Virus record (IMG/VR): IMGVR_UViG_3300036856_000037
Source: a virus
Taxonomy: Duplodnaviria > Heunggongvirae > Uroviricota > Caudoviricetes
Direction: 5' to 3' (one strand)
Length of the DNA: 64,000 nucleotides
The notes below the pieces were generated by a model. That model made no database searches, was not told where the DNA came from, and was given only the letters and a program-made list of their open reading frames with translations. The position numbers were made by a program, and so were the translations under genes. Of the stretch, positions 1-64,000 are shown in pieces; position 1 is the stretch's first letter, and the number at the start of each line of letters is the position of its first letter.

Positions 1-87
1 GTCGAGGAAGACGCGCTTGGCGAACTCAACATTGGAGCGCAGAAGGCTCATGACTCTCTCCTACACGGGCGCGTTGCCCGTCGTTCC

Positions 88-888
88 TTACAGCTCGTCC
101 AGCGCGCGTAGATCGGAGCGCAGACCCGCAAGGTCCAGGCCCTCAAGGTCCTTGCCGTTGAGGAGTTTTTCCTCCGTCAAGTACGCCACGGCCTCATCGC
201 AGTTCTGCTCATAGCCCGCCTGGGTGATACCGGCAGTCATGAGCGTGCCCCAGGTGACTGGCTGTGGCACCTGGTCCCAGCAGACAGCCGTGATGTAGTG
301 GCCGCCCACGTAGTTGGGGCTCTTCAATGCGTCCCACGGCTCGCCGTTGGCAAACGCCGTCTCCCACTGCTCAGGGAACTTGACGCCGATGCCGACGCCG
401 TCGAAGTAGTACGTCGCGTACCACAGCTGGTTGAAGTCGCCCGGGTCCAGCGCGACGAAGGCGCCGATTTTGTGCCGCTTGCCACCGCCGTCGATGAGGC
501 CCGTCTTCTTCCGGTACTCACACAAGCTGGCCACGTCGGTGCCCTGGTCGGTGGGGTTCGCCGGCGCGTTCGGGTTCTCAATCTCAGGGCCGGGCTCATA
601 ACCCGTCACCGCCGCGTAGTTCACCGCCGCGCTGTTGTGCGCCGTCAACGTCTGGTTCCACTGCACCGGAGCGCTCGCCTCGGCGTTCCACAGCATCGTC
701 TCGTGGATGGCGCCCGCGATGGCGCAGTCACCGATGCGGTCGTTGAGGAACATGCCCCACTGAGGAATGAGTTTCTCGTGGCCGAAGGTCTGGGGCGGGT
801 CCGCCAGCTTTACCGTGTCGGCGAAGGTGGAGAACTTGAGCTTGACGGCGCCCGGCCGCGCCGGGAGTTTGCCGAGTTTGTATTGCAC
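88..888 (-). CDS. hypothetical protein; possible papain-like Cys/His peptidase (motif GDCAIAGAIH ... GGHYITAV)
   Basis: 266-aa ORF with GTG start 6 nt downstream of GAGGAG (RBS-like); Cys...His spacing suggests a thiol peptidase fold, weak. Confidence 0.45.
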   Translation of the reverse strand: MQYKLGKLPARPGAVKLKFSTFADTVKLADPPQTFGHEKLIPQWGMFLNDRIGDCAIAGAIHETMLWNAEASAPVQWNQTLTAHNSAAVNYAAVTGYEPGPEIENPNAPANPTDQGTDVASLCEYRKKTGLIDGGGKRHKIGAFVALDPGDFNQLWYATYYFDGVGIGVKFPEQWETAFANGEPWDALKSPNYVGGHYITAVCWDQVPQPVTWGTLMTAGITQAGYEQNCDEAVAYLTEEKLLNGKDLEGLDLAGLRSDLRALDEL

Positions 889-998
889 TTATCACTCCTC
901 GGGGATTTGGAATTCGCCTTCAGGGTAGCCCTGCCACCTGACTGTGCATTCCGACACGCCGCTAACACGAGGTGAAGCCCCCGTAACCACCCCGCTAT

Positions 999-1058
999 AG
1001 TGATGTGCCAGGCCGGTGGCGTATAATTTGCGCCATGGCGGCAACCGGCAGCCAGTGT
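999..1058 (+). promoter_or_regulatory. conserved promoter/operator/leader element copy 1 (GTGATGTGCCAGGCCGGTGGCGTATAAT + GGCGGCAACCGGCAGCC)
   Basis: -35-like GTGATG, 16-nt spacer with GCCAG-N5-TGGC palindrome, -10 TATAAT at 1022-1027, downstream imperfect inverted repeat. Confidence 0.5.
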
Positions 1059-1076
1059 GAAGGAGAGCTGGGGATC

Positions 1077-1298
1077 GTGGGAAAGCACACGTTCTGCTGG
1101 AAAGAGCACCGTAATTGGACTGCGATGGGGATCTACTACTACTTCACCATTTATGAGTCACCTGACGGGTTCAAGGTCTACCGCAACGCCAACGGCTGGG
1201 AGAAGATGGGGCCGCCTGAGTACGTCGGTGTCCGCCCCACACTGAGCAAGGCTAAGGCGCTAGTCGATGACAACGATTGTCCTAGTGTGGCGACATGA
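1077..1298 (+). CDS. hypothetical protein
   Basis: GTG start after GAAGGAGAG RBS-like motif, downstream of promoter copy 1; ORF track 1005..1298. Confidence 0.4.
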   Translation: MGKHTFCWKEHRNWTAMGIYYYFTIYESPDGFKVYRNANGWEKMGPPEYVGVRPTLSKAKALVDDNDCPSVAT

Positions 1299-1735
1299 TC
1301 GTCGGCGTGACGGGATCACGAACCGGCCCGACCCACGACCAGCAGGTCTGGGCGCTCAAGCAGTTTTGCCCCGGTGGTCTGGCGGCTGACGTCGAACAGC
1401 TAGAACATGGAGCATGTGAGGGGGTCGACTGGTTCTTTCACATGGTCGCCATGACGCTCCCTGGCATCAAGATTGTGGTGCGACCCGCCACCGGGACGGC
1501 ATCGAAGTGGACGCACCAGGGTTGCTTGGTGGAACGACCCGGCGTGATGGTGATGCCGGCCAAACCGCCCCTGGACCGTACCCATGACATTGTCGACGAC
1601 TCCGGTGTCGTGTTCGCCTTTCCCGAGCAGCACTATGAGGTACTGCGCAGTGGCACCTGGGCGGGTATCCGCTACGCGCGCAAGTGTCGCAAACGGCTCT
1701 ACATCTGTTTTCCCAATGGAGACATCGGTGGCTAA
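1295..1735 (+). CDS. DUF2493/SLOG-like Rossmann protein (GVTGSR ... HGACEGVD motif)
   Basis: 146-aa ORF; N-terminal GxTGSR motif typical of DUF2493 (LOG/DprA-like SLOG superfamily); ATGA overlap with upstream gene. Confidence 0.45.
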   Translation: MIVGVTGSRTGPTHDQQVWALKQFCPGGLAADVEQLEHGACEGVDWFFHMVAMTLPGIKIVVRPATGTASKWTHQGCLVERPGVMVMPAKPPLDRTHDIVDDSGVVFAFPEQHYEVLRSGTWAGIRYARKCRKRLYICFPNGDIGG

Positions 1736-2360
1736 GAAGGAGGAGGCACCTGTCGAGGTCCGTATTGAGCTTCCCCTCCCTACCGACATCGCGCAGACGC
1801 TGATCAAGATCATTGGCCTGACCTACCCCGGCACCATGATTGCGGACGGTCGTGCTGAATGGCAGACCGACCGGCGACTGGTCTTGCAGATTCCGCACAA
1901 GGAGCGCCACAAGAGCGTTAAGGCGCGCAAGAAGTATGAAGAGATCAAAGCGTATGCCGATGGTTGGGTAGGGCAACTGGCCGATTTAGGTCCCCATGGA
2001 GTCTCGATGGAGCCCCATGAAATCCTGGTCAAGCATTGGTGCTTCCTTGCCCAACAGTCGTTCAGCACCTCTCCCATAGAGACCAACTACTTGGAGACCG
2101 AGGTCTACGACAAGGGCGAGCGGCAGTGGTACGTGTTCTACGTCGCCAAAGGCAAGACCCGCACCCCGCACGCACTGCGTCAGGATGCCGACAAACGGGT
2201 GGCGGAACTGGAAGCCCAGTTGGCCGAGGCCGGAGTGAAGAAGTGTCGGTACTGCCAACGAGTAGCGACTGCCGGGTTCGTGGAGATGGACGGCGGCAAG
2301 TGGCGCTGTAAGTCAGGTGATGCCTGCCAGCGCAGGCGTAGAGAGAAGGAGAAGCAATGA
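1716..2360 (+). CDS. hypothetical protein with C-terminal Cys4 zinc ribbon (CRYCQ...CKSGDAC)
   Basis: ORF 1584..2360, start chosen at M45. Confidence 0.45.
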   Translation: METSVAKKEEAPVEVRIELPLPTDIAQTLIKIIGLTYPGTMIADGRAEWQTDRRLVLQIPHKERHKSVKARKKYEEIKAYADGWVGQLADLGPHGVSMEPHEILVKHWCFLAQQSFSTSPIETNYLETEVYDKGERQWYVFYVAKGKTRTPHALRQDADKRVAELEAQLAEAGVKKCRYCQRVATAGFVEMDGGKWRCKSGDACQRRRREKEKQ

Positions 2361-2511
2361 AAGAGGGAGACAAGGTGACCATCACGCATGGCGGTGGTGG
2401 CACGACCAACGGCACTGTGCAGTCCATCGACGACCCTGAGGGATATGTCGCCGTCGTGGATGAGAACGGCGAGGAGTGGAACGTGTCGAAAGAGCGGGTT
2501 GAACCGCGATG
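2356..2511 (+). CDS. small hypothetical protein (51 aa)
   Basis: ATGA start/stop overlap at both ends typical of translational coupling; below ORF-track size cutoff. Confidence 0.3.
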
Positions 2512-2724
2512 AGCCCCTTAATAGTCCTGCTGATGATCGCCTTCATGATCGCCGTCATAGTGATAGGCCTGATGGCCTACCTGGACTACCGCATCAAGGT
2601 CAAGAAGATGGAAGGCCACCCGCGCGCCAAGCAGATGGAGCGGCAGTACGCCGACGTCCTTAAGGAGCTGGACGCCATCAAGCGTGAGTTCAGTGACATG
2701 AAGGACTGGGTGGACGGCAAGTGA
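2509..2724 (+). CDS. small membrane protein
   Basis: N-terminal hydrophobic helix LIVLLMIAFMIAVIVIGLMAYL. Confidence 0.5.
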   Translation: MSPLIVLLMIAFMIAVIVIGLMAYLDYRIKVKKMEGHPRAKQMERQYADVLKELDAIKREFSDMKDWVDGK

Positions 2725-3023
2725 AGGACCAGACGGTTATCAAAATCGTCGGGCTGGCGAATGGCGAGCCAAGCGTTTTTGACGACCAGTACATTGTGGA
2801 GTTTGACCCAGGCCGCGACGGCACCGAGCCCGGGACGGGACGGTTTATGAGGTGTCACCTGGTCACCACCCCGGACATTAGAGAAGCCACCGTATTCGAC
2901 GCTATGGACGCCATCAAGTTGTGGCGGTCCGTTGACCCGCGGGAGCCGACCAGGCCCGATGGTAAGCCCAACCGGCCACTGACGGCCTGGTCCGTCTTGA
3001 TGAAGAGCCCGGGTAAATCGTGA
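2721..3023 (+). CDS. hypothetical protein
   Basis: 100-aa ORF, start/stop overlap with neighbours. Confidence 0.45.
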   Translation: MKDQTVIKIVGLANGEPSVFDDQYIVEFDPGRDGTEPGTGRFMRCHLVTTPDIREATVFDAMDAIKLWRSVDPREPTRPDGKPNRPLTAWSVLMKSPGKS

Positions 3024-3397
3024 CCTTCGCGGAACCGGCATTCGGTTGGGAGAGCCAGGCGGCGCAGTGGCTCCATCACGGTGAGCCCGGCATCTCATTC
3101 GAGCGACACAGCGTCGGGACCTATCCCCACCTCCACATCGTCGACTGTCTGCTCTACCGGGATGAGGAAGGGCTGCTTGTCGGTCTCCTCTACCACTATT
3201 GCGATGACAGCCGTTATGAGGAGGCGGGAAACGTCAACATCATGGTCAAGCCGGAAAACCAACGGCGAGGGATTGGCACCGCGCTGTTGGTGGACGCCAT
3301 GGCGCGCTGGAACATCGACCTGTCCGCGCAGAACCTGACGCTCGCCGGCGCCTTCTTCCTCCGTCACTTGTCAGAAAAAGGGATCGTCGAGCTCTAA
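3020..3397 (+). CDS. GNAT-family N-acetyltransferase
   Basis: QRRGIGTALL acetyl-CoA-binding motif. Confidence 0.55.
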   Translation: MTFAEPAFGWESQAAQWLHHGEPGISFERHSVGTYPHLHIVDCLLYRDEEGLLVGLLYHYCDDSRYEEAGNVNIMVKPENQRRGIGTALLVDAMARWNIDLSAQNLTLAGAFFLRHLSEKGIVEL

Positions 3398-3410
3398 GGA
3401 AAGGAAAGTC

Positions 3411-3749
3411 ATGAAAGGGATCGTCATTGAAGTCAGCGGGGAGGTGCGGGCGCTCGAGATGCCAGACGGTGATGGCAGCCTGCAATCCATGCAGCAAGCG
3501 GTGGGTGGGTATATCGAGCATGTCGCGACCAACGAGGCCCGCTTCGACATCTGGTGTAACGAGGAGGGCAAGCTTACCGGGCTTCCCCTCAACGAACTCG
3601 CCACTCAGTTCCTCTACGCCACCGACCCGAATTGGGTGGGCCACGATGTCCTGGTCGGGCCGGTGCTGCTGACTGGGGGCGCTGACAATGAGGGAGCAAC
3701 ACAGACTGTCCCCGACTTCCTCCTGGAGCAGTTCGGCCTGGCGTCATGA
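3411..3749 (+). CDS. hypothetical phage protein
   Basis: RBS AAGGAAAG upstream; 112 aa. Confidence 0.5.
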   Translation: MKGIVIEVSGEVRALEMPDGDGSLQSMQQAVGGYIEHVATNEARFDIWCNEEGKLTGLPLNELATQFLYATDPNWVGHDVLVGPVLLTGGADNEGATQTVPDFLLEQFGLAS

Positions 3750-4384
3750 CCGAAGGGAACATCGCAGACAACGCGCGCAAGCACGTCGAGGAGTGCATCA
3801 AGGACCTAGAGGGCGAGAACGACTTCATGCCGTTTTTGACCTACAACGCGCTTGATGGCACCCACGGGTACGTCGGGCTGGCCACCATGGGTGATCAGGC
3901 CGAGAAGGACGCCACCGGCGACTACATGGCGGCGATCCTGGCGGCCAACCAGGCGACGGAAGCCGTCTTTGCCAGCGCCTCCTGGATGGTCAAAGCCCAG
4001 AAGGGGGAGGCTCCTGATGAGACCACCAGGGTGATGCCGTCCGAGCATCCACGTCGGGTGGAGTGTGCCTTCTTCATGCACCATGCGCCCGACAAGGTAT
4101 CCCTGCACTCAGCGGAGATTTTCCGCAAGGACAACAAGGTCAGCCTGGGTGAGTGGGAAGTGATGGAGTTCGAGGGCGAAGCGCGCCTGGGTGGCCGGTT
4201 CGGCGACGCCATCACCATGGGGATGACATTGGGGAAGAACCTGCCACCTGAGGCATTGGAGTACATCAAGACCAATCTGGCCGAGGGCAAGATAGAGGAG
4301 GTCTTGCGCCCGATGGCCAAGGCATTCGCGGGCTTTCGGGAGCACCTGGACGAGCAAGCACGAAAGGAAAGTGGTGGAACGTAA
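3746..4384 (+). CDS. hypothetical protein
   Basis: 212-aa ORF, ATGA overlap. Confidence 0.5.
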   Translation: MTEGNIADNARKHVEECIKDLEGENDFMPFLTYNALDGTHGYVGLATMGDQAEKDATGDYMAAILAANQATEAVFASASWMVKAQKGEAPDETTRVMPSEHPRRVECAFFMHHAPDKVSLHSAEIFRKDNKVSLGEWEVMEFEGEARLGGRFGDAITMGMTLGKNLPPEALEYIKTNLAEGKIEEVLRPMAKAFAGFREHLDEQARKESGGT

Positions 4385-4841
4385 GCCCAGGCTTCTGGTC
4401 GCCGCTAAAGTGGCCGCCCAGCTAATCCCCTCCACCTGGACAACACCGGATGCCGAATGGCATCCGGTTCTCATGTTCATCAACCGCGACGGCGGCGCCA
4501 AGACGGGCATGTTCGACCCCACGTTGATGGGGGACGACAAACTCAAAGACACCTTGGCCTACATCCACCAAGCACTGAAGGACGGTGGCGCCCAAGAGGC
4601 GGTGCTCGTCACTCCCATCTGGTGGGCACTGGCAGACGAGAGCCGTCCCGACATCAGGGCTCGCGACCGCGAGGACCGTCGTGAGATGGTAATGGCGGTG
4701 TACGTCAACCACGAGGACACGCTGGCAGAGATAGCGGAAATCTTCCGCGACCCACCGCAGTTGGGCGAGTGGCAATCAGGATATGAAGACCTCGAGATCG
4801 GTGGCGCGGTGGCAAATATTCTCCGTTCAGCCATTGGTTAA
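4371..4841 (+). CDS. hypothetical protein, distant paralogue of the preceding gene
   Basis: shared pattern D-G...MGD..KD...A..EAV...W with 3746..4384. Confidence 0.45.
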   Translation: MVERKPRLLVAAKVAAQLIPSTWTTPDAEWHPVLMFINRDGGAKTGMFDPTLMGDDKLKDTLAYIHQALKDGGAQEAVLVTPIWWALADESRPDIRARDREDRREMVMAVYVNHEDTLAEIAEIFRDPPQLGEWQSGYEDLEIGGAVANILRSAIG

Positions 4842-4842
4842 C

Positions 4843-4905
4843 CTGACGATGTAGCAGGCCGCTGGCATATAATAGGACTAGCTGGCAAGGGGCCAGCTGT
4901 TCGGG
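4843..4905 (+). promoter_or_regulatory. promoter/operator/leader element copy 2 (GCAGGCCGCTGGCATATAAT + AGCTGGCAAGGGGCCAGCT palindrome)
   Basis: -10 TATAAT 4867-4872; perfect downstream palindrome. Confidence 0.45.
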
Positions 4906-4923
4906 AAAAGGGGTGGCATTGAG

Positions 4924-5325
4924 ATGACCATGGTGTGCGTGATGGACCGCGACTGGCGCGTCGCACTTCCGGAATGGGAGCAACAGCTACCCGACTGCCC
5001 CGACCCCTACCACCCGCCCAACAACATCGGAGGTGCCATCGTTGCCGCCGCCGTGTTGGGCATGATGCTTGTTGCCGGGCTGGTCTTCCTGACCTGGTGG
5101 TACATCACCAAGCGCCAGGAGCGGTTGGTGATACGGGACAGGGAGCGGACTGCCGCCCTAGCCAATGCCGTCAGCGTTGAAGCTGTCAGTGCAATTGGCA
5201 AGTGCGGCAGTCAGATCAAAAGCCTCACCGACGTCATGTCCGACGTGGTGTACCTGACCCTTGAGCATGACAGCTACTTCACCGGCAAGGACTACATCGC
5301 GACCCAGCGGGAGTTGCTGGCATGA
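4924..5325 (+). CDS. membrane protein
   Basis: TM segment AIVAAAVLGMMLVAGLVFLTWWYI. Confidence 0.5.
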   Translation: MTMVCVMDRDWRVALPEWEQQLPDCPDPYHPPNNIGGAIVAAAVLGMMLVAGLVFLTWWYITKRQERLVIRDRERTAALANAVSVEAVSAIGKCGSQIKSLTDVMSDVVYLTLEHDSYFTGKDYIATQRELLA

Positions 5326-6047
5326 GCCTGACACAGGAGGAGTGGTGGGACATCATGACCACCCAGGAGGAACTGGACCCTGAGCTTGCCGCCTACCGCG
5401 AGGTCAATAAACAGTACGGCTTTGACATGATCCGACACCCGCTCCTCTACAGCATCATGCACGTCGACCAGATGAACGCGATGGTCAACAAGCAGTTGCA
5501 GATGAAGAGGGAGCAACTGGCCCGGGCGCGCGCCGCGGGTGATTGGAACACCTTCGTCTACACCTATGAGAAGCCCTACCGAATCACCGCCTTCACCCAC
5601 GTCGCTTACCTGATGCGCGACCGGCAGTACTGGGAGCTACTGGGGTCCATCTGGGTCAACAGCGAGAACATCTACCAGGAAGAAGACCTGTGGCGAGAGG
5701 CGCTGAGCTGTGATCGCTATGGCCGGTACTGGATGATGGAGAAAGAGGAGCGTGACCACCTGAAGGGTGGGTACTTAAAGACGCTCCAGGTCTACCGCGG
5801 CTTCCACAACGATGGACGCGAACACGGCCTCAGCTGGACGGCCAACCCCATCACGGCCAAGTGGTTTGCGCGCCGCCATGCACAGTCAGGGGAGGTGCCT
5901 CGGGTGGCCACCGGGACCATTGACAAGAAGAGTGTCATCGCCTTCTTCAATGGCCGCTCAGAGACCGAGATGGTCATCTTTCCCGAGAACGTCCGTGACG
6001 TCACCATCGAGGAAGTCGGCTATGGCAAGGAGCGGCCCGGTTTCTGA
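5322..6047 (+). CDS. hypothetical protein
   Basis: 241-aa ORF. Confidence 0.5.
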   Translation: MSLTQEEWWDIMTTQEELDPELAAYREVNKQYGFDMIRHPLLYSIMHVDQMNAMVNKQLQMKREQLARARAAGDWNTFVYTYEKPYRITAFTHVAYLMRDRQYWELLGSIWVNSENIYQEEDLWREALSCDRYGRYWMMEKEERDHLKGGYLKTLQVYRGFHNDGREHGLSWTANPITAKWFARRHAQSGEVPRVATGTIDKKSVIAFFNGRSETEMVIFPENVRDVTIEEVGYGKERPGF

Positions 6048-6585
6048 CGACGCGCTGATCCAGGCGGCGCTGTCCGTCTGGCCATTCCACGACAGGCAAC
6101 CACTGGCTATCGGGGTGGCGGCGGGCGTCGTCTGGGCTACCGCGCGCGGACGTGCCTACGGCATCAATGGCTATGCGCTCATCCCGGCGGAAGGTCACCC
6201 GTGGTCGCGCGACTTCCCCAACGACATCAACCAGGAGAAGGAGTCTGCTGAGAGCCGAGAACGTAGCCATGACTTTATGGAGCGGGTACGGCAGGGGAGG
6301 TCCCTCAATGACGCGGTCATCGACGTCTACAGCGGCCTGCCCGACCGGGACTACCTCGACAACTACCTGAACGCCCATGGGGGTATCAGCTGGTACGTCC
6401 ACCCGTGGGTGGGCTTTGACACCGGCCACGCGGGAGATATTTGGGAACGCGAGTGGGATAAACGTGACTTCTGCGCCAACGAGCGGGAGTATCGACAGAG
6501 TTGGTCGATTAACTGGACGCCGGAGAAGGTCGTGGAAGAAGCTAAGAAGCTCGCCCGGCAAGTGGCCGAGGTCGGACGTGAATAG
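6022..6585 (+). CDS. hypothetical protein
   Basis: start at M71 of ORF 5812..6585, overlaps upstream gene by 26 nt. Confidence 0.4.
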   Translation: MARSGPVSDDALIQAALSVWPFHDRQPLAIGVAAGVVWATARGRAYGINGYALIPAEGHPWSRDFPNDINQEKESAESRERSHDFMERVRQGRSLNDAVIDVYSGLPDRDYLDNYLNAHGGISWYVHPWVGFDTGHAGDIWEREWDKRDFCANEREYRQSWSINWTPEKVVEEAKKLARQVAEVGRE

Positions 6586-6866
6586 TGGCCTATTACTTCG
6601 TGGAGCCCGAGAGGCTCAAACTAGCCCTGAGTATTGCGAATTGGAGCAAGCCGCCGTGGTACCGCAAGGCGCACTATGCGTGTGATGTCTGCAGTAATGA
6701 GTACATCTACATCTTCGTCTCCACCAAACAGGTGTCGGACGAGCTGACGGAGCACTACCTGGCCAAAGAGTTGGTCAGGCGCGGGTGGCGCGACAATGGG
6801 GAGCCCTGGGGACACAACACCCGCCGGGACATCTGTCCCGGCTGCGTCGGCGCCAGAAGCGTATAG
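6585..6866 (+). CDS. small Cys-rich (zinc-finger-like) protein
   Basis: GTG start; CDVC ... CPGC. Confidence 0.45.
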   Translation: MAYYFVEPERLKLALSIANWSKPPWYRKAHYACDVCSNEYIYIFVSTKQVSDELTEHYLAKELVRRGWRDNGEPWGHNTRRDICPGCVGARSV

Positions 6867-7022
6867 CCACCAGGGGAACGGCCAGGCCAAGGAATACCTC
6901 TGCGCCGACCCAGACCCACGGCACCCAGAGGACCATTTGCGGATAGGTCAGCAGGTCTGAAAGTGAGCGCCGCCCGCCGCCGACCGTTTTACCCTCGGGA
7001 AACTTATTGGCGGGCGGCACGT

Positions 7023-7808
7023 CTAGGGCCTGCATGGCAATGGTCGGACATGGCCATTCCAGGCGTCCAACATATCCACGCAGAACTGTACTGAGCGGTG
7101 CGCCGGCCGCTTCGGGGTGATCTCGTCGATGTAATGCCGTATGGCTTCTCTGCCATCAAAACCGACGTCAATCCCCCAGACGGTGAATGCCGCCCACTTT
7201 CGTCCACACGGCGGACACTTTCCGCACGGACGGTCTCCGACAGGCTCATAGCAGGAGAAGGTCCGCTCTGCCATCTCCTGACCGTCTACTCCTCTGCGCA
7301 GACATTCCCCCACCAGGCTCGCCTTGGTCATGTGGTAGATGGGGAGCGTCAGGCGCACATGGCGACCCTCGGGCAACCACCGCTGGGGCGCGAACATGTA
7401 GTCGCAGAGAAGGTTGAAGCGCATGGTGAAGCGCCGGTCTTTGTCGTTGCCGGTGGAGCTGTCGACCGATCCCATCTGGATCACGTCGCCGTAGTTGGCC
7501 GCAACGAGAGCCAGGATGGCGTTGCGCCCGGGAATGACTTTGCTGTCGGGGAGCTCATACGCGCCTAGCTGGCGTAAGTCGGCCACCTGTAGCCGATTTT
7601 CCCAGCCTGGTGGCGTCTGTAAGCGACGAAACTCCGCGTCCCCGTACCGACCCGCAATTTTGCAGTACAACAGCACGTCAGAGCCACACAGGACGGCCAT
7701 GCCGTAGCTGTCGACACCGCCGCTGTAGAGCGCAACGGAAGTCATGAGGCCCCCGACGACGAGACACCATATGCCCTCAGCCGTAGTTTTGTCGCCGGGG
7801 TACCGCAC
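7023..7808 (-). CDS. queC: 7-cyano-7-deazaguanine (preQ0) synthase QueC
   Basis: PP-loop SGGVDS, VIPGRNAILALVAANYG block, C-terminal CGKCPPCGRK zinc motif. Confidence 0.8.
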   Translation of the reverse strand: MRYPGDKTTAEGIWCLVVGGLMTSVALYSGGVDSYGMAVLCGSDVLLYCKIAGRYGDAEFRRLQTPPGWENRLQVADLRQLGAYELPDSKVIPGRNAILALVAANYGDVIQMGSVDSSTGNDKDRRFTMRFNLLCDYMFAPQRWLPEGRHVRLTLPIYHMTKASLVGECLRRGVDGQEMAERTFSCYEPVGDRPCGKCPPCGRKWAAFTVWGIDVGFDGREAIRHYIDEITPKRPAHRSVQFCVDMLDAWNGHVRPLPCRP

Positions 7809-7854
7809 GCCGCCAGCGGTGTTGCATTCAGAGAATGGATGGGCGTGCGGTAGC

Positions 7855-8481
7855 TCATCGTGCCCACATTTGGATGACCGCGCCGTCCCGGTCCCGGTGC
7901 AGTGAGCATTTATTGGTCAATCCTGACGTACGCAACCGCTCAGTAAGACCCTCTGCCTGGTCGGGCCGCTGGTGTACATGGACCTCGACAAGCAGTTTGC
8001 GCACCCCACTCAGCGCGGCGGGCGTCAGGACGTCAAACTCCCCGCCCTCAATGTCCAGGGCGAAGCAGTCAAAGCCCCAGCCTTGCAGACTGGCCAGGGA
8101 GTAGCCGGGACACTGCGCGCCGCTGACTCCCTCGGCGACAGTGGTCTCGGCCCAGTTGTCATGTGGCTTCACCACACAGTTCTGGCCGTCTGTGGTGATG
8201 GCGCCCCACACGCAGGTCAGCGGAATGCCGTTGACCGCCACATTCGACTCCACCAACTCGGCCAGCGTCTTAAGAGGTTCGATGCCGCGGACGTTCTGTG
8301 GACCCACTTGCTCCGCGATACATGCCATCAGCCATCCGGTACCGCCGCCCGCGACCACCACCTTGTCACCGGCGGTGAAGAGTTGACCTGCGGCATCCAT
8401 TTCGAGTTGCTCATATGTGCCGGTGACCTGCCGGTTTGCCAGAAGCACGTACGGGATGTCGACACCGTGGAACGAAATCAT
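7855..8481 (-). CDS. FkbM-family SAM-dependent methyltransferase
   Basis: GGGTGW nucleotide-binding loop and FALDIEGGEFDVL FkbM signature. Confidence 0.6.
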   Translation of the reverse strand: MISFHGVDIPYVLLANRQVTGTYEQLEMDAAGQLFTAGDKVVVAGGGTGWLMACIAEQVGPQNVRGIEPLKTLAELVESNVAVNGIPLTCVWGAITTDGQNCVVKPHDNWAETTVAEGVSGAQCPGYSLASLQGWGFDCFALDIEGGEFDVLTPAALSGVRKLLVEVHVHQRPDQAEGLTERLRTSGLTNKCSLHRDRDGAVIQMWAR

Positions 8482-8584
8482 GTGGTGATCCTAGTGCGCC
8501 TGGGCGCAACCTGGGGGAACGCCGCACGCCGTTTATACACCTTGATGGTCATACGGTTATTGACGTGCGGCATCCCAGTTTGAG

Positions 8585-8956
8585 TTAGGAACTCTTTTCC
8601 AGTTGCGCCTTGACTTCAGGCAGCAGTTCCGGCGGATTGGAGCCGGGAACGTAGAACTCCTTGAGAAGGTATTTGAGGTAGTTCTCCCGTTGCTCCTCGA
8701 GCATGGGGAGGTCATACGGGGCAAGCTCTGCCTGCGCCGCCTTCAGGTCCGCGATGGGGACCTTGCGAAACTCATCGAACATTGCCTTGCGCAATGCCCG
8801 CTTGGCCTGGTTCGAAAGTTTGCTAGGCGGGGCCTCGTCTACTGCTTTGAGGTCACTCGCTGGCTTTGCTGGCTTAGGCTCCTTGCGGAGTTCAGCCTGC
8901 TCACGGTGGGCTGCATTCCTACCTCCCGACGCGCTCGGTGTGCTACGTGCAGTCAT
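8585..8956 (-). CDS. hypothetical protein
   Basis: start at M111 of ORF 8585..9286. Confidence 0.4.
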   Translation of the reverse strand: MTARSTPSASGGRNAAHREQAELRKEPKPAKPASDLKAVDEAPPSKLSNQAKRALRKAMFDEFRKVPIADLKAAQAELAPYDLPMLEEQRENYLKYLLKEFYVPGSNPPELLPEVKAQLEKSS

Positions 8957-9065
8957 GTTCCTACCTTTCTCGCTACGGCGGCTCTTTGCCACCACACCGC
9001 CATTATGCCAGTCACATGTGAATAAGGCCAGGTGCGGTGCATGGACCCTTTTGCCGGGGGTTACC

Positions 9066-9118
9066 GAGGTGCCAGCGGCCTGGCGTATAATAACCGTAGG
9101 CGGCAAGTGGTCGCCCGG
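9066..9118 (+). promoter_or_regulatory. promoter/operator/leader element copy 3 (TGCCAGCGGCCTGGCGTATAAT + GGCGGCAAGTGGTCGCC)
   Basis: -10 TATAAT 9086-9091. Confidence 0.45.
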
Positions 9119-9131
9119 GAGAGGGTTACAG

Positions 9132-9602
9132 GTGGAGATTGAGATACGACCGGACTTTTTCAACGGCGTCATAATCGTCCGCGACGAGGAGGGACTGGCG
9201 GCAGTGGGCCGCTGGCTGCAGGAGTCCGACGTCGAATACGAAGCCGAGGAGACGGAAGAAACCGTCGAGTGTCCCCACCCCCGCACCTACGACTCTGGAC
9301 CACGCAAGGGACTGTGCACCCTGTGTGGGGAGCCTGCCGACGACACGGTTCCTGAGCACCGTCCTGTCCGAGAGTTCGAACCCATCCCGATTCTCCCCCA
9401 CCACATACCCGTGATGAATGCGCTGATACAGCGCGGGGAGATCACCACCATGGAGCTCAAGGAAATGTTTGGGCTCATGGGTAGCCAACTCAACACCCAC
9501 ACGATCTACCTCAAGCAGAAGGGCCTGATCGAGCGCGTCCCTGGCCACTGGGCCTGGCAGGTCACCCCGTTGGCCAAATCGCGGGGGTTTGTCCCCTCAT
9601 GA
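9132..9602 (+). CDS. winged-helix DNA-binding protein
   Basis: GTG start after GGAGAGGG; C-terminal wHTH-like segment. Confidence 0.45.
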   Translation: MEIEIRPDFFNGVIIVRDEEGLAAVGRWLQESDVEYEAEETEETVECPHPRTYDSGPRKGLCTLCGEPADDTVPEHRPVREFEPIPILPHHIPVMNALIQRGEITTMELKEMFGLMGSQLNTHTIYLKQKGLIERVPGHWAWQVTPLAKSRGFVPS

Positions 9603-9898
9603 CCGTCCGCTACACCCCATGCTTCTCCGACCCGGAGCGCTGGCAGCCCCAATTGGGTAAGACCAAGGATGACGAGCAGGCGCGCCAGCAGTGCATCACG
9701 TGCTTCATGCGCCTGCAGTGCGCCAACAGTGCACTGGACCAGTTGGAGGACCGCTTACCGGTGGCCGGAATTTGGGCCGGTGTCTACATCCCGTGCGAAA
9801 CCAACACATCCGACACCGGCAAGCGTGCCCGCAGGATCGCCATTTCACAGCTACGAGTACAAACCGGGAGGAAGCGCAGCGTCAAAACCGTCAAGTGA
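9599..9898 (+). CDS. whiB: WhiB-family Fe-S transcription factor
   Basis: Cys motif C-x24-C-x2-C-x5-C plus GIWAG turn. Confidence 0.7.
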   Translation: MTVRYTPCFSDPERWQPQLGKTKDDEQARQQCITCFMRLQCANSALDQLEDRLPVAGIWAGVYIPCETNTSDTGKRARRIAISQLRVQTGRKRSVKTVK

Positions 9899-9928
9899 GC
9901 CAGAAAACCCACCACGAAGGAGAAGGAC

Positions 9929-18635: not shown

Positions 18636-20384
18636 TCAGATACGCCCTGCGGCGAAATCTGACATCAGTTGCGGGACATTGCTGTCGAAGCCACTGATGT
18701 CCAAACTCGACGGGTCCTTGGGGTCGGCAATGCTGAAGTTGGTCGCCGTCATCGCGATGACACCGTACTTGACGTCATGGCCCACGAACTGCCGGTACTG
18801 CTCAAGGGCCTGCCACGGGTGAATCTGTCCGAACCAGGTCTCGTTGTCCGTGAGAGTCCAGATGGCGTCGAAGTCCAGCTTGTTGTGCATCGCCCACAGC
18901 ATGGGAAGCGCACAGTCGGTAGCGCCGAACGACAACTGCGCCATGTACTGGCACACGTCGTCCAGCCGACGCCGGGGGTCGATGTCCAGGCGTGTCGCCA
19001 CACCCGGGCGACCCCAGCCGCCGAAGCTACCCTGCCGTCCGTCCGAGAAGCCGATGATGTCGGCGTCCTGCTCAACGTTCAGCGTGACCAGCGACAGGGC
19101 TCCGACTGCCTCACGGCAGGTGATCGGCAGGCCGCTGGCCGGGCTCCCCATCGAACCCGACACGTCGCAGGCCAGCAGGATGCGCTTACGCGCCGCCTCC
19201 ACCGCGCCGTACGCGGCGTAGAACGCCTGGTCCAGCGCGTTGCTGACCTTGCGATCCGGCGTCCAGGTGCTATCACCGCGCGCACTGCGCCCACTCGCGT
19301 AGGTCCGCTGTGCCACCAACACGTTGATCGGGTGCACACGGCCACGCTTGAGCACCGCTGGGTCGGTGAGCTGCTTGACGATGGCCTTGCTGTAGCTGCT
19401 GTCCTGCGTCAGGCCCAGGTTGGTCAACCGGGGGAGCTGACGCAGGAGAGCAGTGATCGGGATGCCCTGGTCGAACAACGCCTCCCACACCGCTGGGATG
19501 CCCAGCGCCTTGTCCGGAAGCATCTCCCACGACATGCCGTTACCGTGCTGGATGATCTCCGTCCAGCGCCGTGCCGCCGACTTCTCACTGGCCGTGGTGC
19601 TCTGCGCCTCCAGGAAGTCGTTGACCAACGCGGGCAAGACCGTCTCATCGTGGTCCAACCACGTGCGGTAGTGCTCACGGTGTGTCCGGTTCAGGTGCTC
19701 AACCTGGGCCTCCTCGCGCTTGCCACCGGTGTCGACGGCGTAGCGGTAGAGGTGGTCACGCACCGAGTCGTCTGGCTGACCAATGTCGGGGTTGGCGTGG
19801 CTCAGCGCCAGCAGGTCACGGTGCATCCACCCTTCTCGCTGGCGGTACTTGAGGATCTGGTAGGCCAGCTTGTCGACGGGCTTCTGGTTGTACCAGTTGG
19901 CGACGGCGCGCTTGAACGCTCGGCCCCAGCCACGAAACTTGCGGATGTCGTTCTCCGCGCCGGGGTCGATGTAGCCGACGAACTGGTACAGGTGCGTGGC
20001 CGTACGGCACACCTGGTTCACCTTGGTCAGCGCGTAGGCGCGACCCTCATCGCCACCGAGGCTGACGGCCACGGCGAGCGCGAAGATGCACGGATTCTGT
20101 CGCGGCGCGCGGCCGGCGAGGGAGATTTCCACGACGGTGTCGACCAGCGTGATCGGGTCCTTCATCGCCATGTCCATCACGATCTGCGCGTTCTCCAGCG
20201 TGATGTCCTTGGACGACGTGTAATACGTGCCGCCCTCTGACCCCAATGTCAGCCAGCGACGAAGCCGCGCAAGTGGGTCGATCTCGAACACGAAGCCACC
20301 GGCGTTGTTCTTCGCCGTCGCAGCACCCGCGGGGCGGGACTGTGGCGTGGTGCGGATCGAAATACCCCTGAGCGTGTCAACCAT
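18636..20384 (-). CDS. rsr: Ro60/Rsr orthologue (TROVE domain + C-terminal vWA/MIDAS)
   Basis: ~580 aa; N-terminal TROVE-like region (GGFVFEIDPLARLRRWLTLGSEGGTYY); C-terminal vWA with LLACDVSGSMGSP MIDAS motif; start taken at second ATG with GGGAG spacing 6. Confidence 0.7.
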   Translation of the reverse strand: MVDTLRGISIRTTPQSRPAGAATAKNNAGGFVFEIDPLARLRRWLTLGSEGGTYYTSSKDITLENAQIVMDMAMKDPITLVDTVVEISLAGRAPRQNPCIFALAVAVSLGGDEGRAYALTKVNQVCRTATHLYQFVGYIDPGAENDIRKFRGWGRAFKRAVANWYNQKPVDKLAYQILKYRQREGWMHRDLLALSHANPDIGQPDDSVRDHLYRYAVDTGGKREEAQVEHLNRTHREHYRTWLDHDETVLPALVNDFLEAQSTTASEKSAARRWTEIIQHGNGMSWEMLPDKALGIPAVWEALFDQGIPITALLRQLPRLTNLGLTQDSSYSKAIVKQLTDPAVLKRGRVHPINVLVAQRTYASGRSARGDSTWTPDRKVSNALDQAFYAAYGAVEAARKRILLACDVSGSMGSPASGLPITCREAVGALSLVTLNVEQDADIIGFSDGRQGSFGGWGRPGVATRLDIDPRRRLDDVCQYMAQLSFGATDCALPMLWAMHNKLDFDAIWTLTDNETWFGQIHPWQALEQYRQFVGHDVKYGVIAMTATNFSIADPKDPSSLDISGFDSNVPQLMSDFAAGRI

Positions 20385-20491
20385 TTCCATCTCCCTTCTT
20401 CTCTTCAAAGCACACGCAGCACCGACGCCGATTCGTTAATTGGGGTGCTTAACACCCCGTCGACTTCCTTGGCGTCTATGCTGCGTGTGAA

Positions 20492-20564
20492 GGCGCGAAC
20501 GAAACAAGTGAGCACCGAACTAATTTCGGCAAATGAGATAATCGATGCTCATCCGGCTCGCGCC
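20492..20564 (-). ncRNA. Y-RNA-like module 6 (short; terminal stem GGCGCGA/TCGCGCC, lacks tRNA-like core)
   Basis: conserved GAGCCGGA-N5-AUCGAUUAUC hairpin and UUCGUUCG 3' motif; unit-specific complementary ends. Confidence 0.35.
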
Positions 20565-20575
20565 AAAAATCTTGT

Positions 20576-20722
20576 GAGAGTGGCGAACGAAAAAGTGTAG
20601 ACCCGTGTTTTAGTGCTCTGCCAGGCTGAGCTACACCCCACCATTGGTGGGGTGACGGGATTCGAACCCGCGACCACTCGATCCCAATTCGATAACGAAT
20701 CCGCATCCGGCTCGCCACTCTC
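20576..20722 (-). ncRNA. Y-RNA-like module 5 with permuted tRNA-like core (T-arm, acceptor-like hairpin, D-arm)
   Basis: 11-bp terminal stem GAGAGUGGCGA/UCGCCACUCUC; GGUCGCGGGUUCGAAUCCCGU-CACCCCA-ccaaugg-UGGGGUG-UA-GCUCAGCCUGGCAGAGC. Confidence 0.5.
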
Positions 20723-20742
20723 AAAAGTTAGTGACCTGAACG

Positions 20743-20854
20743 AAATTCGGCATCCAGCTGAACTGGATTTCTCCAGCCGCAGGGACTTCTACCTCCCCGC
20801 TTAGCGTTTAGGGCTCGCCAGCCGCAGATAACTGAATACACTCCGGCTCAGGTC
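20743..20854 (-). ncRNA. Y-RNA-like module 4 (terminal stem UGACCUGA/UCAGGUCA; no T-loop)
   Basis: conserved GAGCCGGA...UUCAGUUAUC hairpin; internal hairpins. Confidence 0.35.
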
Positions 20855-20863
20855 AACGTACAA

Positions 20864-21002
20864 GGTCCGAACGAAAATGTGACGACCGGCGTTTTTAGGG
20901 TGGGATTTGAACCCACGACCTTCACCCGCGAGGGCGATGCTCTACCAACCTGAGCTACCCCGCTAATTTGTGCGGATAACCGAACGTGCTCCGGCTCGGA
21001 CC
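20864..21002 (-). ncRNA. Y-RNA-like module 3 with near-complete tRNA-like core
   Basis: terminal stem GGUCCGA/UCGGACC; GGGGUAGCUCAGGUUGGUAGAGC ... GGUCGUGGGUUCAAAUCCCAC, but no canonical acceptor pairing and a 6-nt anticodon-like loop. Confidence 0.5.
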
Positions 21003-21010
21003 GAAGTTGT

Positions 21011-21145
21011 GGTGGCGAACGAAGTAGTTGTCGACTCGCGTTTAGCGACTTAGGCCTCTCGTCCACACCCCGAAGGGTGACGGGATTTGAACCCGCGTCT
21101 CTCTTTTTGACAGAAAGGTAACGAATAGACTTCCGGCTCGCCACC
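21011..21145 (-). ncRNA. Y-RNA-like module 2 (T-arm + acceptor-like hairpin closed by UUCG)
   Basis: terminal stem GGUGGCGA/UCGCCACC; GCGGGUUCAAAUCCCGUCACCCuucgGGGUG. Confidence 0.45.
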
Positions 21146-21158
21146 GAAGTTTGTAGGA

Positions 21159-21257
21159 GACGCGAACGAAGCAGTTGCCGCCGGATTCACACCCCTACGC
21201 GGGGTGAGAAGGATTCGAACCTTTTAGCCGATAACCGAACAGCTTCCGGCTCGCGTC
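21159..21257 (-). ncRNA. Y-RNA-like module 1 (T-arm + acceptor-like hairpin)
   Basis: 10-bp terminal stem GGAGACGCGA/UCGCGUCUCC; AAGGUUCGAAUCCUUCUCACCCCgcguaGGGGUG. Confidence 0.45.
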
Positions 21258-21274
21258 TCCCTATGAAATTTTCT

Positions 21275-21302
21275 AAGAGCGGTTGCGCCTGAACGCAATG
21301 CT
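21275..21302. promoter_or_regulatory. palindromic element TTGCGCCTGAACGCAATGC (second copy at 47545)
   Basis: TTGCG-N6-CGCAA inverted repeat in divergent intergenic region. Confidence 0.35.
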
Positions 21303-21371
21303 GATGACCTTAACAGGATGTGTGGACGCTTGTCCACCCCTTTTCCCCGGCGCGTCATATATGCTAGTCAC

Positions 21372-22046
21372 ATGGCCTATAACACCGAGGACTTCCCTAG
21401 TCAGCAGGCTGATGCGTGGTCGAAGGTCGTCGGACGCATGGTGGACAGGCCCACTGAGGCGGCATTGAACGGCAGTGTCAACGGGCCGGGTTCGAGCCTG
21501 GAGTACACCCGCTACATGCGCAAGGCGCTCCCCGACCTGCTGCGCAAGTACGGCATCACCACGATGCTTGATGCACCCTGCGGGGACTGGACGTGGATGC
21601 GGACGCTGGACCTGACCTTCCTGTACAGCTACATCGGCATGGACGTGGAGCGCCGGCTGATTGAGGCCAACCGGCTGAGCACGCTGAGCTTGAAGAACGT
21701 CACCTTCGTGTGCGCCAACCTGCTGACCCGCAAGACGTTCCCCCGGGTGGACCTCATCCTGTGCCGGGACTTTCTCGCTCACCTGCCCAATGAGTACATC
21801 AGCCAGATGCTCGAGCGGTTCAAAGCAAGCAAGAGCACCTACTTGCTTGCTTCTAACTACCCCGGCGCCTCCAACGTGTTCCACTACAAGCCCGAGGAAT
21901 ACCCCTGGCTGGGGTACCTGGAGCGGCCACATGACCTGCGGCTCAACCCCTTTGACTTAAAACAGCTCGACGCCATATCCGAACAATCACCCCCAGGGGG
22001 AGTCATCGCCAAGAAGCACGAACTTGCTTTGTTCTACCTGCAATGA
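21372..22046 (+). CDS. class I SAM-methyltransferase-like protein (paralogue of 40991..41650)
   Basis: LDAPCGDWTWM motif-I-like, RVDLILCRDFLAHLPNEY, KSTYLLASNYP. Confidence 0.5.
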   Translation: MAYNTEDFPSQQADAWSKVVGRMVDRPTEAALNGSVNGPGSSLEYTRYMRKALPDLLRKYGITTMLDAPCGDWTWMRTLDLTFLYSYIGMDVERRLIEANRLSTLSLKNVTFVCANLLTRKTFPRVDLILCRDFLAHLPNEYISQMLERFKASKSTYLLASNYPGASNVFHYKPEEYPWLGYLERPHDLRLNPFDLKQLDAISEQSPPGGVIAKKHELALFYLQ

Positions 22047-22723
22047 ACCTCTCCGTGCGCGCCACGTCCGAGGAGGAACTGGACCATCCAAGTACCAAGT
22101 TCCTCGACTACCGCAAGGTAATGGAGGAGCTGGCGGTGATCAATCGCGTCACGCTGACCCACCGCGCGGTGCTGGCGTGGCTGGCCAGTCAGGGACGGGA
22201 GAAGTTCTCCCTCATCGACGTCGGGTGTGGGGGCGGTGACCTCTTGCGCGCGATCCAGCGCCGCTACCCCCAGGCGCGCCTGGTCGGCATCGACAGCAAC
22301 CCGCGCGCCGCCACGGTGGCGCGGGAGCAACAGCTCATGCAGGAAACCGACACCCCCATCCACTACCGGACGGGGAACGTCTTCCACACCCCGCGGTCCA
22401 TCAAGGCGGACTACATCGTCAGCTCTCAGGTGGCCCACCACTTGGACGATGATGAGGTGGTCAAGCTCCTGCAGTGGATGGACGACCGGTCGTATATCGG
22501 CTGGCACCTGACTGACCTGCACCGGAATGCTTTCGCGCTCTATGCCTTTCAATTCATCGGCGGCGCTATTGGCCTGCATCACATCACCGTTGATGACGGC
22601 GTTATTTCCATCTCTCGCGGTTTCCGGCGTAGGGAATGGAAAGAATTCATCGAGCGCGCCCAGGTGGACGCGAACATTGTGTGGCATCCGTTATTCCGGT
22701 ACAGCATCAGCCGAATTAAGTAG
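22043..22723 (+). CDS. SAM-dependent methyltransferase
   Basis: motif I LIDVGCGGGDLL; ATGA-coupled to upstream gene. Confidence 0.65.
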   Translation: MNLSVRATSEEELDHPSTKFLDYRKVMEELAVINRVTLTHRAVLAWLASQGREKFSLIDVGCGGGDLLRAIQRRYPQARLVGIDSNPRAATVAREQQLMQETDTPIHYRTGNVFHTPRSIKADYIVSSQVAHHLDDDEVVKLLQWMDDRSYIGWHLTDLHRNAFALYAFQFIGGAIGLHHITVDDGVISISRGFRRREWKEFIERAQVDANIVWHPLFRYSISRIK

Positions 22724-22732
22724 CGACACACC

Positions 22733-22800
22733 GGGGTTAATACTGAAGTGCCAGGTAGCTGGCATATAATATAGCCACGCTGGCAACCGGCCAGCTACCT
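22733..22800 (+). promoter_or_regulatory. promoter/operator/leader element copy 4 (GTGCCAGGTAGCTGGCATATAAT + GCTGGCAACCGGCCAGC)
   Basis: -10 TATAAT 22765-22770; perfect downstream palindrome; RBS AAGGAAAGGAAAG. Confidence 0.5.
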
Positions 22801-22816
22801 GAAGGAAAGGAAAGTT

Positions 22817-23821
22817 ATGCCCGGTACGTTTGGCTTTGCGATATTTATTTTCATCGTCGCGGCCATCATCGTTCTCGTGGGAGTCGGAGGGATATTCGCC
22901 GGCAGTAAAGAGACGACCATCGGCGGCATCGGCATCGGTGTGGCGGTGGCATTACTCATCGGCCTGCCGCTGACACTGGTCGCCTCCTATGACCGCGTCG
23001 ACACGCGCAACGTCGGCATCCTGACAGACTTCGGCAGGCCGGATGGGGTCCAGGGCGCTGGGGTGTGGTGGCACGCGCCGTGGAAGCAGGTGCACGAACT
23101 GCCGGAGTCCATCCAGTTGCAGGCGTTCGAGTCCAACAGCTTCGACGACGCAAGCAAGGGTCAGGGTTCCAACAACAACCCGGCGGCCATCGGCGTTCGG
23201 CTGGCGAACAATTCGATGGCGTATGTCAACGCCAACCTGAACTGGCGCATCAAGGAGGGCGCGGCGCAGAAGCTATTCCAGGACTACGGCGGCGGCAACG
23301 TCTTCGGGACCATCAAGGAGCAGTTGGTCGACCGTCAGGAGCAGGTGGCGCTGTCCAAGGTGTTCGCCAAGTTCAACCCGCAGATTGTGGCGACGGCGAA
23401 TGCACCGGCGCCGGGTCAACCGGCACCACCGCCGCCTGGGCCTATCACGGCACCCGCGCAGGGCGCTAGCCTGCCCGACCTGGCCAGGGAAGTGAAGCAG
23501 GACCTGCAGGGTGCGGTGGGCGCGGAGATCGAAATCCTGGATGTCCGTATCCAGGGGATCTTCTACGACCAGCAGACCCAACAACGCATCGACATGTTCA
23601 ATCAGAAGGTGCAAGAAACCATGAATGCGGCGCAGGACGTCAAGACGGCTGAGCAACAGCGGGACGCGGCTATCCAGCGTGCCCAGCAGCCCAAGCCAGA
23701 CCTGACCATCGCGGTGTTCAACTGCATCCAGGAGGCGGTGGCGCAACACCAGCCGCAGAACGCCGCCGGGTGCTGGGGTCAGATTGGCGGGCAGCCGCTC
23801 ATCCAACTGCCCAAACCGTAG
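22817..23821 (+). CDS. SPFH/band-7 (HflK/C- or stomatin-like) membrane protein
   Basis: N-terminal TM helix, RVDTRNVGILTDFGRP band-7 start, long coiled-coil and Pro-rich C-terminus. Confidence 0.6.
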   Translation: MPGTFGFAIFIFIVAAIIVLVGVGGIFAGSKETTIGGIGIGVAVALLIGLPLTLVASYDRVDTRNVGILTDFGRPDGVQGAGVWWHAPWKQVHELPESIQLQAFESNSFDDASKGQGSNNNPAAIGVRLANNSMAYVNANLNWRIKEGAAQKLFQDYGGGNVFGTIKEQLVDRQEQVALSKVFAKFNPQIVATANAPAPGQPAPPPPGPITAPAQGASLPDLAREVKQDLQGAVGAEIEILDVRIQGIFYDQQTQQRIDMFNQKVQETMNAAQDVKTAEQQRDAAIQRAQQPKPDLTIAVFNCIQEAVAQHQPQNAAGCWGQIGGQPLIQLPKP

Positions 23822-23870
23822 TACTCCGCCAAATCCTCAGACGCGAGCGACTGCATTTTCGGCGGATTAG

Positions 23871-23906
23871 GCCAGGGCGCGGGTGGTTCACTGCCCGCGC
23901 CCTGGC
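23871..23906 (+). terminator. intrinsic-terminator-like hairpin (13-bp perfect stem GCCAGGGCGCGGG/CCCGCGCCCTGGC)
   Basis: perfect GC-rich inverted repeat, CTCTTTTT 10 nt downstream. Confidence 0.5.
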
Positions 23907-23930
23907 GCTTCTGCGCCTACTCTTTTTCCC

Positions 23931-24302
23931 ATGGAAGAGTGGAAACCCGTCCGTGGATTCGAGGAGTATTACATCGTCTCCAACATGGGCATCATCCGCT
24001 CTCTGGACCGCTTTGTCCGAGGTAAGGACGCCAGCGCGCGCAAGATCAAGGGACAGGAGCTGACGCCCCGGGTGCGCGCTGATGGCAGCTTCGCCGTCAA
24101 CCTGTGGCGCGACAACGTCTACCACCAGATTCCGGTGGCGCGCATTGTGCTCGAGGCTTTTGACCGGCCCCGGCCCCTGGGACACGACGCCAGGCCGACC
24201 AACCGCAACCCCGCCGATAACCGGTTGAGCAACTTGCGCTGGCGACTTGATGGACGACTTCGTAGAGCAGAGTCCATTAAGCGTCGGACAGGCCAGCTCT
24301 AA
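23931..24302 (+). CDS. HNH homing endonuclease with NUMOD4 motif
   Basis: MEEWKPVRGFEEYYIVSNMGIIRS is a NUMOD4 signature. Confidence 0.6.
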   Translation: MEEWKPVRGFEEYYIVSNMGIIRSLDRFVRGKDASARKIKGQELTPRVRADGSFAVNLWRDNVYHQIPVARIVLEAFDRPRPLGHDARPTNRNPADNRLSNLRWRLDGRLRRAESIKRRTGQL

Positions 24303-24311
24303 ATACCCACT

Positions 24312-24372
24312 ACTGATGTGCCAGGCGACTGGCGTATAATGGTCAGCGCGGCGGCAGTACGGCAGCCGCGTG
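24312..24372 (+). promoter_or_regulatory. promoter/operator/leader element copy 5 (CTGATGTGCCAGGCGACTGGCGTATAAT)
   Basis: -10 TATAAT 24335-24340. Confidence 0.5.
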
Positions 24373-24383
24373 GGGAGAACGAC

Positions 24384-24710
24384 ATGGAGATCAACTGGGT
24401 GTCCAAGCATCACCCTTTCCTGGTCCATTCCACGGACTGGGAGTGGTGGCTCATCAAGACCCGTCGCCTGCCGTTCGCGATGTGGGATGTCTACCGCAAG
24501 ACCCAGGTGCCCTACCCCGGCGGCCCGCCGATTGAACGGTATGCCGGTGGCTTCTGGTCCAAGCGTGCCGCCACGCAGTGGGCACAGCGACGTCATGATG
24601 AAGAACTTCAGTCGTGCGAGTGGAAGCGCATGACTGGCGAGGCCCCCGGCGCTGCACCTCTCCCCCCTGTGCGCGCCGGGGAGCCCTCACAACCCAGGGG
24701 TGCCGAATGA
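24384..24710 (+). CDS. hypothetical protein
   Basis: start at M23 of ORF 24318..24710 after GGGGAGAAC. Confidence 0.45.
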   Translation: MEINWVSKHHPFLVHSTDWEWWLIKTRRLPFAMWDVYRKTQVPYPGGPPIERYAGGFWSKRAATQWAQRRHDEELQSCEWKRMTGEAPGAAPLPPVRAGEPSQPRGAE

Positions 24711-25036
24711 AAATCGACCTGGTGACCGAGACCATCACTGTCGCTGGCATCAGACTGCCGTGGCGGCAACGCAAGACCTACCCGCCGAACCTGCATAAAG
24801 TGCTCAAGCATGGCGAGGTATTCATCCCTCTTGACCTGCTTCAAAAGGTGTGTGATCGCACCGCAGACGACTACCTCTACCACCCCATCCCCGCGTGGGA
24901 GGTGACCCACCAACAGGAGTGGGCACTAATCGAGGAGGGGTTGGCCGAGAAGGAAGCGCGCGGGTTTATCCACGGGACAGAGCGTGGCCGGCGAGTATTG
25001 GCCCAGCTGAAAGAACAGCAGGAAAAGACCGCCTGA
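24707..25036 (+). CDS. hypothetical protein
   Basis: ATGA-coupled. Confidence 0.45.
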   Translation: MKIDLVTETITVAGIRLPWRQRKTYPPNLHKVLKHGEVFIPLDLLQKVCDRTADDYLYHPIPAWEVTHQQEWALIEEGLAEKEARGFIHGTERGRRVLAQLKEQQEKTA

Positions 25037-25236
25037 TGAAGAAGATCCGTGTCGACCTGCGGGCATTCGCACCAGAAGAGATTGTGACCAGAGAAAAGGT
25101 GTATGCCCAACTCGACGAAGAGTCCGCCGAGCAACTTAAAGAGTATGACCGGCTTGTTGCGCTGGGACCAGGCGGGCGCACCGACGCGGAAACCACACGT
25201 CTGCAAGCGCTCGCGCTGCATATTGACATTGGATGA
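25036..25236 (+). CDS. small hypothetical protein
   Basis: TGATG-coupled. Confidence 0.4.
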   Translation: MKKIRVDLRAFAPEEIVTREKVYAQLDEESAEQLKEYDRLVALGPGGRTDAETTRLQALALHIDIG

Positions 25237-25451
25237 GAAAGGACTGCCTGATGGGGTATTGGAGCCAGGACGAGGACGGCAATTCCTTCGCCGGTGACGG
25301 CTCGATGGTTTGGGGTGATGCACCCGCCGACATCGTCGGTGACGCGCTGGCCGACATTGTCGCCGTCTTCACCGCCGACGTGGGGCGACCCCCCACCGAC
25401 GCGGAATTGCGCGCCGGGTGGGAGTTCAGCGTCAGAGCGCGCGAGGACTAG
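25233..25451 (+). CDS. small acidic hypothetical protein
   Basis: 72-aa ORF. Confidence 0.4.
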   Translation: MRKDCLMGYWSQDEDGNSFAGDGSMVWGDAPADIVGDALADIVAVFTADVGRPPTDAELRAGWEFSVRARED

Positions 25452-25455
25452 GGGC

Positions 25456-26289
25456 TTGACGACGTGTAGTAAATGCGCCACTCCTGGACAGGGTCGGCGC
25501 GGCCTGTGCAAAGCCTGCTGGGCACGTGACCGGAATAAAGTTAGCTGGACCTCCAGCTACGTGGACGCTGATCCGGTACGCATTCACCTCAAAGACCTGC
25601 AGGCCGCGGGCCTGGGACTGCGCCGCATCGCTGACCTGTCGGGGGTGAGCCGCAAGCAACTGCACTGGATTTTGTATGGCCGCAAAGAACGCGGGACACC
25701 GCCCAGTCGCCAAATCCTGGGGACCAATGCCGAGGCCATCCTGGCCGTCCCCGTCCCTGAACTCATCCACCAGGTGGCCAGCGACAGTGCCCTAGTCCCG
25801 GCGTACGGGACCACCCGGCGGCTCCAGGCGCTGGTGGCGCTGGGTTATACCCAGCACGACCTGGCCGCGCGCCTGGGCCTGCTGGACACCAACTTGGCCC
25901 GGCTGGTCTATGGGCCACCGGTGGTCAAGCGGGGACGCCGGAAGCGCATCACGGCGAAGATGGCACGCAAGGTCGAGGCGCTGTATGCAGAGTTATCCGA
26001 GACCCCTGGCCCCAGTCGGCGCAGTCTCAACCGGGCAAAGGCCCTCGGGTGGTTGCCGCCCATTGCGTGGGATGAGGACGTCATCGACCTGCCGCACCCG
26101 TGGCTGGACCGCAGGGCCGCGCGCGGTATCGGGGTGACGACGGAATCTAGTTTGCTGACGACGTATGATGACCTGCGCGCCGTGGGCTACACCCTGCGCG
26201 AGATCGGCGCCAAACTCGGACTGTCCGAGGAGGAGCTGGTCAAGGCGCTCAAGAAAAAGCGCCGCCTTACTCAGTTGGGTGAAATCTGA
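25456..26289 (+). CDS. DNA-binding protein with N-terminal zinc ribbon and three tandem HTH-like repeats
   Basis: TTG start after GAGGA; CSKCATPGQGRRGLCKAC; repeats AAGLGLRRIADLSGVSRKQL / ALGYTQHDLAARLGLLDTNL / AVGYTLREIGAKLGLSEEEL. Confidence 0.5.
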   Translation: MTTCSKCATPGQGRRGLCKACWARDRNKVSWTSSYVDADPVRIHLKDLQAAGLGLRRIADLSGVSRKQLHWILYGRKERGTPPSRQILGTNAEAILAVPVPELIHQVASDSALVPAYGTTRRLQALVALGYTQHDLAARLGLLDTNLARLVYGPPVVKRGRRKRITAKMARKVEALYAELSETPGPSRRSLNRAKALGWLPPIAWDEDVIDLPHPWLDRRAARGIGVTTESSLLTTYDDLRAVGYTLREIGAKLGLSEEELVKALKKKRRLTQLGEI

Positions 26290-26424
26290 ATTCTGTCGGC
26301 AGTGTCGTGGTGAGGTGGCCGGAATTTCGGCGCTCCCCGTGCGGATAGGCCAGGGTGTGACAGTCACAGCAGACGTCACTTCCTGGCATCCGCGTTCGTG
26401 TCAGGCAGATAGTGCACACGGTTC

Positions 26425-26901
26425 CTACTCTCCGCACCCGGCGTCGTCGAATTGTTGCCACGGGACAAACCCTCCATGGGGACACCAGAAGCCCCAGGCA
26501 CGTCCGCGCCGTCCGGTCATAATCACCGTCCAGCACGGCTTCTTGCCATAGGTCCCGTCCTTGCGGAAGCCGTTGACCAGCGCCACCCGGTGCCGGTACG
26601 TTCCGGCGCGGTAGGCCACCGACCATCGCCGGCGCGGGTGTGGGTTGCCTGGGACGGGTGTGTACTCCAGGTAATAACCCTTGATGATCCAGGAAATGAA
26701 CCACCACGGGTGATCGTGTAGCGCGGTATCGACGTCATCGCGCAAAAACTTGTGCAGATAAAGATTGCAGAATCCGTTGCGTGGAATGAGATACCAGCGG
26801 TGTAAATACGGGTCCTCCACCGTGCCGATAATTTGGTGCGGGTGGCCTGAAACCAGCCTTCTCAGCCAGCTGTCGTTCGTTGGTCGGGTCCGTGTGGTCA
26901 C
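26425..26901 (-). CDS. hypothetical protein
   Basis: 158-aa ORF. Confidence 0.45.
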   Translation of the reverse strand: MTTRTRPTNDSWLRRLVSGHPHQIIGTVEDPYLHRWYLIPRNGFCNLYLHKFLRDDVDTALHDHPWWFISWIIKGYYLEYTPVPGNPHPRRRWSVAYRAGTYRHRVALVNGFRKDGTYGKKPCWTVIMTGRRGRAWGFWCPHGGFVPWQQFDDAGCGE

Positions 26902-27230
26902 CAGTCCCCCTGGGGGCCGTCAGAAATCGGCCTGGTGTGGCCGTGGGCCGACGTTGGGGGGTCCGGTGGTGTGGCGGTGGCGGGGTCGTCTTCTTTGACC
27001 ACTGGCGCGACAGGTAGGCAGTCCATGTTCTCGTCTGCATTGCCCGGTATGAGTCCCGCGCGCCGGTAGGCCCGTAGGTACACCTGGGTCATCGGCTCTC
27101 GTTCATCCACCGCCAGGTGGCGGGTGTAGTGGTCAACTTCCTGGCAGATGCGTTCCTCGCGCGTCACCCCGGCGGTGCTGGCTCTCGGTGACAGCGCCAC
27201 CTTTCCCTCGCGGGTCCAGATGTCAGCCAT
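26898..27230 (-). CDS. hypothetical protein
   Basis: start at M29 of ORF 26898..27314. Confidence 0.35.
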   Translation of the reverse strand: MADIWTREGKVALSPRASTAGVTREERICQEVDHYTRHLAVDEREPMTQVYLRAYRRAGLIPGNADENMDCLPVAPVVKEDDPATATPPDPPTSAHGHTRPISDGPQGDW

Positions 27231-27543
27231 AGGTCTTGCCCGTCGCCAGGTAGGTCTCTCCCTCATGGAAAGCGTGTTCACGGCTGTTACGCCAGGCGCC
27301 GCACACCGCGCCATGGGGGCCGTCCCAGAAGAAGCGGTACTGCGTCGGACCCTCCTTGGTGAACCGGACTTCGATATCCAGTGCGTTGTTGTCCACCTTA
27401 GGCTGGCCGTACTTGTCGACCGGCCCCTCGAAGTCGTTGTCGGCTTCTCGCTCGAGTTTCATTTTTTCTCCTGGTACCAATGGCCGTACCTCGCCGCAAT
27501 CTCTGCACTGGATACCCGGGGCCAGCCATGTCGCATCAGCCAC
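27223..27543 (-). CDS. hypothetical protein
   Basis: 106-aa ORF. Confidence 0.45.
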   Translation of the reverse strand: MADATWLAPGIQCRDCGEVRPLVPGEKMKLEREADNDFEGPVDKYGQPKVDNNALDIEVRFTKEGPTQYRFFWDGPHGAVCGAWRNSREHAFHEGETYLATGKTYG

Positions 27544-27583
27544 TCCTTGTGACGCCGCCAGTTCACGCTGGGTAATTCATAGC

Positions 27584-28135
27584 TCATGCGGTCCTCCTCG
27601 GGCGGTGGTACTGCGGATATTCCCTGTTCAACATCTGGTATGCCGCATCGACGGTTAACGTCTCGGGTCGGCTGGCCTCCATCCACGGCGGCAGGTCGGC
27701 CTCCATCGTCACCGGCAGGCCACCGAACGGACTGGTGCCGACCATTATTGGAAGCCCGGGCTGTAGCGGCGGGCGCGCAACGAGTGGCGGGCCGAACGTG
27801 ACGACGGTCTGGTAGATGAACGGATCGCTCCAGGTGTCCTGTTGTTCCACCGGGGCCTCTGGTACCACTGGCTCAGGTTCTGACGGCAGCAGGTGGGCCG
27901 ACCACGCCAGCGCGGCGGCGACGTGAAATTCCTCGGGCACCGGGTAGTCGCCGTAGAAGCCGCGTGGATCACCGGCCAGGAAGAGCTCATTCTGGAAAAA
28001 CGCGCGGTACCCCAGCTCGGCTTTCTGCCGCAACGCCTTCTCCTGACGGGCATGTGCGCGGCTGAAAAGGATCGTCACGGTGCACATCAACCAGGCGATC
28101 ACCAAACAGGAGCCCAGAACGGTGCAGAGCATCAT
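27584..28135 (-). CDS. membrane protein
   Basis: N-terminal TM helix LCTVLGSCLVIAWLMCTVTILF. Confidence 0.5.
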   Translation of the reverse strand: MMLCTVLGSCLVIAWLMCTVTILFSRAHARQEKALRQKAELGYRAFFQNELFLAGDPRGFYGDYPVPEEFHVAAALAWSAHLLPSEPEPVVPEAPVEQQDTWSDPFIYQTVVTFGPPLVARPPLQPGLPIMVGTSPFGGLPVTMEADLPPWMEASRPETLTVDAAYQMLNREYPQYHRPRRTA

Positions 28136-28614
28136 GATTGCTCCACGCCGTCCAGTGCCGTCAGGATGCGCGCGCGGTAAGCCTCTTCGCTCTCATCCTT
28201 GCGCCGCTCATAGTCGCTGTGGCGATGCTGGACCGGCACCGCGCGCTCAGGCACTTCCTGCGCGTCCCACTTCTTGGCCTGGCCGCCGATCACTTCCTGG
28301 ATCCTGGCCAGGTGCTCTTGCCGGCGCTCATCGCTGACCGGAACCTTGTCCAGCTCCAGTGGCGCTCGGTCAGCCTGGTCGCGTCGTTTGGCGCGGGCGA
28401 CGTTGGAGATGTCCGCGGGCTGCGGCCAGGGCCGCTGGGGCACTGAGTAGTAATCAGCGACGGCGCTCAGCAAATCCTGGCGTTGCAGGGTGGGGTAGCG
28501 CTCAAAGTGCTCATACCAGGCGTCCTCGATGATGAGTGACTGCTTCGGCGAGTGGATGGGGTCGTACCCGACACACTTGGTCAGGGCATCGAGGATGTCA
28601 CTGCGGGTGATCAT
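28132..28614 (-). CDS. hypothetical protein
   Basis: 160-aa ORF, ATGA-coupled. Confidence 0.5.
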   Translation of the reverse strand: MITRSDILDALTKCVGYDPIHSPKQSLIIEDAWYEHFERYPTLQRQDLLSAVADYYSVPQRPWPQPADISNVARAKRRDQADRAPLELDKVPVSDERRQEHLARIQEVIGGQAKKWDAQEVPERAVPVQHRHSDYERRKDESEEAYRARILTALDGVEQS

Positions 28615-29531
28615 TCCAGCTCCCCTTGTACCGGCTGTGAACGCATGGCTTCCTCCCTCTCGAGTTGTTGTTTTCTCATCTGCAGGCCCATTGCCTTCTG
28701 GTCGACGCCGTTGAGTTGGCCATTGGCCCGGTGGAACTGCGGGAACTTATTCGGGTTCCCCGCGACGTCCCGACACCGGCGCTGAAAAGTCATATCCCAG
28801 TCCAGCTTCGCGGCATGTTGTCCCGTCTCTGACCCCCAGAACTCTTGGAAGTCCTCAAGCAAAACGCCTAGACGGAGGTTGGGGTATTTCTCGATCATGG
28901 TGGCCCGTACGTGGTCGGAAGGCCGCCAGCCGTCAGGGATGCGCTTGCCGCGCTTGGCGCCCCCCCCAGACCCCCCCTTACCAGTGGAAGTTACTTCCTT
29001 AGGTAAGTCCATTAAGGTAACTACCTCACTACCTGGCCTAGCCTGCCTAGCCTGCCTGTGCTGTCCCGAGTCGCTTCCCCGGGGAATGTCCCCCGGGACA
29101 TCCGCTGTAGCAGGGGTTTCCCTAAAGGCGTCCCCTGGCCTGTCCCCCGGGACACTCCCTGGGGGGATGTCCCGGGGGACAAACCCGTCGTCGGCAGCCC
29201 TTGCCGCGCGCTGGCGCGCCTTCTTCTCCCGCTCGCGCGTTCTGGCGCGCTCTAGGATTTCATGCTCTGCGCGGGTGGTCTGGGTCGACGAGAACTCCGA
29301 AATAAGCCACCGTCGCTCAATCTGGGTCCACAAGCCAGCGGCGACAAGCTCGTCCTCTGTGCACCGGGTAAAGCCGGGAATGAGACCTAGGTCCTCTGGC
29401 TCAATAACGCCGTCCGTGCGATTCTCCACCGACCACATAAGGGAGCTGACGAATGACCGATGCGCTCTATCGGTAAGCCGTTGTACGCGCCGGTCAGTCA
29501 GCCACCGACCTGGGAGCCTCGTGTCACTCAT
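28611..29531 (-). CDS. hypothetical protein with internal peptide/DNA repeats (possible replication-associated)
   Basis: 306 aa; central low-complexity region encoded by iteron-like DNA palindromes. Confidence 0.45.
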   Translation of the reverse strand: MSDTRLPGRWLTDRRVQRLTDRAHRSFVSSLMWSVENRTDGVIEPEDLGLIPGFTRCTEDELVAAGLWTQIERRWLISEFSSTQTTRAEHEILERARTREREKKARQRAARAADDGFVPRDIPPGSVPGDRPGDAFRETPATADVPGDIPRGSDSGQHRQARQARPGSEVVTLMDLPKEVTSTGKGGSGGGAKRGKRIPDGWRPSDHVRATMIEKYPNLRLGVLLEDFQEFWGSETGQHAAKLDWDMTFQRRCRDVAGNPNKFPQFHRANGQLNGVDQKAMGLQMRKQQLEREEAMRSQPVQGELE

Positions 29532-29802
29532 CTAGTGTCCAACAAGCCGCCACGGTTCAACCTTCATGTCGACACCGCCCACACACCATGCAGACTCCTC
29601 TTGGCGAAGTCCCCCCGGATGACCCCCGGCAGTAGGTGGGCAATACATTTGCCAGCCACCTGGCATATACATACCACCTTCGCAGGGGAGAACGTAGTGT
29701 TTTGCCGGTGTCAATTGTGTTTAGTAGCAAGGGTTCAGCAAACTACATTGATGTCATTACTCTTGCTACTTGTTAGTAACTTGGGGACAACTTGTTAGCC
29801 CA

Positions 29803-29851
29803 GGGACCGGGTCGTGCTGGATGGAACGCTGGACGGACACGACCCGGTCAC
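29803..29851 (-). terminator. 12-bp inverted repeat GACCGGGTCGTG/CACGACCCGGTC downstream of the RecT-like gene
   Basis: perfect inverted repeat with 20-nt loop; no U-tract. Confidence 0.3.
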
Positions 29852-29858
29852 CCCGATG

Positions 29859-30812
29859 CTATTCCGGCGGGGTCTGCAGGGAGTCCAACACAGCCTGTGC
29901 GTCCTCCTTGGAGATTTTGTGCAGGCTGGTCAGCTTCGCGTCGCGTTGCAGGAATTGGCCAATCTCATCGAGCACCGCCTGGCCGGTGATGTTGCGCGCC
30001 TTGTACAGCTTGCGGATCTGCTCGAGCTGTTCATTGGACGGCGGTGCCCCCTCGGGCTGTACCGGGGCGGGCTCTGGCTCGGGCTGGGGCGCTGGTGCCG
30101 GAGGGGGGGATTCCTCCGCTGACTGCGAGGCAATCTCCCGCAACGCCGACATGCCGCCTCCGCGTGGCGCCTGGCGCACCACCCGCTGGACGGTGACGTT
30201 GTCCAGTTGCAACTCCTCCACGCTGTAGGCCATGCCCAGCAGCACATCCTGGTATTGGATGCGGCAGACCTCAGCAATGCACTTGGCTCGCAACATTTCC
30301 TGCGGGTTGGTCTGGTACCGCGCATTGCTGGTGTAGCCCGCCTGGCTGGCGCGCTCCATCGTCCACTCGCTGGTGGCCCACTTGCCGTCGCGTTCAGCGC
30401 GCCACACGACCCGTTGGTCGGTGGCCTCCACCTCCTCGATCTTGTAGCCCGCCCGCCGTACCTGGGCCGCCATCGTGCGGGCATACACCGCCGGCTTGCC
30501 CGCGACGACGAAGATGTTCTGCGCACTCTGCGCGGCAGTCAGCCCTAACTCCGAGCCATAGAGGATGGCGGCGGCCAAGTCCCAGGTCGCGGAGTCCCCG
30601 CGCGGGTCGGTGCACCCGCGGGGCTTGGCATTGCGCTGGAAGTGCTCAGGCACCATGGAGGTGGCTGACAGCGCCTTGGCAATCTTGAACGCCTTGTCCA
30701 TGGACTCAGCCTCAGCCTCTAGGCGCTGCAGGCTCCCGGTGGTGGGTGTGGTGATCTCACGAACATCAGGTTCGTAGTGGGCCACGTCGTTACCCGGTTG
30801 TTCGATACTCAT
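29859..30812 (-). CDS. RecT/Redbeta-like single-strand annealing protein (putative)
   Basis: position immediately downstream of YqaJ-like exonuclease gene; size and composition consistent; Pro-rich linker. Confidence 0.45.
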   Translation of the reverse strand: MSIEQPGNDVAHYEPDVREITTPTTGSLQRLEAEAESMDKAFKIAKALSATSMVPEHFQRNAKPRGCTDPRGDSATWDLAAAILYGSELGLTAAQSAQNIFVVAGKPAVYARTMAAQVRRAGYKIEEVEATDQRVVWRAERDGKWATSEWTMERASQAGYTSNARYQTNPQEMLRAKCIAEVCRIQYQDVLLGMAYSVEELQLDNVTVQRVVRQAPRGGGMSALREIASQSAEESPPPAPAPQPEPEPAPVQPEGAPPSNEQLEQIRKLYKARNITGQAVLDEIGQFLQRDAKLTSLHKISKEDAQAVLDSLQTPPE

Positions 30813-31073
30813 GTTGTATCCTCTCTCTATTCCCATTTCTTGTTCCGGCCCCCGGTTTCCCCGCCGGGGGTTTTTCTTTACCTCACCCCTGTCCGTTGGC
30901 GCGGTGGGATCATCGCGTCAGCCAGCAGGTAGTTGTATATCTCCTCATACCCCCAGCCGAGGGCACGCAGTTGGGCACGTCGCACGTAGTACTGGGGCAC
31001 CTCCATGTCGATGTCGAGGACGCCACTGGACGCCAGTGCCTCAAGAATCTCGCGCTGGTCGTTCGTCTGTGGG

Positions 31074-31949
31074 TTAAAGAACAACGAGGCTCACCCCTCC
31101 ACGTGACCCTTTCTGGCGCCGCGCCACATACTCATCGTTGACCTGCGCCGTCTGGGCATTTCCCATCAAGTCCAGTAGTTCGGTCTTCAGGCCCCGCAGC
31201 TTGGACTCCAGCGGCGTGATCTCACCCTTGATGTCCTGTATTTGCACGATCAGGTCCTCGGGCACGTTGACCACGCTGCCGTCGATATCAGGATGAAGCT
31301 CTTTGACCGTCCGGTAGGTGCTGACGCTGTCGTCCAAGTCGGGCGGCACCTCTCCACTGAGGGAGCGGTAGAACCCGACGCACTTGGACAGCATCCAATT
31401 GGCCACGTTGATGTCGAAGTCGACGGGGTAGATGTGCTCCTTGAAGAACGGACCCAGCACCATCAGGTGCGCCGTGGACCGCAGGCCGCTGATGAGTTGT
31501 TGCGCGATCACCTGCAGGGTGTAGTCAGCAGGCCCCTCCCCGTCCAGGTTAGGGTCACCCCATTCCTCGAGTGAGCGCGCCAGCTTCATTTCCACGATGT
31601 GCTTACTGCGGCCCCGGCTGGCGCGCCTGTCGATGGTGGCCAGCGCGGGGAAGCCAAACTCATCCGTGATGTACTGCGCCTCTCCCTTGGACAGTCGCCA
31701 GCCGGGGTGCCGCGCCTTCCACAGTTCCGCCATGGCCAGTTCCATCGCCAACCCGGTGTCGAAGATGTCCATGTGCGGCTTTGGATCAATGGTCCCCTTC
31801 ATCCGGTGCCAGATCGTGTAGGCGCTTTCCCACCGTGACACTCCGCAGATTGAGGCAATCTTGGAGGGGGAGATATAGCGCGCGTGCTCAGGGCTCCCCG
31901 GCTCGATGAAGCCGCAGTCACCGTGCTGCAGGCATATGGCCTCGCTCAT
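31074..31949 (-). CDS. YqaJ/lambda-exonuclease-like (RecE-like) nuclease
   Basis: N-terminal ISPSKIASICGVSRWES-type YqaJ start; PD-(D/E)xK-like core. Confidence 0.55.
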   Translation of the reverse strand: MSEAICLQHGDCGFIEPGSPEHARYISPSKIASICGVSRWESAYTIWHRMKGTIDPKPHMDIFDTGLAMELAMAELWKARHPGWRLSKGEAQYITDEFGFPALATIDRRASRGRSKHIVEMKLARSLEEWGDPNLDGEGPADYTLQVIAQQLISGLRSTAHLMVLGPFFKEHIYPVDFDINVANWMLSKCVGFYRSLSGEVPPDLDDSVSTYRTVKELHPDIDGSVVNVPEDLIVQIQDIKGEITPLESKLRGLKTELLDLMGNAQTAQVNDEYVARRQKGSRGGVSLVVL

Positions 31950-32515
31950 ATCCCGTCCATAAGGTCGCGGTAGTTGAACTTGGTCCCGATGGCGTCAATG
32001 ATGGAGACGTTTTCCGTGGCATCTAGCCCCAGTACCCGACTGTCGTAAATCCGTGCGTACTTGGGTACATAGGTCCGGTTGATGACAAACCGCTCACCCA
32101 GCCACGTCAAGCGCCACCAGCCAGCCCGACCACCGTCCTCGCGCTGGGCTTCCGGCAACTCTTCAATAAGATTCCACCAGGACAACTGGCTGAATTCATG
32201 CGTCTCATTCCTCACTAACGACGCACTATGGGCGTACTCTCGGCCCACCTCCCGATATTGCCTAATCAATCCCCGCGCCATTGGTGAGGTGATTTTGCGC
32301 CGGTACACCTTGGTCATCTGGCCACACAGCGGACACCGGCATCCGTCGTCGCATCTATCACGTAGCCACCCCTGCGCCAGGCCCAGGGGAGTAGCGGGTG
32401 GTAGTGGCGAGAAATGGGTGAAGGGGCTTCCATTACTCGTCATTGTCGCCGTGCTCTTCTTGGATCTGCGCCTCATTGATCTGCTCGAAAGTGACGCCGC
32501 GGAAGGCATCAGCAA
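31946..32515 (-). CDS. hypothetical protein with CxxC...CPLC zinc motif
   Basis: 189-aa ORF. Confidence 0.45.
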   Translation of the reverse strand: MLMPSAASLSSRSMRRRSKKSTATMTSNGSPFTHFSPLPPATPLGLAQGWLRDRCDDGCRCPLCGQMTKVYRRKITSPMARGLIRQYREVGREYAHSASLVRNETHEFSQLSWWNLIEELPEAQREDGGRAGWWRLTWLGERFVINRTYVPKYARIYDSRVLGLDATENVSIIDAIGTKFNYRDLMDGI

Positions 32516-32807
32516 TCTCGTCCTCGAGGTCCATATCTAAGACCGTCTGCCCTGTCCGCTGCTCCATCGCGCGGCGCAACAGTCGCTCAGCCTGGGCATA
32601 GTCCTGCTTGAGGATGGCCTCAATGGAACGGATACGGACCGTGGGGATGCTGTCGCCGGTGTCGTTGTCCACCACCGTCTTCTGGTTGTCCACCAGCACC
32701 AGGAGCGCGTGCACCTTGTGGGGGTCTTTGACCAGTGCGCCGGCAATCTTGGCGAGGCCGTTCTTGTCGCCTCCTGGGAGTTTTCCACTGAGCTTGATGT
32801 CCGACAT
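32433..32807 (-). CDS. hypothetical acidic protein
   Basis: 124-aa ORF. Confidence 0.4.
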   Translation of the reverse strand: MSDIKLSGKLPGGDKNGLAKIAGALVKDPHKVHALLVLVDNQKTVVDNDTGDSIPTVRIRSIEAILKQDYAQAERLLRRAMEQRTGQTVLDMDLEDEIADAFRGVTFEQINEAQIQEEHGDNDE

Positions 32808-32913
32808 ATGCCACCCTCCTGGTTGGTAACCGCCCGTTCTGCGGGTTTGCCGTTACCGTACTACCGGGGGGCGACATCTTTAGTAGGCGCGCCGTAATGC
32901 CAGCGTGATGGCC

Positions 32914-33522
<609 letters not shown>

Positions 33523-33665
33523 CTACAGGAATCACCCTATTCAACACGAGTCAATAGGGCGTCATTGCTGGACACTCGGCGTGTCGGCTGGCAATTTCGG
33601 CACAAACATGCGCAAAGAAGCGGTGGCATGTTTACTATTAGCGCCATGTGGGGGATTAGCAAAGA

Positions 33666-33908
33666 GTGACGCTCCAGGTAGTCGGCGGCGATCTGTTACG
33701 TCAGCTCATCGCGGCGCGTTACGCCAGCAACCTCACCCAGGCAACTGTCGCAGAGAAAATGGGCGTATCAGCGGCGCGGGTGGGACATATTGAATCGGGC
33801 TACCGGACCATGACGATGGGGACGCTCCTGCGCTATGCCGAGGCCGTGGGGGTGGACTTGGTGGCCGTCCAAAAAAGTCCCCCGATGTGCCAGTTGGGTG
33901 GCGTATAA
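33666..33908 (+). CDS. XRE-family HTH regulator (Cro/CI-like)
   Basis: LTQATVAEKMGVSAARVGHIESG. Confidence 0.55.
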   Translation: MTLQVVGGDLLRQLIAARYASNLTQATVAEKMGVSAARVGHIESGYRTMTMGTLLRYAEAVGVDLVAVQKSPPMCQLGGV

Positions 33909-33912
33909 TTGG
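33880..33912 (+). promoter_or_regulatory. promoter/operator element copy 6 (CCGATGTGCCAGTTGGGTGGCGTATAAT)
   Basis: -10 TATAAT 33904-33909, ATG 6 nt downstream. Confidence 0.5.
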
Positions 33913-33915
33913 CGC

Positions 33916-34458
33916 ATGACCGCCAGTACAGACCTCGACAATAAACTCACACGGGTTAACAAGCTGATTCTTACTCCCGGCGCGCACGCCGTGCTCAAGC
34001 GCGAAGGTGTTGACACCCTGGGTCACTTGACCAAATTCACCGATCAACAGCTCCTCCGTATGACCGGCATGACGCCGGAAAACGTCGCGCAAATCAGCAC
34101 TGAGCTGGCGCGGCGCGGGTTGCGGTTAGGCGCGGAAGGCCAGGCCCAGGCGCAGGCCGACTCATATGAGCGCAGCCTGGAACTACAGCACGACGTCAGG
34201 GAAGAGAGCTACCGGGTCTTCACCTACGACGAGTTCACCCTGACCGTCCATGAAGACGGCTCAGCAGTCCTCGAGAGAGCACCCCAGAGGGTCTCGTTGG
34301 GCGCTGACCAAATGGCCGCGCTGGGGGAGATACACCGGCGATTGGACGAGAGTCAGCTCATCAAGCTTCTCCACCACTGGGAACAGGGTGAGGACATCGA
34401 CAAGCTGTATGCCCAGGCGGTGCGGCGGGCACTGGCGGGAGAACTGAAGTGGCAATGA
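33916..34458 (+). CDS. hypothetical protein with RNAP-alpha-CTD-like helix-hairpin-helix N-domain; probably leaderless
   Basis: ATG 6 nt after TATAAT; LTPGAHAVLKREGVDTLGHLTKFTDQQLLRMTGM. Confidence 0.45.
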   Translation: MTASTDLDNKLTRVNKLILTPGAHAVLKREGVDTLGHLTKFTDQQLLRMTGMTPENVAQISTELARRGLRLGAEGQAQAQADSYERSLELQHDVREESYRVFTYDEFTLTVHEDGSAVLERAPQRVSLGADQMAALGEIHRRLDESQLIKLLHHWEQGEDIDKLYAQAVRRALAGELKWQ

Positions 34459-34808
34459 GGCTGTCTCGTCCCTGCTATGACAAGCCTCACCGGTGTCCTG
34501 GTTGGGCCGGTGGTGGATGGCGCAGTGCTGCTCAGTACACCTGCGTCAATGGCTCTATCCGCACCAGGGTCAGGGATGACCTGATAGGAGACTTCGGCTA
34601 TCCCGGTGACCAACGGTGGCGCTTCGGCCACTGCAACCACTGCAATGTGGTGACCTGGCCCGTCGCCCTGTGTCACACGCTTGACCCGTCGTGGTGGAAG
34701 TTCGCGTTGGAACGCTTCAGCCGGCGAGTCGCTGATAGCTGGGACGATTATCACTTTCACGGCGAAAGCATGGGGCTCATTTACGCTACCCGGTGGCGGC
34801 GGTACTGA
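34449..34808 (+). CDS. Cys/Trp-rich hypothetical protein
   Basis: 119-aa ORF. Confidence 0.4.
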   Translation: MAMRLSRPCYDKPHRCPGWAGGGWRSAAQYTCVNGSIRTRVRDDLIGDFGYPGDQRWRFGHCNHCNVVTWPVALCHTLDPSWWKFALERFSRRVADSWDDYHFHGESMGLIYATRWRRY

Positions 34809-34887
34809 TGACCGGCTGGACCACATTCATCACAGTGACACTTGCAGGGCTCATCGCCTATGGCCTGTATGCCGCGATGAACTACCC

Positions 34888-35196
34888 ATGGCTGACATGA
34901 CGGACATCGTAGCCCTGATGGCCGACGTACTGGCCACGCATGAGTGCACCTATGGCGAAGACGGCGGCTTTTGCTGCACGGCGGCTGAGTGCGACTGGAC
35001 TGGCCAGGGTGGCGACTTCTACACCCACGTCGCGCAGGTGCTCACAGCAGAGCTGAAACTTACCGATGAGTGGTCGGATGACATCGCGGGACCAGACTGG
35101 GGGCGGCATCACCGGTGGGTCACCCCCAGGACGTTTTACCCCGGCCCGGGGCGATTGGCATCAGACAAAAGACTGGAGGAGAAGTATGGGGTTTAA
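34888..35196 (+). CDS. hypothetical acidic Cys-containing protein
   Basis: start at M70 of ORF 34681..35196. Confidence 0.35.
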   Translation: MADMTDIVALMADVLATHECTYGEDGGFCCTAAECDWTGQGGDFYTHVAQVLTAELKLTDEWSDDIAGPDWGRHHRWVTPRTFYPGPGRLASDKRLEEKYGV

Positions 35197-35482
35197 CACC
35201 AACATCACCATCTGCAACGACAACCTGGCCGACTATGAGCGTCAGCCCGAGCGGTTCATGAGTGTCGTGACTGAAGGACTGCAAAGTGGCGCCAAGTCCT
35301 GGGGCATCACCGTCCAGCCCACCGACCACGCCGATGCCACCCAACTCATCGCCGTGGGCCACAACTCCTCCACCAAGGTGTTTACCGCCAATTACCTCGC
35401 GTCCCACCATCTGGAGGCCGGGCAGGTGGAATTACTGCGCCGCTGGGCCGACGCGCTGGGCTACCGAATCAGCAAGAAGTGA
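35186..35482 (+). CDS. hypothetical protein
   Basis: start at M41 of ORF 35066..35482 after GGAGGAG. Confidence 0.45.
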   Translation: MGFNTNITICNDNLADYERQPERFMSVVTEGLQSGAKSWGITVQPTDHADATQLIAVGHNSSTKVFTANYLASHHLEAGQVELLRRWADALGYRISKK

Positions 35483-35721
35483 GGCGCCCGGGGGAGGCCA
35501 AAGACCCCTGGTGCTGTCTGTCCGACAAGATGCAGGCGTCACTGCAGGGCTTTGACCGAGGCGCGCTGACCGTCTACCGCTCTATGCACCATGTCGTCGC
35601 GCGGCTGACGCGGGAAGAAGCCCTGGAAATCATCGACGACCAACTGGCCAAGCTGGAAGAGAAATTCGAGACGGTGTACGGCGAACCACAGAGGCGACAT
35701 GGACCACGAAGCGCTGATTGA
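35479..35721 (+). CDS. hypothetical protein
   Basis: GTGA-coupled. Confidence 0.4.
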   Translation: MRRPGEAKDPWCCLSDKMQASLQGFDRGALTVYRSMHHVVARLTREEALEIIDDQLAKLEEKFETVYGEPQRRHGPRSAD

Positions 35722-35837
35722 CCTGACTGCCCGGTTGACGGCGTTTGCGCGCGACTGCGTGGAGCATGGTGACATGACACCCTCAGGACAACGTGCCTTG
35801 CTGTCCATCCTGGAGAAATACGGCGCTCGATAGTCTG

Positions 35838-35866
35838 TTGATGTGCCAGGCCGGTGGCGTATATTG
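35838..35866 (+). promoter_or_regulatory. promoter/operator element copy 7 (TTGATGTGCCAGGCCGGTGGCGTATATT)
   Basis: spacer identical to copy 1. Confidence 0.5.
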
Positions 35867-35885
35867 GTCACAGGAAGCGGGGGCA

Positions 35886-36095
35886 ATGGACATCAACGGC
35901 ACGACGTACAGCTGGACTCAACCCTCATGCGACACCTGTTACGCAGACCTATATCCCGGCAGGGAGCCGTTGCGGATGAAGGAGGAGTACCGCGAGTCCG
36001 AGCAGTGCTGCATGTGCGGTAAGGCCACCGCCAGTGGCATCTACTGCCGTGTCAACCCCAGCGAAGTACCCCACCCGACACCCGAGGTGAACTGA
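35886..36095 (+). CDS. small Cys-rich zinc-binding protein
   Basis: CDTC...CCMCGK...C. Confidence 0.45.
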   Translation: MDINGTTYSWTQPSCDTCYADLYPGREPLRMKEEYRESEQCCMCGKATASGIYCRVNPSEVPHPTPEVN

Positions 36096-36278
36096 GTGAC
36101 CTTCCCTGATGTCCGGTGGTCGTCTGCCCACCACTATGACCACGCGATGGCCCTGTTGCAGCAGGCGGACCAGGCTAGTACCCAGACGCCGGGCGACGAC
36201 CAGGCGGGCAACCCCCAGCGCCTTGAGGCCATAGTGCACATGCTGGGCGGGCTGTTGCGAAGCCAACTCGGTTTCTAA
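36096..36278 (+). CDS. small hypothetical protein
   Basis: 60-aa ORF. Confidence 0.3.
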   Translation: MTFPDVRWSSAHHYDHAMALLQQADQASTQTPGDDQAGNPQRLEAIVHMLGGLLRSQLGF

Positions 36279-36280
36279 CC

Positions 36281-36511
36281 ATGGACCTCAATGACCTCAT
36301 CGGGTGCTGCGGCACCCTCACGCTCGCCACTCGCGGGCCAGCGGGGTTTGGTGAGATTACGGTGAAAGCACACGGATGCCGGATGGCCTACCTGGCGTGG
36401 TCAGCCGAGCCGATTGCCCGAGGGGAGCAGGTCGTCGTCATTGGCATACGCGGCATAGGCACCGTGATGGTGGAGCCGTGGGACTTTGGGGCAAGGGCCC
36501 CAGAGGGGTAA
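36281..36511 (+). CDS. NfeD-like OB-fold protein (short form)
   Basis: 76 aa, beta-rich GEITVKAHG...GEQVVVIGIRGIGTVMVEP; immediately upstream of flotillin gene. Confidence 0.5.
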   Translation: MDLNDLIGCCGTLTLATRGPAGFGEITVKAHGCRMAYLAWSAEPIARGEQVVVIGIRGIGTVMVEPWDFGARAPEG

Positions 36512-36525
36512 CGAAGGAGAAGTTC

Positions 36526-37857
36526 ATGTTTGGTTATCGCGTACCACGCCCTGATGAGGCGATGCTCATCTCCGGCGCCAAGTCCAAGGCGAAGGAGGAC
36601 TTGTCGGCGGGACCACCCTTCCAGGTGGTCGTCGGACACGGCAAGTGGGTCCTCCCACTCTTCCGCAAGGTGGAGTTTCTGACCCTGCAGATGCATGAGG
36701 CGGAAGTCATCGAGAACTGCGTCAGCCGCCAGGGGATACCGCTCAAGGTCAATGCGGTCATCGCGTTCAAGGTGGCCAACGACACCGAGAGCATCTGTGC
36801 TGCCGCGCAACGCTTCCTGGTCCAGGAGGACCAGATGCAGACGCTGACGGGTCGCATCTTTGCCGGCCACCTGCGAAGCATCGTGGGCTCCATGACGGTG
36901 GAGGAGATTGTCCAGGATCGCCAGAAGCTGGCGACGGAGGTGGTGGACGGCAGCAAGGAGGAGATGGCGCGCATCGGCCTGACGGTGGATGCGTTGCAGA
37001 TCCAATCCATCGAGGACCCCACGGGGTACATCCAAGCGATGGCCAAGCCCAACATCGCCGCCGTCCAACAGCGCGCCAATGTTGCCCAGGCACAAGCCGA
37101 CCAGGCCAGTGCTGAGGCCCAGCAGCAGTCGTTGCGCAAGCAGGCGGAGTTCGCGCGCGAAACCGCCGTCCAGCAATCCCAGTATCAGGCGGAGATGGAC
37201 AAGGCCCAGCAGGTGGCAGCCCAGGCGGGTCCGTTGGCCGCCGCGGAGTCTGAGCAGGCGGTGTTGGAGAAGCAACGCCAGACCGCAGAACGTCGCGCCG
37301 AGCTGACCAAGGCCAACCTGTTGTCCAGTGTGGTGGAGCCACAGAAGGCGGAAGCCGAGAAGGTACAGATCATCGCCAGTGCCGAGGCTGAGAGGGCCAA
37401 GATCGAGGCGCGCGCCGCCGCCGACATCGCGACCATCAATGCCAACGCGGCCAAGATGGCGGCCCAGGCCAACGCGGATGCCACCCGCGCGGCCAAGCAG
37501 GCTGAGGCAGACGGCATCAGGGCGGTCAAGACGGCTGAAGCCGAGGGCCTGAAAGCGGCGGCAGAGGCGGCAGCCGCTGAGGGCAAGGTGTCGCTGGACC
37601 AATTGCTCATCCAGACACTGCCCGAGGCCATTCGCGCGGCCTCTCAGGGCTTGGCAGGGTCGAAGATCACCATGCTGGGTGGTGGCGATGAATACACCAA
37701 GCTGGTTGCCGGGTTGGTCCAGCAAGGCGCAGGCATCTTCCAATCCCTGCGCGGTGCGCTCAATGACTCCACCAACGGCAGGCAGACTGATGACCTGAGT
37801 GAGAAAATGTGGCAACTACGCACGGAAGCAGACCCTATTGGCGATTCGAGACGGTGA
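36526..37857 (+). CDS. flotillin-like SPFH-domain protein
   Basis: MFGYRVPRPDEAMLISG start, SPFH core, very long Ala/Gln/Glu-rich coiled-coil (EA repeats). Confidence 0.7.
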   Translation: MFGYRVPRPDEAMLISGAKSKAKEDLSAGPPFQVVVGHGKWVLPLFRKVEFLTLQMHEAEVIENCVSRQGIPLKVNAVIAFKVANDTESICAAAQRFLVQEDQMQTLTGRIFAGHLRSIVGSMTVEEIVQDRQKLATEVVDGSKEEMARIGLTVDALQIQSIEDPTGYIQAMAKPNIAAVQQRANVAQAQADQASAEAQQQSLRKQAEFARETAVQQSQYQAEMDKAQQVAAQAGPLAAAESEQAVLEKQRQTAERRAELTKANLLSSVVEPQKAEAEKVQIIASAEAERAKIEARAAADIATINANAAKMAAQANADATRAAKQAEADGIRAVKTAEAEGLKAAAEAAAAEGKVSLDQLLIQTLPEAIRAASQGLAGSKITMLGGGDEYTKLVAGLVQQGAGIFQSLRGALNDSTNGRQTDDLSEKMWQLRTEADPIGDSRR

Positions 37858-38090
37858 GCTAAGCGCCGAGGAAACCTCCCGAGGGTGGCGATTCACCTAC
37901 GTCACCTACGGGGGGGCAACCCACCTGGGTCCTCGTCTGTATAAGACCAAGGCGGGGGCACAGTCCGCCGGGCACAAGTGGCTGGAGCAGGAAAAGAAGA
38001 AGAGGTGAGCCAACGTCGGGCGTCAAGCCCGCCGCGCCGTTGTTTGTTCATGCACTGGGGTGTAGGGCGGCGTGGAAGTATGGACGGACC

Positions 38091-38552
38091 ATGACAGCGA
38101 GGTCAAGTCGCCGAGTCCGTACCAGCGCCCGACGTCTTACCCTGTGCCCGGTGTGTCTGGACCACATTGAGGTGGCCCACGAAGTGGTCAAAGAGCACCT
38201 CGACAGCGCGGGTAACACCTGCCCGATGAGCGGCCAGTCGTTGCCGCTGTGGGATGAGTCCGCCACCCGCCAGGCGGTCAAGGGCCGCTCAGGGGGGATT
38301 TGCGAATACTGCGCCCGGCGGCGCGCCACCGATATGCACCACCGGATGTCACGCGGCGTCGGCGGCTGGTGGAGTCCAGGGAACATTCTGCACCTGTGTC
38401 AGGAGTGTCACCGCTGGGCAACTGATCGGCCCAAGGATGCCTACGCCCGAGGCGTGTCGGTTCAGCGGGGTCTCGACCCCTGCGATATTGCCGTGCGGCG
38501 GTACGACGGACTCATTTTGACGATTGACGATAACGTCGCGCCACCATGCTGA
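38091..38552 (+). CDS. HNH endonuclease
   Basis: CEYCARRRATDMHHRMSRG ... NILHLCQECHRW. Confidence 0.55.
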   Translation: MTARSSRRVRTSARRLTLCPVCLDHIEVAHEVVKEHLDSAGNTCPMSGQSLPLWDESATRQAVKGRSGGICEYCARRRATDMHHRMSRGVGGWWSPGNILHLCQECHRWATDRPKDAYARGVSVQRGLDPCDIAVRRYDGLILTIDDNVAPPC

Positions 38553-38559
38553 ATAACTG

Positions 38560-38612
38560 TTGATGTGCCAGTAGACTGGCTATAATTACGCTACGGCGGC
38601 AAATGGCCGCTT
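38560..38612 (+). promoter_or_regulatory. promoter/operator/leader element copy 8 (TTGATGTGCCAGTAGACTGGCTATAAT + GGCGGCAAATGGCCGC)
   Basis: -10 TATAAT 38581-38586; RBS AAGAAGGAGAAGG. Confidence 0.5.
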
Positions 38613-38629
38613 AAAGAAGGAGAAGGACC

Positions 38630-38848
38630 ATGGCGCAAGTAGCACCGGTCAAAATCGGTGACCGGGTCCGCATTACTGGCCACATGGACGACCCCAATCC
38701 GTTGCCCGTAGGCACCGAGGGAACGGTCGACTGGATTGGCCAGTGGACGTCAGATTTAACGAAACAAGTGGGGGTTAAGTGGGAGAATGGCAGTCGCCTG
38801 ATCCTGCTTCCCCATGACCCGTATGAGGTGATCCGTGTCAGCGGATGA
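38630..38848 (+). CDS. hypothetical protein
   Basis: 72-aa ORF. Confidence 0.45.
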   Translation: MAQVAPVKIGDRVRITGHMDDPNPLPVGTEGTVDWIGQWTSDLTKQVGVKWENGSRLILLPHDPYEVIRVSG

Positions 38849-39401
38849 ACCCACCCAGTGGGCACCGATCTACACGATGGACACCCTGATGCACCCACAG
38901 GCGTACGCAGAGGTGTATCCCGATGAACCTGTGCCCCGGGAGCGCGCGAGCCACAAGGTCCTGGGGGTGATGGCAGCCGGTCTCATCTGCGCGGCGGTGG
39001 CCGCTGGCGTCGGCATCCACGTCTACCGCGTCACCCAGGAAAACGTCCTCACCACCACCCCGACGTATTCGCCGGCTGAGCCCACGATAGCCATGCCGCC
39101 ACCGGTGACGGAGACCGTCCCCGACGCCGACACCAAGATGGCGCAGGACGACCTGTACCTCAAGCTGGTCACCGCGGATGGACTGTGGGTCATCAATGAC
39201 CGCGACCATGCGTTGGAGGTCCCGGCGCAGGTGTGCAGCTACCTGGGACTGCACCCAGGGACCACCAAGCAGGAGGCAGTGGCCGAGATACACAGTTGGT
39301 GGCCCGGACTGCCTACCCAGCCCGTGACCTTAGAGATGGCAGCAAAAATTTATGACAGCTCCACCCGGGTGTACTGCCCGCAATTGAGGGAGGGTGAATG
39401 A
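38835..39401 (+). CDS. membrane-anchored protein
   Basis: TM helix VLGVMAAGLICAAVAAGVGIHVY. Confidence 0.5.
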   Translation: MSADEPTQWAPIYTMDTLMHPQAYAEVYPDEPVPRERASHKVLGVMAAGLICAAVAAGVGIHVYRVTQENVLTTTPTYSPAEPTIAMPPPVTETVPDADTKMAQDDLYLKLVTADGLWVINDRDHALEVPAQVCSYLGLHPGTTKQEAVAEIHSWWPGLPTQPVTLEMAAKIYDSSTRVYCPQLREGE

Positions 39402-39631
39402 CCAACCAGACGCGCAAGCGCGTCAGTGCTGCGCGGCGGGAGGAAGTCAAACAGGCCATCACCAAAATGATCGCCAATGACGAGTACGTGACGTTTGCCA
39501 GCGTCCACAAGAAGACAGGTCTGTCTCGCACCGTGATGTATGCCGACGCTGAGTTGCGGGAGCTGATTGCCGCCACCCGCGGCGTGCCGGTCGGTGAAAT
39601 GACGTACGGACGACGACCTGAGGAGGAGTAG
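39398..39631 (+). CDS. HTH DNA-binding protein
   Basis: 77-aa ORF, ATGA-coupled. Confidence 0.4.
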   Translation: MTNQTRKRVSAARREEVKQAITKMIANDEYVTFASVHKKTGLSRTVMYADAELRELIAATRGVPVGEMTYGRRPEEE

Positions 39632-39635
39632 TGGA

Positions 39636-40337
39636 TTGTCCGACTGGTACGACCCCTTCCCTGACCGATACAAGCCCAAGCCGTGGCAGCGAGAGTCCAC
39701 CGGCCACCCGGCGGAATCGCTGGACAATCCTTACTGGAAAGCCCTAGAGGACAAAGTGGAAATCGGCGGCCTGAGCCTGTGTCGTGCCCCCACCGTGGGG
39801 GAGTGGCGACGTGGCATCGAGTGGGACGACCTCCCGGCGCGCCATGAGTTCACCAAGAAGTACAGCTGGACCATCACCGACCCCGACTCCATCGCATTCG
39901 TTGCGCACTACGCCGGTAGCCGGGTGGTCGACCCGATGGCCGGGACGGGCTACTGGGCCTACCTGCTGACCCAACTGGGCATTGACGTCGTCTGCTATGA
40001 CCGCGCGCCCGGTGGCAATGACTGGCACGGTGATGCACCGCTTCATGCCGAGATTATGGCCATGGAGGGCAGAGAGTCCGTCAAGCGGCACAAGCAGCGC
40101 ACGTTGCTGTTGTCCTGGCCGCCCTACAGCAACCCCTCCGGCAACCACATTCTGCGGGCCTACCGGGGGCATCGCGTCATCTACATCGGAGAGTCTGAGG
40201 GTGGGTGCTGCGGCGACGACTGGTTCCACCGCCGGTTGGACAAGCACTGGGTAGAGGTCGATGAGCACATTCCTGTCCAGTGGTTCGGCCTGCATGACCG
40301 CATCATCATTTATGACCGGAGGACACATGGACGATGA
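39636..40337 (+). CDS. Rossmann-fold methyltransferase-like protein (VVDPMAGTGYWAY motif I)
   Basis: 233-aa ORF. Confidence 0.45.
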   Translation: MSDWYDPFPDRYKPKPWQRESTGHPAESLDNPYWKALEDKVEIGGLSLCRAPTVGEWRRGIEWDDLPARHEFTKKYSWTITDPDSIAFVAHYAGSRVVDPMAGTGYWAYLLTQLGIDVVCYDRAPGGNDWHGDAPLHAEIMAMEGRESVKRHKQRTLLLSWPPYSNPSGNHILRAYRGHRVIYIGESEGGCCGDDWFHRRLDKHWVEVDEHIPVQWFGLHDRIIIYDRRTHGR

Positions 40338-40614
40338 GCCGCTGTCGGCGCTGTGGTTCCGGGATTCTTTCCTCCATGAACTGACCGGCCCGCCCGGTGA
40401 GCATGACGGCTGGTGGGTCGACTGGGATCGCGTCGAGGAAGGGACATGCTCGGGCGCCTGCAAGGACGACCTCCCCTGGGAGGACAGGTGTGACTGTCCC
40501 TACATGCGGGGCATTCTCATTCATCACGACCGGTCCAACCACGTCTGGCGGTTGACCGGAGAGCGGCGCGGGGAAGGCCCCGACAAGGAACTGTTTGGTC
40601 GTTGGCCCGACTAG
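40327..40614 (+). CDS. hypothetical Cys/Trp-rich protein
   Basis: start at M23 of ORF 40261..40614 after GGAGGA. Confidence 0.4.
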   Translation: MDDEPLSALWFRDSFLHELTGPPGEHDGWWVDWDRVEEGTCSGACKDDLPWEDRCDCPYMRGILIHHDRSNHVWRLTGERRGEGPDKELFGRWPD

Positions 40615-40621
40615 AGAAGGA

Positions 40622-40915
40622 ATGCTGATGAATGTCCCCCACTGCCCCGGGTGTGGGCACGCGCTGGATCGCGTGGATCACTACGGGATTGAGCACACGG
40701 TGCTCGATGACAAGACTTACCGGGACGTCGGCATCAACGACATGGACGCCACCGGGGACAACTACGGCATCGCGAGCGAAGTGGACGTGCGATGCGCGTA
40801 CTGCGGGACGGCACTTGATGCCAAAGCTAGAGCGTTCTACTACAAGCACTGGAACCGCGTCCAGGAGGTCACGGCGCTATTGGCAGGAAAGCCCGGCGCG
40901 CCGGGGGTGAACTGA
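40622..40915 (+). CDS. zinc-ribbon protein (CPGCGH...CAYCG)
   Basis: RBS AGAAGGA. Confidence 0.4.
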   Translation: MLMNVPHCPGCGHALDRVDHYGIEHTVLDDKTYRDVGINDMDATGDNYGIASEVDVRCAYCGTALDAKARAFYYKHWNRVQEVTALLAGKPGAPGVN

Positions 40916-40990
40916 TGAGGATTGGCGACTACCTGTGTCCGTGGCACCCCGGCATGACGCTGTATGAGTGCAAAGAGCTACACGAGCAGG

Positions 40991-41650
40991 TCACAGCCGA
41001 AAAAGCGCAAGCTCATGTCCATCCTTCAGAACCCCGAACGGACCCGGCGGCTCCCTGACGGCGTCCAATTTCGCTGAGAGCGAAAACGGCGGCGCCTCGA
41101 GGTTCACCGGGCGTTCCATGTAGCCCACCCAGGCGCCGGCATTCGGGTCATAGGTGAAGTCGTTGTCCACCTCAGGCCAGTGGCTGGCCAGCAGGTAGGT
41201 GCTGCCGCTGAGTTTGAAGTTGTCCAGCACCAGGTGGATGTAGTCGTTGGGGAAGTGAATGAGAATCTGGCGCGCCAGGATGAGGTCCACCTTGGGGACG
41301 CGCACCTGGTTGAGCAGGTTGTTGCACGCCCAGGTGTGTTGTGGCCACTTCTTGGCGTTCTCCTGCACCATCCGTGGCTCCACGTCCCACCCGGTATAGG
41401 AGACGCCAGTCAGGTCGACGTGCTGCATCCAATTGAAGTCCCCGCAGGCGGCGTCCAGCATGGACGTGATCTCATACTTGGCGAAGATGCCGGGGAGCCA
41501 GGCGCGCAGGTCTGTGGTCGCCTCTACGGTGCACCCGGGGCCGTTGGCCGTCTCTGGGTTGGTCAGCGGAGAGCAGGAGAACAACTCGCGTATCTCACTC
41601 CAGGCGTTGGCCTGGTCGCTGATGAACTGTGGGCTGGTCAGGTAGTTCAT
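40991..41650 (-). CDS. class I SAM-methyltransferase-like protein (paralogue of 21372..22046)
   Basis: LDAACGDFNWM, KVDLILARQILIHFPNDY, GSTYLLASHWP. Confidence 0.5.
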   Translation of the reverse strand: MNYLTSPQFISDQANAWSEIRELFSCSPLTNPETANGPGCTVEATTDLRAWLPGIFAKYEITSMLDAACGDFNWMQHVDLTGVSYTGWDVEPRMVQENAKKWPQHTWACNNLLNQVRVPKVDLILARQILIHFPNDYIHLVLDNFKLSGSTYLLASHWPEVDNDFTYDPNAGAWVGYMERPVNLEAPPFSLSAKLDAVREPPGPFGVLKDGHELALFRL

Positions 41651-42204
41651 GACGTCTCCATAATCGCGTCGTACTGCGCTCTAATCCACTTGACGTCACC
41701 CATGGCGGTGTGGCGTTCAAAATTCTTGGGTTCAACCCCGATGGCCCGGGACAGGTCATCAGACTTCCACGGCGGTTGCATCAACTCACCCTTGGCCGCC
41801 AGGTAACCGACGATCAGATTCTCCACATCAACGAGGTGGTAATGCCAGGCCGGTGGTTTGATGCCGTTCCGGTACAGCAACCGGGCCAGGCGTTCGGTGT
41901 CAAAATTGGGCACCGCGCCGACGACGTGGGCACCCTGGGTGGCCTCATCAATGATGTCTGCCGCCTGCTTTTTGCTGACGATGTCCCCGGGGGCCGCGTG
42001 CCGGTATCGCTTGAGGTAGTCCACCTTGAACTCATCGGGCAACCATTTTAGGTGCGGCCAGGGCCTGTGTTCGATGAAACAGTGGTACTTCTTTTCAGAA
42101 AATCCCTTGCCGTGGTAACTGCGCCGGATGGCGGCGAACTCCCAGACGGGAGAGTTGGACTCAATGCCCAGCGTCTCTGTGTCCACAAAGACCAGGTCGC
42201 TCAT
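41647..42204 (-). CDS. DEDDh 3'-5' exonuclease (DnaQ/oligoribonuclease-like)
   Basis: LVFVDTETLGI exo I motif and HTAMGDVKW exo III motif. Confidence 0.6.
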   Translation of the reverse strand: MSDLVFVDTETLGIESNSPVWEFAAIRRSYHGKGFSEKKYHCFIEHRPWPHLKWLPDEFKVDYLKRYRHAAPGDIVSKKQAADIIDEATQGAHVVGAVPNFDTERLARLLYRNGIKPPAWHYHLVDVENLIVGYLAAKGELMQPPWKSDDLSRAIGVEPKNFERHTAMGDVKWIRAQYDAIMETS

Positions 42205-42482
42205 ACTCCCATCTTCCTTTCCAGCCACTCCCGCCAATTCGTGGGCGGCTTGCGCGGCGGGACGATGTCGAAGTCCAGCCACCGCACGGTGGTGGAGCCG
42301 TTGTGGCCGTGGATGGCGATGATGTCGTCAACGCTGTGGTAGACGGCGGTGGACTTGAGGTCACACGTCCAGCGGATGGCCGCCGTCCCGTCACTGAATT
42401 GCACCCCCTCAGCAACCGTCCCCAGGCCCGAGATGCCACTGACGTCATGGGTGCGATCAAGCGTGAATCTTTTCATCACCAT
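42201..42482 (-). CDS. hypothetical protein
   Basis: start at M17 of ORF 42201..42530. Confidence 0.4.
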   Translation of the reverse strand: MVMKRFTLDRTHDVSGISGLGTVAEGVQFSDGTAAIRWTCDLKSTAVYHSVDDIIAIHGHNGSTTVRWLDFDIVPPRKPPTNWREWLERKMGV

Positions 42483-42657
42483 TTCCGTTTCCGTGTGGAC
42501 GCCAGCGCGCGGCGTAGGCCGCCGCTTCACCAGGCTCGATCATCCACACACGACCGAATTTTGTCGCCGTTATAGCACCGCTGCTGCACGCCGCCTGGAC
42601 GGTGCGCAAGGGGATGCCGTATCGCTGTGCCACGTCGGGAGAGGAGAGGAAATTCAT
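42457..42657 (-). CDS. small HTH (MerR/excisionase-like) DNA-binding protein
   Basis: VAQRYGIPLRTVQAACSSGAI. Confidence 0.4.
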   Translation of the reverse strand: MNFLSSPDVAQRYGIPLRTVQAACSSGAITATKFGRVWMIEPGEAAAYAARWRPHGNGNGDEKIHA

Positions 42658-43298
42658 GGCGACCGCATGGTGTGCAGGTGATGGATGAGGGATACATCCT
42701 GCTCGCTCAGAATGCCCCGCACCGCCGTGGTGGTGGTGAGGCTGGCGGGACTGCGACAGCCTCGTAAGCGCATACAATCATGCGTCGCGGTAATGATGGC
42801 GATACACCCCAGCGGGTTGAGGACATTGACGATGCCGTCAACGACCTGCTGACCTATCCTCTCCTGGACCTGCAGCCGCGCGCTGTACCCGTACACCAGC
42901 CGGGTCAGTTTACTTAGCCCTACAATGCGCTGGGCTGGCGCAGGACGGTACGCAACGGTGGCGTGGCCACCAAACGGCAGCAGGTGGTGAGCGCAGATGC
43001 TTTGGACGTCGATGCCGCCTTGGATAATCAAGCCGGGGTCAGGCGGCGCGGGGAACGTCGTCAGCAGGTGGTCCTCAGGTATCTCCCGGTACCCCCACAG
43101 CATGTCCTCATACGCGCGCGCCACCCGCTCAGGCGTGGCCGCCGTGTGCTCACCCTCATCAATGTTCAGCGCATTGAGGAGCGCCTTGATGGCGCGGGTT
43201 GCGCCCTCTCTGTCCACCCCCAGCATTTCGCGCTCCGGGATGACGGAGTATGTCGGGTGCTCCACCCGAACTAGTGGTACGTGTTCGTCGTCTGTCAC
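42654..43298 (-). CDS. folE: GTP cyclohydrolase I
   Basis: ERVARAYEDMLWGY, QSICAHHLLPFGG, RIVGLSKLTRLV, ITATHDCMRLRG. Confidence 0.8.
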   Translation of the reverse strand: MTDDEHVPLVRVEHPTYSVIPEREMLGVDREGATRAIKALLNALNIDEGEHTAATPERVARAYEDMLWGYREIPEDHLLTTFPAPPDPGLIIQGGIDVQSICAHHLLPFGGHATVAYRPAPAQRIVGLSKLTRLVYGYSARLQVQERIGQQVVDGIVNVLNPLGCIAIITATHDCMRLRGCRSPASLTTTTAVRGILSEQDVSLIHHLHTMRSP

Positions 43299-43996
43299 TA
43301 CGTCCCTCGCTTGTCTCCGAACGCCAGGATTTGAAGCCTCTGCGTGATGTTGACCCGCTGGGCGATGGCCTCCTCAGCAATCTTGGGGAAGCGCGCCAGC
43401 AGTACCGCCGCGTCCGTCCCCTCCGGCATCACCCAGACGTGGTCCCGGGGCCACCCAGCCTTGTCCGCGTACTCCACCGCGCGCGCGACATCCTTGGCGT
43501 CCTCCACGACGAATTTGAGGATGGCGCGCTTGCCATACCCCACCCTGACGGGCCATGCGGCCATCGCGGGGTTTTGACCCTTCTTGTGTTCGCCGGCATT
43601 GTCCAGCTTCGGCGACACCGAGTAGTGCCCGACGTAGAACTGGGTCGCATTGTTCGGCAGGATCGTCCCGTTGGTCTCCACCGCCAGGTGGATGCGGCGA
43701 CGGTAGAGCATTTCCAGCAACTCAGCCCAGACGCGGTTGCCTTGGTGCATCAACGGCTCACCGCCGGTGATGACGACATCCTGGGTGTCCTTGGGGATCA
43801 GCGCCGCGACCTCCTTGGCCGTCATCGGCGTGAATTCCTTCTTCAGGTCATACCGGTTGGCGTCCCAGGTGTAGGGCGTGTCGCACCAGCTACAGGCGAG
43901 GTTGCAGCCACCGGTACGAATGAAGGTGCACAGCCGACCGGCGCGCGGACCCTCACCTTGAAAGGAGTGGAAAACCTCTGAGATAGGAATAGTCAT
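43298..43996 (-). CDS. queE: 7-carboxy-7-deazaguanine synthase QueE (radical SAM)
   Basis: GCNLACSWCDT cluster motif, ITGGEPL. Confidence 0.75.
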   Translation of the reverse strand: MTIPISEVFHSFQGEGPRAGRLCTFIRTGGCNLACSWCDTPYTWDANRYDLKKEFTPMTAKEVAALIPKDTQDVVITGGEPLMHQGNRVWAELLEMLYRRRIHLAVETNGTILPNNATQFYVGHYSVSPKLDNAGEHKKGQNPAMAAWPVRVGYGKRAILKFVVEDAKDVARAVEYADKAGWPRDHVWVMPEGTDAAVLLARFPKIAEEAIAQRVNITQRLQILAFGDKRGT

Positions 43997-44523
43997 GTCG
44001 TTATGCCGCTTCCGATGGGATGGATGAAGGGGATGGTGGAGATGTTGACCGGCTCAGGCTCCCACGTCGCGCTGTTCTCCGGCCCCTCATCGAGGATGAG
44101 TTTAAGGAGCCGCGCGTGGGGATACAGCGGCTCCTGGGCACCGACGCTGGTCCCCCACTCGCTGTAGGGCTTGTGTAGGCGCTCGATGGACCGCGCGGCA
44201 AGCTCTGCCGCAATGGCCTCCGTGGTCGGCGGACCATCCAGCGGGTAGTGCTTAAGCATGTTGGCCGCCAGGTAGACGCAGAAGTCGTCGGCCTTGTCGT
44301 GAATGAAGCCGTGGTCGAAGTCGCGCTTGATCAGCTCCCGTAGCGCCGCCTTGAGTGTCCCAAACTCCAAATCGCTGTCTTGGGCAAAGACCCAGGTGAC
44401 ATGGAAGGTATGGCCGTGGATATTCCTACACTTCTCCCCTGGCCCTGATAGGCCGAGAATCCGGTGGCCTGCGGCGAAGTGTGCCTTGACGCTGATGGTG
44501 CTCACCGCTTCACCTCTGCCCAC
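43993..44523 (-). CDS. queD: 6-carboxy-5,6,7,8-tetrahydropterin synthase QueD
   Basis: FAAGHRI ... CRNIHGHTFHV. Confidence 0.75.
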   Translation of the reverse strand: MGRGEAVSTISVKAHFAAGHRILGLSGPGEKCRNIHGHTFHVTWVFAQDSDLEFGTLKAALRELIKRDFDHGFIHDKADDFCVYLAANMLKHYPLDGPPTTEAIAAELAARSIERLHKPYSEWGTSVGAQEPLYPHARLLKLILDEGPENSATWEPEPVNISTIPFIHPIGSGITT

Positions 44524-44843
44524 TGCCGGTCAAACTCGTCGGCGTCGGCCAGGCGGGGCGGGCGGTCGTAGATGAGCACCTGGCGCGATGCCTCGCAGCC
44601 CGTTTCCTTGTCAATATTGGGGACTTCCATCGTCAGCTCAAAGCCTTGGGGCATCTTGGTGGTGCCCTCATGTGAGATGGTCAACTTAGTCACTCGAAAA
44701 CCGTTTTCATGCGACCGGGTGAGCACCGACTGATAGCCGTATTCACCGAAGTAGCGGGCTATCTCTTCGATACTGTCGTAGCCCACCAGGACAGCTGCGC
44801 ATCGCGCGGGACGCTCGTCGTATTCCGTGAAGAGGTCGCTCAT
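44502..44843 (-). CDS. hypothetical protein
   Basis: 113-aa ORF. Confidence 0.4.
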   Translation of the reverse strand: MSDLFTEYDERPARCAAVLVGYDSIEEIARYFGEYGYQSVLTRSHENGFRVTKLTISHEGTTKMPQGFELTMEVPNIDKETGCEASRQVLIYDRPPRLADADEFDRQWAEVKR

Positions 44844-45895
44844 ACTTTTCCTTCCGTCGACGGGTCGCCGTAGTCGCCCGCTTTCAATTCCTTCCCTGCC
44901 GCCAGGTCGGCGACCAGCTTCATATGCGGAGAGAAGCCGTCCACCAGGTGCAGGTGTGGGCCGTAGAATTCCTCAAACACCTTGCGCTCCCGGATGCCGG
45001 CGCCACACCCACTCATCGCCAGGTGCTGGACCGGCCCGTCCCCCAGGCTCCAGCCCTTGAGGCGGCCCCACTGCGGTGGTGTCACCGGCTTGTTGCGGAA
45101 GGTCTTGCGCCACTGCTCCTCCTGCACGGAGGCGGACAGCGCGGACAGGCGGACCAGCAGCACGCGGTTCTTAGGTCCCGACTTGGCGATTTCACTAGGC
45201 AGGACGCCGTAGTAGTCCTTGAGTAGTTGCGCCACCCGGGGCTTGTAGACGCCCTTGCCACCGTCCAGGTCGACGCCGATGCTTTCCCCCGTGACGGGGT
45301 CACGCAGCATGATGCGCCCATAGCGGTATGCCTGGCCCCAGCCCGAGGAGTCGACGGAGAAGAACGGCAACCGCATCCAATCCCGGTGCGTCATCCCCCA
45401 GCCGTGGAAGCGCATCTGCGGGTGGTTGTCCCGGGCGTATTTGAAGACACTGACCAGCCAGCGGAACGTCGCACTGGGCGGCCACGGTTGTCCCGCGACA
45501 CCGCCCAGCCCGAGAAAGTCCACGCCTTGCTCGGCATACCAGTCCATCGTCTCTGGCGGGTCACCCGCGTGGATGGTGGAGACGCCCGGGATGCCCAGGT
45601 CGCACATCCGTTGCCAGTTGCGCTTGGTCTGCTCAATAGACGGCACATCGAGTGCCGCGACCCAGGACAGCAGGTGTTCCCACTTATTCACCCAGGCGAC
45701 CAACTGCGTGGTGCTGATCGTCTTACCCAGCGTCCTGGCCGAGAAGGCGCCACTATCCGCGACGATGTTGCATGACGAGAACTTCTCGATGTCGATCCGC
45801 TTGTAATACCAGTACGACAGCAGGATGTTGCGCGGCGGCGGGATTCGCCCAGCGCCCTGGAGACGCAACTCGCTCACACGTCCTCCACAATCCAC
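44840..45895 (-). CDS. dpdA: DpdA-like DNA-guanine transglycosylase (TGT superfamily)
   Basis: ILLSYWYY ... [11 protein letters not shown]-like substrate pocket motif; 351 aa. Confidence 0.6.
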
Positions 45896-46272
45896 TGCCG
45901 CGCCACTTCACACAGCGCAACGAACACCGCGTCCTTGCTCTGCTCTCGCCAACCCAGGTCGTTGAACGGCACCATGTCGGGGTGCGTCTTTGCCGTCACG
46001 TCACGCTGCGGGCCGTACGTCCAGCCCATCTTCTTATAGGCGTCCCACCAGTCGTTGTGCAGTTCCTCAGGGTCAGCCTTGCGGTCAGGACCCATCATCA
46101 TGGAGATGACATTGAGGAACTGATCCTGGAAGGCGTAGTCGCGGTGTGACCAGGGTTCAGGTACCACGGGCGCATCCACCGCGGCGGCCTGTAGCCGCGC
46201 GACCTCATAGATGAAGATGGCTTGGCGTTCCAGGAGTGAGCCGGTGGGCCACTCGATGTCCTTGTGCGTCAC
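45874..46272 (-). CDS. hypothetical protein
   Basis: 132-aa ORF. Confidence 0.45.
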
Positions 46273-46871
46273 GCCTCTGCGCTCTCGACGTCCTTACTCT
46301 TTTCCAGCAGGCTGGCGAAGGCCGCGGTGTCGTCGGCGTAGAGCTTGCGGATACGCTCCCAGCGGGTGGCCAGCCCTGGGTCGACCAACAGCGTCAGGCG
46401 ACGGTAGAAGTCCTCGGCCTTGGCCTCGCTCTCCTTGGCCTCTTCCTCAAGTTCGTCCAGGTCGGGTGCCCCTTGGATCGCTTCTTCCAGCATCTTCAGG
46501 TACTCGACGTCAAAACCCGTTCCCTCCAGGTCGCCGTCCAGCTCCTCCAAGTTCTCCAGCAACAAGTCGAGGTTGGGACCCAGGCCCAGGTCGGCCAATC
46601 GATTGTCGGCTAACATGATCTTCCTAGCCGTCTTGTCGTCGGTCTCGATGATGTCGACCCGCACGGTGGCCATGCCAATCTGCTTGGCCGCCTCCACCAA
46701 GTGGTGGCCGGCGAGGATCGTCCCGTCTGGCCGCCCGACAATACTGCGGAACTGGCCGAACTGTTCTAATGAACGCGCAAGGTCGTCCACGGAGCCACGA
46801 TTTGGATTATCCGGGTGGGCCTGGAGACTGTCGGTCTTGACTTCCTTCTGTCCGATGAACTTAACCGTCAC
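46269..46871 (-). CDS. ParB-like nuclease-domain protein (DpdB-like candidate)
   Basis: [25 protein letters not shown] ... [15 protein letters not shown]arB N-domain; acidic C-terminus. Confidence 0.55.
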
Positions 46872-56065: not shown

Positions 56066-59000
56066 CTACGACACCGGAATCAGGATGCCGCTGATGCCAC
56101 CCCAGTAGTCGGCAGCACCGGTGGAGGCAGTGAAACTGAGTCCGCTTGCCCCGCTAGCATCCCCGACGACCATCGGCATACTGCTCGTGACACTCTGATT
56201 CCACCGCTGCGTTTGGTTGAACGAGCTGAAAGCGTGGTTGGCGCCGCCGAATCCCGCCACCACCATCTGGCCGGTGGAGGCACTGATGCCCGACAGGGTC
56301 GGCGTCCCGGTGTCGCCGCTGTTGTACGTGCAGTTTCCGATGGACCCGACATTGAGGTAGCTGACGGTGTTGGCCGCGATGCAGTCGATGGTTCCGCCAC
56401 CACTGGGCGTGATGGTCAGTGACACGGTTTGGGAGCCGCTGGGGGCGCCGATCAGCGCCACCGCGAAGGTCCAGTAGACCGTGCCACTGTGGTTGTAATA
56501 CTCAACCTGGTCCAGCAGGAGGGGGAAGTTGTAGGTCCCGTAGCTGTACGTCGCGTCTGCGGAGCCTTCATAAAACTGGACGGTGGCCCACAGCACCACG
56601 CAGCACGCGGGGCCGCCATCAGAGCTGTGCGTCCATGACACGGTTTCGGTGCCCGCCGTCGCCTCCTCTATACCCGACCCGGTGGCCTCATACGTCACCG
56701 TCAGCTCACTGCCGCCACCGCCGCCCAGTCCGCCCAGCGCGGTGGTTGTTGAGGCGTTTTGCCGTGAGGTGATCCATGCACTCCCCTGCGCACCACCGGC
56801 CGAGTTGACTTTGGAGTCTCCACCCGAACTTCCGCCGCCCGGGGCATTACCCGGCAGGTGGGTGGCGGTGGTTGAGGCGCCCGCGACATACAGGTTGTTA
56901 TTGAACGTCGTGTTGGTCTGGCCCAATCCTTCCGCCGACGTGTTGGTGTTCGCCGGGTTGTAATAAGCACTCCCACCGGGTCCGCCACCCTGGCCGCCAG
57001 TGGTTTGGGCCAAGACGTTTTGAATTGACGGATTGAGGACGACGGAGATGCCGCCCCAGCTGTCCGACAGGTTGTTGGTCGCGCCAATGGTGGCGCTGGC
57101 GCTGGCGTCCGTGATGGACAGACCGGAGTAGTAGTTGGCACCCGAGAGGTAATAGCCGTACCAGCGGTTCGTGCCGCCACTGAAGGCGGCCTGCTGCGCC
57201 TTGACAGAGCCCAGGAACTGCACCATGTACTGGTTGGCAGCACACATGGTGGATTGCGACAGTGCTGTGCCCGTCCCGTAGGTGTTGGCCACCAGCGCCA
57301 CCGACGACACGTTGTTGTACGAAATGGAGTTGGCCGAGGCATACGCCTTGCTCGCGGTACCTATCCCGATGGCCTGGACGCCACCGGGTACATCAGCCAG
57401 TCCGAATACGATGGTCGCGCCGTTGGCCCCGGCGTTGCCGTTATACACCAGACCCAGCGGGATCATCGGCACGCCGCCGTAGGTGACGTTGTAGGTTCCG
57501 AAGCCGGTGTTGATGCCCACCAGGATGTAGGCGCCCGCGGTAGCCGTGTGGTTCCACGTCATCCCGGTGCCATACATGTTGGCGCCTGCGCCCAGCGCGT
57601 CAAAGCTCGGCTGGGTCACCGTCCCGTAGCCCACCAGGGTGTCGGTGCCCGACCCCGAGGGTGCACAGCCCCCGCTACCCACGATGACCGTCAGCTCCGT
57701 CACGCTGGTGGGGAAATCGGTGCCATAGGTATAGGTGTTCTTCTGCCACACGCCGCAGTTGCCGCCCTGGCCGTTGTTGAACGCCGAGGAGGTGCCATCT
57801 CCCCACCCACCCGCGCCGCCACCGGGGAGGAGCACGGAGTCGACGTAGTCACCGGACAACAGCCAGGTTGGCAGGGTCAGCGAGAAGATGCCCGCCGCGT
57901 TGAATACCGTCTGGCTCGGTGGCTGGTAGGCCGCGGGGAGCGCGGACACACTGACACACGCAAAGGGGCACGTGCCGCCATAGGAGAGCTGGGAAGCCGT
58001 CAGGGTCGTCGGCGACACCCCGCCGGTGCTCGACGTCGACCGGCTGGCCCCCACGTTGGGTGGGATGCTGTTGGGGTTGTTGGGGATGGCCAGGGTCTCG
58101 GCCACCACGCTGATCGTGCTGGACTGCGCCACGATTTCCACCGCGATGAGCGTGCCGACTACAAGAGTCGGCTGATCAGCCGTGGTGATGGTGACACCCA
58201 CCCAGCCCCAGGAACCGTTGGCGATAGAGCCGGAGATGTCGGTGGAGGCCCATAGGAGGGTCTGCGTCGCCGTGGTGGTGTCAATGGAGTAGAGGTTGAC
58301 ATAAACGCCGGAGCCCCCGGCGCCCTTGGCCATGAACTCAACAAAGCCCACGTCGGTGACTTGAGAACTGTTGATGAATCCCATCAACGTGGTGCCACTG
58401 GAGATGCTGATGCTGGGCAGTGTCGACCCGGTAAAAGCAGAGAGCGGGAAGGTGACCTGACCCGAAGGTTGCAGCCCACTCCACACCGGCTGATTGGACA
58501 CGTTGGTGATTACCTGGTTGTTTGCCACACCAATCTCCAATGCGGTGGCCGCGCTGGTGGCCGTGACGCCCACCGACTGCAGCATCTGCGCCAACTGGAC
58601 GCCGGTGACGTTCGTCTGGCTGGACGCTGAGGCTAGTTGGTCGATGAGGTTCTGCCAGGCCGTCGCCAGGTCGGCTTCACCCTGTGGTCCCGCGACCGCC
58701 ACCGAAGACAACTGCGGAATGTTGGTCACGTCCAGCAGGGCGGCGTCAATCAATGTGGTGGGCGCGAACAGCGCACTGGTGAACCACACGTCGCCGGTGG
58801 CCGCCGCCGCCGGTTCCACGGTGAAGACCAGGCACGCGGTGGCCGCACTAACCGGCATGACAAAGGAGGCGGATACCGGATACCAGCCCCAGTTGCTCGT
58901 CGGCTCAGGGTCCGTGATGGTCGTCTGGGTGGCCGTCACGGTGGCAATCAAATTCCCGCTGGAGTCGTAGGCATTGACCCCTACGGAGATGAGCTCACCT

Positions 59001-62000
59001 TCAGCAAAGATGTTGTTCCACATGATGCTGGCGCCCGCCTGGACCACCTGGCCCGGCTGGACGGCAGTGCGCTGACCTGCTTCAAACTGCAGAAGCTGGC
59101 CGTCCAGCGGCGGACCCTGGATCGGTGTTCCGTCAGGGTGCACGCCGCCGGCGAAGCTGTTGATGTAGTCCAGGCCGATCTGGACATACGACCGGGCATC
59201 CCCATCATCAATGTTGGGCTGGCCGTAGAAGTAGGCGTACTGCGAGCTTGCGCTCTCAAAGTTCTCCGCATAGTAGTTTTCCAGCGCCAGCGCCGTCTTG
59301 ATCTGTGTCGCGCCAGCGGTGTTCGCCTTCTCTGCCGCCGTCGCCACCGTGCCCAGGTTCCCCAGGTACGTCTTGTACACCGCGTCGTAGAGGACGCGGA
59401 ACCACTGGCCTTGCACGCCGCCACCCAACGAGATGTCAGCGGCATTGCCCGAGGACCCGGGGGAGTAGGACGCATTGGTCGGGCCGACTGAGCCGGGGAG
59501 GAGATAGTTGGCCAGGTTGTACCAGTGCAGGCTCAGCGCGTTGAGGATATAGGGCGCGCCGGTGGTCTGGAAGTTCTCTGCCACCGCGATGGTCGTCTGG
59601 GTGACCGGCTCATACATCACACAGCAGTCGTTGCCGGGTTCAGACCCATCATTGCCGAACCAGGCCGAGTCATTGAACCAGCCCAAGCCCCATTGCTGGT
59701 AGACCGAGCCTGCCCCACCCGGCCCGGACCACTGGGTGGCCATGTTGGTCGGCGTACCGGGCTCAGTAAAGACCGTCATACGCTCCTGCTGGACGTCAGC
59801 ACTGAACAGCGCGCCTTGTCCCGACTGCGTCCCGAAGCTGACCAGGTCACCGATGGTGCCCTGCATGTTGCCCGCGGTGAAGAAGTAGTCGACATTGATC
59901 TTGGTAAACGTCTGGGTGCCGCTGGTGATACCGAGGTAGTCCAGGATCATCAGCTCATACGTCGTACACGCGGGAGACGGGAGTGCCGACACGCCGCTGA
60001 GCATCGACGTGTTGGTCAGCCCCATCGGCGTGCAGACGTTGTCGGCCATCAGCACGGCAGCCGTCTTGCTGTAGAGGGTTTGCAGGATGAATCCCAGCAG
60101 GATGAAGTTGGACTCCGTGTAGTACCACACGGTGCCAGGTGGCGCATTCGCCGTACCGGCCTCAATCACCGACAGCTGGCTCGCGGGCGTGATGGCCGTG
60201 ATGGTGGGGTCGATGAGGAACTGCAGCGCGACAAGCTCATCCTGCTCAGTGTCATAGACACCGGAGGTTTGCATCAGCATCTCGCGGATGGTGATGGTTG
60301 AGGCGTTGGCCACGCTCGGGTACCAGGTGTCCAAGGTGTCATCAAGTGTCAGCAGGCCATCACTGACGGCCTTGAGGATGGCGTTGGCGACAAACCCCTT
60401 GGAGACCGAGCCGAATCGGAAGTGGTCGTTGACCGCGAACCCGGTGCCATAGGACTGGTAGTAATAGCCCATCGGACCAGAGATTCCGATGACGGTGCCG
60501 GTAACGTTGGCTACCTGCGCGGCGTTCGACACCATGATCTCGTCGATGATCGCGGTGTACTCCTCAGCCATCGGCTGGCCGTACTGCGGGTTCAGCATCC
60601 AATTCGTCTGCTGGCTGGGAACGAATGTCCCGCTCACCGGGCACGACGTCAGGTAGTCGCCGGGAGCGCAGAAGTCCCACCACTTGGACTCGGTGTCAAT
60701 GAGGTTGCCGGTGGCCGGGGTGGTGGTGTTGCCCGCGCTGGTGTACGGCCCGATGGCCGCCGGGACCTCCACCACACAGCCTGAGGTGTTGGCCGGGGGA
60801 TTAAAGCCGGGCCACGCATGACCCTCCTCGCGGCGCATGTTGCCGAACATGACACCGGCCAGCAGGTCGTTGGCCCTGCCGGTCAACGTGCCATAGCGAA
60901 TCAGGTCGTACACGCCGTCACAGATGAGCGACCCCTGGCCGGCGCCCACCAGGATGAACGGACCCGGGATGGTGTTGATGGCGTTGGTCAGCCACGTAAT
61001 GCCCTGCGCGACACTTTGGGAGGGCACCACGTTGGAGGGATAGGGGACAAAGATCGTCTCGAAGTAGCTCTCGTCCAGCCCGCTGTACATGTAGCCCATG
61101 CCCAGGTAGGACTGCGCGGAGTTGCTGAGGTACTGCAGCAGGCCGGATTCGAACGCCGGGGTGAAGACACCACCGGGTGTACCCGGCACCACGTAGACGG
61201 TGATGAGCCCGCGCCGCACCGTGCGGATCGACCCTCCGGTGCCGTTGTTGATCCACCCGTCCCACACCCAGAGCCCCTGGCCTTGGATGCCCGCGCCGGT
61301 GGCGAAGTTGGGGTCCTTGAGGATGTTGGTGACCGCGCCGGGCGCCAGCGACTTGAGCAGGTCGGCGCTGACCTGGGTGGTGTTGTTCAAGCTCCCCAGC
61401 AACGTCGCCAAGGTTTCCCCCGTGGTGGAGGTGCCACCACCCCCGTTGCCGGGCGTGGTGCCGGTCCCCAGTCCGCCGGGGTTACCCAGCAGATTGAGGA
61501 TGTCTTTGATCCACGTCTCAATCGTGCCCAGCGGGTTGGTGATCAGTCCCACGATGTCCGTCAGCGCGCCGGCGATGGCCTGCTCGATTTTGCCCGGCAG
61601 TCCCTCGATCAGGCTGAACAACTCTGACAACGGGTTGCCGGTCCCCGAGCCACCCAGCGCGTCAACGATGGTGTCGAGGATGTCCTGACCGAGTCCCAGC
61701 ACGCCCTCCAGGACGCTCTTGAGCACCGACAGGGTGTTGCCGATGATGTTGTTACCCGTCAGCGCATTGACGATGGTGTCGATGATGTTCTGAATGATGC
61801 CGAAGATGGCGCCACCCAGGCCACCGCCTGCTCCCGCGGAGTTGGTGCCGTTAAGCGGCTCTAACCCGAAGAACTCCAAGATGGCGTTGATGAAGTCCAG
61901 CGGCAACTCCATGATGTCGATGATCATCTGCGCCAGGTTGAGCGACTTCTGGCCGACGACGTCCTCAATGCCCTGGTCAAGCTCATTGAGCGGGTTCTTG

Positions 62001-62068
62001 TCCTGGGAGAAAAGGTTCTTCCCGGTTGCGGAGCCTGCGCCTGCGGCCAGGTCGATTGCGCCCGCCAT
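56066..62068 (-). CDS. giant (2000 aa) minor tail protein with Gly-rich N-terminus and internal beta-lactamase/D-Ala-D-Ala carboxypeptidase-like domain
   Basis: FRFGSVSKGFVANAILKAV SxxK motif; Gly-rich N-terminus with GxxGxxG repeats; long T/S/G/N-rich beta regions. Confidence 0.8.
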   Translation of the reverse strand: MAGAIDLAAGAGSATGKNLFSQDKNPLNELDQGIEDVVGQKSLNLAQMIIDIMELPLDFINAILEFFGLEPLNGTNSAGAGGGLGGAIFGIIQNIIDTIVNALTGNNIIGNTLSVLKSVLEGVLGLGQDILDTIVDALGGSGTGNPLSELFSLIEGLPGKIEQAIAGALTDIVGLITNPLGTIETWIKDILNLLGNPGGLGTGTTPGNGGGGTSTTGETLATLLGSLNNTTQVSADLLKSLAPGAVTNILKDPNFATGAGIQGQGLWVWDGWINNGTGGSIRTVRRGLITVYVVPGTPGGVFTPAFESGLLQYLSNSAQSYLGMGYMYSGLDESYFETIFVPYPSNVVPSQSVAQGITWLTNAINTIPGPFILVGAGQGSLICDGVYDLIRYGTLTGRANDLLAGVMFGNMRREEGHAWPGFNPPANTSGCVVEVPAAIGPYTSAGNTTTPATGNLIDTESKWWDFCAPGDYLTSCPVSGTFVPSQQTNWMLNPQYGQPMAEEYTAIIDEIMVSNAAQVANVTGTVIGISGPMGYYYQSYGTGFAVNDHFRFGSVSKGFVANAILKAVSDGLLTLDDTLDTWYPSVANASTITIREMLMQTSGVYDTEQDELVALQFLIDPTITAITPASQLSVIEAGTANAPPGTVWYYTESNFILLGFILQTLYSKTAAVLMADNVCTPMGLTNTSMLSGVSALPSPACTTYELMILDYLGITSGTQTFTKINVDYFFTAGNMQGTIGDLVSFGTQSGQGALFSADVQQERMTVFTEPGTPTNMATQWSGPGGAGSVYQQWGLGWFNDSAWFGNDGSEPGNDCCVMYEPVTQTTIAVAENFQTTGAPYILNALSLHWYNLANYLLPGSVGPTNASYSPGSSGNAADISLGGGVQGQWFRVLYDAVYKTYLGNLGTVATAAEKANTAGATQIKTALALENYYAENFESASSQYAYFYGQPNIDDGDARSYVQIGLDYINSFAGGVHPDGTPIQGPPLDGQLLQFEAGQRTAVQPGQVVQAGASIMWNNIFAEGELISVGVNAYDSSGNLIATVTATQTTITDPEPTSNWGWYPVSASFVMPVSAATACLVFTVEPAAAATGDVWFTSALFAPTTLIDAALLDVTNIPQLSSVAVAGPQGEADLATAWQNLIDQLASASSQTNVTGVQLAQMLQSVGVTATSAATALEIGVANNQVITNVSNQPVWSGLQPSGQVTFPLSAFTGSTLPSISISSGTTLMGFINSSQVTDVGFVEFMAKGAGGSGVYVNLYSIDTTTATQTLLWASTDISGSIANGSWGWVGVTITTADQPTLVVGTLIAVEIVAQSSTISVVAETLAIPNNPNSIPPNVGASRSTSSTGGVSPTTLTASQLSYGGTCPFACVSVSALPAAYQPPSQTVFNAAGIFSLTLPTWLLSGDYVDSVLLPGGGAGGWGDGTSSAFNNGQGGNCGVWQKNTYTYGTDFPTSVTELTVIVGSGGCAPSGSGTDTLVGYGTVTQPSFDALGAGANMYGTGMTWNHTATAGAYILVGINTGFGTYNVTYGGVPMIPLGLVYNGNAGANGATIVFGLADVPGGVQAIGIGTASKAYASANSISYNNVSSVALVANTYGTGTALSQSTMCAANQYMVQFLGSVKAQQAAFSGGTNRWYGYYLSGANYYSGLSITDASASATIGATNNLSDSWGGISVVLNPSIQNVLAQTTGGQGGGPGGSAYYNPANTNTSAEGLGQTNTTFNNNLYVAGASTTATHLPGNAPGGGSSGGDSKVNSAGGAQGSAWITSRQNASTTTALGGLGGGGGSELTVTYEATGSGIEEATAGTETVSWTHSSDGGPACCVVLWATVQFYEGSADATYSYGTYNFPLLLDQVEYYNHSGTVYWTFAVALIGAPSGSQTVSLTITPSGGGTIDCIAANTVSYLNVGSIGNCTYNSGDTGTPTLSGISASTGQMVVAGFGGANHAFSSFNQTQRWNQSVTSSMPMVVGDASGASGLSFTASTGAADYWGGISGILIPVS

Positions 62069-63525
62069 TATGTCTCCGCCACGGGCATGAGCATGATGAA
62101 AATCTGCGCATCCGTGGGACTGAAGACGTACAAGCCGATGGCTCCATCGTTATAGAGGTTCACGTAAATAGTGCTCTCTGCCGGGTTGGTGTTGTTCGCC
62201 GGGACCAACGCGAGGTCATTGGTCGGAGTCAGTGCGGTCGCCGGATTGTTGGGGTTGGAGTAGTGAGGCATGATGTTGACCTCACCCAGCGTGTTACCGA
62301 AGCCGCGCGCAATGAGCGTGCCCGCCGAGGGGTCACCCAGTACCACTTCACAACCGATGGTCAACGGGCTGGCCGACAGCTCAATGCCGAAAGCGCCGAT
62401 ATGGCCCCACACAATCGGCGTCCAGGGGAACGGCTGTGGCGGGATGGCGAAGGACCCGATGGCCGCGCGCTGACTGATGCCGGAGAAGGACGTGAACGCC
62501 GCCTCGGGCATCGAGTAGGGGGAGGGGATGAACTGGCTGATCGACGCCGGTACCCAGATGGGGTACTGGACAGACGCGGTGTTGTAGCCCGGCGGTGTCG
62601 CGCTGGAGCCCGTCGCGCCGGTATCGGTGTACGTCGTGGTCGCGCCGTTGCCGATGGTGGTGAGCAGTCGGTTCTCACCGCCTGAGGTGGTGCCCCGGTA
62701 GATCTTGTAGCCAGTGGCGCCATCAACCTGGTACCAGGTCAACAGCACCGACGAGGTGGAGCCGCTGAGGTTGGCCGACACCTCATTGGACGCCAGGGTC
62801 TCTCCCGCCGCCGACAGCGCCGTCACCACGTAGTAGTAGCTCCCACTGGCCAGCGTGCCGCCACTACCCAGGCCGTTGGCCCCCACGTAGGCGGGAACCG
62901 GGAGGTACTGCGTGGTGTAGGAGCCGCTGAAGGCCATGACGTCACCGGGCACCGGTGGTGACGTCACCTCATTGACATCCGGTGCCAGCGCCAGTGCTGC
63001 CCCTGGTCCCTGTGGTCCCGGCGGGACGGCGAGGTTGAAGGTCAGGGTCGGCTCCCATACGGTGCCGCTCTCCTCTACTGAGCTGTTGCCCGGGTAGCTG
63101 ACCAGGTTGACGTAGGGCGTGATCACCGGGACGGGTCCAGGTGGGCCGGGGGAGCCGTTCATGATCCGGCGATAAGTGGTGCCGTACCAGATGTAGCTAC
63201 TGGACCCGATGATCTCGCCGTTGGCGTCGACGTCATCAACGATCCAGAACTTGCCGATGTCGGCAGTGGTGTTGGTCAGCGTCTGGGGCAGGTCCGCCGG
63301 GTCGTCAATGGCATCGGCCTGGAAGTTCAAGACGAAAGCGTTTTGACCCGCAGGCCCCTGGGGTCCCACCACCGCCGCGATGGTCATGGTGCCCTGGTCG
63401 CCTTGAATCTCATACGTGGCGGTGAACGTCGGCGGGGAGCCCGCCGGAACCACGATTCCATACACTCTCGTGTTAATGAAGTAGGTCTCAAGAAGGACGG
63501 TATCGCCTACCTGGGGAACCGTCAT
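62068..63525 (-). CDS. minor tail protein (collagen-like GxxG stretch, FN3-like repeat)
   Basis: GPQGPAGQ; TGYKIYRGTTSGGENRLL. Confidence 0.65.
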   Translation of the reverse strand: MTVPQVGDTVLLETYFINTRVYGIVVPAGSPPTFTATYEIQGDQGTMTIAAVVGPQGPAGQNAFVLNFQADAIDDPADLPQTLTNTTADIGKFWIVDDVDANGEIIGSSSYIWYGTTYRRIMNGSPGPPGPVPVITPYVNLVSYPGNSSVEESGTVWEPTLTFNLAVPPGPQGPGAALALAPDVNEVTSPPVPGDVMAFSGSYTTQYLPVPAYVGANGLGSGGTLASGSYYYVVTALSAAGETLASNEVSANLSGSTSSVLLTWYQVDGATGYKIYRGTTSGGENRLLTTIGNGATTTYTDTGATGSSATPPGYNTASVQYPIWVPASISQFIPSPYSMPEAAFTSFSGISQRAAIGSFAIPPQPFPWTPIVWGHIGAFGIELSASPLTIGCEVVLGDPSAGTLIARGFGNTLGEVNIMPHYSNPNNPATALTPTNDLALVPANNTNPAESTIYVNLYNDGAIGLYVFSPTDAQIFIMLMPVAET

Positions 63526-63548
63526 GCGGCCTCCTTATGTGTCATGGG

Positions 63549-64000
63549 TCAGCCCGTCCTGACGGTGGCCGACAGCGTTCCCTCACCGGAGAAGATCGGG
63601 AAGATGCTGAAGTTCGGATACAGCGTCGGGTTGAGTGGCATACACAGGACGAACAACTGCGCATTGGTCGGATGGAAGATGTAGATGCCCAGCTGTCCGT
63701 CGTTCCACAGGTTGATGTAGAGGGTGGTCTGCGCCGGGTCGGTGGTGTCAGCCGGGATGGTGACGTAGTTGTTGTTCGGCGAAATCACCGCGCTGGTGTT
63801 GGCCGCGTAGCTGTAGTGCGGGTAAATCGAGGTCAGGCCCAGGGTGGTGCCGATACCGCGGGCAACCTGGATACCGCTGGTGGGGTCGCCCAGGAGTACC
63901 TGACAACCGATGCGGAACGGGTCGGTGGACAGGTCCAGGCCGTTGCCCCCGATGTGACCCCACACGATGGGTGTGTACTCCCACGGTTGCGCCGGGATTT
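63549..64000 (-). CDS. minor tail protein, partial (N-terminus outside window); C-terminal domain paralogous to that of 62068..63525
   Basis: WGHIGGNGLDLSTDPFRIGCQVLLGDP vs WGHIGAFGIELSASPLTIGCEVVLGDP. Confidence 0.5.
   Translation of the reverse strand, partial: IPAQPWEYTPIVWGHIGGNGLDLSTDPFRIGCQVLLGDPTSGIQVARGIGTTLGLTSIYPHYSYAANTSAVISPNNNYVTIPADTTDPAQTTLYINLWNDGQLGIYIFHPTNAQLFVLCMPLNPTLYPNFSIFPIFSGEGTLSATVRTG

Follow-up and report, generated by a model that had tools for sequence, protein, structure and literature searches.

The closest known analogue of the repeat family described here is the PeSL cassette of T4-like phages, which comprises a sigma-70 promoter, a stem-loop mostly located between the -35 and -10 elements or overlapping the -10, and an SD sequence and ATG at the 3′-end, and of which many copies flank small genes of unknown function (Arbiol et al. 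2010, PMC2839356; Comeau et al. 2014, PMC4122927). The stem-loops in T4-like phages have been proposed to attenuate read-through from upstream. In the 64,000-nucleotide stretch of phage DNA analysed here (the window), we likewise observed many near-identical small composite cassettes with a host sigma-70-type promoter, an inverted repeat mostly between -35 and -10, and an SD sequence and start codon at the 3′-end. As with PeSLs, they precede small, mostly unknown genes in variable regions, and repeats of this kind lend themselves naturally to homologous recombination. In contrast to the T4-like myoviruses, the present, uncultivated phage is siphovirus-like and mycobacteriophage-like, with a high-G+C actinobacterial host; the two sets of cassettes share no sequence homology, and an AT-rich UP-like region is absent here (A+T 41% versus 38%). 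Moreover, the dyad combines invariant arms with a free centre, resembles a protein site and makes a poor terminator, and an extra hairpin supported by covariation lies at the predicted 5′-end of the transcript.

In the temperate Streptomyces actinophage phiC31, conserved inverted repeats are repressor operators reiterated at early promoters. Many highly conserved intergenic copies of a dyad site with similar early promoters are found here as well, and a single repressor for many transcription units is proposed likewise; however, the sequences differ, and neither a repressor nor an integrase was identified in the present phage. The stoperators of Cluster A mycobacteriophages (L5, Bxb1) are asymmetric sites of 13-14 bp that lie mostly away from promoters and block elongation. 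Common to both would be dozens of short phage-specific intergenic sites in fixed orientation to transcription and genome-wide silencing by one protein, whereas the present site is dyad-symmetric and lies within the core promoter. Cluster O phages resemble the present one in the mycobacteriophage-like host range, in possessing leaderless first genes and several strong SigA-like promoters, and in carrying a phage-specific dyad repeat to which a dimeric protein is presumed to bind. There, however, most palindromes lie away from promoters, and these promoters are not one family of near-identical copies, while here dyad and promoter form one unit followed by a leader hairpin. Stabilising stem-loops at the 5′-terminus are known from the E. 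coli ompA and T7 gene 10 leaders; the present hairpin similarly lies within 0-2 nucleotides of the mRNA 5′-end, itself predicted, and is followed by the SD sequence, yet the sequence of its loop and 5′-arm is conserved beyond what a pure stabiliser would require.

A repeated promoter/dyad unit

The + strand of the window contains eight strong copies of YGAKGTGCCAG-N4-STGGC(G)TATAAT, whereas shuffled sequences yielded none. A pattern search allowing up to three mismatches returned six matches, on the + strand only, versus 0 in 100 shuffles. Every one of the eight copies listed in the preliminary description was recovered by a PWM scan, although their start coordinates were off by 0-11 nucleotides (Table 1). 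In addition, the family ranked first among the direct repeats of the window in an unbiased repeat search, and STGGCRTATAAT occurs 9 times versus 0.32 expected. The strong copies are all co-oriented with a gene, a + strand start codon lying 6-50 nucleotides downstream of each, either together with an SD sequence within 20-50 nucleotides or at +6. Conservation begins at about -35 and the upstream flanks do not align, in line with a compact promoter-like unit rather than a long repeat, as the earlier promoter-family reading had it.

Judged from the sequence, the family is real and represents a set of putatively co-regulated promoters such as other phages are known to have. Its cassette of approximately 75 bp combines a promoter that contains a symmetric, protein-binding-like site with, in most cases, a small RNA hairpin, and with a ribosome binding site. 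The same sample yielded two further viral contigs, which contain 17 additional copies. These contigs most likely belong to one genome together with the window, and the additional copies are therefore not independent evolutionary replicates. Cassettes precede at least 8 groups of small genes, and probably 25 or more.

Table 1. Family members, related sites and candidate regulators in the window
Feature	Position	Strand	Details
c999 promoter/dyad block	1001-1027	+	-10 TATAAT 1022-1027; pattern and PWM
c999 leader hairpin	1036-1054	+	TGGCGGC-AACCG-GCAGCCA, one G·A mismatch
c999 start	1077		SD GAAGGAGAG, then GTG 1077; alternative ATG 1035 (Logan gene caller's choice)
c4843 promoter/dyad block	4847-4873	+	degenerate left arm TAGCAG; -10 4868-4873; PWM
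c4843 leader hairpin	4879-4899	+	(T)AGCTGGC-AAGGG-GCCAGCT(G); ATG 4924 downstream
Variant divergent from c9061	8997-9013	minus	CTGGCATAAT
Hairpin of this variant	8974-8996	minus	9 bp, TGTGGTGGC-AAAGA-GCCGCCGTA; then SD, ATG at 8956
c9061 promoter/dyad block	9065-9091	+	-10 9086-9091; pattern and PWM
c9061 leader hairpin	9099-9115	+	GGCGGC-AAGTG-GTCGCC, one G·U pair
c22740 promoter/dyad block	22744-22770	+	perfect palindrome TGCCAG-GTAG-CTGGCA; -10 22765-22770
c22740 leader hairpin	22779-22795	+	GCTGGC-AACCG-GCCAGC; then ATG 22817 (Band-7/SPFH protein)
c24310 promoter/dyad block	24314-24340	+	-10 24335-24340; immediately 3′ of NUMOD4/HNH gene 23931-24302
c24310 leader hairpin	24347-24370	+	CGCGGCGGC-AGTACG-GCAGCCGCG; 9 bp, one G·A mismatch, 6-nt loop; then ATG 24384
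Operator-only site	29650-29665	none	perfect palindrome TGCCAG-CCAC-CTGGCA; no usable -10
Candidate regulator 1	33666-33908	+	80-aa XRE-family HTH protein; stop codon within -10 of c33879
c33879 promoter/dyad block	33883-33909	+	no hairpin; -10 33904-33909; ATG 33916
c35835	35839-35865	+	TTGATG-16 nt-TATATT; no hairpin; ATG 35886 downstream
c38557	38560-38586	+	TTGATG, dyad, 1-nt deletion before TATAAT 38581-38586
c38557 leader hairpin	38595-38611	+	GGCGGC-AAATG-GCCGCT; then ATG 38630 (DUF4314 protein)
Candidate regulator 2	48231-48482	minus	83-aa HTH protein, phrog_686; two family-like promoters in front
Degenerate family member	48524-48544	minus	GGCCAG-TCTA-CTTGC-TATAAT; then SD, GTG 48482
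Half-dyad family member	48635-48656	minus	CACTAG-TCGA-CTGGCATATAAT
Degenerate copy	48638-48663	+	ATATGCCAG-TCGA-CTAGTGGTAAGCT; same dyad as minus-strand 48635-48656
Family-type hairpin	48679-48695	+	GCTGGC-AGAAG-GCCGGC; then SD, ATG 48710
Candidate regulator 3	48869-49150	+	93-aa HTH DNA-binding protein, phrog_2511; other side of shared ~48640 dyad

The TATAAT hexamer is reported as invariant, and c35835 is listed with TATATT. The -35-like TTGATG formerly given as consensus does not hold, as only two of the eight copies carry it, with C or T there in the 22 aligned copies. Only 2-4 of the 6 positions match TTGACA in these 22 copies, and a generic sigma-70 scanner accepted a single copy. The spacer measures 16-17 nucleotides. 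In the information profile of the 22 copies, the blocks YGAKGTGCCAG and STGGCGTAWAAT reach about 1.3-2 bits per position versus 0.3-0.7 bits for the variable N4 centre of the dyad. The dyad core GCCA-N6-TGGC occupies the spacer and abuts the -10, and its arms are invariant without compensatory change, as expected for protein recognition. The notion of an operator within the spacer fits these invariant arms and the free centre, and likewise the promoter-less palindrome at 29650, although the invariance could alternatively stem from recent copying or gene conversion among the cassettes. A function of the dyad as terminator was rejected: as an RNA hairpin it is weak (-6 to -12 kcal/mol) and lacks a U tract, and the genes upstream of c999 (88-888, minus strand) and c9061 (8585-8956, minus strand) are divergent, so that there is nothing to terminate.

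Two further sites had been described as degenerate copies preceding + strand genes. The one at 29641 proved to be a perfect palindrome without a good -10 that precedes no + strand gene, being located in the gap between the minus-strand genes 28611-29531 and 29859-30812 (RecT). At ~48640, the degenerate + strand copy with its hairpin, SD sequence and ATG was retrieved, but the perfect CTGGCATATAAT belongs to the minus strand. This hairpin scored 20.9 bits in a covariance model from whose training set it was absent. The minus-strand site is the upstream one of two tandem promoters before the HTH gene 48231-48482, which makes autoregulation possible, and one dyad is common to the divergent HTH genes at 48.2-49.2 kb.

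Leader hairpin and leaderless copies

In agreement with the preliminary description, six of the eight copies carry a second inverted repeat, which begins 5-8 nucleotides after the -10 and directly precedes the SD sequence. Its suggested identity as a 5′-leader hairpin is corroborated by covariation and G·U pairs, as it behaves like a genuine RNA hairpin. The stem comprises 6-9 bp and the loop reads A(A/G)NNG in 14/14 copies, the GGCA formed by the end of the 5′-arm and the start of the loop as well as the last loop G being invariant. In the alignment 90.8% of the cells are paired, a value reached in 0/500 shuffles, and pairing drops to 12-56% in slid controls. Two pairs covary (CG:7/GC:7 and CG:7/UA:4/UG:3). 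Moreover, one pair is G·U in 9/14 copies, which is compatible only with sense-strand RNA. These results support a hairpin in the sense-strand RNA, right at the predicted 5′-terminus of the message. Taken singly, the hairpins are no more stable than shuffled G+C-rich sequence (z -0.2 to -2.4). The conserved 5′-arm and loop suggest sequence recognition rather than mere 5′-protection.

The leader hairpin recurs in relatives from other samples, in which the dyad was not clearly conserved. The covariance model detected an identical hairpin in one of them (L055, 27.4 bits), and the hairpin is also present before an orthologous gene, with a compensatory change.

In four of the seven copies that lack the hairpin, ATG or GTG is positioned precisely 6 nucleotides after the -10. 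This spacing at c33879 predicts a leaderless mRNA, and the JGI gene call begins the same gene at 33916. The 3′-terminal part of the XRE gene extends into this copy, with the TAA stop codon falling within the TATAAT.

Proposed mode of control and alternatives

We favour, with a probability of roughly 0.55 and from sequence considerations, early-type promoters of host SigA with a built-in operator for a phage HTH dimer and a stabilising or recognition hairpin at the 5′-end. Host SigA RNA polymerase would use the TATAAT with the weak -35-like YGATG(T) and start about 7 nucleotides downstream of the hexamer. GCCA-N6-TGGC is the predicted site of a dimeric phage-encoded HTH protein, which could switch at least 8 units in the window, and about 25 genome-wide, on or off together, most plausibly in order to shut off a class of early or accessory genes. 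The proposal of one regulator for about eight units is thereby modified, as the regulon probably comprises about 25 units and at least three small HTH proteins, among them the XRE protein then named, are candidates (48231-48482, 48869-49150 and 33666-33908). None of the candidate HTH proteins could be linked to the dyad. A leadered transcript would consist of 0-2 free nucleotides, a G+C-rich hairpin of 6-9 bp, the SD sequence and a start codon 40-50 nucleotides after the -10, and the hairpin would most likely shield the 5′-end from 5′-end-dependent RNases and might in addition be recognised by a protein. In the leaderless copies ATG or GTG would mostly coincide with the predicted +1. By analogy, the cassettes probably also serve as points for shuffling their small genes.

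Such shuffling of ORFans would be the main evolutionary role in a PeSL-type alternative, in which the spacer stem-loop, as RNA or DNA, would attenuate upstream read-through instead of being an operator, and recombination would keep the copies identical. The architecture matches the published PeSL description (PMC2839356, PMC4122927), the genes driven are small hypotheticals, the copies share identical 26-27-mers at which short-read assemblies break, and HNH homing-endonuclease genes adjoin two copies (c38557 lies immediately 3′ of 38040-38552). We nevertheless consider this rather unlikely: besides the weak spacer hairpin without U tract, its innermost pair is an uncompensated G·G in about half of the copies, and the dyad arms are invariant, unlike the stems of functional RNA hairpins, which, the leader hairpin included, normally show compensated variation. 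Likewise, two window copies lack a co-directional upstream gene and there is no UP-like region. Given the poor -35, the conserved stretch between -35 and -13 could also be read as the site of a phage activator made first, for instance a MerR-like protein in the spacer or a sigma-appropriation-like factor, which would place the genes in a middle or delayed rather than an early class. A consensus -10 combined with a -35 that is weak and replaced by a highly conserved block follows the logic of T4 middle promoters; moreover, the 33.6-kb block opens on the + strand with the XRE gene, whose promoter region, located shortly upstream of c33879, is a different one and lacks the motif, and an alpha-CTD-like protein is encoded directly behind a copy on two contigs. 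However, published transcription start site maps show that most mycobacterial SigA promoters have a TANNNT -10 and no recognisable -35, so that no activator is needed; the spacer is not over-long (19-20 nucleotides) as in typical MerR-type promoters, and no activator candidate was identified, which renders positive control distinctly improbable.

The leader hairpin permits two other readings. It might primarily be the site of an RNA-binding protein rather than a passive stabiliser; candidates would be a translational regulator, a processing enzyme or a processive antiterminator as in the lambda N/boxB system. The invariant GGCA and last loop G, the uniform pentaloop, the identical sequence in a relative from another sample and the position immediately 5′ of the SD sequence speak for this, as does the size of 6 bp plus pentaloop, comparable to the small boxB hairpin. 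A boxA-like partner, an N-like protein or downstream terminators were not identified, and both the location at the very 5′-end and the absence exactly from leaderless copies are what a 5′-end protector predicts; we hold a primarily protein-binding role to be doubtful. Finally, the second inverted repeat might act as DNA, an auxiliary operator O2 at +1 to +20 for the same or another dimer, as it is near-palindromic and some arms (CTGGCA / GCCAG) resemble half-sites of the spacer dyad. Yet these half-sites are in everted order relative to that dyad, G·T positions spoil the DNA symmetry in 9/14 copies, and two positions change on both arms with pairing preserved, which protein recognition would not require. 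An O2 function thus appears very unlikely.

Structural, recombination and DNA-modification genes are on the opposite strand and are devoid of the motif. The genes behind the copies encode small hypotheticals, GNAT, WhiB, PE/PPE, two Band-7 proteins, DUF732 and the alpha-CTD-like protein, and the GTG at 9132 downstream of the c9061 hairpin opens an operon of MarR-like, WhiB, PE and PPE genes.

A reiterated putative promoter with a dyad in its spacer

The preliminary description had claimed eight plus-strand copies of a conserved promoter element, and a PWM derived from pattern matches recovered all eight of them. The motif can be written as GTGCCAGNNNNNTGGCRTATAAT or as GCCAN6TGGCRTAWAAT. It is enriched over shuffled sequence: allowing up to three mismatches, TGATGTGCCAG-N5-TGGCGTATAAT was found six times, always on the plus strand, and not once in 100 dinucleotide-preserving shuffles. 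Moreover, the right half together with the -10 (STGGCRTATAAT) occurs nine times versus 0.32 expected, and in an unbiased repeat search no direct-repeat family of the window ranked above this one. In a multiple alignment the similarity among the copies begins at approximately -35 and no alignable sequence was found farther upstream, which indicates a compact element rather than the border of some more extended repeat. All strong window copies are located on the plus strand, where they head plus-strand islands or lie within them, and the flanks of the window (5.6 kb on the left side, 10 kb on the right) yielded no additional copy.

Exact positions of the motif copies, and positions of related sites and candidate regulator genes, in the window
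Feature	Coordinates	Strand	Remark
Motif copy c999	1001-1027	+	
Motif copy c4843	4847-4873	+	
Motif copy c9061	9065-9091	+	
Motif copy c22740	22744-22770	+	
Motif copy c24310	24314-24340	+	
Motif copy c33879	33883-33909	+	
Motif copy c35835	35839-35865	+	
Motif copy c38557	38560-38586	+	
Putative operator-only palindrome TGCCAG-CCAC-CTGGCA	29650-29665		between two minus-strand genes; no usable -10
HTH gene phrog_686	48231-48482	-	candidate regulator
HTH gene phrog_2511	48869-49150	+	candidate regulator
CTGGCATATAAT	48635-48656	-	between divergent HTH genes
Degenerate copy	48524-48544	-	between divergent HTH genes
Degenerate copy with family-type hairpin	48638-48695	+	between divergent HTH genes

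The promoter block was analyzed in 22 aligned copies, namely seven of the eight window copies and 15 from contigs 23 and 21 (IMGVR_UViG_3300036856_000023 and _000021, same sample); c38557, which carries a 1-nt deletion, was left out. The information resides in two blocks, YGAKGTGCCAG and STGGC(G)TAWAAT, separated by four nearly free positions (0.3-0.7 bits). The -10 is TATAAT in 17 copies, TAAAAT in four and TATATT in one. The TTGATG hexamer originally described as -35-like could not be upheld, as its first position is C or T, so that TTGACA is matched at only two to four of six positions. A generic sigma-70 scanner accepted a single one of the eight window copies, the one at 35839.

In all copies the spacer is filled by the dyad GCCA(G)-N4-(C)TGGC, the core of which is GCCA-N6-TGGC. 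When TGCCAG-N4-CTGGCA was searched for with up to two mismatches, 16 matches were obtained versus 5.8 expected, nine of them genuine family sites. The arms show no compensatory change, and the innermost pair is G·G in approximately half of the copies. Judged by its invariant arms, the free centre, the fixed register to the -10 and the presence of an operator-only site, the dyad looks like the binding site of a dimeric protein. The earlier proposal of an operator within the spacer would fit this dyad, which overlaps the core promoter with conserved arms and a free centre; no HTH candidate could be linked to it.

That the dyad serves mainly as an intrinsic terminator was considered and rejected: as RNA it folds weakly (-6 to -12 kcal/mol) and lacks a U tract, and the genes before c999 and c9061 are divergent, which leaves no upstream transcript to terminate at these two copies. 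Strong terminators in this genome look quite unlike the dyad, as seen from two long terminator-like hairpins: a 16-bp perfect stem with a T-rich tail follows a Band-7 gene (23883-23918), and a 20-bp perfect stem is located at 18570-18630, upstream of 18365-18568 on the minus strand. In addition, a short conserved G+C hairpin, CCCCGTCGCCGGGGG followed by TT, precedes six to eight of the copies by approximately 10-15 nt; most of these are from contig 23 (L050 430-455, L044 and several in L047; in the window at 9040-9060). This hairpin may act on incoming transcription as a weak terminator or attenuator, a feature that would resemble the PeSL elements discussed below.

The leader hairpin and the predicted transcription start

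A second inverted repeat, possibly a 5′ leader hairpin, had been described for six of the eight window copies, and the comparative data bear this out: it starts 5-8 nt after the -10, the start codon of these copies follows 40-50 nt after the -10, and covariation supports a structure at the RNA level. In an alignment of 14 hairpins with loops of 4-5 nt, 90.8% of the cells are paired, a value reached by none of 500 shuffles, and sliding the partner by one to three columns reduced pairing to 12-56%. Two adjacent pairs covary (CG in seven and GC in seven copies; CG in seven, UA in four and UG in three), and one pair is G·U in nine of the 14 copies. Since the opposite strand would have A·C wherever G·U or U·G occurs, which also breaks the symmetry of the DNA, the selected structure is that of the sense-strand RNA. 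The loop reads A(A/G)NNG, and GGCA, comprising the end of the 5′ arm and the first loop base, as well as the last loop G are invariant. Single hairpins are no more stable than shuffled G+C-rich sequence (z -0.2 to -2.4); the evidence for this putative RNA element is positional and comparative, not thermodynamic. No Rfam family was found for the hairpin, and a search of the whole window at gathering thresholds returned only a tRNA-like match at 20898-20959. A genome-wide habit of placing hairpins before the SD was tested as an alternative and rejected, as among all gaps of at least 35 nt such hairpins are confined essentially to the cassette family and two to three other sites.

Across the copies, start codons either follow the -10 by 20-50 nt or stand at +6. 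In four of the seven copies that lack a canonical hairpin, the -10 is separated from an ATG or GTG by exactly 6 nt (window position 33916, L044, L034a and L047d), and the JGI gene call for the window gene starts at the same ATG, 33916. This arrangement matches that of mycobacterial leaderless mRNAs, in which the -10 lies at -12 to -7 and +1 falls on the start codon. Based on the leaderless copies, the predicted +1 is the seventh nucleotide after the -10, a position that is occupied by a purine in most copies. With this predicted start, the hairpins would begin 0-2 nt from the 5′-end. Leadered transcripts would then carry a 5′-terminal hairpin and leaderless ones none, which would fit a function as protector of the 5′-end; conservation of the loop would also be compatible with recognition by a specific RNA-binding factor. 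One full-strength copy (L036 10990-11023, plus strand) is flanked by two minus-strand genes in the neighbourhood of the terminase gene. A canonical hairpin is missing there, the plus-strand ORF downstream measures only 48-49 amino acids, and the predicted transcript would be antisense to a glycosyltransferase gene.

Distribution of the family and candidate regulators

In IMG/VR the motif was found on two other contigs only, contig 23 (42.5 kb, 13 copies) and contig 21 (35.7 kb, four copies), and the family comprises at least 25 copies in all. On each of these contigs the copies are co-oriented, and the same succession of hairpin, SD and start codon follows in most of them. The window shares no nucleotide similarity and only one protein with them, and we therefore weighed whether the motif is conserved in an unrelated second phage. 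This reading was rejected on several grounds. All three contigs are present in Logan run SRR11836412, and the tetranucleotide correlation of the contigs with the window (0.95-0.98) is as high as that between the window halves. Moreover, in two relatives available as single large contigs (100.9 and 113.9 kb), the orthologues are divided, without duplicates, between the window contig and contigs 23 and 21. The terminase, portal and capsid genes are located on contig 23, and among the 120 best of 1073 matches no terminase homologue was found on a 116,665-bp contig, the JGI contig on which the window protein 33916-34458 is recorded once. The evidence that the three contigs are pieces of one genome is thus strong but indirect; in one genome, the extra copies are paralogues and do not represent independent conservation. 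The copies share identical 26-31-mers, so that the cassette fragments assemblies of this phage, and the cassette repeats probably explain the split of the genome into several contigs. Short-read contigs of the same sample (L054, which is Logan SRR11836412_541533, and L012) were seen to begin and end inside motif copies.

The relative L013/L058 encodes proteins 45-78% identical to those of the window, and no PWM match was found in it. Its TATAAT or TACAAT promoters are followed after 8-10 nt by CYGGC-ARAGC-GCCGG hairpins, an SD and a start codon, and two of these promoters contain a different inverted repeat of their own in the spacer. The relative L055 was recovered from a different sample, and its terminase is 73% identical to the contig 23 protein. 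In L055 the identical hairpin TGGCGGC-AAACG-GTCGCCA stands before SD and ATG and scored 27.4 bits with a model built without it. The L055 gene orthologous to the one downstream of the L050 copy is preceded by a hairpin with a compensatory change, and one bidirectional site in this record contains CTGGCATATAAT. In this small sample of relatives, the hairpin-SD leader looks older and wider in distribution than the dyad; the latter looks phage-specific, as might be expected if operator and repressor co-evolved. A megablast search with 20 kb against cultured phages returned only 40-55-nt matches to Cluster F mycobacteriophages, and the 62-nt consensus gave no match to cultured phages with blastn in distant mode, indicating that at BLAST sensitivity the motif is absent from 50,697 phage records. 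A metagenome scan yielded only single, mostly low-G+C, chance-like matches, and in the literature searched we found neither the motif strings nor a described actinophage promoter repeat that matched. In the locus of the relative L013, repeat searches were dominated by a 3.3-kb, highly repetitive and G+C-rich collagen-like gene with Gly-X-Y-type repeats (L013 13150-16450, minus strand).

The XRE gene (33666-33908) had been named as a candidate regulator. It encodes a small HTH protein and ends inside the -10 of the copy at 33883-33909; it could not be linked to the dyad by computation, and the same holds for all three small HTH proteins. The two HTH genes at 48.2-49.2 kb diverge from a region with several family elements, and this locus is at least as suggestive as XRE. 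The sole protein common to the window and contig 23 resembles the C-terminal domain of the RNA polymerase alpha subunit (alpha-CTD). The window protein (33916-34458, plus strand) scores 20.3 bits, below the Pfam cutoff, and the contig 23 protein (L040 477-947) matches PF03118 with 66.8 bits. The two proteins are paralogous. In both cases the gene lies directly downstream of a cassette copy, the window gene being apparently leaderless, and an index of 5.8 billion proteins contained no homologues of these proteins beyond themselves; use of the protein as a marker was given up. It is conceivable, though we consider it a long shot, that the dyad, recognized first as DNA, and the 5′ hairpin, recognized second as nascent RNA, form a two-part loading site at which a phage factor modifies the host RNA polymerase at every cassette, resulting in regulon-wide antitermination of the Q/N type or reprogramming of the enzyme. 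The alpha-CTD-like proteins might be involved in such an actinophage system.

Relation to known systems and gene content

The closest description found for the cassette is the 'promoter-early stem-loop' (PeSL) of T4-like phages, a strong sigma-70 promoter whose stem-loop mostly lies within the -35/-10 interval or else overlaps the -10, and whose 3′ side carries SD and ATG. It is present in many copies ahead of ORFans and mediates modular shuffling (PMC2839356; PMC4122927). In the cassette the position of the spacer stem-loop is taken by the dyad, though this is weak as RNA; SD and start codon are likewise found at the 3′ end, and the downstream genes are mostly without family matches. In PeSLs the stem-loop is proposed to terminate transcription, and recombination between copies gives rise to indels or mini-circles; identical 26-27-mers among the cassette copies and assembly breaks at copies are hints of possible recombination of this type. 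As to the sigma-70 promoter, the -35 agrees at two to four of six positions and the scanner accepts one of the eight copies. In contrast to PeSLs, there is no AT-rich upstream region (41% A+T in the 30 nt upstream versus 38% in the window), the invariant, protein-site-like arms of the dyad make a poor terminator, a second, covarying leader hairpin is present, and the element resides in a high-G+C actinophage.

Phage phiC31 has reiterated repressor operators, and the cassette resembles an operator regulon of the lambda/phiC31 type in that a reiterated dyad with conserved arms and a free centre overlaps the core promoter. The stoperators of Cluster A phages are asymmetric sites of 13-14 bp that lie mostly away from promoters and block elongation, whereas the site described here has dyad symmetry and forms one unit with the -10, at a fixed spacing. 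Cluster O phages contain SigA promoters with palindromes (PMC4351075). The logic of a phage-specific site in many copies is common to these three systems and the cassette, but the geometry differs, and the cassette belongs to none of the PeSL, phiC31-operator, stoperator and Cluster O families. The leader hairpin is reminiscent of 5′-terminal stabilising stem-loops in that its structure is conserved (covariation, G·U), yet GGCA and the last loop G are invariant in sequence; the hairpin begins 5-8 nt after the -10, the predicted +1 being the seventh nucleotide. Of the elements of lambda N/nut (boxB) antitermination, a small hairpin with a pentaloop is present, and a non-systematic look revealed neither a boxA-like element nor an N-like protein.

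If the reading as operator-controlled promoters with a 5′ hairpin is true, one small operator and one 5′ hairpin would define a whole early/accessory regulon of approximately 25 transcription units in a large mycobacteriophage-like virus. It would provide a ready list of co-regulated genes that likely act on the host (WhiB, PE/PPE, SPFH/Band-7, alpha-CTD-like), as well as a promoter-leader cassette for use in mycobacterial genetics that is compact and strong and can probably be repressed. It would also represent a second, phylogenetically remote PeSL-like case, which would suggest that large phages generally wire and shuffle accessory genes by reiterated promoter modules. The 5′ hairpin, supported by covariation and kept in relatives, would offer a simple test case for 5′-end-dependent mRNA decay or RNA recognition in actinobacteria.

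The window, with a G+C content of 62%, is part of an uncultivated actinophage with a mycobacterial flavour, for which no close cultured phage was found. On a map combining our own crude gene call with Logan gene calls, the strands alternate: the minus strand carries structural, lysis, recombination and DNA-modification genes, and the plus-strand islands consist chiefly of small genes without family matches. The window encodes Ro60/TROVE, PE and PPE proteins, WhiB, DUF732, RecT with a YqaJ-like exonuclease, a 7-deazaguanine DNA-modification cluster (FolE, QueC/D/E, DpdA) and a 2000-aa tail protein with minor tail proteins; no integrase was found among the genes that could be read. The PE/PPE pair (9929-10228 and 10232-11455, plus strand; Pfam PE 2.8e-17, PPE 2.5e-59) lies within the c9061-driven operon after a MarR-like gene and the WhiB gene. 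Such pairs are hallmark secreted proteins of mycobacteria, unusual in phages, and this one points to a Mycobacterium host. Two SPFH/Band-7 proteins (22817-23821 and 36562-37857) are encoded, each set downstream of a cassette copy; an NfeD-like small protein (36281-36511) precedes the second, and a 9-bp hairpin, CTTTGGGGC-AAGG-GCCCCAGAG (36484-36505), lies ahead of the SD of the second Band-7 gene. Among three free-standing HNH homing-endonuclease genes (23931-24302, NUMOD4; 38040-38552, HNH; 46868-47461, HNH_3 and AP2), two end directly upstream of cassette copies (24314 and 38560).

Upstream of the Ro60/TROVE-vWA gene (18636-20384, minus strand) lie approximately 900 nt of non-coding DNA (20400-21300, minus strand) with a tandem array of about five to six Y-RNA-like units, which contain the repeats GAGCCGGA...GTTCGGTTATC and tRNA-like T-arms (GGTTCGAATCC). 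Rfam YrlA matches at 20582-20713 (44.7 bits, E 1.7e-8, below gathering), the tRNA-like match at 20898-20959 falls within this region, and ARAGORN calls no tRNA. Gene and array together make up a Ro/Y-RNA module that is carried by a phage and has several Y RNAs. The full deazaguanine set (FolE, QueE, QueD, DpdA-like, ParB-like, QueC) spans 40991-47461 and 7023-7808, both on the minus strand, and contig 21 encodes a PurZ-like adenylosuccinate-synthetase homologue (L034 2982-4250, minus strand; phrog_1211, E 2e-81); should the contigs belong to one genome, both deazaguanine and 2-aminoadenine DNA chemistry may be present in this phage. Besides the cassette, another motif is repeated in the window: (A/T)TGCGTTCAGGCGCAA, with GAAAAT(T)TCATA after it, was found twice versus 0.16 expected (21283-21299 and 47546-47562, minus strand). 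Its copies head the Y-RNA/Ro60 unit and the deazaguanine cluster, and it may represent a distinct class of minus-strand promoters, TTGCGT-17 nt-TAGAAA.

What the first reader, a model, noticed from the sequence alone, without database searches (positions are those of the whole stretch)
18636..21300. Ro60/Rsr orthologue preceded by six tandem Y-RNA-like tRNA-mimic modules with compensatory covariation
The 590-aa minus-strand ORF has an N-terminal TROVE-like region and a C-terminal vWA domain with a DVSGSM MIDAS motif. That is the Ro60/Rsr architecture.

Directly upstream on the same strand lie six tandem units (20492-21257). Each has conserved borders: 5' GAGCCGGA-N5-6-UUCGGUUAUC, which folds as a CCGGA/UUCGG hairpin, and 3' UUCGUUCG.

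Every unit is bounded by a 7-11-bp inverted repeat. The repeat sequence differs between units but is always self-complementary within a unit: GAGAGUGGCGA/UCGCCACUCUC, GGUCCGA/UCGGACC, GGUGGCGA/UCGCCACC, GGAGACGCGA/UCGCGUCUCC, UGACCUGA/UCAGGUCA, GGCGCGA/UCGCGCC. This compensatory change is the signature of a base-paired terminal stem in a structured RNA.

Four units carry canonical tRNA T-arm sequences (GGUUCGAAUCC or GGUUCAAAUCC), and two also carry a D-arm (GCUCAG..GAGC). Bacterial Rsr is known to bind Y RNAs (YrlA) whose distal domain mimics tRNA, and Y-RNA/rsr loci have been reported in some mycobacteriophages. A six-member array of divergent paralogues next to rsr would be an unusually elaborate version.
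Basis: partly seen in the sequence, partly recalled or inferred. Interest (0 to 1): 0.9.

Follow-up and report, generated by a model that had tools for sequence, protein, structure and literature searches.

The report
Phage Ro60 gene with six Y RNAs
A mycobacteriophage-like genome carries a Ro60/Rsr RNA-binding protein gene preceded by six small structured RNA genes of the known Y-RNA type; the partnership is already known, but arrays this large and varied, which turn out to be normal in this phage group, are not described in the papers I could read.

Summary

- **Protein.** The minus-strand ORF (18636-20384/20408) is a Ro60/Rsr orthologue: TROVE and vWA_Ro60 domains, a DVSGS MIDAS motif, and D. 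radiodurans Rsr as best solved relative.
- **RNA units.** Six abutting units lie upstream on the same strand (20492-21260). Each has a terminal stem ending GAGC/GUUC, an internal loop carrying GCCGGA, a second long-range helix, UUAYC, then a variable distal module.
- **Covariation.** Both helices covary strongly, within the window and across 48 units from 13 loci.
- **Independent model.** A covariance model built without the window finds three window units and nothing else significant in 64 kb.
- **Corrections.**
  - The local CCGGA/UUCGG hairpin is not the conserved fold.
  - U2 also has a D-like arm.
  - U3 is a tRNA body in normal order.
  - U4 and U6 are not tRNA-like.
- **Not exceptional.** The closest relatives and an M. 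abscessus prophage carry 5-7 such units, with unit classes in a partly conserved order.

Verdict: a new member of the known Rsr/Y-RNA system, with an under-described multi-class array. No expression or binding data exist. Interest is moderate.

The parts
18636..20384 (-). rsr: Ro60/Rsr orthologue, 582 aa from ATG 20384 (the mechanical ORF runs to TTG 20408, 590 aa). N-terminal TROVE ring domain and C-terminal vWA domain with a DVSGS MIDAS motif.
   Evidence: - Pfam TROVE 8.4e-47 and vWA_Ro60 9.4e-54.
- PDB 2NVO Rsr 2e-92 and 1YVP Ro60 2.8e-88.
- phrog_850 RNA-binding protein 2e-84.
- P0001 is 100% identical over 582 aa.
- Relatives start MVD.
20385..20491 (-). Leader between the last Y-RNA unit and the rsr start codon. 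It holds a GGGGUGU-UAA-GCACCCC hairpin (20459-20441) and a GGGAG ribosome-binding site 6 nt before the ATG.
   Evidence: Read directly from the sequence. A weak terminator-like site lies at 20430-20417. In relatives this leader is only 15-25 nt.
20492..20564 (-). U6: short Y-RNA-like unit (73 nt). Basal module only, with an 18-nt interior and no tRNA features.
   Evidence: - Covariance model R1, built without window sequences: 48.4 bits, E 3.4e-10.
- H1 9 bp, H2 9 bp.
- Fold z-score -4.09.
- Short units occupy the rsr-proximal position in all relatives.
20576..20722 (-). U5: canonical YrlA-type Y RNA (147 nt). Order of elements: basal module, small hairpin, T arm, 9-bp closed acceptor-like stem, D arm (permuted tRNA order).
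   Evidence: - Rfam YrlA RF02553: 44.7 bits, E 1.7e-8, model positions 1-114. This is below the gathering score of 69.
- H1 13-14 bp.
- Fold z-score -5.3.
20732..20855 (-). U4: Y-RNA-like unit (124 nt) whose distal module is two or three hairpins with no T or D motifs.
   Evidence: - H1 10 bp, H2 8 bp.
- Fold z-score -3.93.
- The same class occurs in L005, L007, L009 and L010, with hairpins partly conserved.
20864..21002 (-). U3: Y-RNA scaffold carrying a tRNA-like core in ordinary order (D arm, anticodon-like arm with a 6-nt loop, T arm). It has no acceptor stem. A CCGC...GCGG hairpin replaces the 5' acceptor strand.
   Evidence: - Rfam tRNA: 36.9 bits, model positions 6-65 only.
- ARAGORN makes no call.
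- The core is 80-83% identical to annotated phage tRNAs, mostly tRNA-Thr.
- It is the only unit with D-to-T order among about 70 units.
21011..21145 (-). U2: YrlA-variant unit (135 nt). Order of elements: hairpin in the variable-arm position, T arm, 5-bp acceptor-like hairpin, D-like arm with a 3-bp stem (GAC-GAGAGGCCUAA-GUC).
   Evidence: - R1: 41.5 bits, E 2.2e-8.
- The class is conserved in 8 relatives. The acceptor-like stem and the D stem covary; the T arm is conserved in sequence.
21156..21260 (-). U1: Y-RNA-like unit (105 nt) with a T arm and an acceptor-like hairpin but no D arm. It is the first unit of the array.
   Evidence: - R1: 44.0 bits, E 4.8e-9.
- H1 12-13 bp.
- Fold z-score -4.08.
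- The same class is the first unit in L005-L012.
21261..21298 (-). Candidate promoter TTGCGT (21298-21293), 17-nt spacer, TAGAAA (21275-21270). It is followed by the conserved box AAUUUCAUAG, which abuts U1. This part is inferred only.
   Evidence: - The consensus promoter scan found nothing here.
- The box (A)ACUUCAUAG / AAUUUCAUAG abuts the first unit in 9 loci.
- L008 and L012 have clear TTGACA/TTGACG-N17-TANNNT promoters upstream of their first unit.

Best explanation
This is an rsr operon of a mycobacteriophage-like genome. It encodes six different Y-RNA-like noncoding RNAs followed by the Ro60/Rsr protein that they are expected to bind.

**Anatomy of each RNA (shown by sequence and covariation).**
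- Its 5' and 3' ends pair into a terminal stem (H1, 9-14 bp) whose last four pairs are GAGC/GUUC.
- An asymmetric internal loop follows. It carries CGGA(N) on the 5' side and about 8-10 nt ending in UUC on the 3' side.
- A second long-range helix follows (H2, 7-9 bp), then UUAYC.
- A distal module comes last, and it differs in every unit.

**Rsr binding (inferred from published Y-RNA work).** Rsr recognises the conserved 5'-strand motif (GCCGGA here, GNCGAAN0-1G in published YrlA RNAs) in the H1/internal-loop region. All six RNAs would therefore share one protein-binding platform.

**Transcription and processing (inferred).**
- The spacers are only 8-11 nt. In relatives the last unit sits 15-25 nt from the rsr start codon.
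- The array and rsr are therefore probably one transcript made from a promoter upstream of U1.
- That transcript would be cut in the short A/U-rich spacers and trimmed back to the protein-protected stems.

**Function of the distal modules (inferred).** By analogy with the D. radiodurans Rsr/Y RNA/PNPase machine and the Thermus phage phiLo Ro60/Yrl/PNPase complex, the distal modules act as effector-binding or gating domains.
- The six modules are: T arm plus acceptor hairpin (U1); YrlA variant with a 3-bp-stem D arm (U2); non-permuted tRNA body (U3); plain hairpins (U4); canonical YrlA tRNA mimic (U5); minimal unit (U6).
- They would couple the single phage Rsr to different host partners during infection, such as PNPase or tRNA-recognising enzymes.
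For: **Protein.**
- TROVE plus vWA_Ro60 domains.
- Best solved relatives are Rsr and Ro60.
- 355 phage records carry homologues annotated as Ro-like RNA-binding protein.

**RNA.**
- Motif enrichment: 6 copies here against 1 elsewhere in the window.
- All six units fold better than shuffles, z-scores -2.6 to -5.3.
- U5 matches Rfam YrlA, E 1.7e-8.
- H1 and H2 covary within the window: 95.1% paired against 72.7% in shuffles, 11 of 17 pairs compensatory.
- H1 and H2 covary over 48 units from 13 loci: 92.6% against 72.7%, 159 double-sided cells against 42, 15 of 17 pairs compensatory, slid controls 33-43%.
- Invariant G-U pairs (GAGC/GUUC, and the U-G pair in H2) are only possible in RNA read from the rsr strand.

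**Independent model.**
- R1 was built from 41 non-window units. In 64 kb on both strands it finds U6, U1 and U2 at 41-48 bits and nothing else above 13.5 bits.
- Across 12 related loci its 43 hits are all on the rsr strand and all upstream of rsr.

**Other.**
- No genes were called in the equivalent gaps of relatives.
- Published precedent: YrlA-type RNAs lie near rsr on the same strand in 254 bacteria and 22 phages, with the Rsr-binding motif in the 5' strand of the terminal stem (PMC4201824). A phage Ro60 binds two upstream Yrl RNAs and host PNPase (PMC12135203).
Against: - There are no expression, processing or binding data for this or any related array.
- No unit reaches the Rfam YrlA gathering score (44.7 against 69).
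- The presumed Rsr-binding motif differs from the published consensus at one position (GCCGGA, not GNCGAA).
- Only U5, and loosely U2, has the full permuted tRNA-like domain that defines YrlA. U4 and U6 have none.
- R1 did not recover U3-U5 as whole units, because their interiors exceed what the model tolerates.
- The 3' strands of H1 and H2 were located by best complementarity, which inflates the percentage paired to some degree. The shuffle and slide controls argue that this does not explain the result.
- No sigma-70-type promoter passed the consensus scan.
- No PNPase, RtcB or RNA ligase gene was found among about 40 window ORFs scanned. Any partner would therefore have to be a host protein.
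Confidence: 0.85

Rival explanations
1. The six structured units are a cis-acting leader of the rsr mRNA rather than stable trans-acting RNAs. They could be an autoregulatory Rsr-binding 5' UTR or a set of RNA-stability elements.
For: - The units and rsr appear to be one transcription unit, with spacers of 8-11 nt and the last unit 15-25 nt from the ATG in relatives.
- All units share the putative Rsr-binding platform.
Against: - Characterised homologues (M. smegmatis YrlA/YrlB, Salmonella YrlA/YrlB) are stable RNAs bound by Rsr (PMC4201824).
- In Gordonia phage GMA2 the YrlA-like units lie downstream of rsr.
- Five or six distinct distal-module classes kept in partly conserved order across loci are hard to explain for a leader.
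Confidence: 0.07
2. The region is a decaying cluster of tRNA genes (pseudo-tRNAs) that lies next to rsr by chance. Many actinophages carry tRNA clusters.
For: - T-arm motifs are present in four units and D arms in two or three.
- The U3 core scores 36.9 bits against Rfam tRNA and is 80-83% identical to phage tRNAs.
- GenBank annotators called tRNAs on two homologous units.
Against: - ARAGORN finds no tRNA in the window.
- No unit has an acceptor stem.
- The T and D arms of U5 and U2 are in permuted order.
- U4 and U6 have no tRNA features.
- All units share a non-tRNA basal module with covarying helices, conserved across 13 loci.
Confidence: 0.02
3. The repeats act at the DNA level, as binding sites for a regulator, recombination repeats or a replication element.
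For: Conserved 8-nt boxes recur at roughly regular spacing of 85-155 bp.
Against: - The variable parts change in a compensatory way.
- The conserved G-U pairs would be A-C mismatches on the other strand.
- All 43 covariance-model hits in relatives are on the rsr strand.
Confidence: 0.02

Closest known systems
M. smegmatis Rsr with YrlA and YrlB (Chen et al. 2014, PMC4201824)
   Same: - An actinobacterial Rsr with Y RNAs encoded directly 5' of rsr on the same strand.
- The terminal stem carries the Rsr-binding motif in its 5' strand.
- YrlA has a T arm, a closed acceptor-like stem and a D arm.
- A second, smaller Y RNA has only a T arm.
   Different: - Two RNAs there, six here.
- Here the motif is GCCGGA rather than GNCGAA.
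- Extra module types are present here: a non-permuted tRNA core, plain hairpins and a minimal unit.
- The element here is a phage, not a chromosome.
YrlA-like RNAs of cluster C mycobacteriophages (ET08 in Chen et al. 2014; Dandelion examined here)
   Same: - A phage-encoded Ro-like protein (51% identical to this one).
- Same-strand upstream units of identical build, GGCCGA...UCGGUUAYC.
   Different: Dandelion has 3 units (short, YrlA, short). The window has 6, with additional module classes.
M. abscessus prophage prophiGD43A-5 (GenBank MW584167)
   Same: - The closest phage Rsr in GenBank (54% identical).
- It also has six upstream units of the same architecture.
   Different: - Its 5' box is GA[AG]CAGGA.
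- Its units are mostly YrlA-type.
- The units are unannotated apart from one call as 'tRNA-Thr'.
D. radiodurans Rsr with Yrn1/Yrn2 and the Rsr-Y RNA-PNPase (RYPER) machine
   Same: - Several small RNAs are encoded upstream of rsr.
- The Y RNA tethers Rsr to an exoribonuclease.
- Yrn1 has its T and D arms in the opposite orientation to YrlA (PMC4201824), as U3 does here.
   Different: The Ro-binding helix is metazoan-like, with both strands conserved. It is a separate lineage, and PNPase binding has not been tested here.
Thermus phage phiLo Ro60 with Yrl1 and Yrl2 (PMC12135203)
   Same: A phage Ro60 with Y-RNA-like genes upstream, a stem / CGAA-bulge / stem design, and ternary complexes formed with host PNPase.
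   Different: Two RNAs there. The protein is distant, and no tRNA-like modules were reported.

Membership tests
Ro60/Rsr protein family | N-terminal TROVE (HEAT-repeat ring) domain | tested here: met
   Pfam PF05731, 8.4e-47, residues 33-367.
Ro60/Rsr protein family | C-terminal von Willebrand A domain with a MIDAS motif (DxSxS) | tested here: met
   Pfam vWA_Ro60 PF25045, 9.4e-54, residues 409-586. DVSGS is present in the translation.
Ro60/Rsr protein family | Sequence similarity to structurally characterised Ro60/Rsr proteins | tested here: met
   2NVO Rsr 2e-92, 1YVP X. laevis Ro60 2.8e-88, 9NEN RO60 3.2e-86.
Ro60/Rsr protein family | Binds Y RNA on the outer ring surface | not testable with these tools
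   Needs EMSA, co-immunoprecipitation or a structure.
Bacterial Y RNA (YrlA/YrlB type) | Encoded within 4 kb of rsr on the same strand | tested here: met
   All six units lie 108-876 nt upstream of the rsr ATG on the minus strand.
Bacterial Y RNA (YrlA/YrlB type) | The 5' and 3' ends pair into a long stem interrupted by an internal loop | tested here: met
   H1 9-14 bp and H2 7-9 bp in all six units. Covariation is shown.
Bacterial Y RNA (YrlA/YrlB type) | Conserved Rsr-binding motif GNCGAAN0-1G in the 5' strand | tested here: inconclusive
   All six units have GCCGGA(N0-1)G at the expected place, which is one mismatch (G for A at position 5). Relatives show GCCGAA, GCCGAU, GCCGAC and GCAGGA. 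Only G-C-[C/A]-G is constant.
Bacterial Y RNA (YrlA/YrlB type) | Bound and stabilised by Rsr in vivo | not testable with these tools
   No expression or binding data.
YrlA subfamily (Rfam RF02553) | tRNA-like domain in permuted order: T arm, closed acceptor-like stem, D arm | tested here: met
   - Met for U5 (Rfam alignment).
- Met for U2 with a 3-bp-stem D arm.
- Not met for U1 (no D arm), U3 (D-to-T order), U4 or U6.
YrlA subfamily (Rfam RF02553) | Reaches the Rfam gathering score (69 bits) | tested here: not met
   U5 scores 44.7 bits and the other units have no hit. No unit in 12 related phage loci reaches the gathering score, including Dandelion, a cluster C phage like ET08, in which YrlA was published. 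The threshold looks too strict for actinophages.
tRNA | Cloverleaf with a 7-bp acceptor stem and a 7-nt anticodon loop | tested here: not met
   ARAGORN finds 0 genes in the window. Rfam tRNA matches only model positions 6-65 of the U3 core, whose anticodon-like loop is 6 nt.

The most novel reading that the evidence does not exclude
A clade of mycobacteriophage-like genomes keeps an ordered set of five to seven structurally distinct Y RNAs. The module types are a T arm plus acceptor hairpin, a long-arm-tRNA-like variant, hairpin-only modules, the canonical permuted tRNA mimic, minimal units and, in this phage, a non-permuted tRNA body.

Each would act as a different adaptor, so that one phage Rsr could be coupled to several host partners. 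Alternatively, some could act as decoys for host enzymes that recognise or cleave tRNAs during infection. On this reading the array is a programmable adaptor library, not a set of redundant paralogues.
Probability: 0.25. Interest if true: 0.7.

Novelty: new member of a known kind. Interest (0 to 1): 0.45.

Why it matters
**Function of bacterial Y RNAs.** What Y RNAs do in bacteria, and why they mimic tRNA, is still unsettled. A phage that carries six different distal modules on one shared Rsr-binding platform offers a natural panel for asking which module recruits which partner. So do its relatives, which keep the module classes in partly conserved order.

**Annotation.**
- The Rfam YrlA threshold misses all actinophage Y RNAs examined here.
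- tRNA finders have mis-called at least two such units as tRNA genes in GenBank phage records.

Tried and rejected
- **Nucleotide searches.** Megablast of the locus and of 24 kb of the window against phage records found no relative at nucleotide level.
- **Locus scans.** Single-protein scans of genome contigs and viral contigs returned nothing. Relatives came from the protein database and contig look-ups instead.
- **Covariance model with filters off.** R1 performed worse with filters off. R1 therefore cannot count long units, and unit boundaries for those come from a script.
- **U2 D arm.** Comparing the U2 D-like arm with annotated long-arm tRNAs of phages was uninformative, because those tRNAs are idiosyncratic. 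The resemblance to class II tRNA D arms rests on my own knowledge only.
- **Promoter scan.** It found nothing.
- **Partner genes.** About 40 window ORFs were scanned for RtcB, PNPase or RNA ligase. None was found.
- **Literature.** Three Y-RNA reviews (PMC10870794, PMC6047535, PMC6542706) are not held. I could not check whether larger arrays are mentioned there. The supplementary tables of Chen et al. 2014 are not held either.


Full report
**1. Observation**

The minus strand of 18400-21600 holds a 590-aa ORF (18636-20408, TTG start) preceded by six abutting units. The units are U1 21260-21156 (105 nt), U2 21145-21011 (135), U3 21002-20864 (139), U4 20855-20732 (124), U5 20722-20576 (147) and U6 20564-20492 (73).

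GAGCCGGA occurs six times here and once elsewhere on either strand of the window. TTCGTTCR occurs six times here and once elsewhere.

They continue for four more pairs through the conserved GAGC/GUUC.

T-arm motifs are in U1, U2, U3 and U5, and GCUCAG..GAGC D arms are in U3 and U5. Each unit folds more stably than its shuffles, with z-scores from -2.6 to -5.3.

**2. The protein**

- Pfam gives TROVE (8.4e-47) and vWA_Ro60 (9.4e-54).
- DVSGS fits the MIDAS pattern DxSxS.
- The best solved relatives are D. radiodurans Rsr 2NVO (2e-92) and X. laevis Ro60 1YVP.
- PHROGs gives phrog_850, RNA-binding protein.
- The likely start is ATG 20384 (582 aa). A 100% identical database protein has that length, and relatives begin MVD just after a ribosome-binding site.
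- 355 phage records encode a homologue, mostly annotated 'Ro-like RNA binding protein'. The best is 54% identical.

**3. Anatomy of a unit**

Comparison of the six units with units from 12 related loci gives one architecture:

- a terminal helix H1 (9-14 bp) ending in GAGC/GUUC (GCCC in some relatives);
- an internal loop with CGGA(N0-5) on the 5' side and 7-10 nt ending in CUUC, UUUC, CAC or CAU on the 3' side;
- a second long-range helix H2 (6-9 bp);
- the sequence UUAYC;
- a variable interior of 16-107 nt.

I cut fixed blocks from 48 units (alignment A1, no gaps). On these, H1 plus H2 are 92.6% paired against 72.7% in shuffles. There are 159 cells with changes on both sides against 42 expected, and 15 of 17 pairs show compensatory change. 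Sliding the partner by 1-3 columns drops pairing to 33-43%.

The six window units alone give 95.1% against 72.7%, with 11 of 17 pairs compensatory.

One caveat applies. The 3' strands were located by best complementarity, which favours pairing. The conserved anchors (GUUC, CUUC), the shuffles and the slid controls indicate that this is not the explanation.

The invariant G-U pair in GAGC/GUUC and the U-G pair in H2 exist only in RNA read from the rsr strand.

It shows no covariation (79.6% paired against 78.4% in shuffles), and substitutions are not compensated. The covarying partner of UUCGG is the CCGGU-like strand near the 3' end, as in the Rfam YrlA consensus.

GCCGGA(N0-1)G then lies where Chen et al. 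place the Rsr-binding motif GNCGAAN0-1G (PMC4201824). It differs from that motif at one position.

**4. The distal modules differ**

- **U5** is a canonical YrlA. Rfam RF02553 aligns end to end (44.7 bits, E 1.7e-8), with a T arm, a 9-bp closed acceptor-like stem and a D arm.
- **U2** has a hairpin in the variable-arm position, a T arm, a short acceptor-like hairpin and a D-like arm with a 3-bp stem (GAC-GAGAGGCCUAA-GUC). This class recurs in eight relatives. The acceptor-like stem and D stem covary, and the T arm is sequence-conserved. Its likeness to the D arms of long-arm tRNAs is my own reading; comparison with phage tRNAs was uninformative.
- **U1** has a T arm and an acceptor-like hairpin but no D arm.
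- **U3** is different in kind.
  - Its core is a tRNA body in ordinary order: D arm, anticodon-like arm with a 6-nt loop, T arm.
  - It matches Rfam tRNA positions 6-65 (36.9 bits).
  - It is 80-83% identical to annotated phage tRNAs.
  - It lacks an acceptor stem and sits inside the Y-RNA scaffold.
  - It is the only one of about 70 units with this order.
  - Chen et al. note the same reversed orientation for D. radiodurans Yrn1.
- **U4** has only hairpins, partly conserved in four relatives.
- **U6** is a minimal 73-nt unit.

ARAGORN calls no tRNA in the whole window.

**5. Relatives**

There is no nucleotide-level relative in GenBank phages. The closest Rsr proteins (60-63% identical) come from metagenomic or Logan contigs of 20-128 kb with phage-like genes. 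Each has a gene-free gap of 0.8-1.1 kb in front of rsr.

Covariance model R1 was built from 41 units that exclude the window. In the 64-kb window it finds U6 (48.4 bits), U1 (44.0) and U2 (41.5). The next-best hits are 13.5 bits (part of U5) and 12.4 bits. U3-U5 are too long for this model.

In the 12 loci, R1 gives 43 hits. All are on the rsr strand and all lie upstream of rsr.

Unit counts:

| Locus | Units |
|---|---|
| L005 | 7 |
| L001 (prophiGD43A-5), L006, L008, L012 | 6 each |
| L007, L009 | 5-6 each |
| L010 | 5 |
| L011 | 3-4 |
| L004 (Dandelion) | 3 |
| L002 (Farewell), L003 (Cashline) | 2 each |

Among more distant phages, GMA2 has about 3, Magritte has at least 1, and nothing was detected in two Streptomyces phages.

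Unit classes keep a partly conserved order: the T-plus-acceptor class first, the U2 class second, and short units next to rsr. Six units is therefore typical of this clade, not exceptional.

**6. Context and expression**

The window is phage-like and points to a Mycobacterium host.

- It encodes minor tail proteins, RecE/RecT and a replication initiator.
- It encodes two PPE-family proteins.
- Two SAM methyltransferases and a Band_7 protein lie divergently next to the array. Band_7 genes also neighbour rsr in relatives.
- No PNPase, RtcB or RNA ligase was found in about 40 ORFs.

Spacers between units are 8-11 nt, which is too short for promoters. In relatives the last unit ends 15-25 nt before the rsr start. 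A single transcript is therefore inferred.

The consensus scan finds no promoter. A weak candidate, TTGCGT-N17-TAGAAA, ends 9 nt before U1. A conserved box (A)ACUUCAUAG abuts the first unit in nine loci, and L008 and L012 have good promoters further upstream.

**7. Mechanism**

What is shown:

- a shared, covarying basal platform with a conserved 5'-strand motif;
- varied distal modules;
- linkage to rsr on the same strand.

What is inferred from published systems (PMC4201824, PMC12135203):

- Rsr binds the platform.
- The precursor is processed in the A/U-rich spacers and trimmed to the protected stems.
- The distal modules tether or gate Rsr with respect to host partners such as PNPase and tRNA-recognising enzymes.

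**8. Comparison, novelty and score**

This is the known Rsr/Y-RNA system. Phage examples have been published since 2014, and a phage Ro60 with two Yrl RNAs was characterised in 2025.

What I did not find in the literature I could search is a description of 5-7-member, multi-class arrays or of a non-permuted tRNA core on a Y scaffold. Three reviews and the key supplementary tables were not available.

I rate this a new member of a known kind, with moderate interest (0.45).

Noticed in passing
L001 2250-2328 (prophiGD43A-5) and L014 1464-1540 (Microbacterium phage Magritte): GenBank features 'tRNA-Thr(tgt)' and 'tRNA-Arg(tct)' overlap the 5' halves of Y-RNA-like units (L001 unit 2253-2390; Rfam YrlA 36.6 bits at L014 1472-1598). 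They look like tRNA-finder mis-calls.
   Followed up: partly
window 20576-20722; L001-L016: The Rfam YrlA gathering score (69 bits) misses every actinophage unit. The best scores are 44.7, 43.1 and 36.6 bits, and nothing reaches gathering in 12 loci. Standard annotation therefore leaves these arrays blank.
   Followed up: yes
window 21261-21270 and the equivalent position in L005-L012: A conserved box (A)ACUUCAUAG / AAUUUCAUAG directly abuts the first unit of the array in nine loci. Spacers between units often end in AACUUC-like sequence. It could be a processing signal or a promoter-proximal element.
   Followed up: partly
window 10232-11455 (+) and 50206-51270 (-): Two ORFs with strong PPE-family domains (2.5e-59 and 3.8e-53) lie in a phage-like genome. 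PPE proteins are a mycobacterial family, which points to a Mycobacterium host and is unusual phage cargo.
   Followed up: no
window 42654-45895 (-) and 7023-7808 (-): A 7-deazaguanine/preQ0 gene set is present: GTP cyclohydrolase I, a QueE-like radical SAM enzyme, QueD (PTPS), a queuine tRNA-ribosyltransferase-like protein and QueC. This suggests modification of the phage DNA.
   Followed up: no
window 21318-23821 (+): Two SAM-dependent methyltransferase genes and a Band_7/SPFH gene are transcribed divergently from the array. Band_7 genes also lie near rsr in L005, L006 and L008.
   Followed up: partly
window 18584-18627: A perfect 13-bp inverted repeat (CCATGATGGACCG ... CGGTCCATCATGG, 18-nt loop) lies immediately after the rsr stop codon. 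It overlaps the start of the next ORF and has no U tract.
   Followed up: no
window 20441-20459: A GGGGUGU-UAA-GCACCCC hairpin lies in the 107-nt leader between U6 and rsr. Relatives lack this long leader.
   Followed up: no
window 56066-62068 (-): A 2000-aa ORF with a beta-lactamase-fold domain lies next to a minor tail protein gene (62068-63525). It is probably a tail-associated cell-wall enzyme.
   Followed up: no
L013 3770-4181 and 4491-4547 (Gordonia phage GMA2): A tmRNA (94.6 bits) and a Pistol ribozyme (56.8 bits, above the gathering score) lie just downstream of rsr. They sit among YrlA-like units and a tRNA cluster.
   Followed up: no
L005 2778-2899, L006 2541-2662, L008 2562-2680, L001 2100-2226: A further conserved unit class is absent from the window. 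Its interior reads ...GUUCAAGGAAUAGGACGCC...GGAAAUGG..., with no tRNA motifs and no known counterpart.
   Followed up: no

What the first reader, a model, noticed from the sequence alone, without database searches (positions are those of the whole stretch)
20576..21145. tRNA-like cores appear circularly permuted relative to tRNA: T-arm, acceptor-like helix closed by a loop, then D-arm
In module 5, reading the minus strand, the order is: GGUCGCGGGUUCGAAUCCCGU (T-arm), CACCCCA, ccaaugg, UGGGGUG (a perfect 7-bp acceptor-like helix closed by a loop, including a CCA-like triplet), then UA-GCUC-AGCCUGGCA-GAGC (U8/A9-like spacer plus D-arm).

Modules 1 and 2 show T-arm plus CACCCC-gcgua-GGGGUG and CACCC-uucg-GGGUG hairpins. 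Module 3 has D-arm, an anticodon-like hairpin with a 6-nt loop, and T-arm, but no 7-bp acceptor pairing.

This is not a canonical tRNA gene layout. The arrangement matches a tRNA-mimic domain placed at the distal end of a longer stem-loop RNA.
Basis: seen in the sequence. Interest (0 to 1): 0.75.

Follow-up and report, generated by a model that had tools for sequence, protein, structure and literature searches.

The report
Phage Y-RNA array with tRNA-mimic heads
The odd "rearranged tRNA" pieces are real, but they are a known kind of small RNA (YrlA-type Y RNAs, which bind the Ro60 protein and mimic tRNA), here as six tandem copies with different heads just upstream of a phage Ro60 gene.

Summary
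The minus strand 21260..20492 holds six tandem stem-loop modules (M1-M6), 8-12 nt apart, ending about 100 nt upstream of a Ro60/Rsr gene (20390..18636, minus strand) in a phage or prophage.

All six share one frame: a 9-12 bp closing stem, GAGC[C]GGA/UUC-GUUC with a bulged C, a second helix, and a UUAYC motif.

- M5 has the full permuted core: V hairpin, T-arm, 7-bp closed acceptor-like hairpin, U8/A9, D-arm. This is the published YrlA architecture (Chen et al. 2014).
- In 11 phage homologues 93% of cells pair (33-48% when partners are slid). All seven acceptor pairs covary, and so does the 15:48 Levitt pair.
M1 keeps only the T-arm and the hairpin. M6 is frame only. M4 has a head that is not tRNA-like.
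- M3 is not permuted. It has D-arm, a hairpin with a 6-nt loop, then T-arm, as modelled for D. radiodurans Yrn1. Six other distinct loci, five next to a Ro gene, carry the same class.

Arrays of 4-7 modules recur at other phage Ro loci.

Verdict: a new member of a known kind. The modestly new points are that both orientations share one Ro-binding frame, and that the native-order class recurs.

The parts
21156..21260 (-). M1: Y-RNA module with the Ro-type frame, a short T-arm (21224-21208) and a closed hairpin CACCCC-GCGUA-GGGGUG (21206-21190). No D-arm.
   Evidence: Sequence. MFE z = -4.08. R1 full-length match at 37.4 bits with the D-arm skipped. Frame geometry.
21011..21145 (-). M2: permuted (YrlA-type) module. 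6-bp V arm, T-arm 21096-21080, 5-bp acceptor-like hairpin with UUCG loop 21079-21066, UG spacer, and a 3-bp D-stem with an 11-nt loop (GAC-GAGAGGCCUAA-GUC, 21063-21047).
   Evidence: R1 72.1 bits, full length. The same D-arm segment recurs in L222 and with a compensated stem (GCA/UGC) in L179:167-307. Fold.
20864..21002 (-). M3: native-order tRNA-like module in the same frame. V-like hairpin CCGC-ACAAAUUA-GCGG, GG, UA, D-arm 20955-20939, 5-bp hairpin with 6-nt loop 20937-20922, AGGUC, T-arm 20916-20900, CC, UAAAAAC.
   Evidence: Rfam tRNA 36.9 bits over model positions 6-65 only. ARAGORN finds nothing. R2 class alignment: 83.8% paired against 33-51% slid. Fold.
20733..20854 (-). M4: Y-RNA module with the same frame and helix 2, but a head of three hairpins with no tRNA signature.
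   Evidence: R1 31.0 bits, frame only. MFE -53.9, z = -3.94. No counterpart of the head found by blastn-short against the loci fetched up to that point, L001-L244.
20576..20720 (-). M5: complete YrlA-type Y RNA. Frame, helix 2 (GGAUUCG/CGGGUCU), UUAUC plus V hairpin, T-arm 20671-20655, 7-bp acceptor-like hairpin 20654-20634, U8/A9 20633-20632, D-arm 20631-20615, CUAAAAC linker.
   Evidence: Rfam YrlA 44.7 bits, model 1-114. R1 117.8 bits with no mispaired position. Covariation in A1. G15:C48. MFE z = -5.40.
20492..20564 (-). M6: minimal 73-nt Y RNA with frame, helix 2 and a loop only. It sits in the position that YrlB occupies in M. smegmatis.
   Evidence: R1 37.3 bits. z = -4.09. Minimal modules of 73-81 nt occupy the same position next to Ro in Farewell, L179, L241, Dandelion and L171.
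20411..20489 (-). Long imperfect hairpin between the array and the Ro start codon. Possibly a processing or attenuation element (inference).
   Evidence: MFE -46.9 kcal/mol, z = -5.95, 0 of 200 shuffles as stable.
18636..20390 (-). Ro60/Rsr orthologue (584 aa from the ATG at 20390, preceded by AAGGGAG), the presumed protein partner of the six RNAs.
   Evidence: Pfam TROVE 8.4e-47 and vWA_Ro60 9.4e-54. PDB: D. radiodurans Rsr 1.2e-92, X. laevis Ro60 2.9e-88, human RO60 3.3e-86. 50-54% identity to 'Ro-like RNA binding protein' of actinobacteriophages.

Best explanation
The region is a tandem array of six Y-RNA genes (M1-M6) encoded immediately upstream of, and on the same strand as, a phage Ro60/Rsr gene.

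Each RNA folds into a long stem. The base of that stem (a 9-12 bp closing helix, then 5'-GAGC[C]GGA / 3'-CUUG-CUU with a bulged C) is the Ro60-binding module. The tip is a variable 'head'.

In M5 and M2 the head is a YrlA-type tRNA mimic. It is a tRNA opened where the anticodon loop would be: helix 2 of the Y RNA takes the place of the anticodon stem. It is closed at the acceptor end by a loop. Read 5' to 3', the order is therefore variable hairpin, T-arm, acceptor hairpin, D-arm. M3 carries the alternative Yrn1-like design in native order, joined to the Y stem at the acceptor end and with a shortened anticodon hairpin. M1 keeps the T-arm and acceptor hairpin only. M4 has a non-tRNA head. M6 has none.

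Shown here: the sequences, the conserved frame, the helices (by covariation), the elbow-forming nucleotides, and the linkage to Ro60.

Inferred from published work on D. radiodurans, S. Typhimurium, M. smegmatis and Thermus phage phiLo:
- The modules are cut from one precursor.
- Each binds the phage Ro60 ring through the bulged helix.
- The head recruits, or is recognised by, a second factor. [quoted passage not shown] This would redirect host RNA decay or quality control during infection.
- Different heads would give the one Ro60 protein different partners or regulation.
For: Ro60 gene downstream on the same strand.

Six frame motifs against 0 expected. Exactly six full-length CM matches in the window.

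Frame geometry is identical in all six. Among the six paralogues the frame helices are 96.3% paired against 30-44% when slid, and 11 of 18 pairs show compensatory changes.

M5 matches Rfam YrlA over the whole model.

RNAalifold on 11 phage homologues independently recovers the closing stem, T-arm, 7-bp acceptor hairpin and D-stem. Counts: 93% paired against 33-48% slid, 20 of 34 pairs with double changes, 0 of 500 shuffles as good, and all 7 acceptor pairs covary.

The Levitt pair covaries: 8 G15:C48 and 3 A15:U48.

The M3 class has 7 distinct members, 83.8% paired against 33-51% slid. Ro is adjacent in five of the six other loci: L263, L268, L290, L322 and L248.

The window is a phage or prophage: tail proteins, RecT, replication initiator.

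Literature: YrlA architecture, tRNA-type modifications, and RNase P cleavage with CCA completion of the M. smegmatis YrlA that has a 7-bp acceptor stem (PMC4201824). The crystal structure shows a true tRNA-like fold (10.1101/312249). Phage phiLo Ro60 binds two upstream Yrl RNAs and host PNPase (PMC12135203).
Against: There is no expression, binding or processing data for this locus.

The simple sigma-70 promoter and terminator scan found no promoter, and its two terminator-like hits were within the number expected by chance.

M5 is below Rfam's gathering score (44.7 against 69). The published 5' motif GNCGAAN0-1G is matched only as GCCGGA[A/U/G]N, with G instead of A at position 5.

The physiological partner of the tRNA-like head is unknown even in the model organisms.

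The M3-class alignment is small, was fitted to the model, and five of its seven members were found with a pattern designed to find them.
Confidence: 0.88

Rival explanations
1. The region is a decayed tRNA gene cluster, or a run of adjacent tRNA genes. The T-arm-then-D-arm order would then be the 3' half of one tRNA followed by the 5' half of the next. This is the 'dimeric tRNA' artefact that Chen et al. warn about.
For: Many related phage Ro loci do carry real tRNA genes next to or between Y modules. Tandem tRNAs give weak R1 matches at L121 11224-11339 and 10891-11015. M3 passes the Rfam tRNA threshold.
Against: ARAGORN finds no tRNA in the window.

In M5 and M2 no anticodon arm lies between or around the pieces. 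The acceptor strands are joined by a 4-7 nt loop.

Every module is enclosed by the same conserved bulged frame, which covaries.

The acceptor hairpin covaries as a closed hairpin in 11 homologues.

The array is linked to Ro60.
Confidence: 0.03
2. The tRNA-like heads do not bind an effector. They only act as very stable caps that protect the Y RNAs from endonucleolytic nicks and exonucleases. This is the first possibility discussed by Chen et al.
For: It is discussed in PMC4201824. Heads differ widely within the array: M4 is not tRNA-like and M6 has no head. That would be tolerable if only stability mattered.
Against: D-stem and T-stem bases that are not needed for tRNA tertiary structure are invariant across distant phage homologues. 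The D-stem is 11 of 11 identical, the same argument Chen et al. make.

The distinct M2 and M3 head types recur in unrelated phage or metagenome loci. This suggests selection on head identity.
Confidence: 0.2
3. The heads act mainly as decoys or competitors for host enzymes or defence nucleases that recognise the tRNA elbow or acceptor end, largely independently of Ro60's RNA-decay role.
For: The elements sit in a phage. They are close mimics with all elbow nucleotides. YrlA is modified by TruB and DusA and cut by RNase P in other species.
Against: This is pure inference. The permuted heads lack an anticodon loop and M3's is shortened, so anticodon nucleases are unlikely targets. The strict, conserved linkage of every module to a Ro-binding frame and to the Ro gene argues that Ro binding is central.
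Confidence: 0.08
4. This is a sub-hypothesis about M5 and is compatible with the best explanation. Like M. smegmatis YrlA, M5 is cut by RNase P at the 5' side of U20640. The 5' half is trimmed to ...CACCCCA-CC and completed to CCA. The result is a two-piece Y RNA with a free acceptor end.
For: M5 has the 7-bp acceptor stem stacked on a 5-bp T-stem. Chen et al. identify this as the determinant of RNase P cleavage. The loop begins CCA directly after the 7-nt 3' strand.
Against: The hairpin can extend to 9 bp with a 3-nt loop. That would pair positions -1 and -2 with 73 and 74.

Homologues often close the stem with UUCG or other short loops, and the CCA is not conserved.

No data exist for this phage or its host.
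Confidence: 0.3

Closest known systems
YrlA (Y RNA-like A; Rfam RF02553), especially the M. smegmatis and mycobacteriophage forms (Chen et al. 2014, PMC4201824; structure in Wang et al. 2018, 10.1101/312249)
   Same: Encoded just upstream of Ro60 on the same strand. It has a 5' Ro-binding motif and a YUAY motif that opens a V hairpin. The order is T-arm, closed acceptor-like stem-loop, then U8/A9 and D-arm. All elbow nucleotides and the Levitt pair are present. M5 is about 145 nt with a 7-bp acceptor stem, like the M. smegmatis RNA of about 147 nt.
   Different: The motif reads GCCGGA rather than GNCGAA. Both strands of the Ro-binding helix are conserved, with a bulged C. Chen et al. report that only the 5' strand is recognisable in the Salmonella and M. 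smegmatis RNAs. M5 is below the Rfam gathering score. It is one of six modules, not one of two.
D. radiodurans Yrn1
   Same: M3 has the Yrn1 orientation: D side first, then an 'anticodon arm' with a 5-bp stem and a 6-nt loop, then the T-arm, joined to the Ro-binding stem at the acceptor end. Both strands of the bulged Ro-binding helix are retained.
   Different: [quoted passage not shown] M3 also shares its frame, UUAUC motif and UAAAAC linker with the YrlA-type modules beside it. Sequence homology to Yrn1 was not tested.
YrlB (S. Typhimurium, M. smegmatis) and Thermus phage phiLo Yrl1/Yrl2 (PMC12135203)
   Same: These are additional small Ro-bound RNAs encoded between YrlA and rsr or upstream of a phage Ro60. 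M. smegmatis YrlB has a possible T-arm, as M1 does. M6 occupies the YrlB position. phiLo shows that phage Ro60 binds phage Yrls and host PNPase.
   Different: Two RNAs per locus there and six here. No sequence similarity was established.
Metazoan Y RNAs
   Same: A terminal stem with a conserved bulged-C helix contacted by Ro60 (GGUC[C]GA against GAGC[C]GGA), and a variable distal region. The metazoan consensus is recalled and also quoted.
   Different: Metazoan Y RNAs have no tRNA-like domain. Rfam Y_RNA gives no match here, even at E <= 10.
Other permuted or tRNA-like RNAs: two-piece (permuted) tmRNA, and circularly permuted tRNA genes of some algae and archaea (from my own knowledge)
   Same: The T-arm and acceptor 3' strand precede the acceptor 5' strand and D-arm in the gene. 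M5 gives weak sub-threshold matches to the tmRNA models (23.3 and 17.8 bits against 47).
   Different: Those are processed to functional aminoacylatable molecules with free ends. Here the acceptor end is closed by a loop, there is no anticodon or tag reading frame, and the domain is embedded in a Ro-binding stem.

Membership tests
YrlA-type bacterial/phage Y RNA | Encoded within about 4 kb of a Ro60 (TROVE) orthologue, on the same strand | tested here: met
   The array at 21260-20492 (-) ends 101 nt upstream of the Ro60 ATG at 20390 (-). Ro60 identity.
YrlA-type bacterial/phage Y RNA | 5' motif GNCGAAN0-1G near the 5' end (the presumed Ro60 contact) | tested here: inconclusive
   All six modules read GCCGGA followed by AG, UG, GC or GU. 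Position 5 is G, not A, and M3 and M4 also lack the closing G, reading GCCGGAGC and GCCGGAGU. Homologous modules in related loci alternate GAA and GGA at this site. Both versions pair with the conserved 3' UUC. The strict published consensus is not matched; a purine variant is.
YrlA-type bacterial/phage Y RNA | Conserved T and D stem-loops with an 'AS' stem-loop between them, in the order V, T, AS, D | tested here: met
   M5 and M2. The consensus structure was recovered without a prior. Covariation: 93% paired, 7 of 7 AS pairs with compensatory changes. M1 lacks D. M3, M4 and M6 do not meet this feature.
YrlA-type bacterial/phage Y RNA | tRNA tertiary-interaction nucleotides, including a covarying 15:48 Levitt pair | tested here: met
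   M5 has U8, A14, G15, G18G19, A21, G53-U54-U55-C56, A58, C61 and C48. Across the alignment, 15:48 is G:C in 8 sequences and A:U in 3.
YrlA-type bacterial/phage Y RNA | YUAY motif that begins the V loop | tested here: met
   UUAUC (UUACC in M2) lies exactly 10 nt after GAGCCGGA in all six modules.
YrlA-type bacterial/phage Y RNA | Score at or above the Rfam RF02553 gathering threshold (69 bits) | tested here: not met
   M5 scores 44.7 bits (E = 2e-8 locally, full model 1-114). No YrlA-type module in 15 related phage loci reaches the threshold either, so the threshold appears poorly suited to this clade.
YrlA-type bacterial/phage Y RNA | [quoted passage not shown] | not testable with these tools
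   Needs immunoprecipitation, modification mapping and cleavage assays.
Yrn1-type (native-order) Y RNA | D-side element, then an 'anticodon arm' with a 5-bp stem and a 6-nt loop, then the T-arm, attached to the Ro-binding stem at the acceptor end | tested here: met
   M3: Rfam tRNA alignment over positions 6-65 with a 6-nt loop. Class alignment of 7 members, 83.8% paired against 33-51% slid.
Yrn1-type (native-order) Y RNA | Both strands of the bulged Ro-binding helix retained | tested here: met
   GAGC[C]GGA / UUC-GUUC in all six modules. 96.3% paired among the paralogues.
Yrn1-type (native-order) Y RNA | Sequence homology to D. radiodurans Yrn1 | not tested
Chen et al. found no Yrn1 orthologues by BLAST.
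Canonical tRNA | 7-bp acceptor stem formed by free 5' and 3' ends, and a 7-nt anticodon loop | tested here: not met
   ARAGORN finds 0 genes. M3 matches only positions 6-65 and has a 6-nt loop. In M5 and M2 the acceptor is closed by a loop and there is no anticodon arm.
tmRNA (standard or permuted) | Rfam threshold reached, a tag reading frame, and pseudoknots | tested here: not met
   23.3 and 17.8 bits against a gathering score of 47, matching only the T-arm and acceptor part. ARAGORN finds no tmRNA.

The most novel reading that the evidence does not exclude
Native-order tRNA-like Y RNAs form a recurrent class that, as far as I could find, has not been described. They have a complete D-arm, a shortened anticodon hairpin and a T-arm, and are joined to the Ro-binding stem at the acceptor end. 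This class shares its Ro-binding frame, UUAUC motif and linker with the permuted YrlA class and can sit in the same array.

That would mean phage Ro60 systems exchange tRNA-derived heads on a common scaffold, rather than YrlA and Yrn1 being independent inventions. It would also mean phages carry sets of 4-7 different heads as alternative adaptors for a single Ro60 protein.
Probability: 0.4. Interest if true: 0.55.

Novelty: new member of a known kind. Interest (0 to 1): 0.35.

Why it matters
The permuted tRNA-like core is already explained by YrlA biology, so the main value is correct annotation.

These modules are invisible to standard pipelines. ARAGORN either misses them or mis-calls them: prophiGD43A-5 has one annotated as tRNA-Thr. 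Rfam's YrlA threshold is not reached by any of the actinobacteriophage modules examined.

Beyond that, the locus is a compact natural experiment. One Ro60 gene sits next to six RNAs with an identical protein-binding frame and six different heads, including both known orientations of tRNA mimicry. Testing which host or phage factors each head binds could address what the tRNA-like domain of bacterial Y RNAs is for. Chen et al. explicitly left that question open.

Tried and rejected
- The search for related loci with the single Ro protein found no relatives in genome or viral contigs. The exact peptide words were too specific.
- The 14-base frame pattern returned mostly chance hits. None of the 120 genome-contig hits encoded Ro, and about 10 of the 120 viral hits did.
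- My first module finder, with a fixed 3' motif, missed diverged homologues and produced one false positive inside the Ro ORF. I replaced it with a complementarity search and then with covariance models.
- The strict D-then-T pattern found nothing in the viral or metagenome collections.
- The loosened pattern gave 77 metagenome hits. Most are ordinary tRNA genes with a chance upstream motif, and only about 5 are real.
- The sigma-70 promoter and terminator scan gave nothing above chance.
- Comparing M2's D-arm with the Farewell tRNA-Ser and tRNA-Tyr was uninformative because those phage tRNAs are atypical. The resemblance to class II tRNA D-arms therefore rests on memory only.
- The Annual Review on bacterial Ro60 and Y RNAs (PMC10870794) is not held, so I could not check what it says about the number of Y RNAs per locus.
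- Megablast of 20 kb of the window against the phage collection found no close relative.
- The M4 and M6 heads have no detectable counterparts among the loci fetched up to that point, L001-L244.
Full report
**What is in the sequence.**

Read on the minus strand, 21260..20492 contains six stem-loop modules:

| Module | Coordinates |
|---|---|
| M1 | 21260-21156 |
| M2 | 21145-21011 |
| M3 | 21002-20864 |
| M4 | 20854-20733 |
| M5 | 20720-20576 |
| M6 | 20564-20492 |

The spacers between them are only 8-12 nt.

- In M5 the T-arm is at 20671-20655. CACCCCA/ccaaugg/UGGGGUG is at 20654-20634, UA at 20633-20632, and the D-arm GCUC-AGCCUGGCA-GAGC at 20631-20615.
- M1 and M2 have T-arms followed by the CACCCC-GCGUA-GGGGUG and CACCC-UUCG-GGGUG hairpins.
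- M3 has a D-arm, a 5-bp hairpin with a 6-nt loop, and a T-arm, with no acceptor stem.

ARAGORN finds no tRNA or tmRNA in the whole 64-kb window. At Rfam gathering thresholds the only hit is tRNA on M3, covering model positions 6-65 only (36.9 bits).

**More than chance.**

- All six modules share GAGCCGGA-N10-UUAYC. That pattern occurs six times in the window and never in 100 shuffles.
- M1, M2, M4, M5 and M6 fold with z-scores between -2.9 and -5.4. M3, refolded over its correct range, gives z = -2.6.
- In every module the geometry is the same: a 9-12 bp closing stem, GAGC paired to GUUC, a bulged C, then GGA paired to UUC.
- With the six paralogues aligned to a covariance model, the two frame helices are 96.3% paired. 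With the partners slid, the figure is 30-44%. Eleven of 18 pairs show compensatory changes.

**Context.**

The ORF immediately downstream on the same strand is a Ro60/Rsr orthologue, with its ATG at 20390 preceded by AAGGGAG.

- Pfam gives TROVE 8e-47 and Ro60 vWA 9e-54.
- The PDB search gives D. radiodurans Rsr 1e-92, Xenopus Ro60 3e-88 and human RO60 3e-86.
- It is 50-54% identical to the 'Ro-like RNA binding protein' of mycobacteriophages and Gordonia phages.

The window itself is a phage or prophage of a high-GC host. It encodes minor tail proteins, RecT, a replication initiator and a queuine tRNA-ribosyltransferase-like protein. It has no close relative in the phage collection.

**Identity of the permuted cores.**

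In a local Rfam search, M5 aligns over the entire YrlA model (RF02553, 1-114). The score is 44.7 bits, E = 2e-8, below the gathering score of 69.

Chen et al. 2014 (PMC4201824) describe this design:
- a Ro-binding 5' motif;
- a YUAY motif that opens a V hairpin;
- a T stem-loop, an 'AS' stem-loop that corresponds to the acceptor stem, and a D stem-loop.

Together these form a tRNA-like domain that is modified by TruB and DusA. The M. smegmatis RNA is about 147 nt with a 7-bp acceptor stem. It is cut by RNase P and completed to CCA in vivo. A crystal structure confirms a true tRNA fold that lacks a free CCA end (10.1101/312249). The 'circular permutation' is therefore the known YrlA architecture.

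From the alignments, helix 2 of the Y RNA (GAUCGG/CCGGUC type; GGAUUCG/CGGGUCU in M5) takes the place of the anticodon stem. The gene is thus a tRNA opened at the anticodon loop and closed at the acceptor end.

**Comparative test.**

I collected Ro-linked homologues from IMG/VR contigs and annotated phages and aligned M5 with ten of them (A1).

- RNAalifold, with no structure supplied, recovered the closing stem, a 5-bp T-stem, a 7-bp acceptor hairpin and the 4-bp D-stem. Seventeen of 26 pairs carry compensatory changes.
- With helix 2 added, 93.0% of cells pair against 33-48% when partners are slid. Twenty of 34 pairs have double changes, and no shuffle in 500 reaches any measure. All seven acceptor-hairpin pairs covary, while the D-stem is invariant.
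- The 15:48 Levitt pair covaries perfectly, G:C in eight sequences and A:U in three. This is the same tertiary signature Chen et al. used.

**The other modules.**

A covariance model from A1 (R1) finds exactly six full-length matches in the window:

| Module | Bits |
|---|---|
| M5 | 117.8 |
| M2 | 72.1 |
| M1 | 37.4 |
| M6 | 37.3 |
| M3 | 33.9 |
| M4 | 31.0 |

The alignments show that all six keep the frame and helix 2.

- M2 also has the permuted core: a 6-bp V arm, a T-arm, and a 5-bp acceptor hairpin.
The same segment recurs in L222, and with a compensated stem (GCA/UGC) in L179. Its likeness to class II tRNA D-arms is from my memory and was not tested (searches were uninformative).
- M1 has lost the D-arm. 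M6 is a minimal Y RNA. M4 carries three hairpins with no tRNA signature.
- The order M5, M6, rsr mirrors YrlA, YrlB, rsr in M. smegmatis. Minimal modules sit next to Ro in several phages.

**M3 is not permuted.**

Its order is V-like hairpin, GG, U8/A9, D-arm, short hairpin, AGGUC, T-arm, CC, UAAAAAC. This is the orientation Chen et al. modelled for D. radiodurans Yrn1, including the 5-bp stem and 6-nt loop. Unlike Yrn1, M3 has a complete D-arm.

- No comparable tRNA match inside a Y frame exists in 15 related phage loci.
- A strict frame, D-arm, T-arm pattern found nothing.
- A looser pattern gave 77 metagenome hits. Most are ordinary tRNAs, but L263, L268, L290, L316 and L322 are real framed modules. 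Four of these have Ro adjacent.
- A model built from these (R2) found a further member, not in its training set, at 98.9 bits in two viral contigs that carry Ro (L248 and L253).
- On the seven distinct members, 83.8% of cells pair against 33-51% slid, and 15 of 28 pairs have double changes.

This is moderate evidence. The set is small, partly selected by pattern, and the alignment is fitted to the model.

**Arrays are common.**

The following counts combine R1 matches and the 5'-motif finder:

| Locus | Modules upstream of Ro |
|---|---|
| L206 | about 7 |
| prophiGD43A-5 (L241) | 6 |
| L121, L132, L187, L180 | 5 each |
| L205, L207, L222, L179 | 4 each |
| Farewell/Sparky, Cashline, Dandelion | 2 each |

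Real tRNA genes often lie beside or between the modules. I found no paper in the searchable library that describes such multi-module phage arrays. The key review was not available. Two Yrl RNAs upstream of a phage Ro60 that bind it and host PNPase are described for Thermus phage phiLo.

**Mechanism.**

Shown here: the sequences, the conserved frame and helices, the elbow-forming nucleotides, and the linkage to Ro60.

Inferred from the cited work:
- The modules are processed from a common precursor. The tight spacing fits this, and so does the M. smegmatis precedent. No promoter was found, and the terminator-like hits were within chance.
- Each module binds the Ro60 ring by its bulged helix.
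- The head engages a second factor. Candidates are PNPase in a RYPER-like complex, or tRNA-recognising enzymes.
- The different heads would diversify what the one Ro60 protein does during infection.

The rivals are listed separately: a decayed tRNA cluster, heads that act only as stability caps, and tRNA-enzyme decoys. The first is essentially excluded.

Whether M5 is split by RNase P and given a CCA end is open. It has the 7-bp stem, and CCA begins its loop. But the stem can extend to 9 bp, and the CCA is not conserved in homologues.

**Verdict.**

The kind is already known (YrlA-type and Yrn1-type Y RNAs with Ro60), and this is a new, unannotated member in a new phage.

The modestly new points:
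- The two orientations of tRNA mimicry, thought to be separate lineages, share one Ro-binding frame within one array.
- The native-order class recurs in other Ro loci.
- Current tools miss or mis-call these RNAs.

Noticed in passing
window 20411-20489 (-): A long imperfect hairpin (12+6+7 bp; MFE -46.9 kcal/mol, z = -5.95) lies between the last Y module and the Ro60 start codon and is followed by UGCUUUGAAG. It could be a processing site or an attenuator separating the RNA array from the Ro mRNA.
   Followed up: partly
L241 2250-2328 (Mycobacterium phage prophiGD43A-5, MW584167.1 26001-26079): The GenBank feature 'tRNA-Thr (tgt)', which ARAGORN reproduces, overlaps a YrlA-type module that scores 122 bits with my model at 2255-2388. 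It is very likely a mis-called Y RNA. This prophage has about six modules upstream of its Ro gene.
   Followed up: partly
L179, L233, L222, L207, L121, L206, L180, L205, L171, L132, L187, L241-L244: No YrlA-type module in these 15 phage Ro loci reaches the Rfam RF02553 gathering score, although many score 90-128 bits with a clade-specific model. The curated threshold or seed seems to under-detect actinobacteriophage YrlAs.
   Followed up: partly
L121 (15 tRNAs), L205 (7), L132, L171, L242: Genuine tRNA gene clusters lie directly next to the Y-RNA arrays. In L132, tRNA-Gly and tRNA-Pro lie between Y modules. This suggests common transcription or processing and a possible route for capturing tRNA-derived heads.
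   Followed up: no
L332 about 1299-1440 (+) (metagenome contig Ga0209633_10055699): An apparently complete tRNA-Ile(GAU)-like cloverleaf, with a 7-bp acceptor stem and a 7-nt anticodon loop, follows directly after a GAGCCGGA...GGUUAUC frame motif. Another frame motif follows it. The closing stem is weak, so it is unclear whether a whole tRNA is embedded in a Y frame.
   Followed up: no
window 44840-45895 (-): A queuine tRNA-ribosyltransferase-like gene (phrog_7068, E = 6.8e-115) sits in a phage window that has no tRNA genes at all. It may act in 7-deazaguanine DNA modification rather than on tRNA (inference from general knowledge).
   Followed up: no
window 20733-20854 (-), module M4: The M4 head is three hairpins closed by helix 2. 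This is a four-way junction with the cloverleaf's topology but none of the tRNA sequence signatures. No counterpart was found among the loci fetched up to that point (L001-L244).
   Followed up: partly
window M6 and L242:2764-2836, L179:413-485, L241:2893-2973, L244:2873-2946, L171:5260-5340: A minimal 73-81 nt Y module (frame plus loop) is consistently the module nearest the Ro gene. This matches the YrlA-YrlB-rsr order reported for M. smegmatis.
   Followed up: partly

Follow-up and report, generated by a model that had tools for sequence, protein, structure and literature searches.

Predicted SPFH membrane scaffolds of an uncultured actinophage: a band-7-like protein of a known phage family and an apparently captured flotillin/OB-like operon

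SPFH proteins build cages whose structure is well known, whereas what these cages do in bacteria is still poorly defined. In two comparable bacterial systems, FloA-NfeD of Staphylococcus aureus and FloT-YuaF (NfeD1b) of Bacillus subtilis, the flotillin gene directly follows an nfeD-like gene, and the flotillin consists of an SPFH domain and, after it, a coiled coil rich in EA. In S. aureus, NfeD binds the FloA coiled coil with its OB-like domain and stabilises the oligomers, and FloA-NfeD works as a holdase independently of ATP (PMC11222466). The cage structure of QmcA-YbbJ has also been solved (8z5g; PMC13086221). Eukaryotic flotillin-1/2 form a cage as well (PDB 9bq2, 9l3g), but they are acylated, assemble as hetero-oligomers and have no NfeD partner (PMC11222466). 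YdjI (SamI) of B. subtilis, a product of the pspA-ydjGHI operon, is an anchorless SPFH protein recruited to the membrane by partner proteins (PMC8581546). The phage cassette described here shares its gene order with the FloA and FloT loci and its flotillin has the same two-part composition; however, FloA and FloT are anchored by a TM helix or hairpin at the N-terminus and pair with NfeD proteins that lie in the membrane too, whereas both phage proteins are anchorless. The alignment of the phage flotillin with its eukaryotic counterparts starts in the SPFH domain and runs almost to the C-terminus; like them, it has no TM helix, and its assembly into a cage is predicted. With YdjI it has in common that it is an SPFH protein lacking a membrane anchor; YdjI, however, is recruited by the membrane proteins YdjG/H in a system tied to PspA, while no PspA-like or membrane partner was seen beside the phage cassette.

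The window, that is, the whole 64-kb stretch of DNA analysed, is part of the ~117-kb genome of an uncultured, siphovirus-like phage. It contains genes for minor tail proteins, RecT/YqaJ and queuosine genes along with many PHROG matches, and the three open reading frames that the initial annotation had assigned to a phage were all present at the given coordinates in this actinophage context. The PE/PPE genes of the window point to Mycobacterium as the host: a PE-PPE pair lies at 9929–11455, 25 kb from the flotillin cassette, and a second, lone PPE gene at 50206–51270, 12 kb from it. PE and PPE are ESX substrate families. The genes of interest form two distinct loci within a 15-kb span, gene A and the flotillin cassette, which are ~12.5 kb apart and separated by unrelated replication and recombination genes. 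Both gene A and the flotillin scored above the gathering cut-off of Pfam Band_7 (PF01145, 23.6 bits), which places them in the SPFH superfamily. The initial annotation regarded them as paralogues, but BLASTP found no similarity between the two and their origins differ, one belonging to an old phage family and the other to a host-derived cassette, so they are, on this comparison, no recent paralogues. The band-7 gene is ordinary for a phage; the host-derived two-gene flotillin module is much more unusual.

Gene A (22817–23821, plus strand) encodes a band-7-like (SPFH) membrane protein of 334 aa, which matched Band_7 with 47.9 bits (E=2e-12) and phrog_200 with E=1.3e-33 over aa 9–289. It is ordinary because it is a member of this known actinophage family, annotated as 'band-7-like membrane protein', in which 283 phage records match it at ~32% identity. 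All relatives at 50–79% identity come from uncultured contigs or Mycobacterium genome contigs. The cultured examples PegLeg gp120, McProf gp16, Send513 gp78 and LeBron gp49 can be aligned over >80% of the length of gene A and, as in this phage, are located in the genome part with non-structural and DNA-metabolism genes, but they differ from gene A in being only ~32% identical to it. Overexpression of LeBron gp49 caused mild cytotoxicity (PMC13148394). The AF2 model of gene A (pLDDT 85.5) retrieved erlin, HflK/C, prohibitin and stomatin in Foldseek with E-values of 1e-12 to 1e-9, and the earlier identification of an SPFH protein was right; no sequence-level match to solved SPFH proteins was obtained.

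The N-terminus of gene A was taken by the initial annotation for a single TM helix. Instead, hydropathy (KD19 >= 1.6 over aa 1–32 and 32–59) and the AF2 helices at 3–27 and 31–57 delineate a TM hairpin of two helices (aa 3–57, 22823–22987, plus strand). The motif RVDTRNVGILTDFGRP was confirmed at aa 60–75, at the beginning of an SPFH domain (aa 58–250) that is continued by a long helix (aa 252–290; together 22988–23686, plus strand), as delimited by the Pfam match at aa 61–281, the AF2 secondary structure and the pLDDT of the individual blocks. The supposed Pro-rich tail turned out to be an internal Pro/Ala-rich loop (aa ~195–218) that belongs to the SPFH domain and precedes the long helix; it is variable, modelled with low confidence and missing from some homologues. 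Two cysteines of the C-terminal region, C303 and C319 (23723–23773, plus strand), are invariant in 36 homologues, and extra cysteines in the soluble domain of gene A homologues occur only as a pair (79/84). From this pairing we infer a C303–C319 disulfide and thus an extracytoplasmic location. The loop between the two hydrophobic helices is net positive (+1.06 across 36 homologues). Judging from how charge is distributed and from the cysteine pairing, a gene A cage would probably face the extracytoplasmic side.

The second locus encodes an anchorless flotillin of 443 aa (36526–37857, plus strand), identified by Band_7 (65.8 bits) and by the alignment of nearly its whole length (aa 27–388) with human flotillin-1/2 (E~1e-25), and the earlier assignment of this gene was upheld. 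The NCBIfam FloT equivalog (NF058507) matched from profile position 21 to 446 of 477 but reached just 173.8 bits, where its cut-off is 700 bits, so the protein is, by its profile matches, a flotillin but no FloT orthologue. No TM segment was detected in it by hydropathy (KD19 max 0.98). Its first residue corresponds to column 21 of the FloT profile, the same start is found in 12 of 12 aligned actinobacterial homologues, and a Shine-Dalgarno sequence, GAAGGAG (36513–36519, plus strand), can be read directly 6 nt before the ATG. Pairwise and multiple alignments revealed an extra Ala/Glu-rich coiled-coil segment of 51 aa (aa 300–350; 37423–37575, plus strand) that is missing from the host homologues; internal duplication as its origin gained no significance. 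The branch of the phage flotillin is long (0.24 versus a median of 0.028), thus its function may have diverged. Alignment columns that do not vary among the host homologues are unchanged in the phage protein.

The gene immediately upstream, co-directional and separated by 14 nt, encodes a partner of 76 aa (36281–36511, plus strand) that appears to comprise only an NfeD-like OB domain. Its best Pfam match is indeed NfeD (PF01957), but the score of 20.4 bits remained under the gathering cut-off of 29.1 bits. At the family level, 22 of 37 members matched Pfam NfeD at E<0.01 (best member, E=2.2e-5), and the family profile searched against the PDB placed B. subtilis YuaF first (2k14, E=0.003) and the short NfeD of P. 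horikoshii second (2exd, E=0.018), with 3wwv also among the hits. The AF2 model has five strands at low confidence (pLDDT 48.5), and Foldseek found no fold match with it. Hydropathy detected no TM segment (KD19 max 1.23), and among 102 cluster representatives of its relatives (62–155 aa) the longer ones merely have non-hydrophobic, apparently over-called N-termini. A canonical short-NfeD plus flotillin operon had been proposed here; the two-gene pair stands, but it is not canonical, since the partner appears to be OB-only, has no TM segment and scores below the NfeD cut-off, and the flotillin has no N-terminal anchor.

The pairing of these genes is conserved, a partner homologue being located upstream of the flotillin gene in 75 of the 80 actinobacterial loci examined. 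Compared with a chromosomal pair of Mycobacterium, identity is 54% for the phage flotillin and 47% for the partner, and the comparison showed a host origin for 36281–37857, an operon of two genes apparently captured from the chromosome of an actinobacterium (Mycobacteriales-like). Gene order and spacing are the same in the M. marinum-like locus AP026367 (4738–6134 of L001), where both proteins also lack TM segments; the phage flotillin differs from this type of host copy in the 51-aa EA-rich helix segment, a longer C-tail and its long branch. The surroundings differ too: the Mycobacterium copy adjoins greA-like, gtrA, dprE1 and dprE2 genes, while the phage cassette has small, early-type genes around it and forms part of a long co-directional operon whose genes are small and non-structural, tightly packed with gaps of 2 nt and 14 nt and with its own SD for the flotillin. 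The cassette has a GC content of 0.637–0.645 and a GC3 of 0.75–0.80, compared with 0.619 and 0.78 for the phage average and 0.657 and 0.86 for the host gene, and its base composition has probably ameliorated to phage values since capture.

Flotillins are very rare in phages: they occurred in 7 of 50,697 records, only one of which is an annotated phage genome, and in one IMG/VR contig. In the sampled relatives of this phage, which keep the band-7 gene, no flotillin was found within ±10 kb, thus the cassette is dispensable for this phage type. The one annotated genome is that of Vibrio phage KIT04, whose gp048 is a 'flotillin family protein' and, as here, is directly preceded by a small ORF. However, the KIT04 flotillin is only 20% identical to ours and has an N-terminal TM helix, and the 82-aa upstream protein is hydrophobic and without OB-like similarity; it is an independent acquisition, made by a T5-like phage whose host is Gram-negative.

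On these data, the phage is likely to build membrane-scaffold cages in the cell that it infects. Gene A, with its TM hairpin, SPFH domain, single long helix and Cys-paired C-terminal knob, would by its modelled fold assemble into a ring or cage of the HflK/C, prohibitin or erlin type. The anchorless flotillin may bind the cytoplasmic face of the membrane via its SPFH domain, and its long EA-rich helices may serve it to oligomerise into a dome resembling that of eukaryotic flotillin, the wall helix of which would be lengthened by the extra 51 residues relative to the host protein. By analogy with the action of the NfeD OB-like domain on S. aureus FloA, the 76-aa protein could bind the coiled-coil region and stabilise the oligomer. 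During infection, the operon would supplement or replace the host flotillin, and its most likely role would be to hold envelope or membrane protein complexes together, so that the membrane stays functional until lysis. We consider this reading as a whole, an ordinary actinophage band-7 protein plus a captured, cage-forming and envelope-supporting flotillin/OB operon, to be rather likely.

The cassette might instead be a moron for superinfection exclusion or lysogenic conversion, by which one or both SPFH systems block DNA injection by other phages or raise the stress or antibiotic tolerance of the lysogen, as host flotillins do. Being host-derived and dispensable in relatives, it is moron-like; band-7-like genes are found in prophages such as McProf, and a weak Ren-like exclusion match (39398–39631; phrog_142, E=3e-4) is located 1.5 kb downstream. 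S. aureus mutants in flotillin and NfeD are stress-sensitive (PMC11222466). Against this, none of the three proteins matched a PADLOC defence model, no promoter-like or terminator-like signals of the kind typical of morons were seen around the cassette, which lies inside a long co-directional operon, and neither an integrase nor a repressor turned up in the 64 kb covered of the ~117-kb genome. Moreover, the band-7-like family is also found in Cluster C-type 155-kb myoviruses, which are lytic. This role is judged unlikely.

We give a low probability to the possibility that the host's ESX (type VII) machinery is organised or enhanced by the flotillin module for the export of phage PE/PPE or other cargo. 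The PE-PPE pair and the second PPE gene lie in the same window, FloA scaffolds T7SS assembly in S. aureus through EssB-EssA (PMC5718613), and Mycobacterium prophages carry ESX-secreted toxin cassettes (PMC10654092). However, the distances of 25 kb and 12 kb mean that no operon links the flotillin cassette to the PE/PPE genes, the mycobacterial ESX core is unlike the firmicute EssA/EssB machinery, and since a single such phage was found, there is no co-occurrence statistic for flotillin and PE/PPE. An extension of the cage-building reading would set one SPFH cage on each face of the mycobacterial plasma membrane, the band-7 cage outward and the host-derived flotillin/OB cage with its longer wall helix inward, where they would jointly build a phage-specific membrane domain that could scaffold ESX-dependent PE/PPE export or capture envelope-synthesis enzymes, in view of the linkage of the host cassette to dprE1/dprE2; this, too, is quite improbable.

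It is just as doubtful that the modules act in protease or quality control, with an HflK/C-like gene A enclosing and regulating host FtsH or another membrane protease, and the flotillin/OB pair holding clients on the inner face. The gene A model matched the HflK/C-FtsH chains 7vhq, 9cz2 and 7wi3 (E 1e-11 to 1e-9, ~285–300 columns), its predicted extracytoplasmic orientation fits HflK/C, and the JGI annotation names it an HflC-like regulator of protease activity. Nevertheless, erlin, prohibitin and stomatin matched equally well, thus HflK/C is not singled out by the fold; gene A is a single gene and not an HflK+HflC pair, and the genes beside it encode methyltransferases and a NUMOD4/HNH protein, with no protease gene adjoining it. 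Finally, it is extremely unlikely that the cassette is host DNA misassembled onto the phage or a decaying, functionless passenger: although it comes from a metagenome contig, is unique among the sampled relatives and contains a long-branch flotillin, it sits mid-window tightly between phage genes, has the GC and GC3 of the phage average and not of the host, is at most 54% (flotillin) and 47% (partner) identical to any host copy, and both its ORFs are intact, with the host-invariant residues kept.

A phage that has captured and retained a complete flotillin/partner operon, as we favour, is a natural gain-of-function experiment, and a benefit during infection would indicate the role of the anchorless flotillin/OB-only subfamily in mycobacteria. 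The band-7-like family occurs in hundreds of mycobacteriophages, for which the predicted outward topology and a probable conserved disulfide provide a concrete, testable hypothesis. A two-cage membrane domain, if true, would mean that a virus remodels bacterial membrane microdomains. The findings as a whole have modest practical impact unless they can be tied to ESX secretion, to envelope synthesis or to the exclusion of phages. The phage PE/PPE genes and the position of the host cassette are circumstantial hooks for ESX and the cell wall. The anchorless flotillin/OB-only subfamily is widespread in Actinomycetota and is found beside dprE1/dprE2 in Mycobacterium.

The three ORFs of the initial annotation were present exactly at 22817–23821, 36281–36511, and 36526–37857, and its observation that the window carries SPFH and NfeD-like genes was confirmed. 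The flotillin (443 aa, 36526–37857) starts with an ATG preceded at 6 nt by GAAGGAG; a longer in-frame ORF beginning at 36376 overlaps the gene of the NfeD-like partner and gains no hydrophobic segment. The proposed SPFH profile search was positive for both the flotillin (Band_7, 65.8 bits) and the band-7-like protein encoded at 22817–23821, hereafter gene A (47.9 bits, Pfam cut-off 23.6). The NCBIfam FloT profile matched the flotillin with 173.8 bits, far under the 700-bit equivalog cut-off, and residues 27–388 could be aligned by phmmer with human flotillin-1 and flotillin-2 of the cages 9bq2 and 9l3g (E ~1e-25). On the basis of these alignments the protein is a genuine flotillin, yet it is no FloT orthologue. 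All aligned homologues share the start M[LF]GY[RK]VPxPDEAMLISG, which corresponds to position 21 of the FloT profile, just past the anchor of FloT, and no TM segment was predicted in the flotillin or in the partner (19-residue Kyte–Doolittle maxima of 0.98 and 1.23, respectively). The phage flotillin differs from its host homologues in a 51-aa Ala/Glu-rich segment (aa 300–350) and a longer C-tail. An origin of this segment by internal duplication was rejected, as its score of 59 lay under the shuffle maximum of 60. The two SPFH proteins had been described as paralogues, but gene A and the flotillin share no similarity detectable by BLASTP and cannot usefully be called paralogues.

The 76-aa partner (36281–36511) had been called a canonical short NfeD. 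Members of that class consist of a TM region plus an OB domain, whereas the partner lacks the TM and scored only 20.4 bits with Pfam NfeD (cut-off 29.1). Since a word-index search with the partner gave two matches only, its homologues were drawn from 80 genome loci. Pfam NfeD was matched at E<0.01 by 22 of 37 family members, and the best hits of the family profile among all PDB sequences were B. subtilis YuaF (E=0.003) and the short NfeD of P. horikoshii (E=0.018). Thus, the assignment of the family to NfeD, as judged from profiles, is consistent but weak, and the lack of a TM together with these family-level matches led us to call the partner an NfeD-like, OB-domain-only protein. Exhaustive phmmer search yielded 102 cluster representatives, nearly all of 62–125 aa; the N-termini of the longer relatives are non-hydrophobic and look over-called. 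The AlphaFold2 model of the partner contained five strands, with a pLDDT of 48.5 on a 2-sequence alignment only, and Foldseek search with that model was uninformative.

The nearest relatives of the flotillin are chromosomal proteins of ~377 aa with 51–56% identity, found in Mycobacterium (marinum, ulcerans, kansasii, scrofulaceum, and others) and other Actinomycetota, and no flotillin closer than 56% was found in a collection of 5.8 billion proteins. An M. marinum-like chromosome likewise has a 76-aa ORF ahead of its flotillin, 47% identical to 36281–36511. Scanning one genome per species detected this flotillin subfamily at 598 loci or more, and in 75 of the best 80 a homologue of the small protein was located immediately upstream. 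This arrangement indicates that the two-gene cassette is a conserved actinobacterial operon captured by the phage; the module itself is normal for actinobacteria, and what is unusual is its carrier.

The base composition of the cassette (GC 0.64, GC3 0.75–0.80) equals the phage average (0.62 and 0.78) and not the values of the host gene (0.66 and 0.86). It is separated by 2 nt from the preceding gene and its two genes by 14 nt, and no promoter- or terminator-like signals above shuffles bracket it. In the neighbor-joining tree the branch of the phage flotillin was 0.24 long against a median of 0.028; its mean distance was 0.386 to Mycobacterium, slightly nearer than to Streptomyces (0.419), and the Mycobacterium–Streptomyces distance (0.269) was below both. 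The composition, tight gaps, absence of bracketing signals, and long branch suggest that the cassette was acquired long ago or evolved fast, and argue against misassembly. The sister of the phage flotillin in this tree, P0010 (loci L005/L006), was considered as a possible second phage protein, but it gives no evidence of one because no NfeD-like ORF lies upstream and a chromosomal-looking regulator fragment flanks it.

Judged from its gene content, the window is clearly phage, despite near-absent DNA similarity to deposited phages: a DNA search with the region and the 40–64 kb part against 50,697 phage records gave tiny matches only, thus there is no close cultured relative among them. GC is ~62% throughout, no tRNA genes were found in the window, and many of its proteins match PHROG families. 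A RecT/YqaJ recombination pair and a replication initiator are encoded, along with a 2000-aa minor tail protein (56066–62068, minus strand) that contains several minor-tail PHROG domains and a lysin/endolysin-like segment at aa ~334–870. A second minor tail protein of 485 aa is ~45% identical to those of Mycobacterium phages (e.g., Gaia, Nebkiss) and M. abscessus prophages. PHROG and DNA matches revealed a queuosine/7-deazaguanine-type cluster on the minus strand (40991–46871), which probably modifies DNA; it includes a queuine tRNA-ribosyltransferase-like gene (44840–45895, phrog_7068, E=7e-115) and a QueE-like DNA match to phage CRB2 (~43836–43943), and a weak QueC-like match (7023–7808, minus strand, phrog_1550, E=2e-15) lies apart from it. 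The 590-aa product of 18636–20408 (minus strand) matches phrog_850, ‘RNA-binding protein’ (E=1e-84). Several genes of HNH/NUMOD4 type that resemble homing endonucleases occur across the region (23883–24302, 25294–26289, and 38040–38552); one of them follows gene A directly, and another comes soon after the flotillin. Database records with exactly these flotillin, partner, and gene A sequences all stem from one JGI metagenome contig (116,665 bp).

In phages the flotillin proved to be rare. Tblastn against the same 50,697 records matched seven, six of which are unannotated: two are scaffolds from faeces named “Bacteriophage sp.” (11 and 32 kb; the one inspected is marked UNVERIFIED) and four are Enterococcus/Listeria “phage” records of 1.5–20.5 kb. 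The seventh, Vibrio phage KIT04, encodes a flotillin of 20% identity, which has an N-terminal TM helix, unlike the protein studied here. The 82-aa protein upstream of it was examined as an OB-only partner and rejected, since it is hydrophobic and shows no relation to the OB family (hhalign probability 0.05). Scanning IMG/VR with the flotillin alone gave nothing, and subfamily motif scans based on the flotillin alignment A1 detected one contig, listed in IMG/VR as IMGVR_UViG_3300010396_000038 (L004, 128 kb, GC 70%), with a 69-aa partner and a 425-aa flotillin (41% identity). The stretch 9758–13892 of L004 holds these two genes and, directly after the flotillin, a gene for an 842-aa protein similar to bacterial major vault protein (MVP_shoulder, E=1.9e-19; Vault_3); this last gene was absent from the other 80 loci. 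For relatives of the phage, 10 kb on either side of RecT or gene A was sampled. Within this range no flotillin occurred in L095 (gene A 76% identical to that of the window) or L098/L099 (RecT 61%, gene A 78%), all carrying gene A, and the RecT-anchored syntenic loci L087 (RecT 65%) and L092 contained neither gene A nor flotillin. Considering these relatives and the lack of any flotillin above 56% identity, the cassette looks like a lineage-specific acquisition.

Gene A (22817–23821, plus strand, 334 aa) is a member of a known, common, and uncharacterised phage family (phrog_200, E=1e-33). Relatives with ~32% identity over >80% of its length were detected by tblastn in 283 phage records, 257 of Mycobacterium and the others of Gordonia, Rhodococcus, and Streptomyces, where they are usually annotated as “band-7-like membrane protein”; in PegLeg and McProf the gene is situated amid DNA-metabolism genes and adjoins a MazG-like gene. 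Closer relatives (47–79%) occur in uncultured contigs of ~100 kb and some Mycobacterium genome assemblies. No NfeD-like gene lies next to gene A, its neighbours being a NUMOD4 protein and, immediately upstream, two adjoining SAM-methyltransferase-like genes (21318–22723, plus strand). The sole functional datum found for the family is the mild cytotoxicity of overexpressed LeBron gp49, a Band-7-like protein with a TMD (PMC13148394).

The AlphaFold2 model of gene A, built on a 36-sequence alignment, was confident (pLDDT 85.5) and comprised a two-helix TM hairpin (aa 3–27 and 31–57), an SPFH domain (aa 58–250), and one long helix (aa 252–290) followed by small helices. No solved protein was detectable by sequence alone, while Foldseek retrieved full-length cage chains of erlin1/2, HflK/C, prohibitin, and stomatin (E 1e-12 to 1e-9). 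The initial identification as an SPFH protein was right, but the single TM helix is a hairpin in the model, and the Pro-rich stretch (aa ~195–218), supposed to be a tail, forms a low-confidence loop within the SPFH domain that varies among homologues and is missing in some. The 19-residue Kyte–Doolittle maximum is 3.1. Over 36 homologues (alignment A4) the loop between the TM helices has a net charge of +1.06, the N-terminus of 3–4 residues is uncharged, and cysteines outside the membrane are always paired: C303/C319 (23723–23773) are invariant, and C79/C84 occur jointly in three sequences. Because of the paired cysteines and the positively charged loop, we infer from the sequences an N-out/loop-in/C-out topology with a predicted extracytoplasmic, disulfide-bonded SPFH domain, as in HflK/C.

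Several genes point to a mycobacterial host, as the PE, PPE, WhiB, and DUF732 families are characteristic of mycobacteria. A PE–PPE pair (9929–11455, plus strand) encodes a 99-aa PE (Pfam PE, E=2.8e-17) and a 407-aa PPE protein (E=2.5e-59), just downstream of a WhiB gene (9599–9898); a second PPE of 353 aa (50206–51270, minus strand) has a PPE-SVP C-terminus, and a DUF732 protein (38835–39401, plus strand, E=9e-7) is encoded just downstream of the flotillin. Tblastn with the phage PPE found no match in the 50,697 phage records. Within that collection, genuine PE/PPE genes seem to be without precedent in a phage; they may be a bigger surprise than the SPFH genes.

With the assignments of family and fold, the conserved pairing of the two genes, the origin of the cassette from a host, and the lack of anchors taken as established, a mechanism was inferred from solved SPFH assemblies (9bq2, 7vhq, 8z5g, and others) and the biochemistry of S. 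aureus FloA–NfeD (PMC11222466). The EA-rich helices of the flotillin would form an oligomeric dome on the cytoplasmic membrane face, with the 51 extra residues giving a longer wall helix, and the OB-like partner would stabilise the oligomer by binding the coiled-coil region. The anchorless pair could reach the membrane either through lipids bound by the SPFH domain, the way eukaryotic flotillins do, or with the help of a recruiting membrane partner, as B. subtilis YdjI does (PMC8581546). Gene A would build a cage of its own, probably at the outer side of the membrane. The general role best supported is that of a host-type auxiliary function keeping complexes of membrane and envelope proteins in order, or rearranging them, while infection proceeds. 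The initial interpretation was partly supported.

The more specific leads to a role are circumstantial. In the M. marinum-like locus (L001) and in 14 of 16 Mycobacterium loci among L010–L073, the cassette of the host is followed directly by greA-like, gtrA, dprE1, and mostly dprE2 genes, the arabinan precursor locus; this linkage was absent from Rhodococcus, Nocardia, Streptomyces, and the other genera checked. A second lead is given by the PE/PPE genes of the phage together with the S. aureus precedent, where flotillin is a scaffold for type VII secretion (PMC5718613). PADLOC defence models matched none of gene A, partner, and flotillin, and a 77-aa ORF downstream of the flotillin (39398–39631, plus strand) showed a weak match to a Ren-like exclusion protein (phrog_142, E=3e-4).

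What the first reader, a model, noticed from the sequence alone, without database searches (positions are those of the whole stretch)
42654..46871. 7-deazaguanine DNA-modification module (folE-queE-queD-dpdA plus a ParB-like gene), with queC and an FkbM methyltransferase displaced 35 kb away
Leftward genes encode GTP cyclohydrolase I, QueE (radical SAM GCNLACSWCDT) and QueD (CxxxHGH). The 351-aa TGT-superfamily protein has the VADSGAFS motif typical of DNA-guanine transglycosylase DpdA. The 200-aa ParB N-domain protein parallels DpdB of bacterial dpd clusters.

QueC (7023-7808) is separate and sits next to an FkbM-family methyltransferase (7855-8481). Together these predict preQ0-type or related 7-deazaguanine bases in the phage DNA as an anti-restriction modification. 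The adjacent methyltransferase and the ParB-like partner raise the possibility of a further-derivatised base.
Basis: partly seen in the sequence, partly recalled or inferred. Interest (0 to 1): 0.65.

Follow-up and report, generated by a model that had tools for sequence, protein, structure and literature searches.

The report
Phage 7-deazaguanine DNA-modification genes plus methyltransferase
An uncultivated mycobacteriophage-like virus carries a complete gene set for replacing guanine in its DNA with a 7-deazaguanine base, which is a known anti-restriction trick, plus a rare methyltransferase found only beside such gene sets that may make a methylated base not yet described.

Summary
On the minus strand, 42654-46871 encodes FolE, QueE, QueD, a DpdA-type DNA-guanine transglycosylase and a ParB-like protein. 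A QueC (7023-7808) and an FkbM-like methyltransferase (7855-8481) lie 35 kb away.

The QueC is divergent, but a 60% identical copy sits in the QueC position of a ParB-DpdA-QueC-QueD-QueE-FolE prophage cluster in Nocardia. A related 114-kb phage contig also has a cluster without QueC. The core is therefore a new member of a known system, and the ParB/DpdB analogy has already been published.

The new point is the methyltransferase. Its subfamily is rare and absent from 50,697 isolated phage records. All six members whose neighbourhood I could read have a QueC within about 5 kb. These fall into four divergent lineages with different gene orders. More distant FkbM relatives have no que genes nearby.

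No QueF, amidotransferase or DpdM was found in the window. I predict dPreQ0-type DNA, possibly with an undescribed methylated derivative. The chemistry is untested.

The parts
46269..46871 (-). ParB-like N-domain protein (200 aa, pI 4.5), probable accessory partner of DpdA
   Evidence: Pfam ParB_N gives E 3e-4, below the cutoff, but phrog_8071, 620 and 723 give E 1e-29 to 4e-31. A homologue lies immediately upstream of dpdA in L001 (Godines), L002 (Finch), L004 (Nocardia prophage) and L009, and next to the DpdA-like gene in L019. The six proteins align as one family with invariant G55 and H57 in the motif 'AG[HNE]H'.
45874..46272 (-). RyR-domain protein (132 aa), an inserted passenger gene and probably not part of the pathway
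   Evidence: Pfam RyR E 1e-8. It is absent from the otherwise collinear cluster of L009. Homologues occur in 218 phage records, and none of the rows shown has que genes under the match; the best are Mycobacterium phages DyoEdafos and Aegeus at 66% identity.
44840..45895 (-). DpdA, the DNA-guanine transglycosylase (ORF 351 aa; JGI aa, starting at 45877)
44502..44843 (-). Orphan 113-aa protein in the position that queC occupies in Rosebush-type clusters
   Evidence: No Pfam, PHROG, NCBIfam or PADLOC match and no tblastn match in 50,697 phage records. It is absent from L009. Its codon-position GC (GC3 0.75) resembles that of neighbouring genes.
43993..44523 (-). QueD (6-carboxytetrahydropterin synthase)
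   Evidence: Pfam PTPS E 3e-14, phrog_2389 E 1.5e-22, and the CxxxHGH motif.
43298..43996 (-). QueE (7-carboxy-7-deazaguanine synthase, radical SAM)
   Evidence: phrog_2076 E 1e-61. Five NCBIfam QueE models are its best matches, all below their cutoffs. The CxxxCxxC motif is present.
42654..43298 (-). FolE (GTP cyclohydrolase I)
   Evidence: Pfam PF01227 E 1e-46; phrog_2197 E 2e-56.
42457..42657 (-). Small HTH protein (66 aa, excisionase/RDF-like) directly after folE
   Evidence: Translated. phrog_7506 E 7e-6. A homologue, 64% identical over 50 aa, follows folE in L009.
7023..7808 (-). QueC of a divergent subfamily (likely start 7745, 240 aa)
   Evidence: Pfam QueC scores 48 bits against a cutoff of 22. 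The SGGVDS PP-loop and four invariant Cys (C186, C195, C198, C201) are present. A family profile matches solved QueC (2pg3, E 1e-22) better than Cap9 (8e-13) or QatC (4e-9). It is 60% identical to the QueC inside the Nocardia ParB-DpdA-QueC-QueD-QueE-FolE cluster.
7855..8481 (-). FkbM-like class I SAM methyltransferase (208 aa, pI 4.8), a candidate 7-deazaguanine tailoring enzyme
   Evidence: The AF2 model (pLDDT 83) has a Rossmann methyltransferase fold. GxGxG, D-[IV]-E-G-x-E and H168 are invariant in 18 family members, and PF05050 matches 11 of 18 members. Every core member whose context I could read lies beside a QueC or a 7-deazaguanine cluster. There is no match in isolated phages.
46868..47461 (-). 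HNH (+AP2) endonuclease abutting the cluster, probably a mobile element and not part of the pathway
   Evidence: Pfam HNH_3 E 3e-15; phrog_3593 E 7e-47. It did not reach the GC3 > 0.72 filter that its neighbours pass.

Best explanation
This is a phage-encoded system that replaces guanine in the phage's own DNA with a 7-deazaguanine base. FolE, QueD, QueE and QueC convert GTP by way of H2NTP, CPH4 and CDG to preQ0. DpdA, an enzyme with the TGT fold, then exchanges G in double-stranded DNA for that base after replication. It is probably helped by the ParB-like protein encoded just upstream. The modified DNA resists host restriction.

The FkbM-like methyltransferase next to queC belongs to a small subfamily that I found only beside such clusters. 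It most likely methylates a free 7-deazaguanine intermediate (preQ0, ADG or CDG) before DpdA inserts it, or less likely the inserted base. Some or all of the modified positions would then carry a methylated derivative that has not been described.

**Shown here:** gene identities, the DpdA fold, the synteny, and the link between the methyltransferase and que genes.

**Inferred:** the DNA target and the preQ0 product (from Rosebush), the role of the ParB-like protein (from conserved adjacency and from bacterial DpdB), and everything about the methyltransferase's substrate.
For: **Pathway enzymes.** They are identified by Pfam, PHROG and NCBIfam.

**DpdA.**
- It is 49% identical to Rosebushvirus DpdA.
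- Rosebush DNA carries dPreQ0 at about 28% of G and resists several restriction enzymes. Mycobacteria have no queuosine pathway, so the phage has to supply it (PMC6884629).

**Cluster organisation in relatives.**
- The order ParB-DpdA-(QueC)-QueD-QueE-FolE is found in Godines, Finch, a Nocardia prophage and the JGI contig L009.
- The QueC subfamily occupies the QueC position in the Nocardia cluster.
- It keeps the PP-loop and the Zn cysteines.
- It is closest to solved QueC.

**Methyltransferase.**
- Only 4 homologues turned up in a word-indexed search of 5.8 billion proteins. A full HMMER search found 15 cluster representatives at E <= 1e-30.
- Six of six members with readable context have a QueC within about 5 kb:
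  - window: MT then QueC, 109 bp apart;
  - L015: MT and QueC overlap;
  - L014: QueC and MT overlap by 4 nt;
  - L011: MT next to an MT paralogue and two DpdA-like genes, with QueC and QueD;
  - L017: MT, three small genes, then QueC;
  - L019-21: MT abuts QueD-QueE-x-FolE-DpdA-like-ParB-x-QueC-like.
- Across these lineages the methyltransferases are 39-46% identical, while the QueC proteins are 27-32% and the DpdA proteins 23-25% identical.
- FkbM relatives scoring 60 bits or less against the family profile (L022-L026) have no que genes.
- The family is uniformly small and mostly acidic (pI 4.5-5.2 in 12 of 18 members), whereas DpdA has pI 9.2.
- There is a precedent: HuiC, a SAM methyltransferase, O-methylates free preQ0 in huimycin biosynthesis (bioRxiv 10.64898/2026.04.15.718813).
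Against: **No chemistry.** Nothing was measured for this phage or any close relative.

**Weak family matches.**
- The QueC is far below the NCBIfam equivalog cutoff (32 bits against 150). It lacks a loop of about 20 residues that canonical QueC has, so it might stop at ADG or do something else.
- DpdA has no Pfam TGT match and no CxCxxC Zn motif.

**The methyltransferase link is not obligate.** Close homologues of this same QueC occur without the methyltransferase within 10 kb (L004-L008).

**Limits of the sample.**
- The window and L015 are syntenic, and L017 belongs to the same broad phage group, so the number of independent contexts is about four.
- Only 6 of the roughly 15 core representatives could be examined.
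- The methyltransferase fold matches are generic: PrmA, TrmI and PRMT-like.
- Only 64 kb of a 116.7-kb contig is visible, so a QueF or an amidotransferase could lie outside the window.
Confidence: 0.6

Rival explanations
1. The core system is the same, but the methyltransferase has nothing to do with it. The DNA carries plain dPreQ0 as in Rosebush. The methyltransferase acts on an unrelated substrate, for example a host or phage protein, a sugar or a lipid, and sits near queC only through inherited gene order or shared timing of expression.
For: [quoted passage not shown]
- Homologues of this QueC work in clusters or loci without the methyltransferase (L004-L008).
- Characterised FkbM-family enzymes mostly O-methylate sugars and polyketide hydroxyls (my own knowledge of the family).
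- The fold search gives no nucleobase-specific match.
- The window has at least three other methyltransferase genes with no evident link to the pathway.
Against: - The link holds in four divergent lineages with five different arrangements. It survives replacement of the QueC clade: L017 has the window-type backbone but an L011-type QueC.
- It includes overlapping reading frames with queC in two loci.
- The subfamily was not seen in any other context.
- The nearest FkbM relatives outside the subfamily lack que genes.
Confidence: 0.28
2. The divergent QueC does not make the nitrile. It stops at the amide (ADG), like the QueC* proposed for Campylobacter phage CP220, or it forms another amide. DpdA would then insert ADG or CDG, and the DNA would carry dADG or dCDG, possibly N- or O-methylated by the methyltransferase.
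For: - The QueC is only about 25% identical to Rosebush-type QueC in the multiple alignment, and pairwise BLASTP finds only short matches.
- It misses the NCBIfam equivalog cutoff.
- It lacks a loop and the 'YPDC' segment of canonical QueC.
- QueC homologues that make amides are known: QueC* (PMC10516641) and RoyL-type amide synthetases.
- DpdA2 can insert CDG and preQ1 as well as preQ0 (PMC10516641).
Against: - The PP-loop and all four Zn cysteines are kept.
- The family profile is closest to solved QueC enzymes.
- The subfamily takes the place of canonical QueC in an otherwise Rosebush-like cluster.
- No feature that distinguishes an amide-stopping QueC from a nitrile-forming one is established, so this could not be tested.
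Confidence: 0.1
3. The TGT-like and QueC-like proteins do not target DNA. They modify tRNA as classical TGT does, or attach a deazaguanine to a protein as the Cap9/Cap10 pair of type IV CBASS does.
Against: - The best structural match is the DNA insertase DpdA.
- The closest sequence relatives are phage DpdA proteins of a genus whose DNA modification has been measured.
- Mycobacteria have no queuosine in tRNA (PMC6884629).
- No tRNA gene is called in the window.
- The profile dominated by this QueC subfamily scores solved QueC far above Cap9 and QatC.
- No CD-NTase or Qat partner was seen in the Pfam scans.
Confidence: 0.02

Closest known systems
dPreQ0 system of Mycobacterium phage Rosebush and other Rosebushvirus / subcluster B2 phages, also CRB2, Quesadilla and Rhodococcus phage Finch
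   Same: - The gene set is the same: ParB-like, DpdA, QueC, QueD, QueE, FolE.
- The order ParB-DpdA...QueD-QueE-FolE is the same.
- DpdA is about 49% identical, FolE 54-55% and QueE 43-51%.
- The hosts are actinobacteria that lack the queuosine pathway.
   Different: - queC is not in the cluster. It lies 35 kb away and belongs to a different QueC subfamily, about 25% identical in the alignment, with no significant full-length pairwise match.
- A RyR-domain gene and an orphan 113-aa gene are inserted into the cluster.
- An FkbM-like methyltransferase accompanies queC.
- The genome is about 117 kb, against 67-72 kb for the mycobacteriophages in this group (Finch is 139 kb), and shares no nucleotide similarity with them.
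Bacterial Dpd modification module DpdA/DpdB/DpdC (Salmonella Montevideo)
   Same: A TGT-fold DNA transglycosylase is encoded next to a ParB-superfamily protein. The DpdA structure 7ui4 is the best structural match. In vitro, DpdB supplies an ATPase activity that preQ0 insertion needs (PMC10164549).
   Different: - The phage ParB-like protein has 200 aa, not about 400.
- It has 'AGHH' where DpdB has DGQQR, and it lacks the SspE-like C-terminal domain.
- There is no DpdC and no DpdD-K restriction genes.
- No PADLOC model matched either protein as a Dpd component: DpdA had no match, and the ParB-like protein matched only the ParB-like N-terminus of a Type II methyltransferase model.
- The phage carries its own preQ0 pathway.
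[quoted passage not shown]
   Same: It is a methyltransferase encoded within a phage 7-deazaguanine cluster, and it diversifies the base (PMC10516641).
   Different: - DpdM is a DUF3109 / YkgJ-like metal-binding protein with an unusual fold. It needs QueF-made preQ1.
- The window protein is a Rossmann-fold FkbM-like enzyme.
- No QueF or DUF3109 gene was found in the window.
HuiC, the SAM-dependent preQ0 O-methyltransferase of huimycin biosynthesis in actinomycetes
   Same: It is a SAM methyltransferase encoded with the FolE/QueD/QueE/QueC core, and it methylates the free preQ0 base.
   Different: HuiC belongs to secondary metabolism, and those clusters have no DpdA. O6-methylation would disturb base pairing, so it is an unlikely product for genomic DNA. 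I had no HuiC sequence to compare, so homology was not tested.

Membership tests
Phage DpdA (DNA-guanine transglycosylase, TGT superfamily) | TGT-type (beta/alpha)8 barrel fold | tested here: met
Phage DpdA (DNA-guanine transglycosylase, TGT superfamily) | Sequence membership in the phage DpdA family that includes experimentally modified phages | tested here: met
   phrog_7068 E 7e-115. It is 48-50% identical over 90-95% of its length to Rosebushvirus DpdA. Rosebush DNA carries dPreQ0 (PMC6884629).
Phage DpdA (DNA-guanine transglycosylase, TGT superfamily) | Conserved acidic residues in the DSG motif and a second Asp | tested here: inconclusive
   D47 (VADSGAFS), D83 and D182 (SVDSSGW) are invariant in 32 homologues. 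I did not check by superposition that they correspond to the catalytic Asp residues of TGT or DpdA.
Phage DpdA (DNA-guanine transglycosylase, TGT superfamily) | Match to the Pfam TGT model, and the CxCxxC...H zinc site of TGT | tested here: not met
   There is no Pfam or NCBIfam match. No PDB match was found by sequence or by profile. No CxCxxC motif is present in the sequence. The known Rosebush-type proteins also have no Pfam domain on record, so this does not separate the window protein from accepted phage DpdA.
Phage DpdA (DNA-guanine transglycosylase, TGT superfamily) | Encoded with preQ0 biosynthesis genes | tested here: met
   It is contiguous with queD, queE and folE. queC is on the same contig.
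Phage DpdA (DNA-guanine transglycosylase, TGT superfamily) | Exchanges G for a 7-deazaguanine in DNA | not testable with these tools
   This needs LC-MS of DNA or an enzyme assay.
QueC (7-cyano-7-deazaguanine synthase) | Pfam PF06508 above the gathering score | tested here: met
   48 bits against 22, but only residues 88-209 align.
QueC (7-cyano-7-deazaguanine synthase) | PP-loop SGGxDS and four zinc cysteines | tested here: met
   S29, G30, G31, D33, S34 and C186, C195, C198, C201 are invariant in 23 sequences that include canonical phage QueC.
QueC (7-cyano-7-deazaguanine synthase) | NCBIfam equivalog TIGR00364 cutoff | tested here: not met
   32.1 bits against 150.3. A loop of about 20 residues and the YPDC segment of canonical QueC are missing.
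QueC (7-cyano-7-deazaguanine synthase) | Takes the QueC position in a complete pathway cluster | tested here: met
   A 60% identical homologue lies between dpdA and queD in a Nocardia prophage. The family profile is closest to solved QueC: 2pg3 E 1e-22 and 3bl5 E 5e-18, against Cap9 8e-13 and QatC 4e-9.
QueC (7-cyano-7-deazaguanine synthase) | Converts CDG to the nitrile preQ0 | not testable with these tools
   This needs complementation or an enzyme assay.
DpdB (ParB-like ATPase partner of bacterial DpdA) | ParB-fold N-terminal domain, encoded next to dpdA | tested here: met
   PHROG ParB families give E about 1e-30. It is adjacent to dpdA or a DpdA-like gene in six elements.
DpdB (ParB-like ATPase partner of bacterial DpdA) | DGQQR NTPase motif and an SspE-like helical C-terminal domain (about 400 aa) | tested here: not met
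   The motif position reads LAGHHLVEA. The protein has 200 aa with a short acidic tail. DpdB's features are taken from PMC10164549. No PADLOC model matched it as DpdB; the only match was the ParB-like N-terminus of a Type II methyltransferase model.
DpdB (ParB-like ATPase partner of bacterial DpdA) | NTP hydrolysis required for base insertion | not testable with these tools
   This needs biochemistry.
FkbM-family methyltransferase (PF05050 / TIGR01444) | Model match above the curated cutoff | tested here: not met
   For the window protein, PF05050 gives 18.3 bits against 22.7 and TIGR01444 gives 23.3 against 37.7. At family level 11 of 18 members match PF05050 at E <= 0.01, the best at 2e-7.
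FkbM-family methyltransferase (PF05050 / TIGR01444) | Class I Rossmann fold with GxGxG, and the D-[IV]-E-G-x-E motif | tested here: met
   The AF2 model has pLDDT 83.2, and its Foldseek matches are all SAM methyltransferases. G45, G47, G49 and D143, E145, G146, E148 are invariant. That this motif is typical of FkbM proteins is from my own knowledge.
DpdM (dPreQ1 methyltransferase) | DUF3109 fold with CxxxCxxCC, and co-occurrence with QueF | tested here: not met
   The window methyltransferase has a Rossmann fold. No QueF or DUF3109 match was found in Pfam scans of the window's ORFs.

The most novel reading that the evidence does not exclude
The FkbM-like methyltransferase subfamily is a dedicated tailoring enzyme of phage 7-deazaguanine pathways. 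It would give a methylated 7-deazaguanine in DNA, for example methyl-dPreQ0, N-methyl-dADG or the methyl ester of dCDG, that is not among the eight natural derivatives known. The route would be independent of QueF and DpdM.
Probability: 0.4. Interest if true: 0.75.

Novelty: new variant of a known kind. Interest (0 to 1): 0.55.

Why it matters
The core system is a well-known way for phages to escape restriction, and it adds little by itself. The value lies in a concrete, testable lead.

A small methyltransferase family, absent from every isolated phage I could search, accompanies 7-deazaguanine clusters in several unrelated phage lineages. If it methylates the base, it adds a new natural DNA modification and a new enzyme for making it. 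That is of interest for phage-host conflict, for restriction- and Cas-resistant DNA, and for enzymatic DNA labelling.

The data also show that actinophage DpdA is regularly paired with a short ParB-like protein. This pair would be a minimal model for asking why DNA transglycosylation needs a ParB-type partner.

Tried and rejected
- **Close relatives among isolated phages.** Megablast of the cluster and of 12-37 kb found only fragments. The phage has no cultured relative.
- **DpdB orthology of the ParB-like protein.** Rejected on motif and length.
- **The RyR-domain gene and the 113-aa gene as pathway components.** Rejected. Both are absent from the collinear cluster in L009. RyR homologues are widespread in phages, and none of the matches shown has que genes under it.
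- **QueF, Gat, ArcS, DpdC, DpdL, DpdM or DpdN in the window.** None was found in Pfam scans of the ORFs I called as genes, except the two tail proteins at 56066-63525 (PHROGs only) and three short ORFs at 54105-54440, 55676-56056 and 63549-63965. The other 52 kb of the contig was not available, because the exact-sequence look-up of DpdA failed.
- **More methyltransferase contexts.**
  - IMG/VR, GTDB genomes and JGI metagenome scans with the family alignment gave nothing new.
  - The broader alignment was too diverse to scan with.
  - Single-protein scans found only distant FkbM relatives without que genes.
- **Substrate of the methyltransferase.** Structure and profile searches gave only generic SAM-methyltransferase matches.
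- **A promoter or terminator between the methyltransferase gene and queC.** None was predicted, but the scan is weak for actinobacterial signals.

Full report
**1. The observation**

It looks like a large actinobacteriophage:
- tail genes, including one of 2000 aa;
- a RecT and YqaJ recombination pair;
- a PE/PPE pair and a WhiB gene, which point to a mycobacterial host.

It has no close nucleotide relative among 50,697 phage records.

On the minus strand, tightly packed, lie these genes:

| Coordinates | Gene | Main evidence |
|---|---|---|
| 46269-46871 | ParB-like protein | phrog_8071/620/723, E 1e-29 to 4e-31 |
| 45874-46272 | RyR-domain protein | Pfam RyR E 1e-8 |
| 44840-45895 | TGT-like protein with VADSGAFS | phrog_7068 E 7e-115 |
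| 44502-44843 | orphan, 113 aa | no family match |
| 43993-44523 | QueD | CxxxHGH motif |
| 43298-43996 | QueE | CxxxCxxC motif |
| 42654-43298 | FolE | Pfam E 1e-46 |

A 66-aa HTH gene follows folE at 42457-42657. QueC (7023-7808, Pfam 48 bits against a cutoff of 22) and a 208-aa methyltransferase (7855-8481) lie 35 kb to the left.

**2. Is the TGT-like protein a DNA enzyme?**

It has no Pfam, NCBIfam, PADLOC or PDB match by sequence. This is also true of accepted phage DpdA proteins, which have no Pfam domain on record.

It is 48-50% identical over 90-95% of its length to the 'queuine tRNA-ribosyltransferase / DpdA-like' proteins of Rosebushvirus phages, CRB2, Quesadilla and Rhodococcus phage Finch. 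From PMC6884629:
- Rosebush DNA was measured at about 96,500 dPreQ0 per million nucleotides, about 28% of G.
- Rosebush DNA resists several restriction enzymes.
- Mycobacteria have no queuosine genes.

The margin over TGT in structure is small, so the sequence relationship and the gene context carry most of the weight.

**3. The cluster in relatives**

| Element | Gene order |
|---|---|
| Godines (Rosebushvirus), Finch | ParB-DpdA-QueC-QueD-QueE-FolE |
| Nocardia prophage (L004/L005) | the same order, with two small extra genes |
| JGI contig of 113.9 kb (L009) | ParB-DpdA-QueD-QueE-FolE-HTH, no QueC |

In L009, DpdA is 63% and the ParB-like protein 66% identical to the window proteins. That cluster has no RyR gene and no 113-aa gene. 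A cluster without QueC is therefore normal in this phage group, and the two extra genes in the window are insertions. RyR homologues occur in 218 phage records, with no que genes under the matches shown. The 113-aa gene matches no phage record.

**4. The distant QueC**

Against Godines QueC, BLASTP finds only short matches around the PP-loop and the C-terminal cysteine motif. Yet the window QueC is 60% identical to the QueC that sits between dpdA and queD in the Nocardia prophage.
- It keeps SGGxDS and four invariant cysteines.
- A profile of the group matches solved QueC (2pg3, E 1e-22) better than Cap9 (8e-13) or QatC (4e-9).
- Homologues that are 57-70% identical stand alone in three other phage contigs, with no other que gene within 10 kb (L006-L008).

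I take it to be the pathway's QueC. It belongs to a divergent subfamily: it falls below the NCBIfam equivalog cutoff, and a loop of canonical QueC is missing. Whether it makes the nitrile or stops at the amide cannot be told from sequence.

**5. The ParB-like protein**

ParB-like proteins next to dpdA in six elements align as one family. The position of the ParB nucleotide-binding motif reads 'AG[HNE]H', or DGEHR in L019.

Bacterial DpdB is a ParB-fold ATPase needed for preQ0 insertion. It has a DGQQR motif and an SspE-like C-terminal domain, and it forms a dimer of 80-95 kDa (PMC10164549). The window protein is half that size and has neither feature. No PADLOC model matched it as DpdB.

It does resemble the ParB-like N-termini of phage DNA methyltransferases (phrog_498; PADLOC MTase_II). 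The likely role is an accessory that loads or positions DpdA on DNA. This is an analogy with DpdB, not orthology, and it was already suggested for CRB2 ORF1 (PMC6392294).

**6. The methyltransferase**

This is the part that goes beyond what is known.

*Family size and fold*
- The window protein matches the FkbM and PCMT models only below their cutoffs.
- A word-indexed search of 5.8 billion proteins found four homologues.
- A full HMMER search with their alignment found 15 cluster representatives at E <= 1e-30. Below that level the family merges into the broad FkbM family, with 697 representatives at 1e-10.
- Eighteen members share invariant H5, G6, E24, E27, GxGxG, E68, W110, D-x-E-G-x-E and H168.
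- Eleven of the 18 match Pfam FkbM.
- The model is a class I Rossmann methyltransferase. Its nearest structures, PrmA and TrmI, are not informative.

*Gene neighbourhoods.* I could read the context of six members:

| Locus | Arrangement |
|---|---|
| window | MT, then 109 bp, then QueC |
| L015 | MT overlaps QueC |
| L014 | QueC overlaps MT by 4 nt, followed by an MT paralogue; a DpdA-like gene lies 3 kb on |
| L011 | MT, MT paralogue, DpdA-like, three small genes, QueC, then a second DpdA-like gene and QueD |
| L017/L018 | MT, three small genes, QueC |
| L019-L021 | MT transcribed divergently from QueD(HTH fusion)-QueE-x-FolE-DpdA-like-ParB-x-QueC-like |

*Independence of the contexts*
- The window and L015 are syntenic. 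L017 shares backbone genes with the window, but its QueC belongs to the L011/L014 clade (27% identical to the window QueC).
- L011/L014 and L019-21 are distant lineages. Their QueC proteins are 27-32% identical to the window's. The L011/L014 DpdA-like proteins are 23-25% identical to the window DpdA, and the L019 one gave no significant match. The methyltransferases are 39-46% identical.
- That leaves about four independent lineages and five gene arrangements.

*Controls*
- FkbM relatives from IMG/VR that score 60 bits or less against the family profile have no que or dpdA genes nearby. Core members score 228 bits or more.
- tblastn finds no member in any isolated phage. No paper in the library combines 'FkbM' with 'deazaguanine'.

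*Evidence against an obligate link*
- The same QueC subfamily occurs without the methyltransferase (L004-L008).
- I could examine only 6 of about 15 core representatives.

**7. Which base?**

No QueF, glutamine amidotransferase, ArcS or DUF3109 (DpdM) domain turned up in Pfam scans of nearly all the window's ORFs. The two tail proteins at 56066-63525 and three short ORFs near them were not put through Pfam. The default prediction is therefore dPreQ0, as in Rosebush.

If the methyltransferase acts in the pathway, its features favour a free base as substrate over DNA. This is weak evidence.
- The proteins are small and single-domain.
- Most are acidic: pI 4.5-5.2 in 12 of 18 members, against 9.2 for DpdA.
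- HuiC sets a precedent by methylating free preQ0.

Products compatible with base pairing would be an N2-methyl preQ0, an N-methyl carboxamide (from ADG) or a methyl ester (from CDG). I cannot choose between them. DpdM, the one known methyltransferase of these pathways, has a different fold and needs preQ1 (PMC10516641).

**8. Verdict**

The core is a new, rearranged member of the Rosebush-type dPreQ0 system in an uncultivated phage of about 117 kb. That is expected biology and of modest interest. The consistent link between a rare FkbM-like methyltransferase subfamily and 7-deazaguanine clusters is, as far as I could find, unreported. It makes a specific chemical prediction that one LC-MS experiment could test. 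I rate the whole as a new variant of a known kind, interest 0.55.

Noticed in passing
window 9599-11455 (+): A WhiB-like gene (9599-9898), a PE gene (9929-10228) and a PPE gene (10232-11455; Pfam PPE E 1e-58) lie together in a phage contig. PE/PPE pairs are a hallmark of mycobacteria, which suggests the host and possibly a role in host manipulation.
   Followed up: partly
window 18636-20408 (-) and 20898-20959 (-): A Ro60 homologue (TROVE plus Ro60 vWA domains) has, 490 bp upstream on the same strand, an Rfam tRNA-like match (36.9 bits) that ARAGORN does not call as a tRNA. This looks like a YrlA-type Y RNA next to its Ro protein.
   Followed up: partly
window 21318-22046 (+), 40991-41650 (-), 22043-22723 (+), 39636-40337 (+): There are several further SAM-methyltransferase-like genes: two phrog_3382 paralogues, a class I methyltransferase (Methyltransf_25, E 2e-18) and a phrog_19090 protein with a DPxxGxG-like motif. 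The 40991-41650 copy lies in the same leftward gene string as folE, after a DEDDh exonuclease-like gene (41647-42282).
   Followed up: partly
window 45874-46272 (-): A RyR-domain gene is inserted between the ParB-like gene and dpdA. It is 66% identical to genes of Mycobacterium phages DyoEdafos, Aegeus and Baudelaire, and homologues occur in 218 phage records with no que genes under the matches shown.
   Followed up: yes
window 46868-47461 (-) and 23883-24302 (+): An HNH endonuclease with an AP2 domain abuts the ParB-like gene and falls below the GC3 level of its neighbours. A NUMOD4-motif gene lies elsewhere in the window. Both are likely homing-endonuclease-type mobile genes.
   Followed up: no
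window 22817-23821 (+) and 36376-37857 (+): Two SPFH/Band 7 family proteins are encoded by the phage.
   Followed up: no
window 56066-62068 (-): A 2000-aa tail protein combines minor-tail and lysin-like domains (phrog_382, phrog_346, phrog_102).
   Followed up: no
L011 1357-7411; L014 683-5943: A distant phage lineage carries two tandem methyltransferase paralogues. In L011 it also has two DpdA-like paralogues (48% identical to each other), together with QueC and QueD.
   Followed up: partly
L019 374-6596 (also L020, L021): In this 7-deazaguanine cluster QueD is fused to an N-terminal HTH (LexA/GntR-like) domain. An unknown 234-aa gene lies between the ParB-like and QueC-like genes. The QueC-like protein (295 aa) has a long N-terminal extension.
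   Followed up: no
L007 5193-5852 and 11345-14909: In one relative, the gene after queC is a weak Glyco_transf_7C match, and three glycosyltransferase-like genes lie 6-9 kb downstream.
   Followed up: no
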